IMG/VR virus record: IMGVR_UViG_3300046542_000259
Direction: 5' to 3' (one strand)
Length of the DNA stretch: 37,252 nt
DNA from: a virus
Lineage: Duplodnaviria > Heunggongvirae > Uroviricota > Caudoviricetes
The notes beneath the pieces are model-generated. The model was given only the letters and a program-made list of their open reading frames with translations, was not told the DNA's origin and ran no database searches. Each line of letters opens with the position of its first letter. The first letter of the stretch is position 1. This document shows, piece by piece, positions 1 to 37,252 of this stretch. The position numbers were made by a program, and so were the translations under genes.

Positions 1-114
1 TTGGATGACTAATTTTAGGGCGGGCCTCTGATTCGATCCGCTCCATTATCTATTGAAGTTATTGTTTTTAAGACTCAGCTAAAAGCTAGCATTTTAAATC
101 CTATTTGTTAAAAT

Positions 115-190
115 TGGTGCGCCCACGTGGAAACGAACCACGTTAAGGAGATTTGAAGTTTCCTGCATAACCCATACATGCTCTAGGCGC
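115..190 (-). tRNA. tRNA with UCA anticodon (putative opal suppressor; not Sec-type)
   Basis: Cloverleaf GCGCCTA-GA-GCAT/ATGC-A-GGAAA CTTCAAA TCTCC-TTAA-CGTGG TTCGTTT CCACG-TGGGCGC-A-CCA; 76 nt, encoded CCA, 4-nt variable loop. Confidence 0.8.
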
Positions 191-286
191 GGTTTATAAA
201 TTAGTTAGGAAGATACTCTCACTCTATGATCAAAACTTGCTGTTACACCGTTCCCTATCATAGCAGCACTCGTGTCACTTCCTAAT

Positions 287-363
287 TGGTCTAGGTGGCA
301 GGATTTGAACCTGCGGTCTTCTGCTCCCAAAGCAGACGGATTACCAGTCTTTCCTACACCTAG
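287..363 (-). tRNA. tRNA-Pro(UGG)
   Basis: CTAGGTG/CACCTAG acceptor stem, anticodon loop TTTGGGA, T-loop TTCAAAT, encoded ACCA. Confidence 0.95.
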
Positions 364-418
364 TTATTTGTTCACGGTAGAGATAAATCCCTTAACGACA
401 CCGTGCCGCCGATCCAAA

Positions 419-556
419 TTAACGAGAAGAATCTCGCGCAATCTGATGAATATCACAACGAGAAATACCAAGATCATTTAGTTCACGATCCGACATTCTC
501 ATCAATTCATTTACTGTTTGGCGCTGTCTGCGCCACTTAGAGAAAACTTTGAACAT
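419..556 (-). CDS. DUF1127 (YjiS-like) small protein, 45 aa
   Basis: Hand-translated MFKVFSKWRRQRQTVNELMRMSDRELNDLGISRCDIHQIARDSSR; WRR..LSDREL.DLG.SR.DI pattern typical of DUF1127; AAGGA RBS; below the ORF-track length cutoff. Confidence 0.85.
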   Translation of the reverse strand: MFKVFSKWRRQRQTVNELMRMSDRELNDLGISRCDIHQIARDSSR

Positions 557-842
557 TTCAATTCCTTTTCTAATGTTCTGTTGTTACTAATTTTTAAATT
601 AGTTCAACTCTGTTTTCTCCTCCCACGTCGTACTCCCGATACGAATTTTTGATACACTAAGAACACGTTAAACTAAATCAGGCTGCTTGAGTCGCTGAAG
701 TGATCGGGTTAGCCTCACGTAATACGAACCAGCTTGGCTCCTATTGTTTTAATTGACACAGTGTCAGCCGCATCACCCTAGTTCTTGTCGCTGCGAAAAT
801 CCTCCTGACAAAAGATTTCTAAACAGCTATAGTGTAAACTTT

Positions 843-1002
843 AAGTTATAAAAACTCTTTCCTCGCCTTTTTGAACTCGTACCTCGCGGTCAAGCGATGC
901 TCTAATTCATGGTTACAGCCATGAGAGAGGTATAAGCTTTGCACATATTCTCAATGCTGTAACAATGAGTAGATATGTTGAGAAAGAGTTTATATAAACT
1001 AA
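843..1002 (-). ncRNA. Candidate structured ncRNA (multi-hairpin, possible kissing loop)
   Basis: Closing stem AAACTCTTTC/GAAAGAGTTT; internal hairpins; complementary GTTACAGC and GCTGTAAC; GCGA (GNRA) tetraloop on minus strand; no ORF. Confidence 0.5.
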
Positions 1003-1007
1003 AGTAT

Positions 1008-1084
1008 TGGTTGAAAGGACTGGATTTGAACCAGTGACCGCTGAATTATCAGTTCAGTGCTCTACCAGACTGAGCTACCCTTCA
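1008..1084 (-). tRNA. tRNA-Ile(GAU)
   Basis: Canonical cloverleaf, anticodon loop CTGATAA, T-loop TTCAAAT, encoded ACCA. Confidence 0.95.
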
Positions 1085-1135
1085 ACACTATTTCATCAAT
1101 TTTCAAAGAACAAACATTAGAATTAATGTTTTTTT

Positions 1136-1211
1136 TGGTCGAGCGAGCCAGATTTTCACTAGCACTTATTGCCCCCCATGGCAATCGGTCTATTATTTAA
1201 CCTATCTCTCG
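1136..1211 (-). tRNA. Non-canonical tRNA-Pro-like RNA with 8-nt anticodon loop
   Basis: CGAGAGA/TCGCTCG acceptor (C1:G72, A73, CCA); D-arm GGTT/GACC; anticodon stem ATTGC/GCAAT around CATGGGGG; T-arm GCTAG-TGAAAAT-CTGGC. Confidence 0.7.
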
Positions 1212-1216
1212 AAACT

Positions 1217-1323
1217 TTATTTTTAGAACACATCCCCTAGCTTTTGGTTTCGCCGGAACCTAGCCTCAGTTCCTGACACCGCTAATGAAAAGCTGACGTG
1301 CCGAAGATGTGTTCTAAAAATAA
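1217..1323 (-). ncRNA. Candidate stem-enclosed ncRNA
   Basis: Perfect 18-bp inverted repeat TTATTTTTAGAACACATC/GATGTGTTCTAAAAATAA enclosing an AGCTTTT/AAAAGCT stem with two inner hairpins; strand inferred from neighbours. Confidence 0.45.
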
Positions 1324-1377
1324 CTACTTTATCCATGGATAGAAACTTTTGATTTCGACAATGGAGTAGTCATTTAA

Positions 1378-1697
1378 TGGCGGGTTGAGGAACCAAGTAC
1401 CCGCCGACTTGGGTTTAAGCTGCTAGAGCGTAAACTTCTTTGTTGTCATTTGCATTTCTGCTGTTTGACCCGATATCGGCGGTATCATGCCGAAGCGCAA
1501 CATTTACTTTCAGCGACAATCGAGCCTATTTCGCCCCCATCAAAAACATATGCCACCTTTAAAGGGTTGCTGCCTATAACACGTCCTAATTCAGTTAAGA
1601 CTAGATGACCGTCATATGTTCGTGGTGGAGGCGGCGAGTACTGCCCTCGCGTCTTGCCTACCTATTAAAATATTGACTTACGCTCATTCCTTATGTT
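1378..1697 (-). ncRNA. ssrA: Two-piece circularly permuted tmRNA (alphaproteobacterial type)
   Basis: Acceptor piece ends GGCAGTACTCGCCGCCTCCACCA at 1623; coding piece starts GGGGGCGAAATAGG at 1538; tag frame ANDNKEVYALAA*; outer ends approximate. Confidence 0.93.
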
Positions 1698-1705
1698 CTT
1701 TAATC

Positions 1706-1734
1706 GTTCTAAATCATTTATGCCAGAATGTCAA
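1706..1734 (-). promoter_or_regulatory. sigma70-like promoter for tmRNA/tRNA cluster
   Basis: TTGACA-17-TAGAAC just upstream of the tmRNA acceptor piece. Confidence 0.55.
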
Positions 1735-1852
1735 GTACTTTTTCACTCGTGGTTGTAACTAATTCACTAGTGTTTCTAACTTCTGTTCCGTTCACAAACA
1801 CGGCGACATACTTATTGCCGTTAACATCCTTGATCGTTTTCGTAGTTACCAT
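1718..1852 (-). CDS. Hypothetical protein, 44 aa
   Basis: MVTTKTIKDVNGNKYVAVFVNGTEVRN...; AGGAG RBS; overlaps end of upstream ORF. Confidence 0.55.
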   Translation of the reverse strand: MVTTKTIKDVNGNKYVAVFVNGTEVRNTSELVTTTSEKVLDILA

Positions 1853-2066
1853 GCTTTTCTCCTGTAGCAAAAATAATTTCGTGACGTTCTAGTTCAAACG
1901 TTAGAGTTAAAATTCTAGGTCCAATTTCATTGCCGTAATGATCCAACTGTTTCTCAACCTTAGATTCAGTCGGCGTTACTTTAACACCGTTTAGCAAGTA
2001 ATCTATTTGCTGATTCTCAAGTTTCCTAGTCGTGATGTTGATCGTGCCTATTTTATTGAGCGCCAT
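1821..2066 (-). CDS. Hypothetical protein
   Basis: ORF with GAGGTGG RBS in a tightly packed operon. Confidence 0.7.
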   Translation of the reverse strand: MALNKIGTINITTRKLENQQIDYLLNGVKVTPTESKVEKQLDHYGNEIGPRILTLTFELERHEIIFATGEKHGNYENDQGC

Positions 2067-2256
2067 GATCCACCTCTGCTAGAAATTTAAGAGTTACGTG
2101 ACATCGTCCTGTTCGATGTGGCTCACCGTTTTCGTGTTCCACAACTTCATTCTCGATATGAAAGTCTCTGACATACATTCTATTGCCGTTTAGGATAATT
2201 TCAAAAGCTGTAACGACTTCATCGAAATTTTCCAGTGAGTTTACATAGAAGCGCAT
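2053..2256 (-). CDS. Hypothetical protein
   Basis: ORF directly downstream of tRNA-Met; start uncertain (ATG 2256 or TTG 2262). Confidence 0.65.
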   Translation of the reverse strand: MRFYVNSLENFDEVVTAFEIILNGNRMYVRDFHIENEVVEHENGEPHRTGRCHVTLKFLAEVDHGAQ

Positions 2257-2276
2257 CGTCAAACACTTTCAATTAT

Positions 2277-2352
2277 TGGTTGCGGAGGCGGGACTCGAAC
2301 CCGCGATTTCGAAGAATATGAGTCTTGCGAGATGCCGCTTCTCTACTCCGCA
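2277..2352 (-). tRNA. tRNA-Met(CAU), initiator-like A11:U24 but lacking the three GC anticodon-stem pairs
   Basis: TGCGGAG/CTCCGCA acceptor, anticodon loop CTCATAT, T-loop TTCGAGT, encoded ACCA. Confidence 0.9.
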
Positions 2353-2378
2353 GAAGCTTTCTTAATCACTATGCCTAA

Positions 2379-2407
2379 ACTATAACACAGTAATTTTGAT
2401 TTGTCAA
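2379..2407 (-). promoter_or_regulatory. sigma70-like promoter
   Basis: TTGACA-17-TATAGT with TG extended -10, upstream of tRNA-Met. Confidence 0.75.
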
Positions 2408-2605
2408 GCATTATTTTTAAAATATTTCAATTAAATCACTTTATTTTCAAATTTTTGATGGAAAATGGAATTGTCGTAGATTTTAAAGTCCTTGTTTTCG
2501 TCAAAAACGATCCAATCAGTATCTCTCATCTTAAATCCGGGGAGACGGCTGGAGAGGATTTCACGAACTTAGGAACTTTTTCTGTTACAGTAATATATTC
2601 CATTT

Positions 2606-2848
2606 TCAAATAACTTCCTTGATCCACGATTCAATAACTGCTTTAGGCGCAGCACCAATCTTAGACACTCTCAACTCTTCATCGACATATATTTGAGTCG
2701 TTGGCACGGCCTTAATTTGTTGTTCATTTGCTATATCAGGATTTTTATCAATGTCAATCACTTTATGGCGGAAGCCAGAAAGATTTTTGAGATGGTATTG
2801 GGAAGGCTCGTCCCAAGACGTGACATAAACGGTAAGAAAAGTTGTCAT
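2606..2848 (-). CDS. Thioredoxin-fold protein lacking the CxxC motif
   Basis: C-half DIDKNPDIA..IKAVPT..KIGAAPK.VIESWI is classic thioredoxin; WDEPS replaces WCGPC; no Cys. Confidence 0.8.
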   Translation of the reverse strand: MTTFLTVYVTSWDEPSQYHLKNLSGFRHKVIDIDKNPDIANEQQIKAVPTTQIYVDEELRVSKIGAAPKAVIESWIKEVI

Positions 2849-2851
2849 TTT

Positions 2852-3241
2852 TTAATCCGTTACTATTACTTGATTCCAAGAAAGTTGATCAATGGGTAGC
2901 GTAAGTGGGTTATAGAGTCTTTGAGAGGCTTTAATCACACCTAAACCAGTATTTGGCTCTGGCACAGGCTCAAACATCTCTTTGAATCGTTGTTCTGTTA
3001 AAACGTCAAAATCATTGATATCAAAAACTACGTAATCGCCCTCGTAAATTACTATATCATGACCTCCTTTAACATTAAAATCTGAAAATCGGATACTAAA
3101 ACGGCCTTCTGTGGGCCAGTAAATCTCAAAACTGTTTTGTTTTAAAATTTGTTCCACTTTTTCAAGAATCGTGCCGATACTGGTACGGGTTAGCTGAATC
3201 GCTTCAACTTCGGTATTCCGTGGTCTAAATTTCTTAGTCAT
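2852..3241 (-). CDS. Hypothetical phage protein (KKFRP..VEAIQ..EGDYVV type)
   Basis: 129-aa ORF with upstream promoter/hairpin; motif pattern common in phage hypotheticals. Confidence 0.75.
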   Translation of the reverse strand: MTKKFRPRNTEVEAIQLTRTSIGTILEKVEQILKQNSFEIYWPTEGRFSIRFSDFNVKGGHDIVIYEGDYVVFDINDFDVLTEQRFKEMFEPVPEPNTGLGVIKASQRLYNPLTLPIDQLSWNQVIVTD

Positions 3242-3343
3242 TAAAAAGAAAGCCTCTCAACGGGTTTAATCATTGAGAGGCTTATGACATAATGTTTCAG
3301 ATTTGTCAAGTCATTTTCTAAAATGTTTTTAGAAAAGGAAGGA

Positions 3344-5560
3344 TTAAGTCAGGTTGCCAGTGATGCCAGTACCTGTACCACCGGACTGAAACGCCCCGGA
3401 AGATTGGCCACTGAGGTTGCACCCGTTGATGATGACGTTCGTCCCGCCCTTCAGGTTGCGGACCGCGTAGGTCTGGCCGTTGGTGCCCGTGGCCATGGGG
3501 CGACAATCCACGCCCTGCATGATGAGGCTGTTGATGGATGAAAGCGCGTCCACACCATAGCCAGTCGCCCGGACGGCGCTGTTCCCCGCCTGACCGCCGT
3601 TAATCTGTATCCGCCCGCCTTCGAGTCGATAAGCGTCTCGCTTGCCCCCGCGCATCTGGCAGGCAGTGAACTCGATAGACCCCACGTAGGTGGTGTCGAC
3701 CAGGACCACGTCAGTGGAGCCATAGTTCGTGTCGCTGGTCGTACTGTTGTCAAGCGAGGCGTACATGTCGGAGAACGTGGTGATGTCACCGTACTCGGCC
3801 TTGATGGCGTTCTTGTAGTTGTTCTCGAAGCCGCCCTGCGTCCAGCGGGTGAAGTTCGGGACCTGCGTGGTCGGGCCCGTCTTGGTCAGCCAGACGCCAT
3901 AGTACAGCCAGACAGCCGCGCACTGGAAGAACTTCGTGCTGTCGGCCTTGCCGTCGATCTGCACGCCGTCGATGCGGGTGGCGAGGGCCTCACCAGCAAA
4001 CATGCAGTTCGTGAACTCGACGTTGTCTATGTTGTCCCCGCCGGTGGCCGCACTGGTCGTCTTGGTGGAGTCGTAGTTGCCCCCATTCAGCCAGACGCAG
4101 CGCGTCTGTCCACCAGTGTAAGTGTTGAGGAACTTGGTGTAACGGAAGGTCCACTTCAAGCAATTGGTCATGTAAACTAGGGCTGAGGTACAAGGTCCGT
4201 AGAACTGGCAATCTTCGAAATCAACATAAGACGTGCCGCCCTGATACACATACGAACCAGATGATCCTGTTGGCGCGTTGGTGCTATCTGGAGCGACGAG
4301 TAGGTTCGCGCCTTGCGCCGTCTTATAGAACGTGATGCCTTCGAACTTACCACCCGCCTGCTGGAAGATGTTAATCTGATCACTTGCACCGAACATCCAT
4401 CGTGTACCGGAACCATTCGTTGCCTTGTTAGGTACTCCGATATGACGGAGAGTCTTAGACTGTACAATCGTACCAGAGAAGTTAAAGTCGCCCTCTGGCC
4501 AGATCACTATGCTACCGTTTCCGATAGCTGCCATCATGGCATTCCATCCGGTTGTGTTCTGCGCAGCAGTGTTGGCTGGCCAGATATTCCAGTTTGCAGG
4601 CCGGTTGACGCGGTTCAGGCTTAGCGTATCTAGGGTCGTTGATACAACACCACCACTGTATGAGATTTGAGTAGCTGCGTAGTCATTCAGGGTAGGCGTA
4701 ACCGCCCCGGTACGGCCAGCAAAGGACGATACACCTGCGCCACCACCACCCGCTGCGGCTTCGGCTTGAGTCGCGAGCCCAGCTCCGTTCCACGTCGGAC
4801 GGTTCGTGAAGTTAGCGACACCTGTGGACGGAAGGATTTCTAACTGCTTGACCGGCGCTGCGGCGTTCGCGGTCCAAAACTCCAGACCTACCTGTGTAGC
4901 ACTGCCTGTACTCTTGCCCCGTATCTGCGCGTCACGGGTATTGAAGCCGTTGCCGCTCGGGTCGAAGGAAAGGATGGTATTTGTACCAGTAGCTCCGCTG
5001 GGGACCTCTATAGAAACTACAGGCGTTCCTGCGGCCTTGACATGCAGGTTAGCGCCAAACGTCGCCATGCCCGTAACACGATCTATGATAAACGGCGCGT
5101 CGATGTCATTGCCTGCGTCGTCACAACGCCAGACGGCAAAGGTCGATCCGGTATTACTACCGGTCTCTGCCCCGCTACCTAGGCCAATTTTGAAACGTGA
5201 CACGTTGGACGATGCTAGCTTGAACGAACGTACCGTACCGGCAGTGCCAGTTAGCATGAGGTCCCCGCTATCGACTCGAACTTGGCCATCACTCTTGACC
5301 AGAAGGAGCGTGCGTTGGAAGACGCTGGCGGCGTCGTACCAACTCACGGCTAGATTGTTAGAGTTGGTGTTCTCGATCTCGAACATACCGGTAGAGCGCT
5401 TGGCACGCAGCCGTGGACTCGCTCCGGTTGACTCCACCGTTAGCAGGGCATCGCTGGCCTTGTTGATCGTGATATCACTACCACCCGCTTTATCCGCTTT
5501 AGCCGCTAAGGCAGTACTTAAGCTGTTTACGGCGTTAATATCAATTGTCGTTAATGTCAT
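3344..5560 (-). CDS. Tail fibre/tailspike with C-terminal pectin-lyase-like beta-helix
   Basis: 738 aa, G/T/S/N-rich; VSSFAGRTGAV fibre motif; C-domain homologous to 7208..9433 (DGKADSTKF, PNFT, GGFEN); AAGGA RBS. Confidence 0.85.
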   Translation of the reverse strand: MTLTTIDINAVNSLSTALAAKADKAGGSDITINKASDALLTVESTGASPRLRAKRSTGMFEIENTNSNNLAVSWYDAASVFQRTLLLVKSDGQVRVDSGDLMLTGTAGTVRSFKLASSNVSRFKIGLGSGAETGSNTGSTFAVWRCDDAGNDIDAPFIIDRVTGMATFGANLHVKAAGTPVVSIEVPSGATGTNTILSFDPSGNGFNTRDAQIRGKSTGSATQVGLEFWTANAAAPVKQLEILPSTGVANFTNRPTWNGAGLATQAEAAAGGGGAGVSSFAGRTGAVTPTLNDYAATQISYSGGVVSTTLDTLSLNRVNRPANWNIWPANTAAQNTTGWNAMMAAIGNGSIVIWPEGDFNFSGTIVQSKTLRHIGVPNKATNGSGTRWMFGASDQINIFQQAGGKFEGITFYKTAQGANLLVAPDSTNAPTGSSGSYVYQGGTSYVDFEDCQFYGPCTSALVYMTNCLKWTFRYTKFLNTYTGGQTRCVWLNGGNYDSTKTTSAATGGDNIDNVEFTNCMFAGEALATRIDGVQIDGKADSTKFFQCAAVWLYYGVWLTKTGPTTQVPNFTRWTQGGFENNYKNAIKAEYGDITTFSDMYASLDNSTTSDTNYGSTDVVLVDTTYVGSIEFTACQMRGGKRDAYRLEGGRIQINGGQAGNSAVRATGYGVDALSSINSLIMQGVDCRPMATGTNGQTYAVRNLKGGTNVIINGCNLSGQSSGAFQSGGTGTGITGNLT

Positions 5561-5605
5561 TTTATAAAATTCCTTAAAAATTTAGTTTTTAATATGAATA
5601 GATTA

Positions 5606-7195
5606 TTAGTACCATCTGCCGATGGCACGTAGTTTCATTAATTTGGCATTGCCTCCGGGTTGCGATACCGATATCCAAGGATGAACATCACAAGTTGTGC
5701 CCGTGCCACTCCGGTAATGAATGCCTGAAGCGATGGCCTCGCCTCTTGATACTGATCCGGTTACAACTGGTTCACTTGAGAACACTGCTGGAAATGTCCA
5801 TTGATAAGCCGAGGCCCGCATAAATAATGCTCCAGATGCTGTGGCCCAAGCCGTTGCGGATTCATCAATTGAGTGCCAGCATTCTTGAGTCCCATCGGCG
5901 AAACGAATATAATTTCCATTTCCATTTGAGCCCCGTTCAATAATGTCTCCGGTCTGAAAACCGCCGCTTTGAGACACAGTACCGAATGATGGTGGTGTAA
6001 TAAATGTTCCTAGTTTAGACGCGGTGATGTGACCAATGCTTTGACAATCCACCATGAGGGCAAACCCTGATCCAGCCACTTCACTGGAGAAGCCATGTGT
6101 CATAGTTTTAACGGTTTGATCATCGATAGCTATGCAACGAATAAATTTAATGTTACTAGCAGCACTTGTGCCATTTCCTAGTACGCGGAAACCAGCAACA
6201 CTCACAACAGCTTGGCCAGATGCACCAGAGTTTCGGGACACACAATCTACAAAAAGACTGTTGTCGGTGCGTAGGTCTACGGGTTGAGCCGCGTTACCAG
6301 AGGCTACAAAGCCAACGCCACAATTATACGCGGTGCACTTAGAAATGATGCATCGGATCGCAGAATTGGCAAGTTTGAATCCCCAAATATAAATGTTACG
6401 AGCAACACCGCCCTCAACAATACACTCTTTATTTCCCGCGCTTCCGGTAAGATCGACGCCTTGGTCCGCCGTTTCTACATAAGGATAAAGAATTCTGACC
6501 CCAGTACCACCGCCTACGGCGATACACCGACTGAAGCGAATCGTAGCAACACCGTTTAGTGTGCCGGGGAGATTGATAACTCTTGGTGCAACAACGTCGA
6601 TTCTAGTGCAATTATTGAGCCAAATACCTTGAACTTGGTCATCAGTAGCAGCAGTTCTGGACCATGCTATGTCGTGGACATAAGGTCGAATAATGCGCGA
6701 AGATTCACCAATTTGTTCAAACAAGATACCTGTGCCACTATCATTGCCATAAACTTCAAGGTCCTCGAAATGACAAGACGAGCACGCCACAAACTTCATA
6801 CCAAAGGCAGAATTCAGAGCACCGTTGTTGCCGCCAGAACCATTTAATAGACCACCATTTGTGCCATCACCATTACGGTTTACTTTTACACGACGTAGAT
6901 CAACATTAATTTTCGTATCAGCCTCAAGAGTGATAACACTAAGAGACGCGCCGGGAGCTAGCTGTTTGAATTCTGTATCCCATAAGCTACAATTGGAAGG
7001 GAGACTAATTTTGCCAGTAACGGCGTACACTCCCTTTCCTCCTGTCAAAGGGACGCCAGCGGCTAAAGCATTAGCCACTGCAACTGTGTCATCAGTTGTA
7101 CCGTTACCTACAGCACCGAAACTTTTAAGAGTCCTGCGCCATAACGATTCTGGTAAACCATTAACGGAGGATGAATCAATTTTGGTAAAAGCCAT
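5606..7195 (-). CDS. Tailspike/depolymerase (beta-helix plus C-terminal fibre-tip domain)
   Basis: LKSFGAVGNGTTDDT pectate-lyase-3-type start; beta-helix repeats; C-terminal ERGSNGNGNYIRFADGTQECW...AIGRW. Confidence 0.85.
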   Translation of the reverse strand: MAFTKIDSSSVNGLPESLWRRTLKSFGAVGNGTTDDTVAVANALAAGVPLTGGKGVYAVTGKISLPSNCSLWDTEFKQLAPGASLSVITLEADTKINVDLRRVKVNRNGDGTNGGLLNGSGGNNGALNSAFGMKFVACSSCHFEDLEVYGNDSGTGILFEQIGESSRIIRPYVHDIAWSRTAATDDQVQGIWLNNCTRIDVVAPRVINLPGTLNGVATIRFSRCIAVGGGTGVRILYPYVETADQGVDLTGSAGNKECIVEGGVARNIYIWGFKLANSAIRCIISKCTAYNCGVGFVASGNAAQPVDLRTDNSLFVDCVSRNSGASGQAVVSVAGFRVLGNGTSAASNIKFIRCIAIDDQTVKTMTHGFSSEVAGSGFALMVDCQSIGHITASKLGTFITPPSFGTVSQSGGFQTGDIIERGSNGNGNYIRFADGTQECWHSIDESATAWATASGALFMRASAYQWTFPAVFSSEPVVTGSVSRGEAIASGIHYRSGTGTTCDVHPWISVSQPGGNAKLMKLRAIGRWY

Positions 7196-7207
7196 TTCAG
7201 CGAAACC

Positions 7208-9433
7208 TTAAGTCAGATTCAGCCCAATGGCTGTACCAGTTGTGGTTCCGGTAATACCAGCGGTAACGTTTCCGGTTAGATCGTTGCCAATAATAATGGA
7301 CTGAGACCCGCCGTTATTATTGTTAATGCCGTAGGCTTGACCCGCGCTTGAACCATTAGGATAAGGGCCACATTTAACACCAACGATGCGGCACATCGCG
7401 GCTGTAGTGCTGATATAAATACCAGAACTTCCAGACGTTACGGTGCCGTTGTTACCAGAACTGCCGCCAATGACTGAGACCTGACCTCCATCGAAACGAT
7501 AGCCGTTACGTCTCCCGGCTCTGACATACCCACCATTGAAATTGACGTTGCCATCGAAAGTAGTGTCGGTGTAGATAACGTCTGTGCTAGAACCTGTGCC
7601 ATTATGCGAGGCATAAAAATTAGAGAAGAATACTCTATCACCGTATTCAAGTCTAACAGCGTTACCACTACCATTTTCGAATCCGCCATCGCTGAAATAT
7701 GTAAAGTTGGGGGTTTCAACAGTTGTTCCGGTATTAGTCAGTCTGAGACCATTGGCTCCAAATACTAGGGCGCATTGGGTAAATTTAGTGCTGTCAGCCT
7801 TACCATCTAGTTGCATCAATGTCTGATCACCACCATTTGTACCAGCTATTAAACATTGAAGGAATTCGATGTTATCGACGTTATCAGCTGATCTTACATT
7901 GCCGGAAACTCCGTATAAACTTCCGTCGAGCCAGAGCACGCGAGTTCCGCCACCGGTATAGGAATTAACGAAGCGGCATTGAGTAAACCCAATTTTCAAG
8001 ACATTGGTCATGTAGATCAGGGCGGAAGTAGCTTCGCCGGAAAAATTACAACTCGAAAAGTTTACATAAGATACGCCTGATACTTTACGCCACGAGCCTG
8101 AGCCGGATACGTTTAATTTTCTGTATAAGCCGTTATTGGTCGAGGTTCCATCCGATGTTACACGTGCAATCGTACCAGCGACATGGCCAAGATCGGCATC
8201 CATCAATGCTTTTGTGGTAAATGTCACACTTGCTTCTACCGTTTCAGGGAAACTAAGAAGTCTGGTTCCAGCAACTTTCTTATAGAAAGAAATTCCGCTA
8301 TAATGCCCACCAGCAAATGATTCAAATCGTAGCATAGCAGCAGCGGCGAAGCTAAAAGTAGTTCCGGTCGAACTAGCAGGGCTATTGGCTCCGATAAATG
8401 CAACTGGTCTATTGATATAAATACTGTTGGCGAAATAGTATTCCCCGGCCTCGAAAATGACAACACCACCAGCGGCTGGCATGGCATACATCATGGCTTG
8501 GAACGCGGCGGAATTATCTGTTACGCCGTCCGCCACCATGCCGTAATTAGAAGGATTAAAAAACGTGTTAGCGCCGCCAACATCATCAAGCGTGGCGAGG
8601 TTAGTGCCGTTATATGAAGGAACTGTTTTAAAATCTAATTTTCTGGTATTTCTATTGACGTTAAATACGTCACCGATATAATTCCCATCATTAGCATATG
8701 AACTTAGGATGAAGTTTGATCCTGAGTTAGAACCACCTTCTGCACTGCTATCGCTGTACATTTTCCAGCGCTTAAGCGTTGCGGTGAGGAATTCTATAGA
8801 TTTTTCCGAGCCTGTAACGCCGTTAATATCAATTTTATCGGTGAATGTAGGGGAATCTGTTCCGGCCTTAGAATCAATAGCGTCAGAAACAGTTGCGCCG
8901 GGAGCCGCACTTTCATTGGCGATATCATCACTACCGAGTGAAGACGCTCCGCCAACGGTGTAAGCAATACCTTCGCCGTAAATTTCCACTCCATTGGCTG
9001 GGGCGGAAGAAAATGTAATCGTTGTACCTGTGCCTGTAATGGTATAGGTCAGACCATCTTTCTTCTGATGGCTGTTACCGACATAGATGTCACAATAAAG
9101 ATGCCCATTCGAGGCCGGGAGCGGGTTTAGAAGCGTGAAGACAGTGGTTGTACCGTTACCGACTGTATTAATTACAATTTCTAAATTATTTGAGACGTAA
9201 TTCAGGATGTTATCGTAAACATCTTCGGCTTGAGTCGCAGCGGCTTGGGCCAGCGTGACATAACCACCAGCTTCATCCCCAATGATCTTGAAAAATTTGG
9301 CAATCGATGGTACAGTTCCAGTATCGATAGTTACATCAGTAGTATCGCTGCCGTTAGTAATTTGGTCCAAACGGCCCATATTTACTTCTAATTTGTCGAT
9401 TTTGGCTTGGATTTCTGCGCTACTACTGGACAT
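7208..9433 (-). CDS. Tailspike with N-terminal anchor and beta-helix depolymerase domain
   Basis: 741 aa; GNGTTTVFTL..TITFSSAPANG module; YGMVADGVTDNSAAFQ beta-helix start; paralogous to 3344..5560. Confidence 0.85.
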   Translation of the reverse strand: MSSSSAEIQAKIDKLEVNMGRLDQITNGSDTTDVTIDTGTVPSIAKFFKIIGDEAGGYVTLAQAAATQAEDVYDNILNYVSNNLEIVINTVGNGTTTVFTLLNPLPASNGHLYCDIYVGNSHQKKDGLTYTITGTGTTITFSSAPANGVEIYGEGIAYTVGGASSLGSDDIANESAAPGATVSDAIDSKAGTDSPTFTDKIDINGVTGSEKSIEFLTATLKRWKMYSDSSAEGGSNSGSNFILSSYANDGNYIGDVFNVNRNTRKLDFKTVPSYNGTNLATLDDVGGANTFFNPSNYGMVADGVTDNSAAFQAMMYAMPAAGGVVIFEAGEYYFANSIYINRPVAFIGANSPASSTGTTFSFAAAAMLRFESFAGGHYSGISFYKKVAGTRLLSFPETVEASVTFTTKALMDADLGHVAGTIARVTSDGTSTNNGLYRKLNVSGSGSWRKVSGVSYVNFSSCNFSGEATSALIYMTNVLKIGFTQCRFVNSYTGGGTRVLWLDGSLYGVSGNVRSADNVDNIEFLQCLIAGTNGGDQTLMQLDGKADSTKFTQCALVFGANGLRLTNTGTTVETPNFTYFSDGGFENGSGNAVRLEYGDRVFFSNFYASHNGTGSSTDVIYTDTTFDGNVNFNGGYVRAGRRNGYRFDGGQVSVIGGSSGNNGTVTSGSSGIYISTTAAMCRIVGVKCGPYPNGSSAGQAYGINNNNGGSQSIIIGNDLTGNVTAGITGTTTGTAIGLNLT

Positions 9434-9442
9434 TTGGTCCCC

Positions 9443-10231
9443 TCAATCTTTGTAAAATTTTTTAAAATAGGTAATAATTGTTTTTGTGCTAGATTTAGGT
9501 CTATCAATGGTGTTATTTAGGAATAAATAATCATCAATTTCATTGGAAACTAGGCTTGCTAGTTCAAGGTCTCCATAATAACCGAAGTCCTGAATCTTAC
9601 CATTAACTCTAAACCGCACACACCACGGATTAGATTTACTATCTCCGCTCCATCTCACCCCTTTTACACCAGTTTTATTTTTGGCTGGATTACTTCGACA
9701 ATACTCCCGCCTAGCCTTAGTCATATTTTCTACAGCCTTTTGGCTAGTTCCGCCCCGTTCTAGTCTTTTACGTGCCCTAGATTCCAGATTATTTTTAATA
9801 TGATCGTCAGAAAATTTTTTACCTAAGTGACTGTCTGACATTTTCTTTCTTGTCGCGTCCGTAACAGTTCTAGAAGAATTACTCTTTCTAACACTTTCAC
9901 GTCTCTTGGCGTCAATTACTACCGCTGTATTTGTCATATTGAAACCGCCAAAATCTTTATAAGATTTAGTTTTTTGAATCCAGTAGGTTTCTATTTCTTC
10001 TAGTTGTTCTAGGGTTGCTGTTTCGATAATTGAAAAATCAAAATTCTCTTGACCATATTTGCTGAATGATCTTTGCAGCAAAGCATTATAATGAGAATTA
10101 TTTCTTAACGCGCTTAAATGCCAAGCCCAACGTCGGAATATGTCCGTTGAGCTACCAATATAATGTTTCCCATTTTTCAAGTTTTCGATAATGTAAATAC
10201 CGGAAATGACTGGTCTTTTAAAATTATTCAT
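9443..10231 (-). CDS. Free-standing GIY-YIG homing endonuclease with NUMOD3-like and AP2-like DNA-binding modules
   Basis: SGIYIIENLKNGKHYIGSS..RW..H..E..W..FN catalytic domain; HLGKKFSDDH; NKTGVKGVRW..W.VRF..GK..FGYY. Confidence 0.9.
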   Translation of the reverse strand: MNNFKRPVISGIYIIENLKNGKHYIGSSTDIFRRWAWHLSALRNNSHYNALLQRSFSKYGQENFDFSIIETATLEQLEEIETYWIQKTKSYKDFGGFNMTNTAVVIDAKRRESVRKSNSSRTVTDATRKKMSDSHLGKKFSDDHIKNNLESRARKRLERGGTSQKAVENMTKARREYCRSNPAKNKTGVKGVRWSGDSKSNPWCVRFRVNGKIQDFGYYGDLELASLVSNEIDDYLFLNNTIDRPKSSTKTIITYFKKFYKD

Positions 10232-10247
10232 AAATCGCTTAACAAAA

Positions 10248-10303
10248 ATAGTCTCAATAAAATTATTTATTGAGACTATAACATAGTTATTTTAAAAAGT
10301 CAA
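10248..10303 (-). promoter_or_regulatory. Overlapping terminator hairpin and sigma70-like promoter
   Basis: TTGACT-17-TATAGT whose -10 overlaps a 14-bp stem followed by a U-tract; same design at 12171-12229, 13852-13913, 3250-3309. Confidence 0.7.
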
Positions 10304-10325
10304 GTTTTTATTACATTGTGCAATA

Positions 10326-11663
10326 TTAATTAATAGCACCAACGCCACGCATTCTCACGGTCATACTAACAGCGCCACCTCCTGTTATCGGTGCGACAAG
10401 GAAGCGGATTTGGAGAGTGGTATTAGCTACGACTAGATCAGTCGTCTTCATGATCCCACGAGCCGGTTTGTTTAGCCATGGCACAGCTTGATTGGGAGTA
10501 TCCGCGTCAAAGTTTTCAAAGTCGCCCGCGACACGAGTGTTTGACGTAGTATCCCATAAAAACATATTGAAGCCACGCAATCCAGTCATGCTATCGATTT
10601 CAATTTCAGCAAAAGCGCTGATGACATCACCCGGATTCACTTTGGTCTGATCAACTGGAATTTGTAATACGTTTGAGTTATTTGAGTTCGCCGCTGTTCC
10701 GCTAAGAACCATTTGAACCCAATTATCTCTTGTAAAACCGTCTTCGTAAGGAATGCTGTTAAATGAAGTAGTGGCTGAGGGCTTTGAAAAGGTAAGAGCT
10801 AGTCCAGCGCTAGTTACGCTTTGGCCGGTCCAAGAATCGGGTAACGTTCCAGAATTTCCAGAGCCTAGAGTACCGGCTGTGCCGCTGGCCCATGGATTAG
10901 TTGATCTAATACCTCTAGGATTATTACTAGAGCTATAGATGTCAGAATTGCTTGTTGGTAATACACTACGGGGCGGATAAACGCGGCTAAATAGTCTAGC
11001 TAGTATTTCGCCTTTTAGGCGACCTTCTTGCGGACTGTCATGATTGCCATCGTAAGTATAAAAATCGGCGGCAAGATCGCCTGTGGTTGAAGTCTTGGAC
11101 GCTAGAACCTCATGCGTATCAATTACATAAACTCCCGGCACATCTTTCTGATTTAACAGATATTCTCGCACCGCGTAGCTGTCGCCTAATGCGGGCTGAC
11201 TGATTCTGGCAGCTGTGAATCCGGCTGCGCCTCGCGGATCATCGGTGAGCCATACCAAGACAATTCCTGCGGCGAGTACAGCGGCTTGATAAGCCGCTAC
11301 GTTAGCAATAGTTTCAGGCGCTCTAATTAAGGGAGTAGAGACTCTGTCATTGATCGTCATTTGCGCCACGAGCATCCCAATCCCCGCTGCTTTGCAAGCC
11401 GCCAGAGTTGCTGGTAGTCGTGCCAAAATTTCTTTCGACGTTTGACCTCCGACGCCAAAATTCCATTCAGGTTTAAAATCTACACGTTGACCGCTAAGGA
11501 ATCTGGCCCACGTCATAAACCCTGTGCTGCGATGGAAATTAGTCGTGCCGCGATTATTGATTTCAATTTTTGAATGTCCATCAATAGCCACTTTACGGCT
11601 ACGAGGAATCCAATGGCCCATACGGAAATCTGCATCGTCAGTGAGTATAAGTCCAGCTACCAT
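10326..11663 (-). CDS. SGNH/GDSL esterase with C-terminal beta-sandwich (putative virion deacetylase)
   Basis: Block motifs IDGHSK, NFGVGGQTS, TIND, DGNH. Confidence 0.75.
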   Translation of the reverse strand: MVAGLILTDDADFRMGHWIPRSRKVAIDGHSKIEINNRGTTNFHRSTGFMTWARFLSGQRVDFKPEWNFGVGGQTSKEILARLPATLAACKAAGIGMLVAQMTINDRVSTPLIRAPETIANVAAYQAAVLAAGIVLVWLTDDPRGAAGFTAARISQPALGDSYAVREYLLNQKDVPGVYVIDTHEVLASKTSTTGDLAADFYTYDGNHDSPQEGRLKGEILARLFSRVYPPRSVLPTSNSDIYSSSNNPRGIRSTNPWASGTAGTLGSGNSGTLPDSWTGQSVTSAGLALTFSKPSATTSFNSIPYEDGFTRDNWVQMVLSGTAANSNNSNVLQIPVDQTKVNPGDVISAFAEIEIDSMTGLRGFNMFLWDTTSNTRVAGDFENFDADTPNQAVPWLNKPARGIMKTTDLVVANTTLQIRFLVAPITGGGAVSMTVRMRGVGAIN

Positions 11664-11878
11664 TACGATACCCTTCCATAAAGTGGTTGGCCGCTACGGC
11701 TGTAAAGAATTTGTCCCGTCGTAGGACTTACGAGGCGCATGTAGGTGACACCATCAACATTCATGGTGAGTGGTACTCCACCGCCGCCACGGTCGAGGTT
11801 TTTTCGTTTATTAGTCGGGCCAGAGCCGGGAGGCGCGGTGGGAAAGCGTAGTTTCCCGAAAGGATAGGTTACAGCCAT
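11663..11878 (-). CDS. Small YPFG-motif protein coupled to SGNH gene
   Basis: MAVTYPFGKLRF; TAATG overlap with downstream gene; paralogue of 13657..13848. Confidence 0.75.
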   Translation of the reverse strand: MAVTYPFGKLRFPTAPPGSGPTNKRKNLDRGGGGVPLTMNVDGVTYMRLVSPTTGQILYSRSGQPLYGRVS

Positions 11879-11893
11879 AATTTTAAAACCTAA

Positions 11894-12160
11894 TTAATAA
11901 GCACTGACGTTGGCGACGCCCCCGCCACCCGTATTATCGGAACGAATGAAAACGTTATTACTACCAAGATCACTAAGTTTAACCGTTTCAAATCGATTGA
12001 GTTGATGACCCGTGACAGCGGCGAGATCGCCCGTAGTTGCGGCAACGGCGTAGCGAATCGGGATAGAAGAGGGGTTCGAAATCACTACAGTTGCAGTTCC
12101 TGTCGAAACCTGCGTCCAGTTAGAATTTGCTAGGGTGTAATCGGTTGTTAAAGAGGCCAT
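11894..12160 (-). CDS. Hypothetical (probable small virion) protein
   Basis: MASLTTDY...; T/S/N/G-rich beta-type composition; own promoter/hairpin. Confidence 0.7.
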   Translation of the reverse strand: MASLTTDYTLANSNWTQVSTGTATVVISNPSSIPIRYAVAATTGDLAAVTGHQLNRFETVKLSDLGSNNVFIRSDNTGGGGVANVSAY

Positions 12161-12289
12161 AAAGAAAAAGTCCCACACAATAAAATTAATATTGTGTGGG
12201 ATAATATCATAGTTATTTTAAAAAGTCAAGTAATAATGGTTTTGTACATTTTGATTGGGAATTAAATTAATTGGGTAGAGGTGATTTTG

Positions 12290-13660
12290 TCACCGAGCCG
12301 CTTGTGGCAATCGTCCCGCAAGAAAGATGGCCTGATCAAATTTAACCGCATCGGCAGATGGTGATCCAGCTGTGTCATGAAACAAGGTGACAGTAAGTGA
12401 CGTTGCATCGGAGGGGACGGCAAAACCGGATAGTACCCACCAGACCCATCCAGTTTGTCGCGTCACATACGACCGACTAAGAACAGTTTGCGTGCCAAGG
12501 GCGGGACTACCAGCCGAGAGTTGAAGACGACCAACGGTCGAAGCGCTTGTATTCAGGACACGCCGTTTTACTGCCAAGGTGACGGATTGTCCGCGTAACG
12601 CTTGATAAATACCAGACGACATTGATTGTGCCAGTCCTGCCGAGCCGCCCGTTGCGGTAAGCGAGACGCTATATCCAAGAGCGTTATCAGCCAGAATGGA
12701 TGTGTCCTTGGTAGCGGTTAATGTGCCAGCACCCGTTGATGTAAAACTATCAGGAAGAGAGGATGCGAATGACGCGAGATTACCATTTGCTAGAAGATTA
12801 ATATCGGGCTGGATTATATTGGTAAATAATGATGGCCTTGCGTAAGTCAGCGCGGTTGCCGCAGTAAGGAAATGATGCCAGACAGCGGTTTCCCAAAGAG
12901 CTTGTCCTGCTTGATTCGGATGCTGATTATCGGTGTAAAGCGTGGGCGATTTGCCTAGCGCGGTGAACAGGCTGTAAACGTCGATGATCGCAACATCCCG
13001 CATCGAGGCTACGGCCCGCCATGCCGCAATCGCTGTATCCATGAGGGAGTCGTCGCGGCGGGGGTTTTGCAGCGTTACCGAAACAGGAACGCCGGGTTTA
13101 AACAATTTAAATTGCTCCACCGCAGCAACGAATTCACCTTGAACAACTGGCGAAGTTAGGCCAGCCGTAATATGATTGTGTCCATGTGAGATAATCATGC
13201 TGTCAAAGGCGATACATTGGATCGAAGCTGGCCACATACTACCCATTGCATATTGCGCGATGGAACCAGCGACGGAGCAATTATAAATCGTGATAACCGC
13301 TGAGGTTGAGCCGGTGGAAATTACAGTTGCTGCGTCATACACCAATGTGCCATCATTCCATGCACGGATTTGAACCCCATGCGTTGGATAATTCGAGGCT
13401 AACCATGATGAGAGTGCATCGGCAAGTAGATAAGGCCATTCGCGAATCGTACTTACGCCATCACCACCCTCATTGCCCGTGCTATCGCCCCAAATGCCTA
13501 TGTTGGCGCTAACACCACGGGCGCACGCAACTTTGATGGGTGAGAAGGCATTCAGTGACAAGGCATTATATACGCCAATATTAGTCGCAGCCGCCTCGAT
13601 TTCGGCGTTGCTGGGCGCGTTAGCTCCAACGCCATCCAGATCGATATACCCGTTACTCAT
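12290..13660 (-). CDS. SGNH/GDSL esterase with C-terminal carbohydrate-binding-like domain
   Basis: IWGDSTG, NCSVAGS, HGHN, DNQHPN motifs; NLLANGN start of the C-terminal module. Confidence 0.8.
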   Translation of the reverse strand: MSNGYIDLDGVGANAPSNAEIEAAATNIGVYNALSLNAFSPIKVACARGVSANIGIWGDSTGNEGGDGVSTIREWPYLLADALSSWLASNYPTHGVQIRAWNDGTLVYDAATVISTGSTSAVITIYNCSVAGSIAQYAMGSMWPASIQCIAFDSMIISHGHNHITAGLTSPVVQGEFVAAVEQFKLFKPGVPVSVTLQNPRRDDSLMDTAIAAWRAVASMRDVAIIDVYSLFTALGKSPTLYTDNQHPNQAGQALWETAVWHHFLTAATALTYARPSLFTNIIQPDINLLANGNLASFASSLPDSFTSTGAGTLTATKDTSILADNALGYSVSLTATGGSAGLAQSMSSGIYQALRGQSVTLAVKRRVLNTSASTVGRLQLSAGSPALGTQTVLSRSYVTRQTGWVWWVLSGFAVPSDATSLTVTLFHDTAGSPSADAVKFDQAIFLAGRLPQAAR

Positions 13661-13848
13661 TGAGAATTTTCCACCACGAGGGCTTTTGAGAGGACTCGTA
13701 GCGTCTGTCCGTTAACGCGGAACGCTATCCCAAATGCACTCCACGGTTCCGTACCGCCCTTGTTTGGGTTAATTGATCTTTTCCGTGCCGGATTAGTGGG
13801 AGAAACGGGAGAAAAATATAATCTCCCGAAAGGATAGGTAATAGCCAT
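13657..13848 (-). CDS. Small YPFG-motif protein coupled to SGNH gene
   Basis: MAITYPFGRLYF; ATGA overlap with downstream gene. Confidence 0.75.
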   Translation of the reverse strand: MAITYPFGRLYFSPVSPTNPARKRSINPNKGGTEPWSAFGIAFRVNGQTLRVLSKALVVENSQ

Positions 13849-13934
13849 AAAAATACCCTCAATAAAAATTAATTTAATTGAGGGTATTATATACTATAAA
13901 TTTAAAAAGTCAAGCTATAATGACTTTGACCATT

Positions 13935-14633
13935 TCAGACGTTCAAGTCTTTCATTAGATCACATACCGCTTCGCCGCTAACAATGATTGAAATACCAGT
14001 GAGTGAAGGTGTGGGAGGAATGTTTTTTGCTCCGTCACCGCCTAACGGTGCGGTAAGGATTGCATCATTAAGACCAAGAACTTTACCATAAATATCAAAT
14101 ACTGGTCCGCCACTCATGCCGGGAGCTAGTGGAGCATCAACGGTGAATATATCTGATTCTTTCGGTAGAGGCTCTTTTCCAACTTGTCTTAAACTACTCA
14201 CTCGGCCAAATGTCGTGATAAAATTCAGAAATGTGGGATTGCCGATTGCAATGATGGGCTGACCCACAACTACGGGGGCGCACGTGAAATTAGTACTATG
14301 GGTCAAGACAATGGAGGGTTGAAGCAGGATAAGGTCTTTTTCTTTCAAGGCTTTAATCGTTTTTAATTCAAACGTTGTACCATCAGATAATGTCCCTTTA
14401 AACTTAGCGTCAGGTGCCCCGGCAAAGACGTGATCCACACTGGCGATATAACCATTATCGAGAACGACGCCTGATCCTTTAGATTGTCTCTCACCTTTAT
14501 CGTCATAACCTTCGATCAGAACGACGGTTCGTAGCATTGAATTAATATCAGGTTCTACGGCTTGGGCTTGCGCATTATATAGGATTGTGATAGTTACTGT
14601 GGCAAAGAGAATTCCTGTAAGAAATTTTAGCAT
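13935..14633 (-). CDS. Exported trypsin-like (HtrA/S1C-type, no PDZ) serine protease
   Basis: Signal peptide; GSGVV..DHV, DLILL, IGNP, PGMSGGPV triad motifs. Confidence 0.9.
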   Translation of the reverse strand: MLKFLTGILFATVTITILYNAQAQAVEPDINSMLRTVVLIEGYDDKGERQSKGSGVVLDNGYIASVDHVFAGAPDAKFKGTLSDGTTFELKTIKALKEKDLILLQPSIVLTHSTNFTCAPVVVGQPIIAIGNPTFLNFITTFGRVSSLRQVGKEPLPKESDIFTVDAPLAPGMSGGPVFDIYGKVLGLNDAILTAPLGGDGAKNIPPTPSLTGISIIVSGEAVCDLMKDLNV

Positions 14634-14726
14634 CGTTTTATCGCCTAGTTAGAAATATTATTACGTTTAACATGGCACAAAATCATTTAAATGTCAAGAA
14701 GAAAATGATTGAGCCAAAAATTAAAA

Positions 14727-14749
14727 CGCCCTCCAATATCTGGAGGGCG
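14727..14749 (-). terminator. Rho-independent terminator
   Basis: CGCCCTCCA/TGGAGGGCG stem followed by TTTT on minus strand, right after the stop of 14754..16514. Confidence 0.8.
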
Positions 14750-14753
14750 CTCA

Positions 14754-16514
14754 TTAGACAATTTCAAGAGGGGTTGTGACCCGCGAAGTCAAATCGGTTG
14801 TGCCACATTCGACGCGGGCGTATTGAGTAAGAACCCGGATTGAATTGCTTGGCATATTGGCTCTGATATAATTACCAAATTTCCAATACGGACCAACGGT
14901 GTCGGGATAGCCAATACTAATTCCGGTGAGGTTGAGAACTTGTACTCCGTTGAGCCAAACTTGTAATTCGGCAGCGCCAGCGTTATTAACTTTGAGACGG
15001 ACGACACGGGCAACCCATTCATTCATTCTAAAGCCGGTCCACAAATATCTTAATGTGGATGCAACTGGCGCGGTTGGGCCGGATGCTGCCGTAGCTGTTT
15101 TAATCTCCATCCCGTCACGCGTAATGTTGAAAAAGAAAATAGGGCTTGTAGATACGTCACCACCATCTTCCGTGGCATGGAGTTGGCCCACGATTAGATG
15201 CTGCGTAATTTTATCATAATCACAAGATAGAAGTCTGAAATGATCAGAATAATAAATGTTTGTATCGGACGCGAATTTAGTACTACCCGAAAATTCTGAC
15301 CTGTTACGATCTTGGCTCGCTTCGCTGGTCCAGAAATCAGTATCTCTAGTATCGAACTGAAACAGATCGTTTCTATTCGTGGCGTATTTCAAGGTATGAT
15401 CCGCGCCAGAACTATGCACGGTAAAGCTTTGACCGTTAATCGTTCTGGTCGCAGCGACTTGATTAGTAAAAACAAAAGGTGAAAGCTGCTCCGCAACAAC
15501 GGCTCTTTGTAGGAAAGTTGTTGGGGCGGGAAGTGTTACGGTTGAAAGTAGTTTATTTGCCTTACCGCCACGAGCAACAATGGTGTATAAATTATTGGAT
15601 ACGGTTGGGTTGTCCCAATATCCACCAGTTTCATAAAATGAGCCGACCCACTTTTCACCATTCCGCATCATGCTCTGACTAATGGCGTCAACCGCTCGTG
15701 GATCAGTTCCATCAATAGAATTCATCCATGTCGTGGCTTCAGCCGTAGCAGAATATTCCATTTGTGGGAATTCTAATTCAAACACAACTTCAAAATCAGC
15801 GGTGGCGTCGGACAAGTTAGTCACAACGACAAATGCGGCTTTGTTTCCGTTAGGGATGTTGCGCCACTTAATTTCTTCCGTTACTGTTCCAGCTACTGTG
15901 AGTGGTGTGTTTGTAGTCGTGCCTACAGCGCCGCCGCCAGAGGTTTGCTCCTGAACCCCGAATGAAATATTAAGAAAAGCTCCGGTAAATGAGATGAGAG
16001 TAAGTTTAGCTGAAGTTGATACAGCGCCGGTAACTACTGGATAGGATGCAGAAGCTGAGGAACGAAACGTCAAGCTTGTGGTTGAAGGTGTTCCACCAGT
16101 TCTGTTGGCTCTCATTCTAATTTTATTGTGAGTCTTAGTCACTACTTCACGAACTAGGGTAGTTTGGGAAAAATTCCATTGACCCGGAAAGGCTCCACCT
16201 GAGCCAATTACACCAGCTGTGGCTCCATCAAAATATGGGGTTTCAATTAGGTTATCGCCAGCAGGTTCATAAAGCAGGCCGTTCGAATCGAGCCGTTGGA
16301 CATTATTTGCGGCTAACGTCCCATCAGATTTCAGAGCAAATCCGGCTCTGGTAAATGTGTAATTTTTACTTTTTTCTTGTAAGCGATCAATGGTGAAATA
16401 ACGATTCCCTTTAACGTCCCAAGCCGTTTCAGCTTCTCTCGGAACCCAATACGGGATGCGATTGATCAAAGAACTCTTGTTCTTATTCGTCTTTAAGGAT
16501 TTTCTAGGGGCCAT
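14754..16514 (-). CDS. Virion-type protein with C-terminal polysaccharide lyase (beta-jelly-roll) domain
   Basis: TFTRA..YEPA..NL N-terminal tail module; RNRSEF, IVGQLH, LQVWLNG, YWKFGNY lyase motifs; alternative start TTG 16526. Confidence 0.75.
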   Translation of the reverse strand: MAPRKSLKTNKNKSSLINRIPYWVPREAETAWDVKGNRYFTIDRLQEKSKNYTFTRAGFALKSDGTLAANNVQRLDSNGLLYEPAGDNLIETPYFDGATAGVIGSGGAFPGQWNFSQTTLVREVVTKTHNKIRMRANRTGGTPSTTSLTFRSSASASYPVVTGAVSTSAKLTLISFTGAFLNISFGVQEQTSGGGAVGTTTNTPLTVAGTVTEEIKWRNIPNGNKAAFVVVTNLSDATADFEVVFELEFPQMEYSATAEATTWMNSIDGTDPRAVDAISQSMMRNGEKWVGSFYETGGYWDNPTVSNNLYTIVARGGKANKLLSTVTLPAPTTFLQRAVVAEQLSPFVFTNQVAATRTINGQSFTVHSSGADHTLKYATNRNDLFQFDTRDTDFWTSEASQDRNRSEFSGSTKFASDTNIYYSDHFRLLSCDYDKITQHLIVGQLHATEDGGDVSTSPIFFFNITRDGMEIKTATAASGPTAPVASTLRYLWTGFRMNEWVARVVRLKVNNAGAAELQVWLNGVQVLNLTGISIGYPDTVGPYWKFGNYIRANMPSNSIRVLTQYARVECGTTDLTSRVTTPLEIV

Positions 16515-16599
16515 CGTAGGTTCCAATGTTTAGCTTAAATATAATTTAGCTGTCATTATACCCTATTTTTCTAAAAAGTCAAGTTATTTTGATTTAAAC

Positions 16600-16920
16600 C
16601 ATTAAAAATTGGGGTACTTAGTTAGTGTAAAAAATTTTTTGGAGGGTAAGGGTGTCAAAACATCGGCACAAAGACCGGCAAAATGGAGTTTAAAATAATG
16701 GGTAACGTGTTGATATGGTGGGGGAGATGATGCGGCACAAAGATCGGCAAAAATAAGTGATACAACCTGTGTTGCAAAATTTTTTAGAGGGTAAGGGTAG
16801 ATTTTGGGTGGGGGGGGTCTTCCCAGCAAACACAACTTGTATTTCATACACGTTACAGTAGTAAGGCCCGGATTTAGCCCCTATGGGTAGTACGTCAAGG
16901 GACCCTACCTTTTTTATTTT
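16600..16920. repeat. Non-coding repeat/G-run block, candidate genome terminus or packaging site
   Basis: AAAATTTTTTRGAGGGTAAGGGT at 16631 and 16776; CGGCACAAAGAYCGGCAAAA at 16664 and 16733; G-run at 16806-16817; boundary between structural and early-gene blocks. Confidence 0.55.
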
Positions 16921-16952
16921 TGAGCTAATAGAAGGAGTCGGCATGAGCCGAC

Positions 16953-17144
16953 TCAATCACAATACGTTGCGACTAGCTCTAGTCCATTCTCTTTCATGTT
17001 TATATTAATTATTGAATTAATTTTATTTATTTCTTTTTCTTTTTTAAAACATTCATTATATTCAAACGTATCATATACAACTTCGGACTCGGTATCATTG
17101 GCAGGGTTCCAGACCACGAGGATCAAGGTCAGAGTCTTAATCAT
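16953..17144 (-). CDS. Hypothetical protein
   Basis: GGAG RBS; hydrophobic N-terminus, two Cys. Confidence 0.6.
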   Translation of the reverse strand: MIKTLTLILVVWNPANDTESEVVYDTFEYNECFKKEKEINKINSIININMKENGLELVATYCD

Positions 17145-17221
17145 TATCTTACATCTCCATTGTGGGCCGTGGGTGCATAGCCTATGCCATGCACTATGTA
17201 ATAGTATTAGTTAATGCTTTA

Positions 17222-17407
17222 TTAGTGCGACACTGCTAGCTCAATAGCAGCACGTACTATTGAACCAAGCGCACCCGGATCGAATACACCAGCGAGTAGG
17301 AACATGAGCGGAGTCGCTGCTAGTGCGGCTTTGGCTTGCCACATATCGAGACGATCATAGCGAGCCATGCGGTTCTCCAGCGTGGTACGATCAACAGACT
17401 TAAACAT
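17222..17407 (-). CDS. Hypothetical membrane protein
   Basis: AAGGAG RBS, own promoter, hydrophobic segment. Confidence 0.7.
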   Translation of the reverse strand: MFKSVDRTTLENRMARYDRLDMWQAKAALAATPLMFLLAGVFDPGALGSIVRAAIELAVSH

Positions 17408-17547
17408 AATCAATCTCCTTTAATCACTATCTATAATCTAAAGAGATATAGTGATTAAGTCAATACCTTTTCTTACATTCGATCATTATATAATACATAT
17501 AATGATATGCTAATACATATCTATATGTATATACATTAGAGCTATAG

Positions 17548-17671
17548 GGCAGGGCTCTAGGTAGGCAGGGCTCTAGGTAGGCAGGGCTCTAGGTAGGCAG
17601 GGCTCTAGGTAGGCAGGGCTCTAGGTAGGCAGGGCTCTAGGTAGGCAGGGCTCTAGGTAGGCAGGGCTCTA
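17548..17671 (+). repeat. Perfect tandem repeat of 16-mer GGCAGGGCTCTAGGTA (7 copies plus 12 nt)
   Basis: Directly visible; preceded by an AT-rich tract at about 17484-17546. Confidence 0.97.
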
Positions 17672-17701
17672 TAATAAAGGGATTTAGAACGAAGTTAGTT
17701 A

Positions 17702-17836
17702 TTGACTTAATTACTAGAATCACCTAGAATTATCTTAATCCAGAGGGATGGGAACGGCGAACCTGCCCGCTTTTTAAAACGGAACAAAACGTGAACAAAT
17801 TTGACGTAAAAAATCCCGCTTTTTGAGCGGGATTTT
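17702..17836 (+). promoter_or_regulatory. LexA-box cassette 1 (one-sided)
   Basis: TTGACT-17-TAGAAT; motif GGGATGGGAACGGCGAACCTGCC 17745-17767; GAAC-N7-GAAC 17782-17796; bidirectional hairpin 17810-17836. Confidence 0.85.
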
Positions 17837-17853
17837 AAAAGATTTAATTTTTG

Positions 17854-18240
17854 TTACATTCCGCTTTCGATTTTGTCGGAAAGAGGCTTAATAACTTCGT
17901 TCCAAATCGTTTCCGTTGTTTCAGTTATGGTGTAGTCCGAAACAACGTCATAACCATCGTTTCCGTAGATCAGCATGAAACGTCCAAGGTTTTCGCCAGC
18001 TTTGTTCCGAAGCTGCAAAATATCTTCATCCGTGGAAAACAGTGCGTCCATAACAACGCGGTATTTGTTGGACTTTTTAACAGTCCATTCCTCACCGTCG
18101 CAAACGCTAACGAGCATTTCATTCCTAAGAGCGTACTTGACAATTGCGCTGCAAATCCGGCGCTCAGCATCGATCCGCTTTGCAAGGCTGTTTTCACCGC
18201 GTGCCTTAGCTTCTTTGATGGCGCGATTGAAATCGTTCAT
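17854..18240 (-). CDS. Hypothetical early protein
   Basis: AAGGA RBS, own promoter, downstream terminator. Confidence 0.8.
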   Translation of the reverse strand: MNDFNRAIKEAKARGENSLAKRIDAERRICSAIVKYALRNEMLVSVCDGEEWTVKKSNKYRVVMDALFSTDEDILQLRNKAGENLGRFMLIYGNDGYDVVSDYTITETTETIWNEVIKPLSDKIESGM

Positions 18241-18322
18241 GGCTTAGTTCCTTGTTTGCGTTTCAACAATTCAAATTTAGAAGAAAAAGGGATTTGGTCA
18301 ATCCCTTTTTCTTACATTTGTT

Positions 18323-18526
18323 TCAAATATCTTCCACCGTTTCGGAAGGCAGGAGACGCGAAAGATTGAAGCGTTCTTCCTGCAAACGAGAAAGCTTTGC
18401 GCAACGACGGTCGAAACCAGCTTCATCACCACGTTCCAGAGCCTTGAATTTGCCTTCCTGCGTTGCGTAGAAATCAACGTCGATTGCTTCAATTTCAGCT
18501 TTGATCTGAGCGATTGTGCGGGCCAT
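18323..18526 (-). CDS. Hypothetical early protein
   Basis: AAGGA RBS and TTGACA promoter. Confidence 0.75.
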   Translation of the reverse strand: MARTIAQIKAEIEAIDVDFYATQEGKFKALERGDEAGFDRRCAKLSRLQEERFNLSRLLPSETVEDI

Positions 18527-18678
18527 TTTCGTTTTCCTTAGTTCGTTGCTGCGTTGTCTGTGCCTCTTATTCTATGGATTTTTGAGATTCTGTCAATCCC
18601 TTAAATGTAAGAAATTGGCATTATTTCAATCTTTTTATTGTTCAATGATTGTGAACGGTTTTTGAATCATTGTAACCA

Positions 18679-18870
18679 GAACAATAAGAGAACAAATCGC
18701 GTGGCGAACTTTTCCGATACACCATACCGCAATGTAAGAAAACGTCTCAGTGAGGCTGTATGAGGCTTTTAAAGCGTGAACAAATTAAGGCACATTTGTT
18801 CCCTATTTGTTCACGATATGAGCCGTTTTAAATTGCATCGTCGGTTCATGCTCCCATCCTACTGGATTAA
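18679..18870. promoter_or_regulatory. Degenerate LexA-box cassette
   Basis: GAAC-N7-GAAC 18679-18693; GTTC-N7-GTTC 18798-18812; degenerate reverse motif TTAATCCAGTAGGATGGGAGCATGAACC. Confidence 0.65.
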
Positions 18871-18929
18871 AATGACTTTAAATGAAAAAACCGGCTTTGT
18901 AAAGCCGGTTTCTTAGTTATTTTGATTTT

Positions 18930-19127
18930 TTAATAAAAATATTCGACGTTGGGAGTAGGATTTTCTTTAAGAAAAGCTTTCATATCTTCCTTAGTTTCAA
19001 AGCCTTCAATCCATTGAGTTTCGTTATCGTAGAAAGCAACTAGAACAAAAGGGCGATTTGTATGCTCATCTGTCACGCCGAATTCAGCTTCAATCGCTTC
19101 AGAAGAGCCAGCAACAAAACGTTCCAT
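18930..19127 (-). CDS. Hypothetical acidic early protein
   Basis: AGGGA RBS, promoter, downstream terminator at about 18888-18911. Confidence 0.75.
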   Translation of the reverse strand: MERFVAGSSEAIEAEFGVTDEHTNRPFVLVAFYDNETQWIEGFETKEDMKAFLKENPTPNVEYFY

Positions 19128-19217
19128 TTTTGTATTCCCTGTTTCAACTGACTCTTTTATAAAATGAAAAAGCCTCTATTGCAAGAGGCTTTTTCAATTA
19201 TTTTGATTTTAAAGTTT

Positions 19218-19520
19218 TTACCAATTTCCGTTCATTTTTTCCATTTCTTCCCATTCGTAAACTTGACCATCGGGACCATAATAACCGTACCGCTCATCTT
19301 CCGTCATAGTGGTACGTTCCCACAAATCGGGATTAAATTCACCTTTGGCCCAAATTTTATTAAACAAAGGCAATGCGGCTTCATATGTCGGAAATAGAGC
19401 GCGATTATCGGTCAGAACGTACTCTTTACCATTAGCCTTGACATGCACTGCGAAAAAAGGGCCATGGCCCGGATTAGCAATGTCTGAAATCCAAAGGTGA
19501 TTCCGATTAACGATTTTCAT
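19218..19520 (-). CDS. Hypothetical early protein
   Basis: Start after recurrent leader AAGGGAATACGGAAATG. Confidence 0.8.
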   Translation of the reverse strand: MKIVNRNHLWISDIANPGHGPFFAVHVKANGKEYVLTDNRALFPTYEAALPLFNKIWAKGEFNPDLWERTTMTEDERYGYYGPDGQVYEWEEMEKMNGNW

Positions 19521-19534
19521 TTCCGTATTCCCTT

Positions 19535-19580
19535 GTTTCAACTGTCACCAAACATATTCTTACATTTGGTGACAGTCAAG
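19535..19580 (-). promoter_or_regulatory. Inverted-repeat-embedded early promoter cassette
   Basis: TTGACT-17-TATGTT inside the ACTGTCACCAAA/TTTGGTGACAGT repeat; near-identical copy at 19864-19909, related copy at 26314-26350. Confidence 0.8.
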
Positions 19581-19588
19581 AGCTAATT

Positions 19589-19813
19589 TCAGCCCGCAGC
19601 GCTATATACAAATTCGTGAGGATGGCCACCATAAACCCTGACATGGTAAATGTGTTTGTGCTTAAGTGCGACATCTTCGCTCAAAGAAAGCTTGGAACGA
19701 ATGAAGCTCTTAGCCGCGTCCAAGCCGCCATAGATGAATTGTGTTTTCATTCCGCCGCCCCATGTTTCGGGCAAATGGATTTCCACGATGTGAGACGGTA
19801 AAGATTTAAGCAT
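19589..19813 (-). CDS. Hypothetical early protein
   Basis: Start after recurrent leader AAAGGGATTTGCAAAATG. Confidence 0.75.
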   Translation of the reverse strand: MLKSLPSHIVEIHLPETWGGGMKTQFIYGGLDAAKSFIRSKLSLSEDVALKHKHIYHVRVYGGHPHEFVYSAAG

Positions 19814-19943
19814 TTTGCAAATCCCTTTGTTTGCTGGCTTATTTCGCTTTAGCGAAAGTTGCCGTTTCAACTGTCACCAAACATATTCTTACATGTGGTG
19901 ACAGTCAAGTGTTTCCTCTCAATTAATTGAGAGGAACAACGCT

Positions 19944-20354
19944 TTAAAGCGAGCCCCAATAAACAGTGCTAGGGTGGCCATCTTCATAAGCCTCTAGGGC
20001 GCGATCAGCGCTGGCATAACGATCCTCGTTATCATGGGCGCTCGGTGCATCGATCCACATCGATTCAGGACCATCAAGCCATTGGTTATGATCGTCTTCA
20101 TCCTTAAGCCATGCAATAATTGATACCGGAACCGGAACGATGTGAACCGAAGAATATTGCGTGCTGTCGCAATCCATACCGGAGCGGCAAATGGCGACTA
20201 GGCCATTCTCAGCCATGGCGGTAAACCTAGCGCGTGCGTTGCCGCGTTCCATGATCCGGCTGTGAATAGCGGGGACTCGCAAATTGCGGTCCTGACCCAT
20301 CTTGACAATTTTCTTCAGATTGCGCTTGATTTTCTCAGAAAGCATTTTCGTCAT
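19944..20354 (-). CDS. Hypothetical early protein
   Basis: GGAG RBS, own promoter. Confidence 0.8.
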   Translation of the reverse strand: MTKMLSEKIKRNLKKIVKMGQDRNLRVPAIHSRIMERGNARARFTAMAENGLVAICRSGMDCDSTQYSSVHIVPVPVSIIAWLKDEDDHNQWLDGPESMWIDAPSAHDNEDRYASADRALEAYEDGHPSTVYWGSL

Positions 20355-20435
20355 CTCCGTTTAACTGTCACCAACTTAAAACAACAAAATATCTAAGTCA
20401 ATCCGTTTTCTTACATCATTGTTTTAATTTAGTTG

Positions 20436-20600
20436 TTGCCAAGTACCGCAGGATCGAGTAATCTTTAATTACAGCAGGGGTTGGGGAGAATGAGGGATGG
20501 GCTTTGTTGGAACAAAACGTGAACAAAAGAATCAGGCAGGTTCGCCGTTCCCATCCCAAGGATTAAGAAAAAGACTAGAGGATTTTCATCCTCTAGTCAA
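20436..20600. promoter_or_regulatory. LexA-box cassette 2 (convergent promoters)
   Basis: + TTGCCA-17-TAATCT; box 20510-20524; reverse motif 20535-20557; - TTGACT-17-TAGTCT embedded in hairpin 20572-20600. Confidence 0.85.
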
Positions 20601-20608
20601 CTGTTATT

Positions 20609-20827
20609 TTAGCCATGCTTTCCAACTAAATCCATGCGGCCTGTACCTACAGCTAGATTGTTGTACATCTGGCGAAACTGGCGGCGATACTGCGAGTCAT
20701 TTTCCATACTATCTTGATGCATGATTTCGCGGGCTTCAAGCCAAACAGCGCGTTCCTCAGCAGTGAAATTCATGGTGCCGGTCTTACGAGCAGCAGTGTT
20801 GATGGCGCGGGCTTCGGAAACGTTCAT
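20609..20827 (-). CDS. Hypothetical early protein
   Basis: AAGGA RBS, own promoter. Confidence 0.75.
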   Translation of the reverse strand: MNVSEARAINTAARKTGTMNFTAEERAVWLEAREIMHQDSMENDSQYRRQFRQMYNNLAVGTGRMDLVGKHG

Positions 20828-21000
20828 TTGCTTAATTCCTTGTTTCGATGATTAATAGTCTCATATAATCGAAACGTTGGCAAGCCCTAAATGTAAGAAA
20901 ATGAAACTAATTAAGCCACGTCATAAAAGCCTCATAGAAGGCGATACAGAGCGTTTCGACGTTTTGGCTAGGGCAATGTGTCCAATGCCCTAAAGCCTAT

Positions 21001-21081
21001 TCACAATGGAAATATGATCCAGAGCAAGACGATGGAAGAGACGAAACCGGCAAATGCGATCAAATCAGGATTTCCATTCAT
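21001..21081 (-). CDS. Single-TM micropeptide MNGNPDLIAFAGFVSSIVLLWIIFPL
   Basis: C-terminal LLWIIFPL shared with 33652..33714 using synonymous codons. Confidence 0.6.
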   Translation of the reverse strand: MNGNPDLIAFAGFVSSIVLLWIIFPL

Positions 21082-21538
21082 CGCCACCGGCAAACTTAAG
21101 ACACATCAACAACGCCCCAAATTCGCTTGGATGGCCATAGGTTTGACCATTCGGCAAGGTATATTGCCATTTGTCAGTCCCATTGATGCTAGGGCCTTCA
21201 TATAGCGGAAAGATGGTAAAAGTTTGGCCATTGATAGTTATGGTGCGACGTGAGCCTTTAACTTCAGTATTGACTTTGATTTCCGTGTCAACTGTAGTGA
21301 CAGGCTTAACAAATAGGTCTTTGCCATAAATATTTGTATTCTTATCAAGCTCAGCAATGAAAACATAACCGAGCGATTCCATTTGATGGTCCATACCATT
21401 AAACTCATAACTCTTGGAAACGGTTTTGCTTTTACCGCGATTCTCACCTTCCAAGTAAGTTATCTTGAAGCGGGAAGGCTTATAGCTTGTTGGGCCTAGA
21501 TACTTAACCTTAATCACGGAACGGAACATGCTCAGCAT
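21065..21538 (-). CDS. Hypothetical early protein
   Basis: 157-aa ORF; IKVKYLGPT..SR.K N-terminal motif. Confidence 0.8.
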   Translation of the reverse strand: MLSMFRSVIKVKYLGPTSYKPSRFKITYLEGENRGKSKTVSKSYEFNGMDHQMESLGYVFIAELDKNTNIYGKDLFVKPVTTVDTEIKVNTEVKGSRRTITINGQTFTIFPLYEGPSINGTDKWQYTLPNGQTYGHPSEFGALLMCLKFAGGDEWKS

Positions 21539-21556
21539 TGTTTAACCTTTCTGGGG

Positions 21557-21757
21557 TTAGTTGTAGTTTTGCGTCAGATTTGTAGCACAAAAGTTTTGGA
21601 CATGAGACGCGTTAGTAACTTGCTCATAAGTCAAATCAATTGCTTTCTGAATTGCAATGTAAATGCTTTCCGCCTCAATCGTGAACGTTGCGCGGCGATA
21701 GAATTCACCTTGTTCGTCTGTGTGGCGATACTTGGTAATTACGTGAAACTTATCCAC
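21557..21757 (-). CDS. Hypothetical early protein
   Basis: GTG start 8 nt after AAGGAG. Confidence 0.65.
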   Translation of the reverse strand: MDKFHVITKYRHTDEQGEFYRRATFTIEAESIYIAIQKAIDLTYEQVTNASHVQNFCATNLTQNYN

Positions 21758-21759
21758 GA

Positions 21760-22011
21760 TCAAAGCTCCTTTACATGTTCGGCATAGTATTGGCGCAGCA
21801 TTTCGCCGCAAGCCGCGATTTCTTCAGGCGAAAACACAATCTTGCCTTTGCTGATTTCTCGCTCAAAGCGCGGCACAACATTTAGTTTGACATGAGCAAA
21901 CCACGCCTTCCAATCTGCATTAGCTTGCGCTAATTCAACGTGGCGGTTATACAATTCGCCGGTAGTAACGGCAAAATCGAAAACATCTTGAGCCGTGAAT
22001 TTCTCAGACAT
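21760..22011 (-). CDS. Hypothetical early protein
   Basis: AAGGA RBS. Confidence 0.8.
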   Translation of the reverse strand: MSEKFTAQDVFDFAVTTGELYNRHVELAQANADWKAWFAHVKLNVVPRFEREISKGKIVFSPEEIAACGEMLRQYYAEHVKEL

Positions 22012-22073
22012 GCGCTTTTTCCTTTGTTAAGCGTTTAAGAATAGCGCTGCGTTCCAGCGCCAAATTTAAAGGC

Positions 22074-22265
22074 TTAGTAAAGTTTGGCTTTTGCAAGCAT
22101 ATAAAGCCCTGTTTCGGAACCTGTATAATCAGGCTCAGAGCTTTCACTATCCCAGCGCCATCCAAGAGTAGTACCGTTTTCATCACGATAAACATCATAA
22201 CTACCAGCATCACCGCAAATCATTCCCTGAAACTTGCCGCGATAGTTTTTCTTAATCTGTACCAT
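22074..22265 (-). CDS. Hypothetical early protein
   Basis: AAGGGAATACGGAAATG leader; inverted-repeat-embedded promoter. Confidence 0.75.
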   Translation of the reverse strand: MVQIKKNYRGKFQGMICGDAGSYDVYRDENGTTLGWRWDSESSEPDYTGSETGLYMLAKAKLY

Positions 22266-22343
22266 TTCCGTATTCCCTTTGTTGACCATGTAAGAAACTT
22301 AATCCCTTTTCCTTACATGGTCAAGCGCAAAACAAAAGAAAAA

Positions 22344-22475
22344 TCAAAAATATCGCGGCTTTCCTTCCATGCCTTCACGCTTCTCAGCCGCGACATAAGA
22401 GAAGATATTCCGCATCGCATCTTTGCTCTTGCGATCATTGCGGCGAGTAAGTTTGTGCATCTTATCACGAGCCAT
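22344..22475 (-). CDS. Hypothetical basic protein, 43 aa
   Basis: MARDKMHKLTRRNDRKSK...; AAGGA RBS. Confidence 0.6.
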   Translation of the reverse strand: MARDKMHKLTRRNDRKSKDAMRNIFSYVAAEKREGMEGKPRYF

Positions 22476-22523
22476 TTTAGATAATCCTTTCATATGGCTG
22501 TTAATCAGGTTCAAGCGTTAGAA

Positions 22524-22910
22524 TTATTCCACAATTTCAGCATTAAGGCATTGGTGAAAACATTCCCCAATGTAGTCTTTAATTTCGCGTTTGTCTCTGC
22601 CCGTCACTCTCAGAGTGAAGCCATACACAAGAGACGGAGTCACAATCACTTTGTGCTCTGTCCAGCCATCATAATAACCACCATCGTTCATGTGGTGAAA
22701 GCCGGTATCAAAAACGAGACGTTCCGGCTTGCTTTCATCAAAATTAAGCTTTGTGCCAGAGTCAAAGCCGGAACCGTGGGGAAACGTTTCAGACACAATC
22801 GATTTGATCGAGTCTTGATGCTTATCAAACCATTCCGTATTACCTTTTTCGAGGCAATTATTCATGGCTTGGAGCTTGTTAGCAATAATCTCAAAAACCT
22901 TACGAGTCAT
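22524..22910 (-). CDS. Conserved-type phage early protein (PHGSGFDSG..FHHMN..GYYDGW)
   Basis: Motifs recalled from phage hypotheticals; AAGGA RBS. Confidence 0.8.
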   Translation of the reverse strand: MTRKVFEIIANKLQAMNNCLEKGNTEWFDKHQDSIKSIVSETFPHGSGFDSGTKLNFDESKPERLVFDTGFHHMNDGGYYDGWTEHKVIVTPSLVYGFTLRVTGRDKREIKDYIGECFHQCLNAEIVE

Positions 22911-22975
22911 TTCCGTTTTCCTTTGTTTTCCTTACAATCTCAATCTAAAGCATTGTAAGATTATGTCAAGCGTCT

Positions 22976-23203
22976 TTATTCGACTCTTGGAATTAATTTT
23001 CCCGACAATTCACGACTAACGCAAGTCGCGGCGTAGCGGTAAACCGCGCCTTCACTGTCATGATAGACTATGGGATTTGTCTTATCGGTTCGGATTTGTT
23101 CAACGATATGATAGCAAGCCGTTTCCGATACCGTCTCAAACCGATTCATGTTCATGCCATGATTCGGTTCATTGATTAGGAAAATGAGAATAAGTTTTTC
23201 CAT
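22976..23203 (-). CDS. Hypothetical protein
   Basis: AAGGA RBS; hydrophobic N-terminus, two Cys. Confidence 0.7.
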   Translation of the reverse strand: MEKLILIFLINEPNHGMNMNRFETVSETACYHIVEQIRTDKTNPIVYHDSEGAVYRYAATCVSRELSGKLIPRVE

Positions 23204-23215
23204 TACGTCAATCCT

Positions 23216-23533
23216 TCATTTATACTTCACTGAAACTCTGTGCCAATCTGCCTTAACCGAAACAACTTTCTTTCCAGCCGGAACAAACGTGGTATTGCCG
23301 ACGTGCTTAAACTTACCATTGCTAAGCCGACGAACCACGTTGAACGGTTCAAATCCTGTAACCATGTTCCACGCGGTAAAGAAAGCCGCCTCAGCCGCGA
23401 CAGTATCATTTATCAAATCTTCCGACGTGACATGCAACATCTTGCCATTGTGGCGCAAGACATAGCAGCCATTGATTTCGACACAATCAATTTGCGTTCC
23501 CATTTTGGTTCGGGAAAAAGTAAACTTTGCCAT
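23216..23533 (-). CDS. Hypothetical early protein
   Basis: GAGGA RBS, own promoter. Confidence 0.75.
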   Translation of the reverse strand: MAKFTFSRTKMGTQIDCVEINGCYVLRHNGKMLHVTSEDLINDTVAAEAAFFTAWNMVTGFEPFNVVRRLSNGKFKHVGNTTFVPAGKKVVSVKADWHRVSVKYK

Positions 23534-23633
23534 TTCCGCAGTCCTCTTGTTTGATGATTTATAATCTCACACTTTGAATCATTATTCAAGTCTTTTTCTT
23601 ACATTTAATTTCATTATTTTCTGAAAATAGTTG

Positions 23634-23821
23634 TTGACATAGGAGGCGGAATCATCTAATATCATTACATACCAAGGAAGCAGCGCTGGAGAGCGGAGTG
23701 AGGTAGGGAGAATGAGGGATGGGTTCCGTTAGAACAAAACGTGAACAAAAATTTGTTCCAGCCTCGGCGTTCCCATCCGAAGGATTAAAAAGAGACTAGC
23801 GGCTTTTCAGCCGCTAGTCAA
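23634..23821. promoter_or_regulatory. LexA-box cassette 3 (convergent promoters)
   Basis: + TTGACA-17-TAATAT; box 23732-23746; - TTGACT-17-TAGTCT in hairpin 23793-23821. Confidence 0.85.
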
Positions 23822-23830
23822 TTATTATTT

Positions 23831-24010
23831 TTAAATTTCGTAACTTCTTTCCCCGTCTCTTTCGACGCAGATTTCAACGTGCAAGGATTCTAGTTCATCC
23901 TTTTCGTAATAGCTTTCCATCCATTTAACCGCTTCGGTGTAATTCTTGAATTCCCGAATGTCGCACTCTTTTTCATAACCGGCATTTTCAACCACGATGT
24001 ACTTTTTCAT
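23831..24010 (-). CDS. Hypothetical early protein, 59 aa
   Basis: MKKYIVVENAGYEKECDIREF...; AAGGGGG RBS. Confidence 0.7.
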   Translation of the reverse strand: MKKYIVVENAGYEKECDIREFKNYTEAVKWMESYYEKDELESLHVEICVERDGERSYEI

Positions 24011-24104
24011 TTCCGTAACCCCCTTCGTTCGATAATGTAATTTCTCACATTATCGAAACTATTGCAAGCGTTTTCTTACATCTTTTTAAAAATACTTTCA
24101 CGGC

Positions 24105-24356
24105 CTAAGCCGTGACTCTCTGTTTCATCGCGGCAACCACGTCGGCATAATTGGCACGGTGCACCATAAGCGATTGAGACAATGCCTTGACATTCTCATG
24201 ACGCTTAGGCGCGGCCAAACGCTTAGCCAATGCCATACCAGCATTTTCGAGATGGCGCTTATGGTCCATCAAATCGGAATATGAGAAATGCGCGAATTTG
24301 GTGACGGCGCGATTGAAAGTCTTTTCCGAATTGATGAAAGCTGAAACTTTTGCCAT
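24105..24356 (-). CDS. Hypothetical early protein
   Basis: AAGGGAATACGGACATG leader. Confidence 0.75.
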   Translation of the reverse strand: MAKVSAFINSEKTFNRAVTKFAHFSYSDLMDHKRHLENAGMALAKRLAAPKRHENVKALSQSLMVHRANYADVVAAMKQRVTA

Positions 24357-24421
24357 GTCCGTATTCCCTTCGTTTCGATAATTAAATATCGCACAAAGAT
24401 CGCGGCATGACAAGCGTTTTC

Positions 24422-24646
24422 TTACATCTCAGGAAGATTCTTTTTCGCCTCATTCATCGCGGCGAATAGCTTAGCCCGTATCGGGGCAATGGCGGAACGG
24501 TTTGAAACACGGTTCAACAGCCCTAGGATGACGCGTAGCGCGTTATCGCGGGTTATGTGGCACGGTGAGCCGTCTCGTTGCTCTTGCCAGCGTACAGCGC
24601 TCAGGATGTCAAGAATTGAACGCTGGATTGCAATGTCGTTATTCAT
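24422..24646 (-). CDS. Hypothetical early protein
   Basis: AAGGA RBS. Confidence 0.65.
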   Translation of the reverse strand: MNNDIAIQRSILDILSAVRWQEQRDGSPCHITRDNALRVILGLLNRVSNRSAIAPIRAKLFAAMNEAKKNLPEM

Positions 24647-24712
24647 GGCGCTATTCCTTCGTTAGCGTTTAGGAATGAGCCGCCATTGTGGCGGCTCTAA
24701 CCTAAATTCTAA

Positions 24713-25105
24713 TCATTCTCCAAACGCGTCACGGTGAAACTTTGAAAGTGCGGCGTCTTCAATCTGATTTTCAAAGTATTCATATGCATCATGCACAACA
24801 CTTTCACAATGCTGGCGAACGTTATCCATGAAAGCCCGCTTATCTTCCATGGTGAAAATTCCGGGCAACATGGAGTCAACAACGTTGGCATTGTTTTCGC
24901 CACATACGAGTTTGTGAGCCGCAATTGCGTCATCTGCGGCAAGCAAAGACTTATGAAGCGCGATATGCATTTCATGAGTTTGCGCCACGGTACGAGCCGA
25001 CTTTTCAATTTTGGTAATTGCGGCGTAGCGGTTGAAATGTTCGTGAGACTTTGCGGCCTGATTTTCGCGATACTGGCACAGTGCGGTGGAAGTGATGCGG
25101 TCCAT
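24713..25105 (-). CDS. Hypothetical early protein
   Basis: AAGGGATTTGCAAAATG leader; own promoter. Confidence 0.8.
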   Translation of the reverse strand: MDRITSTALCQYRENQAAKSHEHFNRYAAITKIEKSARTVAQTHEMHIALHKSLLAADDAIAAHKLVCGENNANVVDSMLPGIFTMEDKRAFMDNVRQHCESVVHDAYEYFENQIEDAALSKFHRDAFGE

Positions 25106-25271
25106 TTTGCAAATCCCTTGTTTGCGTTTCGATGATTATTTATCTCATGTCGGCAAACGTATTGCAAGCGTTTTCTTACATTTTATAAAAATACTTTTGT
25201 GCTTTTATAAAATGTATGAGAAACGCGGGGTTTCTAGGGCAAGCCCGCGTTTCTGTTATCTTGCCAATCCG

Positions 25272-25511
25272 TTACATTCCGCCTCGCTTTGCGTTGCGTT
25301 CCTGCACTTCGTTAAAGCTTTCCAGCGCTTCGGCATGATCGTAGTGATAATGTCCCCAAGACCACGACTTTTTCAGTTCGGGCCACCATGTCGCGACGAC
25401 ATAAGGCATAAACTCATCTTCACGTTTCACCATAACAGAAACATAGCCGTTGCTATGAATTGCGCTTTGAATAACGGGATAACCGTTAAGCTTGACCGGA
25501 GCCTTAACCAT
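25272..25511 (-). CDS. Hypothetical early protein
   Basis: AAGGGATTTGCAAAATG leader. Confidence 0.75.
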   Translation of the reverse strand: MVKAPVKLNGYPVIQSAIHSNGYVSVMVKREDEFMPYVVATWWPELKKSWSWGHYHYDHAEALESFNEVQERNAKRGGM

Positions 25512-25594
25512 TTTGCAAATCCCTTTGTTTTGCTTTGTGTACCGCCAATTTATTACATTTGGCGGTACACTAGTCAAGTGATTATTTGAGATTT

Positions 25595-26092
25595 TTAAAA
25601 AGAAATCTCACAATAAACGAATGGTTCATTACCATATTCAACATGATCAGCGAACCAAACATTTGCCTCATGATATCGACACAAATTGGAAAGCTTATCA
25701 CCCAAATCATCCGCTTCCAATTCGTCACGGTCCCAAAAGCCGACACCGTGGCCCTGCGACGTGTACCACAAATCCCTACCGGCTTGCATCGCGTCATAAT
25801 CGCGTTGATAAGCCAGTTCAAGCAAATCATGCGCCACGGCTTCAAACGCGTCACAGAAAGCCATGATTTGCTTGAGTGAGTCAGGATGCAATTCAGCAAA
25901 GCCGACATCGTTAGGCAATGTCCCGTCAATCGTGCCTTCTCTCAAGCCTTCCTGCGTTTCTCCGCTAAACCAATCTTCACTTGATTCACAAGAGCACTCA
26001 GTGAAAAACATTGCCTCAATAAAACCGGCTACCATTTCAGGAAGAGCTTTGAATTCCGGCTCATATTTTCCGTTCATTACAAATTCAGGCAT
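25595..26092 (-). CDS. Conserved-type acidic phage protein (G.D.W.T..GHG.GFWDR family)
   Basis: AGRDLWYTSQGHGVGFWDR motif; AAGGA RBS before ATG 26092. Confidence 0.8.
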   Translation of the reverse strand: MPEFVMNGKYEPEFKALPEMVAGFIEAMFFTECSCESSEDWFSGETQEGLREGTIDGTLPNDVGFAELHPDSLKQIMAFCDAFEAVAHDLLELAYQRDYDAMQAGRDLWYTSQGHGVGFWDRDELEADDLGDKLSNLCRYHEANVWFADHVEYGNEPFVYCEISF

Positions 26093-26291
26093 TGTTAGAA
26101 TCCTTTGCAAACACAATGTAAGACATGCCGCAATCCGATTGCGCGAAAGTCTGCGTTTCAACGGACTTTGCCACTTTACCAATGGCACGGGCCAAAGCCC
26201 TAGCCTCTTTCGCGGTCATATAAACCGTTTCACCATTGCCGACATAGACCGCGACTTTATCGCGAAACCGATGCACTTGAGCCGTTGTCAT
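26085..26291 (-). CDS. Hypothetical early protein
   Basis: AAGGA RBS; inverted-repeat-embedded promoter. Confidence 0.75.
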   Translation of the reverse strand: MTTAQVHRFRDKVAVYVGNGETVYMTAKEARALARAIGKVAKSVETQTFAQSDCGMSYIVFAKDSNNA

Positions 26292-26360
26292 TTTCTCAAT
26301 TCCTTGTTTTTGCCTGTCACCAACTTAATCTTACATTTGGTGACAGTCAATAGCTAATTT

Positions 26361-26585
26361 TTAAAAATCGTCATCAAATTCAATATTGAGAACGTCGGCA
26401 AAGAAAGCCTTGTTTTCGAGAAACTTTTCCATGAATTGAATAAAGCTTCCCATGGGATAGCCTGATTCACGAAAAATCTTATCCATGCGTCTCACTGTCA
26501 ATTCTTCAATGTAATCTTCGGCTTTCTTGCGGGAATCAAAAGATTGACCATTAACTTCAAACTTTTCGACGCGGCGAATTATCAT
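26361..26585 (-). CDS. Hypothetical early protein
   Basis: GGAG RBS; follows 26587..26850 with a 1-nt gap. Confidence 0.75.
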   Translation of the reverse strand: MIIRRVEKFEVNGQSFDSRKKAEDYIEELTVRRMDKIFRESGYPMGSFIQFMEKFLENKAFFADVLNIEFDDDF

Positions 26586-26586
26586 G

Positions 26587-26850
26587 TCAGAAACTCCAAT
26601 GCTTTGCACGTGCCAACGACAACGCTCTATTGGTTCGGCGATATTGTTTGACCGGCATTTCGGAATAGCCGTCAAACCATGCTCCTAGCCTTTTAGTCCT
26701 TGCCCGCGCTACTTTGCCGGTGCATGTCGAGCTAGACGTTTCAGGGTCTTGACAATGGGCTTGCGCTTGCTCCAGCGTCAAATGAGTTTTGATCGTGCGA
26801 TTCGGTGTGTCACTGTCGCGGTAGTGACGAATGATTTTGTATTGCGGCAT
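26587..26850 (-). CDS. Hypothetical early protein
   Basis: LTLEQAQAHCQDPETSS..WFDGY motif; AAGGA RBS. Confidence 0.8.
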   Translation of the reverse strand: MPQYKIIRHYRDSDTPNRTIKTHLTLEQAQAHCQDPETSSSTCTGKVARARTKRLGAWFDGYSEMPVKQYRRTNRALSLARAKHWSF

Positions 26851-26938
26851 GACGTGATTTCCTTGTTTCGATAATCACAATCTATTATTTCCTAATCGTT
26901 ATGTCAATCGTTTTCTTACAAATATTCAAATTATTTTT

Positions 26939-27034
26939 GTTTATGGTTTGTTCCGTTTTTGGCGCGGCGCACCCTAGCCGTTCCCACGGCCATTCCGTTA
27001 AAAACAAAATAGGGCGTTTCCGCCCTACTGTCAA
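26939..27034 (-). promoter_or_regulatory. Inverted half LexA-box cassette
   Basis: - TTGACA-17-TATTTT in hairpin; motif TGGGAACGGCTAGGGTG; degenerate box GAAC-N7-AAAC 14 bp downstream. Confidence 0.7.
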
Positions 27035-27037
27035 GTA

Positions 27038-27310
27038 CTAATATTCGTTTCGTTCCGCAATCTTTGCGCGGCGCTGTTCTTCCCATTCTTCTAATGAAGC
27101 CTCATCTTCATCGGTCCAAGTATCACCATGCACGGCATGGTGTGCATCATATTCATCAAAAGGCGACGAAATATCAAAATCATAAGACTCCTCATCTTCC
27201 TCAATATTACAATCCGCCCAATCAACCGACACGGCAGACTCATTGTGAAGCGCTTGCTCATAAAGAAAGTCAAGCTCATCTTCTGTCATCGTGCTCATTA
27301 TGCGGGGCAT
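27038..27310 (-). CDS. Highly acidic small protein (29 D/E of 90 aa)
   Basis: AAGGAG RBS; composition counted by hand. Confidence 0.8.
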   Translation of the reverse strand: MPRIMSTMTEDELDFLYEQALHNESAVSVDWADCNIEEDEESYDFDISSPFDEYDAHHAVHGDTWTDEDEASLEEWEEQRRAKIAERNEY

Positions 27311-27322
27311 TGCTCGACTCCT

Positions 27323-27502
27323 TCAAAGACCTACATTTGCTTTAATTGCATCCAATCTATACCAAATCGCGGCGAAAGATGCAATGGCAAAAATTGAAAA
27401 AATCATTATAGAAACAAATCCAGTCATCATTGCGCTATTGTGCGCCTTAAGGTCAGTCATGACTCGGAGATTGATTTCTTTGACCCGCTCTTGAGTGTTC
27501 AT
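27323..27502 (-). CDS. Hypothetical membrane protein, 59 aa
   Basis: MNTQERVKEINLRVM...; one TM segment; AGGA RBS. Confidence 0.6.
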   Translation of the reverse strand: MNTQERVKEINLRVMTDLKAHNSAMMTGFVSIMIFSIFAIASFAAIWYRLDAIKANVGL

Positions 27503-27566
27503 TGCTTTGTTCCTGCTATCTAGCGTTTCGATATAAACAAGATAACAGGAACATGTTAAAGAAAGA

Positions 27567-27917
27567 TTAACGTGCCAGAGTATAAATCACATAACCTTTG
27601 TTTTTCAATTCTTCCATATCGTCGGTTATGCAATAATCGTTATAGTACCAAAAATTGCCGATGACTTCGCGGTTTCCATCGTCATCCGTATCCAGAGACT
27701 CAGCGATGCACGGCGCACTAGTGAGACCGACAAAGGGATTCCCGTCGCCACCATCAAACGGCTCGTATGAGCCATTAGAAGAATATGGCTCGAATATATC
27801 CGCCATCATAGTCCAATAGTTGCGATCCAACGCGAACCATTCCGCAAGCTCTTTTCTGCCTTCATTTGAGGCTGTGAGCTTCAAATCACCGTTCGGAAGA
27901 ATTGTGACGTTAAACAT
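27567..27917 (-). CDS. Hypothetical early protein
   Basis: GAGGA RBS before MFNVT. Confidence 0.8.
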   Translation of the reverse strand: MFNVTILPNGDLKLTASNEGRKELAEWFALDRNYWTMMADIFEPYSSNGSYEPFDGGDGNPFVGLTSAPCIAESLDTDDDGNREVIGNFWYYNDYCITDDMEELKNKGYVIYTLAR

Positions 27918-28032
27918 TGTTAACTTTCCTCTCAATAGTCCTAATAGCGTTGTTTGTTCCTGCAACGCTGTGAAGCGTAAACGTGCAAAGGAATAATGAA
28001 GCCAAAGCGACGATGTGAATAACTTTCGACAT
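27910..28032 (-). CDS. Hypothetical membrane/secreted peptide, 40 aa
   Basis: MSKVIHIVALASLFLCTF...; GGGAG RBS. Confidence 0.55.
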   Translation of the reverse strand: MSKVIHIVALASLFLCTFTLHSVAGTNNAIRTIERKVNNV

Positions 28033-28083
28033 TGGTTTAACTCCCTTTCTGTTTTCTTACATTAAGGGAGTTAAATCATTAAG

Positions 28084-28266
28084 TCAAGAGTCCTTTTCAA
28101 CCAACGTTACAGATTGAACGTAATTGTGCTGGCAAACCCATTTCATAAAATCTTCCGGTTCATGCCATGCGCCGGGAACCATATCGAGCATTAGCTCGAT
28201 TTCGATTTTGACCTTTTTCGCAAACTTGCTTTCGTAGCGGTTCGGGTTTTCAATTGTCTTAGACAT
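28084..28266 (-). CDS. Hypothetical early protein
   Basis: AAGGA RBS; leader nearly identical to that of 21760..22011. Confidence 0.75.
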   Translation of the reverse strand: MSKTIENPNRYESKFAKKVKIEIELMLDMVPGAWHEPEDFMKWVCQHNYVQSVTLVEKDS

Positions 28267-28381
28267 GACGCTTTTTCCTTTTGTTAAGCGTTTAATTGAT
28301 CTAATGACAAACTACGTTTTATTACATGTCATGTCAAGCGATTTTTTATAAAAAGAAAGTTATTTTATTTCGGGAAAGCGC

Positions 28382-28580
28382 TTGACATAGTGATTAGAAA
28401 CGCTTAGTATTTAGTTACAGCAGGGGTTGGGGAACGGCGAGGCTGGGCGCTATTTATTTCGGAACAAAACGTGAACAAAAGAATCAGGCAGGTTAGCCGT
28501 TCGCATCCTCACCACGATTAGAGCCATCGCTGTTTCATTGGATTGAAATAAGAATAGCGCCATTCGCGGCGCTATGTCAA
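28382..28580. promoter_or_regulatory. LexA-box cassette 4 (convergent promoters)
   Basis: + TTGACA-17-TAGTAT; box 28462-28476; reverse motif 28487-28508; - TTGACA-18-TATTCT in hairpin. Confidence 0.85.
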
Positions 28581-28589
28581 TCATTATTT

Positions 28590-28781
28590 TTAAAAATCTG
28601 CGATACACTGACTTTCAAAAGGTGAGCCGATTGAGGCGAAATTTGTTGCGCCATTATCGAACGTGACAAAGATTTTTCCTTTGTCAATATCTATTTTGTC
28701 AACCGTGAAACATACCGTTGCGCCATCATTCCAAGTGTAACGATAACGCTTGCCAATTGAGACGTGAGTCTTGTGTTTCAT
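28590..28781 (-). CDS. Hypothetical early protein
   Basis: GGGA RBS before MKHKTH. Confidence 0.7.
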   Translation of the reverse strand: MKHKTHVSIGKRYRYTWNDGATVCFTVDKIDIDKGKIFVTFDNGATNFASIGSPFESQCIADF

Positions 28782-28800
28782 CTCAGTTATTCCCGTCTTA

Positions 28801-29043
28801 TTAGATTGCGCCATAAACCCATTTGTTAATCGCGGGTGGAATTTCGAAAACATTTTTCGGATCATGCTTATAGTAAACATATTCCGAATTATGCAGATTG
28901 ACCGCGTTCATTGCGTCGGCTTGCCAGTCATACCGAGTCGCTTCTTGAAGCGCAAAGGTATAGGTCATTTCGCCGTCATCGTTCATGCCAGTAGCGTAAG
29001 CATTGTGTTGAGCGAGTTTCATATAAACGATGTATTTTGCCAT
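28801..29043 (-). CDS. Hypothetical early protein
   Basis: AAGGA RBS before MAKYIV. Confidence 0.75.
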   Translation of the reverse strand: MAKYIVYMKLAQHNAYATGMNDDGEMTYTFALQEATRYDWQADAMNAVNLHNSEYVYYKHDPKNVFEIPPAINKWVYGAI

Positions 29044-29112
29044 GACTGCGATTTCCTTGTTTCGATGACTCACAATACAATTTCTTACATTGTGAGTCAA
29101 GGATTATTTCAG

Positions 29113-29289
29113 CTATTTAAACACTTTATACTCAAACAATCCATAAATTTCTATTCCGCATTTCGCGGCGAAGCGAGTCGCTCTTTCCTGATTGGCGCAA
29201 CGCCTTGCCTCTTTCCACGTTCCCCACGTGCCATCGCTTTTGAGATACAAATCTTCAAGCAACGAATTTTTTCTGATTCTTACTGTCAT
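29113..29289 (-). CDS. Hypothetical early protein, 58 aa
   Basis: MTVRIRKNSLLEDLYLKSDGTWGTW...; GAGGG RBS. Confidence 0.65.
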   Translation of the reverse strand: MTVRIRKNSLLEDLYLKSDGTWGTWKEARRCANQERATRFAAKCGIEIYGLFEYKVFK

Positions 29290-29290
29290 G

Positions 29291-29488
29291 TCAAACCCTC
29301 TCTATCAATTCATAGCGCCAGCGGGCCACATCCATAACGTTCCAGAGCGCAACACGTGCCATGGCATGAGCCTTGCTTAACGCGGTTTGCCTATCGACCG
29401 TAGCAAATTCGTCATCGCATACCTTGACGCGACGGAACCAAAACAGATATGTGCCACGGCTATGGAGTTCGTTATACGGGATTTCCAT
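29291..29488 (-). CDS. Hypothetical early protein
   Basis: Packed between neighbours; start MEIPYN. Confidence 0.65.
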   Translation of the reverse strand: MEIPYNELHSRGTYLFWFRRVKVCDDEFATVDRQTALSKAHAMARVALWNVMDVARWRYELIERV

Positions 29489-29492
29489 TGTC

Positions 29493-30089
29493 TCAGCCTT
29501 CCCGATTGCCGTTAATATCGAACGTGTATTCGTTGCAGCGAATATTCTCGTCCACTGATTCGTCGCTGTTTTGATCATTGTAATAGTTTTCGAGTTCCCT
29601 GTAAATCCATTTCATGAACCGGCGCAATGTTGCAGCCATTTCGTCATGAGTCTCAGCCGGAACATAATCGCCAGTGAAGCTATTGAAAACGTCAATATCG
29701 GTGCAATATTCGTGCGAATAATGCCCGCTATGCTTTACCTTTGCTTCAAGGCGATAGAAGTTTTTACGCTGCAATTCCTGCAATTCGTTGGCGATATTTT
29801 CTAGCGTTTCCATTCCGCCAGTATATGCAGAAATAGCATCACGTGCTTTCTTTGCATAACTGTAACGGCCTTCGAAGCACGCCCCATCACCTTGGGAAGA
29901 GAAGCCGCTAAAGTAAATGTTATCAATCTGAATCCCTAGCAGCTTGCCGCATTCCGTAACATCCTCAAAGGTTGAATCCCACCATTCATCTTGAGCGCTG
30001 TCGGTACGGAACCAATCGCGGGCCTTTTCTTTAGCCGTGTCGCTCAGTTCGTCATACTTGTAAACCGTTGTTTCAATGATTTCTGGCAT
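29493..30089 (-). CDS. Member of the plasmid/ICE/phage family commonly labelled 'antitoxin of toxin-antitoxin stability system'
   Basis: MPEIIETTVY..DELSD.AKEKAR.W, FSGFSSQGDGACFEG and NEYTF motifs; family recalled from memory. Confidence 0.75.
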   Translation of the reverse strand: MPEIIETTVYKYDELSDTAKEKARDWFRTDSAQDEWWDSTFEDVTECGKLLGIQIDNIYFSGFSSQGDGACFEGRYSYAKKARDAISAYTGGMETLENIANELQELQRKNFYRLEAKVKHSGHYSHEYCTDIDVFNSFTGDYVPAETHDEMAATLRRFMKWIYRELENYYNDQNSDESVDENIRCNEYTFDINGNREG

Positions 30090-30184
30090 GGTCTGAATCC
30101 TTTGTTCATTTGATTTAACCTAATCTACATGTAAGAAAACGATTTGGCAAGTGATTTTATTTTTAAAAAATGTAATTTTGTCAG

Positions 30185-30416
30185 TTGACATAGGAAGTAG
30201 AATCGCCTATTCTAAACTTAATCCAAGGATGGAACGTCGAGAGGACGAGGCCGGAGGATGGGAACGGCGAACCTGCCCGCTTCAAAAATCAGAACAAAAC
30301 GTGAACAAAAATTTATTCCAACCCTCGTTCTCCCTGCCTATGGCGATTCGAAATCGCTAATCAATGACATAATTATAATTTAAACGATTATCCCGGCCTA
30401 GTCAATAGGCCGGGAT
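30185..30416. promoter_or_regulatory. LexA-box cassette 5 (convergent promoters)
   Basis: + TTGACA-17-TATTCT; motif 30256-30277; box 30292-30306; - TTGACT-17-TAAATT with -35 in hairpin loop. Confidence 0.85.
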
Positions 30417-30429
30417 ATTATATTTTCAG

Positions 30430-30645
30430 TTATTCCACCTTTTTAATCAGACCATTTTCCATCGTGACTTTACCGAAAAATTCCCTTCCCGGCAATCCAG
30501 TGACGGCGGGACGGTGAGCCACAACGAAAGAACCATTGGCGCGGTATTCCTCGCCAAACATGGAAGTTTCGCGATACTTCAGCGCCTTGCCGATATTTTC
30601 CTTCAATTCCTTTTTCGACCGATAGCCTGTTACCAAAAGCGTCAT
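30430..30645 (-). CDS. Conserved-type small phage protein
   Basis: Y.SKKELKENIG..L.Y.ETSMFG.EY motif; AAGGA RBS. Confidence 0.8.
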   Translation of the reverse strand: MTLLVTGYRSKKELKENIGKALKYRETSMFGEEYRANGSFVVAHRPAVTGLPGREFFGKVTMENGLIKKVE

Positions 30646-30683
30646 AACCGTTGTTCCTTTGCTTTGTTGATATAACCGTTTTA

Positions 30684-30950
30684 TTACAATTTAAAAACGG
30701 AGACAACTAATTTTTCAAGTTTTCTGATTTCAGCTGAGCGAGTGAAACTTTCGCCACGACATAGTGTGAAGCCTTTATAACCGCGTTTTCTACACTCAGC
30801 TAGTGCTATGTCACGATGTGTCGCCATGTTCTGGCGACCGTCAAGAATGACAACGGAACGGTCGCCACAAGCCGGTATGAGCTTGACAGGGCCGGAAAAG
30901 TCTATTCCGTTCCATCCCGTCGAATCGTGGTAGAATTGGGCGTAAATCAT
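30684..30950 (-). CDS. Hypothetical early protein
   Basis: ATGA overlap with upstream gene; GDRSVVILDGR motif. Confidence 0.8.
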   Translation of the reverse strand: MIYAQFYHDSTGWNGIDFSGPVKLIPACGDRSVVILDGRQNMATHRDIALAECRKRGYKGFTLCRGESFTRSAEIRKLEKLVVSVFKL

Positions 30951-31204
30951 TTCGATTCCTTCCTTGCCAAGCCTATCAGAACGACTCGAACCTCTTTCGC
31001 CATCGCCGTTTCGTCATCGCGCCGGTTGGCGCAAGCCTTCCTGTATAGCTCTGTAGCACTACAGCCAGTTGTTTTCATATGAGCCTTGACCGCTTCCACC
31101 GCTTCATTGTGAAGCGCGGCGCTAGCGGCATGAATAGCCGCCATCTTTGCCTTATTCGGCTTGAGCGTTTTAACCGCGCCGCGATATAGTTTATCAGCGT
31201 TCAT
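30947..31204 (-). CDS. Hypothetical early protein
   Basis: GAGGA RBS before MNADKL. Confidence 0.75.
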   Translation of the reverse strand: MNADKLYRGAVKTLKPNKAKMAAIHAASAALHNEAVEAVKAHMKTTGCSATELYRKACANRRDDETAMAKEVRVVLIGLARKESK

Positions 31205-31258
31205 TGCTCTATTCCTCTTGTTTCGATACATACGTATTATTACATTGAAGAAATCATG

Positions 31259-31498
31259 TCAAGCGTTAATCGTAATAACTTCCGGTTCACGTTCCTTGAC
31301 TTGGTATTCTTTAACTACTGAATTCAAGCCGCTTCCAACTTCGAACAAAACGAAATTGTAATATCCAGCCCTAGAGAGTGAAATAACACGAGTCTCGCAT
31401 TGTTCTACAGCCCATTCCTCTTTATCGTTTTGAATCGCATGATCGATACGCGGCAAAAGGGCGGAACCTGTAGCAGATAGAATATAGCCAATTTTCAT
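31259..31498 (-). CDS. Hypothetical early protein
   Basis: AAGGAG RBS; own promoter. Confidence 0.75.
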   Translation of the reverse strand: MKIGYILSATGSALLPRIDHAIQNDKEEWAVEQCETRVISLSRAGYYNFVLFEVGSGLNSVVKEYQVKEREPEVITINA

Positions 31499-31589
31499 TT
31501 CAACGACTCCTTGTTTCTATAATCACAATCTAAGTCATTTTCTTACAATGGTCAAGCCTATTAATTTAAATAATTTTGGAAAATAGTTG

Positions 31590-31816
31590 TTGACTTAGGA
31601 CGTAGAATCGCCTATTCTAATCTTAATCCAACGATCCAGCGCCGAGAGGGCGTCGGGAAGGATGGGAACGGCGAACCTGCCCGTTTTTTAAAATGGAACA
31701 AAACGTGAACAGAAATTTGTTCCAGCCCCGCCGTTCCCACGCTATTCTTTTTGAAAAAAGTTTCAGAAAGAATGTTCCGTTAAAACAAGACTAGAGGATT
31801 TTCATCCTCTAGTCAA
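31590..31816. promoter_or_regulatory. LexA-box cassette 6 (convergent promoters)
   Basis: + TTGACT-17-TATTCT; motif 31660-31681; box 31696-31710; - promoter/hairpin 31788-31816 identical to cassette 2. Confidence 0.85.
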
Positions 31817-31824
31817 TAACTATT

Positions 31825-32049
31825 TTAAAATTTAATCGATTCGCCAACATGGCCCGAATTTTGCATCTCATTCAAACGATTGTCTAAAACGCTCCATTCC
31901 TGATAATCTTCCGGTTCCATATCATCTAGGCCGCAATCCTCATATTTGGCCCGCAACGTGTCCCGCTTTTCCATCGTCTCTTGATATTCGAGACTGCAAC
32001 GCGTTACACCTTTGCCATTTGGCCAGTCAATAAAGCCGTTATGTTCCAT
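31825..32049 (-). CDS. Hypothetical early protein
   Basis: GGAG RBS; own promoter. Confidence 0.75.
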   Translation of the reverse strand: MEHNGFIDWPNGKGVTRCSLEYQETMEKRDTLRAKYEDCGLDDMEPEDYQEWSVLDNRLNEMQNSGHVGESIKF

Positions 32050-32127
32050 CGCTTCAATCTCCGTTTCAATAATTAAAGATTAAAACATTGCGCCGTCCTA
32101 GTCAATAGAGCGGCGCAATTTATTTTA

Positions 32128-32736
32128 TTAATCTTCAGTTTCCTCCTTTTCAGGCAAGCGATACCACGCTGTAAAGTGTACATCAAATTGTCCGACACTA
32201 TCGATTGAGAAAACAAATTCTTCGCAATCTGGAAACTTTTCTTGAATAAGTTTCTTTACTGATTCAGGTGTATCGGTTTGACCATGATGGAACCCGGATT
32301 CGGCCTGATAATCAAACTTGACAAAGCCGAATTGAGCAAAATCAATTTCCCACGAATCCGCCACGTTATGATCACATGAAAGCAAATCTTCAAGGTAACG
32401 TTCGGGATTTGCTTCGGCCTCCCGACGACTCCACACTTCACAGTTAAGAATGTTAAACGTAGGAGTCCGGCCATAATATGACGGTTGTGTTTCGTGAACC
32501 AAACCTTCACTATCGCTAATGGTTTCATCATAGAAGCGCAATTGCATTCCCTTACATTCCATCAATTCGCTCAAACGTCTCTGATTTTTGGTTTCCAGCG
32601 TCTCACCTTCAGGAGCGGGCCACAAGCGCCACAAATCGCCGGTCCAAACGTGTTCGCCAGATTCATAATGAGTGCCCTCATACGTCAATTTGTTGTTTTC
32701 TTCAAAGATGGAAAGCAGGCGATTCAGTGTGAACAT
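32128..32736 (-). CDS. Hypothetical acidic early protein
   Basis: 202 aa; AGGAG RBS; ESGFHHGQTD.P..GQFD motif. Confidence 0.85.
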   Translation of the reverse strand: MFTLNRLLSIFEENNKLTYEGTHYESGEHVWTGDLWRLWPAPEGETLETKNQRRLSELMECKGMQLRFYDETISDSEGLVHETQPSYYGRTPTFNILNCEVWSRREAEANPERYLEDLLSCDHNVADSWEIDFAQFGFVKFDYQAESGFHHGQTDTPESVKKLIQEKFPDCEEFVFSIDSVGQFDVHFTAWYRLPEKEETED

Positions 32737-32797
32737 GTTCGCGACTCCTGTTAGCGCGTTTCTATACTACCGTTTTATTACATTTTGAAGAATAATG

Positions 32798-33034
32798 TCA
32801 AGCGACAATTTCACCGAATTTCTGGCAATCTTGTGTCAATGCAAGCAACGCGGGTCCGTCAAAGTCCTGCGAGTCAAGAATATTGCCTTGACTATCTTTG
32901 ACTTCAAAGTCAATCAAATCACCATTGCTCGCAAATTCGCAAGAGATGGATTCCATGTCATCCGGTAAACCATGGCAAGGCCATGATTTCTTAAAATCAT
33001 AGATGAAATCCTCATCTAAGGTTTTCCATACCAT
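32798..33034 (-). CDS. Hypothetical acidic early protein
   Basis: AAGGA RBS. Confidence 0.75.
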   Translation of the reverse strand: MVWKTLDEDFIYDFKKSWPCHGLPDDMESISCEFASNGDLIDFEVKDSQGNILDSQDFDGPALLALTQDCQKFGEIVA

Positions 33035-33076
33035 TACAATGATTCCTTATCAATGTGTTTCGTTACATACGTTTTA

Positions 33077-33331
33077 TTACATTTCCGATTCACGGTCAAG
33101 ATAAAAATTGAAACTTTTCCAGCAAACCGCGCTTTCTTTTTTGGTGTCGCGTGTTTCGGCGTAATAGTCGGCGCAACCATTAGGAATATAACCGTCGCTT
33201 TCTGCAATGGTTACACCAACGGCAATGGCCCATTTCTTGACGTGGAATTCAGGATCAATCGACTCGTTAGGTGCGAGTCGGCGCAATAGCTCATGTTCGC
33301 CGGTTCGATTGTTTAGGATTGCGATATACAT
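33077..33331 (-). CDS. Hypothetical early protein
   Basis: GAGGA RBS; TTGACA-17-TATAGC promoter. Confidence 0.75.
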   Translation of the reverse strand: MYIAILNNRTGEHELLRRLAPNESIDPEFHVKKWAIAVGVTIAESDGYIPNGCADYYAETRDTKKESAVCWKSFNFYLDRESEM

Positions 33332-33435
33332 TGCTAAAGTCCTCTTGTTTCGTTGCAGCTATAATGAGTGAAGCTTGACTCACTGTCAAGTAAGAAAACG
33401 GCAAAAATTAAAATAATTATTTTGGGGAATAATGA

Positions 33436-33643
33436 TTGACTTAGTGATTAGAATCAACTATTCTAAAGTTAATCCAACGGGATGGGAACGGCGAACCTGC
33501 CAACTTTTTATTTTGGAACGAATCGTGAACAGAAATATGGCGCAGATTCTCCGTTCGCCACCTAGACCGCTATCGCAACGCTCATCTTTGATGTAGTTTT
33601 AGTTTAGACCTTTGCCACTACCCCGTCAAGAGGTAGTGGCAAA
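33436..33643. promoter_or_regulatory. LexA-box cassette 7 (convergent promoters)
   Basis: + TTGACT-17-TATTCT; motif 33479-33501; box 33516-33530; - TTGACG-17-TAAACT with -35 in hairpin loop. Confidence 0.85.
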
Positions 33644-33651
33644 TTATTTTA

Positions 33652-33714
33652 TTAAAGCGGAAAAATAATCCAGAGTAGAATTATTAGTGTAACAAACACT
33701 AATAATCTAATCAC
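33652..33714 (-). CDS. Single-TM micropeptide MIRLLVFVTLIILLWIIFPL
   Basis: GTG abuts the upstream stop; LLWIIFPL shared with 21001..21081. Confidence 0.55.
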   Translation of the reverse strand: MIRLLVFVTLIILLWIIFPL

Positions 33715-33963
33715 TTAAACGTCGCCCCATTTCAGGTCAAAGACATTAGGAAAATACTCGGTTCCCATGGAGTCATCGTTCCACTTGACCCAAACTCGGT
33801 TATGGCCGTTATTGGGCCATCCTGTCACGGTCGCAAGTTCGCCGCGACCCGATGTGACCTTATCGCCAACTTTAACCGGCGTTCCGTCGCTGTGGAACAA
33901 TGGACGAACCGGCGAAACCTTTTTGATCTCTCCAAAACCTCTAAGCTTAATTGTCTTTGCCAT
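33715..33963 (-). CDS. Hypothetical early protein (SH3/KOW-like barrel possible)
   Basis: AAGGAG RBS; VKVGDKV..G..ATV..VWVKW pattern. Confidence 0.75.
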   Translation of the reverse strand: MAKTIKLRGFGEIKKVSPVRPLFHSDGTPVKVGDKVTSGRGELATVTGWPNNGHNRVWVKWNDDSMGTEYFPNVFDLKWGDV

Positions 33964-34059
33964 TTACTGAGTCGCTCCTTTGTTTTGACTATTTGTATCC
34001 TAATGTAAGAAAATGATTTAGTCAAACGATTTTTTATAAAAAGAATTTTAAAATAGCTA

Positions 34060-34234
34060 TTGACACGACTCAATCATTTTCGTATAATTGAGGCACAGCA
34101 GCGGTTGGGGAACGGCGAACCTGCGCCATTTTTAAAACGGAACAAAACGTGAACAAAGACGGTACGAACGAATCAGGAACAGTGGAACAAAACGTGAACA
34201 AATTAAGGCAAGATTTTGTTCACGTTTTGTTCCA
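34060..34234 (+). promoter_or_regulatory. LexA-box cassette 8 with a cluster of five boxes
   Basis: TTGACA-17-TATAAT; motif 34103-34124; boxes at 34140, 34151 (GAAC-N7-GTAC), 34166, 34185, 34218 (reverse); 20-bp perfect inverted repeat 34183-34234. Confidence 0.9.
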
Positions 34235-34237
34235 GCG

Positions 34238-34385
34238 GTTTTTAAAAGTTTTTAAAAAATAAAATTATTTTGAAATTCTCGCGAAAAAATAAAAATTGAA
34301 AAATTCGCGCCAGAAAAAGTCAGAGTCTAAGATAAATAAAAAATGGGACAGCGAGATAAATAAAAATTGGACTCGCGAGATGAAA
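34238..34385. repeat. A-tract-rich block with short direct repeats
   Basis: Repeated A/T runs; AGATAAATAAAAA.TGG twice; TCGCG three times. Confidence 0.6.
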
Positions 34386-34753
34386 GCAGAAAGCCGCCAG
34401 CCATCATCAGGGAAGGAGACCTGAGAGGCATGGCGGCTCTAACAGTGGTGTTTCAGTTGATGAAAGGAGGAGAACATCAGACTGTTACGGGCCACTGTAT
34501 CCTAGAATGTTAAGCATCGACGCAGGACTTAACCAACGTAACTAGTTTTCGGGCCGCTAAGCCCTAGTGAGACTCGCACCTCACGCGCCGAAGATAGTTA
34601 GACGATCATTTATCTCTTCACCTAGAATGCAAGGATCACACTTAGTCGATGCTCCAAAACTTTCTTGATGCAGTTTTATCCATAGCGTCCAATTGATGAA
34701 GCGTTACGCACACGCTCGACTAAAACGTTCAACCGGAATATCGTCTTTCTATG
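34385..34753 (-). ncRNA. Candidate ~365-nt structured ncRNA with two 3' anti-Shine-Dalgarno-like hairpins
   Basis: No ORF; promoter TTGACA-17-CAATGT at 34759-34787; many stems; loops TTCTCCTCCTTT and TCTCCTTC; terminal GC stem plus U-rich tail. Confidence 0.6.
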
Positions 34754-34783
34754 AGCACACATTGACACAACATAATCGCTTTG

Positions 34784-34999
34784 TCAAGCGAAATGTTTGT
34801 CAATTCGTTTTGGTGCAAAATTAGGATCAAAACAGGTTTCCCCGGTAATCCTCTGAGACACGCGCTTGATGACGCAATGGTCCATATAAGGATTATCCTT
34901 GAAGAACGCCTGAGCCGCCATCTCTGGCGCTGTGTGGGCCTCTGTCACTTTGATGCCTCGTTGGGTGTAACCCGTGGCGATGAATTTGTTGTATCTCAT
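34784..34999 (-). CDS. Hypothetical protein
   Basis: AAGGAG RBS. Confidence 0.75.
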   Translation of the reverse strand: MRYNKFIATGYTQRGIKVTEAHTAPEMAAQAFFKDNPYMDHCVIKRVSQRITGETCFDPNFAPKRIDKHFA

Positions 35000-35160
35000 G
35001 GCATTCTCCTTTCCTAAATTTGTAAATGTTCAAAGATAAATTTCGTATCCTAGAAGTGAACCGGCAGTTAAATTTCCGTAGGGTCCCTCGATCTGAGCGA
35101 AATCTTTACGGGTCCCCGGAACGAAATTAACTCGCCTCCGACAAAGAGGCGAGTTATGGT

Positions 35161-35289
35161 TTAACCTTGGTACACAATGACGGCCTCTTTTTTCTCCACC
35201 GTCTTCATGAAATCCTTGATCCACAACGCGGTGTGGTGGTCCGTAGTTTTGGCAATTACTCTGCCATGCGCATTAATAACCTCATACAT
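35161..35289 (-). CDS. Hypothetical protein, 42 aa
   Basis: MYEVINAHGRVIAKTTDHH...; GGGAG RBS; downstream hairpin at about 35128-35156. Confidence 0.6.
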   Translation of the reverse strand: MYEVINAHGRVIAKTTDHHTALWIKDFMKTVEKKEAVIVYQG

Positions 35290-35384
35290 ATCTCTCTCCC
35301 CAAGTTACGACGCTGTACTAACTTACATATTAGGGGACTTTAATGTAATAATTTACCAGTGTCAAGTGTTATGTTAGAAAATGG

Positions 35385-35636
35385 TTAAGCAGCCATTTTC
35401 CAAGATTTTGAGAGAGACAGAATGGTGCGGCCCTTAGCGGAAGGCTCATACACGAGCTTGTGACGACCGCGAGTCGCGGCCTTGATCGCATCGGTAACGA
35501 CCTTCTTGGTCACGAGATAGCCAGCTTCAAGCAGCTGGACCTTATGGAAACGGGATACAGACGATTCGTCAGCTTCGATCTTGCGGAGCATAACTGCGAC
35601 TGCTTTGTTACCGTTGATTACGGGAGTGCGTGCCAT
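35385..35636 (-). CDS. Hypothetical basic protein (possible winged-helix)
   Basis: AAGGAG RBS; L.EAGYL..RGR..VY..S.KG pattern. Confidence 0.75.
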   Translation of the reverse strand: MARTPVINGNKAVAVMLRKIEADESSVSRFHKVQLLEAGYLVTKKVVTDAIKAATRGRHKLVYEPSAKGRTILSLSKSWKMAA

Positions 35637-35804
35637 TTCATATTCTCCTTTATTGTAGTTCCCTTTAGGGAAGTTCAAGTTGTGCCACTTTGGCGTTGAA
35701 GTTTGGTTCAGTTAGTCAGGGCGGTTCATTTCGTCTTTCAATAACTACAACTTAATCATTCTCTTACTTCATGTCAACACTTAAATTCATTTAAGTGGAG
35801 ATTT

Positions 35805-36125
35805 TTATCGATTGTACTCCGTTCCATACGCAGTGATGCGGGCCAAACCGTTATGTTCGTCAAAGATGTTGCCGCGAGCACCCTTAGCCGGGGTCTTCCA
35901 ACCAGCAGACTTCAGCACATTGCCGTTGGTCATGTCGATGAAACAGAAAACGCTCTGATCCTCGCCTTTCATATTCTGTTCCACTACCCGGATGAACTTC
36001 TTGCCTTCGGTATAGGAAAGGACCGGATTGAAGAATGCCTGATAACCGTTCTTCTCCGAGTAGATGCGGCGAATCTCAGTCGCACCGGCAAGGAAGGCTT
36101 TAAATCGTTCCGTGAAATTTTCCAT
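35805..36125 (-). CDS. Conserved-type phage protein (G..LK.A.WK.PAKGARGNI family)
   Basis: Motif FIDMTNGNVLKSAGWKTPAKGARGNI; AAGGA RBS. Confidence 0.85.
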   Translation of the reverse strand: MENFTERFKAFLAGATEIRRIYSEKNGYQAFFNPVLSYTEGKKFIRVVEQNMKGEDQSVFCFIDMTNGNVLKSAGWKTPAKGARGNIFDEHNGLARITAYGTEYNR

Positions 36126-36219
36126 CTTCGTGATCCTTCTGTTTTTTGTTTCTCTCTGATGATTAGAACTTACGTTTTCTTACATCGTATGTCAACAGTT
36201 ATTTTCAATTTTTATAGAA

Positions 36220-36396
36220 TTATTTTCCGTCTTCCGACTCTTCCTCAATCGGTTCAGCCCAAGCCAGATCAATCTCAATACCAAAATCCTTAGCTTCACT
36301 ATATGCCTTAACTACGCCACTATATTGGTGACGATTCCAGACGAAGCACTCAAAGACTTCGCCATTAGGCTTTCGGGCCATGATACGATAACGCAT
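36220..36396 (-). CDS. Hypothetical protein
   Basis: AAGGAG RBS. Confidence 0.7.
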   Translation of the reverse strand: MRYRIMARKPNGEVFECFVWNRHQYSGVVKAYSEAKDFGIEIDLAWAEPIEEESEDGK

Positions 36397-36411
36397 GATC
36401 AATACTCCTTC

Positions 36412-36612
36412 TCACCCAATCATGTTGACGGAATAAACTTCATAGCCATCGCGCTCCAAGCGTCGAGCGGCTTGATCGCGGTTCGTTGCACATACTTCAA
36501 AAGTTTTAGTGGTGAAGTCATTCGTGACGCGGCAATTCTTATCGGCGTAGACCGTGACATCATAAGCATGCTTGCCATTGCCCGTGGTGTAAGTGGTGCG
36601 GTCCGTGTTCAT
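36412..36612 (-). CDS. Hypothetical protein
   Basis: GGGAG RBS; own promoter. Confidence 0.75.
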   Translation of the reverse strand: MNTDRTTYTTGNGKHAYDVTVYADKNCRVTNDFTTKTFEVCATNRDQAARRLERDGYEVYSVNMIG

Positions 36613-36689
36613 TTGATAACTCCCTCTGTGTTTCTCTGATGATTAGTTATCTCATGTAAGAAAACGGATGTCAACGATTATTTTAATTT

Positions 36690-36914
36690 TTATCGCAACG
36701 AGTCTACCAAATCGTCTAGTTCATCCAGCGCTTTCCAAGTTGTCGTGATCGTGGTCTGGTCGTCATGGTCCAGCACTGTGACATCATCCCGCCCCGCCGC
36801 AGCGATTCTGAAATTCAGAGATTCCTCATATTCATCAAAGAGGAAGGAATGAAACAACGGAACGCCGTCGCCGCTACGATCTTCGATCCGAACTTTTACG
36901 ATGTAGATATCCAT
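36690..36914 (-). CDS. Hypothetical acidic protein
   Basis: GGGAG RBS; 1-nt gap after upstream gene. Confidence 0.75.
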   Translation of the reverse strand: MDIYIVKVRIEDRSGDGVPLFHSFLFDEYEESLNFRIAAAGRDDVTVLDHDDQTTITTTWKALDELDDLVDSLR

Positions 36915-36915
36915 A

Positions 36916-37122
36916 TTACTCTCCCTTCAAGATAAACAGATTTCGAAGACGCTCAACTTCAGCCACGCTTACATTGTAAATATAGGCACCAACCCTGACC
37001 TGACCACCTTTGGGCCAGCCATACTTTTTCTGCATCCCGGTAACACTTCCAGTCTTGTGAATACTACCTACTGCAAGGTTTACGCGGTTCTTGTTGGCTT
37101 CCTCTTCAGTGATGTAACGCAT
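36916..37122 (-). CDS. Hypothetical protein
   Basis: AAGGAG RBS before MRYITE; TTGACA promoter. Confidence 0.75.
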   Translation of the reverse strand: MRYITEEEANKNRVNLAVGSIHKTGSVTGMQKKYGWPKGGQVRVGAYIYNVSVAEVERLRNLFILKGE

Positions 37123-37252
37123 GGCGTTCTCCTTCGTTTCTTCGATGATCAAGTTATACGATGTAAGAAAACGGATGTCAATCATTACTTTCATTATTTT
37201 AAAAATTTAAATTATCCAACGAAACCAAGCACTTCAGTCATCTTTGTACCAG

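Follow-up and report, generated by a model that had tools for sequence, protein, structure and literature searches.

The stretch analysed here (the window, 37,252 nucleotides of a Caudoviricetes virus, IMG/VR record IMGVR_UViG_3300046542_000259) comes from a large soil phage, an alphaproteobacterial siphovirus of phiCbK/DSS3P8-like type, and likely represents its long terminal repeat. A permuted tmRNA gene of alphaproteobacterial type (1376..1738, minus strand), separate from the element described below, gives a clue to the host. A 16-bp tandem array (17532..17687, plus strand) marks the left edge of the zone in which contig depth steps up, and the boundary of the repeat likely lies between ~17.6 and ~19.5 kb, where depth rises. 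From 17688 to 37252 the minus strand carries small early genes with sigma70 promoters; this part is the likely long terminal repeat and continues beyond the window end. All ten sites at which the original prediction had placed a repeated cassette were found, and they resolve into 16 half-units, more than it had reported. These half-units, which we call heads, are divided equally between the strands (8 each) and form six convergent pairs and four lone heads (17702 and 34060 on the plus strand, 18903 and 27034 on the minus strand). Every head sits at an operon boundary, and heads are confined to the region of raised contig depth, with none in at least the outermost 2.8 kb of the repeat. In Logan contigs one cassette is joined to another, which may reflect other strains or assembly effects.

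Each head consists, in order, of a sigma70 promoter, an A at +1, a 4-bp 5' stem (P1), the motif G(G/C)GA-N10-YG and an alphaproteobacterial LexA box. The first lone head (17702..17796, plus strand; -35 at 17702, predicted +1 at 17737, P1 at 17738-17749, motif at 17750-17766 with Y15 at 17764, box at 17782-17796) faces a bidirectional terminator at ~17807-17838. The second (18679..18903, minus strand) has its -35 at 18903 within a terminator hairpin, a degenerate motif from 18855, and points at a cluster of boxes (degenerate 18809-18823, 18798-18812, and 18679-18693). The third (26939..27034, minus strand) again has its -35 (27034) in a terminator hairpin, and its motif at 26985 lies 32 nt from an inverted degenerate box (26939-26953). 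Two convergent pairs have 39 nt between their Y15 positions: 20436..20600 (plus motif 20484, 26 nt from the box at 20510-20524; minus motif 20552, 28 nt; minus -35 at 20600 in a terminator hairpin) and 23634..23821 (long plus head with a K-turn-like insert, motif 23706, 26 nt; box 23732-23746; minus motif 23774, 28 nt). In the other four this distance is 45 nt: 28382..28580 (plus motif 28430, 32 nt; box 28462-28476; long minus head, motif 28504, 28 nt), 30185..30405 (both heads long, motifs 30260 and 30334, box 30292-30306), 31590..31816 (both long, motifs 31664 and 31738, box 31696-31710) and 33436..33629 (plus motif 33484, box 33516-33530, long minus head with motif 33558). The last lone head, the 'master' head (34060..34232, plus strand, motif 34108), points at an array of boxes (34140, 34166 and 34185, a degenerate one at 34151 and an inverted one at 34218-34232), past which lies an A/T tract with short iteron-like repeats (34233..34385). 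This whole arrangement is kept in the relatives G001, G002 and G006.

The original prediction took a G-rich tract to be the conserved feature, but what is conserved is a folded RNA with covariation. P1 begins at +2 in every case, lies at offset 7 from the -10 (one at 8) and is fully paired in 15 of the 16 window heads, the exception being the minus head of the 31590..31816 pair (3 of 4 pairs). When 3' arms were swapped among the window heads, a mean of 5.3 and a maximum of 12 were paired (20,000 shuffles), and six of the seven distinct arm types pair, against 1.6 on shuffling (p = 0.0008). P1 cells of an 8-row alignment were 100% paired, which none of 500 shuffles matched. With relatives included, pairing is complete in 29 of the 31 heads tabulated, a table that omits one row (L393:2250), likely a false match, and whose counts are not independent samples, as the relatives' heads come from kindred phages. 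The loop of P1 is either 3-5 nt or a K-turn-like insert. This insert, in a stem overlooked by the original prediction, is the cause of the real variation in promoter-to-motif distance that it had noted (21 versus 47-48 bp). A kink-turn has a C helix, a 3-nt bulge and then G.A and A.G pairs (PMC4316175); the long heads (n = 17) carry this sequence signature, with GA after the 3-nt bulge in 16, the opposing A in all 17, the opposing GA in 10 and the closing C-G in 16. A similar Firmicutes leader raised the idea of an AbiF-like type III antitoxin mimic, which we rejected, as that leader precedes HTH-like and peptidase-like ORFs (one locus, by eye).

Y15-G16 is present in 15 of the 16 window heads (of our two scan patterns for heads, the second required TG at this step and the first did not). 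The consensus of the elemental pause has Y at -1, G at +1 and G at -10; the same 15 of 16 count thus holds for its first two positions, while G-10 is not conserved, motif position 6 being mostly C. The -35 lies in or at a hairpin in all eight minus heads, most of which stand behind stable terminator hairpins, several with U tracts (by eye). The gene downstream of a cassette has its own promoter, and the predicted head transcript runs into the box. The original prediction saw no ORF served by the plus promoters; small plus-strand ORFs do overlap some cassettes, but their start codon is not conserved between copies (by eye).

Strict GAAC-N7-GAAC/GTTC-N7-GTTC words number 14 in 17,501-34,400, against 0.5 expected, with one in 1-17,500 and none in 34,401-37,252. 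GTTC-N7-GTTC is the alphaproteobacterial LexA operator (PMC8565304), as had been proposed for these boxes, and the identical 16-mer occurs in alphaproteobacterial promoters before imuA-like genes and before a small gene followed by dnaE. Among 26 such host loci read, 12 ORFs were scanned and gave two imuA-like, six dnaE behind the small gene and four unmatched, all matches being under curated cut-offs with ORFs cut by locus ends. The LexA DNA-binding domain PF01726 had no match in five virus records, one of them a complete relative; another phage protein could bind. Repression by promoter occlusion is rejected, in agreement with the original prediction: the boxes lie 39-72 nt downstream of the predicted +1, beyond the promoter, and overlap neither -35, -10 nor start site. 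R. sphaeroides LexA reportedly blocks promoter clearance at recA (Tapias, 2002).

The spacing is rigid. All 28 boxed heads tabulated from this phage and four relatives have the motif 32, 28 or 26 nt from the box; the distance is 32 nt in 18 heads and 26 nt in two on the GAAC side and 28 nt in all eight on the GTTC side, so that it tracks box orientation. GGAACGGCGA begins 31 bp before the box in six of six copies, as originally described, and the reverse motif does keep a fixed register after the box, though in all six pairs (28 nt) and not in five copies. The pyrimidine-G step falls 17 or 13 nt before the box, where a blocked polymerase is expected to stop, in keeping with the proposed positioned roadblock. 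The 45 nt between Y15 positions equals 30 plus the 15-bp box; in the 39-nt pairs Y15 is 11 nt from the box. Head-on E. coli polymerases seen by cryo-EM had active sites 26, 29 and 31 bp apart, and a nascent hairpin raised the collided complex's half-life from 6 to 150 min, as described in PMC13082048.

The search of related phages that had been suggested showed that this spacing is retained despite differing gene content. Homologous heads occur in the cultured marine roseophages RpAliso, DSS3P8, MD18 and MAL1, with zero or one box, so LexA, which the original prediction had put at the centre, is not the core of the system; the core is the RNA head. Roseophage-type convergent pairs have Y15-to-Y15 distances of 29, 29, 29, 30 and, in DSS3P8, 24 nt with unrelated filler sequences, and four of the five fall in the cryo-EM range of 26-31 bp if Y15 is taken as the 3' end. 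Where a box lies within 60 nt of a roseophage-type head it is 17, 16, 14, 10 or 30 nt ahead, and at L438 it overlaps Y15 of the minus head in a 29-nt pair. Nine of 11 lone roseophage heads examined face the hairpin of an oncoming gene (-16 kcal/mol or stronger) 25-35 nt ahead, six of these nine hairpins having at most two U among the next 8 nt. Roseophage heads showed no covarying P1, and alifold gave them no 5' stem. Phages with heads have between 2 (G006) and 16 of them; the stretches read of seven cultured relatives (phiCbK, Colossus, Lacusarx, RcXuper, L02, XM05, RXM) yielded none.

Our preferred, still tentative reading of these sequences is that the unit joins a sigma70-type promoter to a predicted structured RNA that parks host RNA polymerase, forming barriers between units. 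The parking, judged from geometry, is probable; its purpose as a barrier is less so. Transcription would start at +1 of the head, and host polymerase would halt ~15 bp before an obstacle, near Y15-G16, the obstacle being presumably host LexA on its box in this phage and an oncoming polymerase in the relatives. P1 might restrict backtracking in the way that hairpins act in collided complexes, and its 5'-terminal position might shield the RNA from 5'-end-dependent decay (RppH, RNase J torpedo). SOS cleavage of LexA would release the parked polymerases, and those freed at plus heads would go on to transcribe the upstream early operon in antisense or enter the facing head. Parked complexes would be barriers, SOS-sensitive in this clade, between one early transcription unit of the terminal repeat and the next. 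Since most minus heads of the window already stand behind stable terminator hairpins, additional barriers there look redundant. Several further observations count against this reading: the 39-nt window pairs, the 24-nt pair of DSS3P8, the unkept G-10, the irregular box distances in roseophages and their lack of a covarying P1, the copy number of 2 to 16, and the cultured relatives without a head in the stretches read. Nothing favours R-loops, DNA entry or polymerase sequestration, as originally raised, over the barrier role.

The strongest competitor, although unlikely, is that heads encode small RNAs (~30-60 nt) that act in trans: a LexA or polymerase roadblock would set their 3' ends, after which they would be freed to bind a protein of host or phage, with LexA gating their length by SOS state. 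The constant start of P1, as for a 5'-protecting stem, the K-turn signature of long heads, the multicopy expansion and, in 15 roseophage heads, an internal loop that is purine-rich and near-invariant would fit. Against this, short heads have just a 4-bp stem of changeable sequence, loops and 7 of the 17 motif positions are free to vary, exact patterns found no promoter-bearing host chromosomal counterpart in GTDB genomes, and no Rfam family matched at gathering score. We give still less credence to parked transcripts forming RNA-DNA hybrids that prime the phage's family A polymerase, either in replication or when the long terminal repeat is copied at packaging. ColE1 RNA II, T4 R-loop origins and the T7 concatemer-junction pause are precedents of this type. 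The motif is 71% purine, convergent primers would be expected to give two forks, G006 encodes Pol A and primase, four phages conserve the box array, the A/T tract and the iteron-like repeats that the best-kept head faces, and a terminase gene adjoins the exact box in 18 of 68 IMG/VR loci scanned. However, 16 origins within 17 kb seem excessive, and RpAliso heads lie >2 kb from its repeat block; that the G006 GC skew turns at ~100 and ~170 kb, away from its heads at 45-50 kb, is a weak point, because skew follows gene strand.

It is very doubtful that the boxes act as a sponge for LexA or as ordinary operators, with cassettes spread by recombination like PeSL repeats and RNA structure and spacing merely passive. 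Box arrays without heads are indeed common in alphaproteobacterial phages (~460 IMG/VR stretches; a head in one of 125 among those listed), minus promoters overlap terminators as in PeSLs, and cassettes are joined in contigs; but compensatory P1 changes and a length kept despite altered filler require selection on RNA and spacing, and heads persist without boxes. Equally improbable are polymerase-LexA clamps acting on incoming DNA, whether they ratchet or stop an entry driven by transcription or hinder AddAB or translocating restriction enzymes at free ends: the units keep to the raised-depth region, G006 has a 'DNA transfer protein' (PHROG 1745) and outward-facing heads strike both box arrays, but heads occur in both orientations, at least the outer 2.8 kb is headless and nothing ties heads to entry.

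Returning to parked polymerase, one might speculate, as a possibility short of an expectation, that large long-terminal-repeat phages carry dedicated parking RNAs that keep host polymerase on the phages' own DNA as a long-lived structural block, positioned by a borrowed host repressor or a second polymerase, and that the block or its primer-like RNA reads host stress without promoter repression. The borrowed repressors would be LexA here and that of a Fur-like site in RaK2, while G003 and G004 would use other palindromes. Collisions and roadblocks of polymerase are mostly viewed as accidents or as aids to terminators; here, a genetic element would be purpose-built to cause one, with cryo-EM spacing encoded in DNA, a host repressor as spacer and an additional SOS-sensing route free of promoter repression, and it would account for some of the non-coding DNA still unexplained in phiCbK-like long terminal repeats. 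It is testable at present, since RpAliso, DSS3P8, MAL1 and MD18 (and RaK2 for the analogue) are cultured on tractable hosts and carry units.

Our literature search found no paper on the head/LexA-box unit. The analogue in RaK2, of the Rak2-like jumbo phages, is likewise undescribed and consists of tail-to-tail small-RNA units in the early region, with convergent promoters, short structured RNAs and a Fur-like box between; no sequence resemblance was seen, and its hairpin-to-box distance is 21-22 nt. Two other phage elements, the put RNAs of HK022 and the concatemer-junction pause of T7, have a nascent RNA or a pause act on the polymerase that made it, put speeding read-through into an operon and T7 using a phage polymerase; neither is known to use a host repressor or convergent pairs, and heads point into an obstacle, not an operon. 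Collision-driven bidirectional terminators hold head-on polymerases 26-31 bp apart by nascent hairpins, but those described (Wang et al., bioRxiv 10.1101/2022.10.23.513370; PMC13082048) are one hairpin at two genes' shared 3' ends, whereas heads have their own promoters, involve no mRNA, carry a stem of their own at the 5' end, 15 nt from where the polymerase is predicted to stop, and would have a repressor between the polymerases. The PeSL cassettes of T4-like phages, as presented in PMC4122927, are likewise repeated intergenic units of early variable regions with a promoter inside a terminator hairpin, and both they and heads may be recombination points; PeSL promoters, however, drive the next gene, whereas heads would drive a non-coding structured RNA at an obstacle, half of them against genes. 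In the same supergroup, phiCbK-like terminal repeats have clusters of host-regulator (CtrA) sites in intergenic repeat DNA, which PMC9437464 treats as promoter regulators; here the presumed regulator is LexA, and its sites are downstream, roadblock-type and tied to an RNA. Finally, the phage boxes share their word, and a 16-mer, with host SOS-type promoters, but the host operators described in PMC8565304 overlap their promoters, whereas the phage boxes stand well past +1, serve no ORF and keep a fixed distance from an RNA motif.

All ten cassette sites named in the original prediction are real, and the window holds 16 half-units or heads, 8 per strand and with 6 convergent pairs, counted from the first G of a 17-nt motif, G(G/C)GA-N10-YG. 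Each has a near-consensus sigma70 promoter, in which the predicted start is an A, and the next 4 bases pair with the 4 bases directly ahead of the motif to form a 5' stem, P1. This stem is complete in 15 of the 16 heads, 14 of them with an offset of 7 from the -10 element and one with an offset of 8, and six distinct arm pairs occur. When the 3' arms were shuffled 20,000 times, complete stems averaged 5.3 and never exceeded 12; by distinct arm types, 6 of 7 paired against 1.6 under shuffling (p=0.0008), and when the arm was slid by 1-3 nt only 0-5 heads paired. An independent count on 8 aligned short heads found 100% pairing, attained by 0 of 500 shuffles, and strain variants, read by eye at contig joints, keep P1 and an inner hairpin despite other letters. 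The P1 loop is 3-5 nt long or has an insert of 16-34 nt, which is the cause, previously overlooked, of the two promoter-to-motif distances that had been correctly noted. The spacer word of the head promoters, GAATCGCC, is common to roseophage heads and replaces the TGTAAGAA type of the ordinary early promoters (window 18300-37200), which often lie inside the upstream terminator hairpin, as in the PeSL cassettes of T4-like phages.

The unit is kept in a JGI metagenome relative with different genes (L252-L254) and in the IMG/VR relatives G001, G002 and G006. Our tabulation had 32 rows, one left out as a likely false hit and two L254 halves lying outside it; P1 is complete in 29 of the 31 heads of the window and its relatives. 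The conserved spacing anticipated for related phages was borne out, with motif-to-box distances in 28 boxed heads of 32 (n=18), 26 (n=2), or 28 from the GTTC side (8/8), so that the distance tracks the orientation of the 15-bp box (GAAC-N7-GAAC or GTTC-N7-GTTC), inverted lone halves included. The LexA box is missing from three heads in a group further removed (G003, G007). In the 17 long heads, a GA follows a 3-nt bulge in 16, an opposing A is found in all 17, an opposing GA in 10 and a closing C-G in 16, a predicted kink-turn signature as outlined in PMC4316175. Together with the G.U pairs, this would mean that the element acts as RNA. In distant phages (L396 of G003, L398 of G004, L399 of G005, and L411-L412), the head is followed at ~29-34 nt by other repeated words: a GGTATGAC-N5-GTCAT palindrome, which ordinary early promoters also have upstream of them, an array of words resembling TTAACGTTAA, a CtrA-like TTAA-N7-TTAA and an 11-bp-spaced GGCAG repeat; L335/L410 have a second promoter instead.

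Heads homologous to these were found in L038, a fragment of marine origin, and in four roseophages in culture, RpAliso, DSS3P8, MD18 and MAL1. They use the window's promoter spacer word, and their 17-nt motif can be aligned and likewise ends in YG; each early region has three to four copies, and the stretches read contain 0-1 LexA words. The 5' part of these heads is longer, hardly varies and has no covarying P1. The core of the unit is RNA, and what remains of the roadblock idea in the original prediction is a modified version, in which RNA defines the stop and LexA would be one exchangeable obstacle. Two heads of Mwe-JY26 scored weakly and were left out of the counts. Stretches read from phiCbK, Colossus, Lacusarx, RcXuper, L02, XM05 and RXM had no head; no cassettes were present in the relatives first picked by protein (L246-L249), in XM05 or in Colossus; and exact patterns found no head with convincing context in GTDB genomes. 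Blastn of the cassettes against cultured phages gave nothing useful, motif-plus-box patterns had no match in IMG/VR, a K-turn-head pattern returned 12 stretches (one known head and 11 without a promoter), and counts of GRATGGGAACG in 9 whole cultured records were near those of the reversed control.

We took the RNA 3' end to be the pyrimidine at motif position 15 (Y15), which in 15 of the 16 window heads has a G after it. From there to the box is 17 nt on the GAAC side and 13 nt on the GTTC side, and in window pairs the two Y15s are 45 nt apart in four cases (30 plus the 15-bp box) and 39 in two. Five roseophage-type convergent pairs have 29, 29, 29, 30 and 24 nt between Y15s, with unrelated filler. 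In cryo-EM of head-on E. coli RNA polymerases, the active sites lay 26, 29 or 31 bp apart, every complex was backtracked, and a nascent hairpin raised the half-life of collided complexes from 6 to 150 min (PMC13082048). Nine of 11 lone roseophage heads face, at 25-35 nt, a strong hairpin belonging to the oncoming gene, and in 6 of these 9 there is little U tract, as collision-aided termination would need (bioRxiv 10.1101/2022.10.23.513370). Against the spacing argument stand the two 39-nt window pairs, the DSS3P8 pair at 24, boxes 10 and 30 nt away in two roseophage-type heads, an L438 box overlapping one head's Y15, the absence of G at -10, and the position of most window minus heads, which are already behind stable terminators.

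Judging from this geometry, it is rather likely that RNA polymerase would fire from the head promoter, make 28-60 nt, meet LexA or a facing polymerase, backtrack by a few bases, halt once P1 is at the exit channel, and then stay. As a 5'-terminal stem, P1 would further slow decay-driven removal. Our confidence in the mechanism as a whole is moderate.

Of the strict LexA-type words, 14 fall in 17.5-34.4 kb of the window (0.5 expected), a single one lies left of this stretch and none right of it; this sole strict box outside the repeat (1695-1709) directly follows a promoter at the 5' end of the tmRNA gene. GTTC-N7-GTTC is given as the alphaproteobacterial LexA motif in PMC8565304. The exact box 16-mer is overall about as frequent as chance in GTDB (~320 stretches against ~280 expected from a uniform-base estimate); 26 of the 80 matches listed were picked as alphaproteobacterial, and such copies commonly overlap promoters before imuA-like genes or before dnaE with a small gene in front of it. 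A LexA DNA-binding domain was looked for in 5 virus records, the complete G006 among them, and not found. The phage box lies 39-72 nt downstream of +1, which makes promoter occlusion unlikely, as had been predicted. The exact box is found in ~460 IMG/VR viral stretches, against ~320 in 596 Gb of genomes; in loci L001-L080 it often occurs in arrays and next to G-rich or C-rich runs, and of 68 loci scanned, with 128 of their 157 flanking ORFs covered, 18 have a terminase gene beside the box. From these sequences, LexA-box arrays where packaging starts may be a trait of their own, and a widespread one. What we take to be a dif-like site adjoins the box in L034, L102 and L123.

The window (44% GC), found in rhizosphere metagenomes, encodes tRNAs, an alphaproteobacterial permuted tmRNA and large genes, tail-fibre-like among them, followed by small minus-strand genes over ~20 kb, for which the best matches among cultured phages lie in the terminal repeats of CcrColossus-like phages. 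G006, a complete 185-kb relative with many early ORFs in common, is a siphovirus that encodes a family A polymerase, a primase and an integrase, and its terminase is nearest to those of Mwe-JY26, Lacusarx, RcXuper, DSS3P8 and phiCbK-like phages (32-39% identity); its 'DNA transfer protein' of PHROG 1745 and tyrosine integrase lie at L405:17310-18896 and L406:17894-18469. In the three runs covering nearly the whole stretch, contig depth is 16.8, 11.7-12.1 and 33.4 left of 17.6 kb, and 25-28, 19-22 and 58-62, respectively, right of 19.5 kb, with intermediate values in between; it is still high beyond 36 kb in the single run reaching that far. This step is consistent with a long terminal repeat, contig depth not being copy number and the runs possibly being one campaign. 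The idea that cassettes fill the entire repeat was abandoned, high depth continuing past 36 kb. A 16-bp tandem array (17532-17687), none of which was seen in L254, breaks all assemblies and has length variants. The box array is followed by an A/T tract, a CGCGCCAG word and short iteron-like repeats (window 34233-34385; L393, L395, L402, L038, L483), a block that in this clade and the roseophage fragments is possibly an origin or terminase site.

As to purpose, the heads might well be barriers between early units, a tentative reading favoured because every head stands at an operon boundary, in either orientation, and because box-free relatives aim theirs at weak terminators. SOS cleavage of LexA would then loosen the barriers and let plus heads run antisense into early operons. 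It is unlikely that the heads are instead released small RNAs, and somewhat less likely still that they prime replication or terminal-repeat copying: the best-kept head fires at the box array and iteron-like block, and terminase genes lie beside boxes in those 18 of 68 other phage loci, but GC skew does not place an origin at the heads. A role as passive sponge or PeSL is very improbable, and one in DNA entry or end protection equally so.

By eye, we rejected a conserved peptide, a sigma54 or ECF promoter, boxA, an AbiF antitoxin mimic, a G-quadruplex (one copy only) and a CsrA sponge (GCGA variants); likenesses to SRP and 5S RNAs, without Rfam support, were also set aside. In phage RaK2 (L488, NC_019526; 13995-14215), convergent promoters and short structured RNAs flank boxes that we take to be Fur-like and that lie 21-22 nt past a small hairpin; such boxes also stand opposite another head, at 14859, and five more copies face none. 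This is an analogue without visible homology, a lead rather than independent support. A conserved, Rfam-negative structured leader of low-GC prophage-like contigs (L301, L304, L310, L327, L337-L339, L352, L358, L366, L373), which in the one locus read precedes an HTH-like gene, has the GGGAACG-N7-UG text of the heads, seemingly in a hairpin loop, and is probably a separate RNA family.

The unit is real, selected and conserved from soil to marine phages, and, as far as these tools reach, undescribed: Rfam has no match, we found no description of the layout in the literature (coverage of subscription journals being limited), and a search of three of the six listed supplements of PMC10690425, among whose unnamed candidate phage RNAs its RNA could be, gave no hit. 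Nothing of use came from PMC13584721, PMC9638019 or 10.1101/2019.12.26.888743, and none of the terms sought occurs in PMC7643831. With PeSLs (PMC4122927) it has in common the promoter-in-terminator design, and with the CtrA phages (PMC9437464) the theme of host regulator sites in terminal repeats, but it lacks a defining feature of each. It likewise lacks one of hairpin-stabilised collision, to which its likeness lies in how the unit would work.
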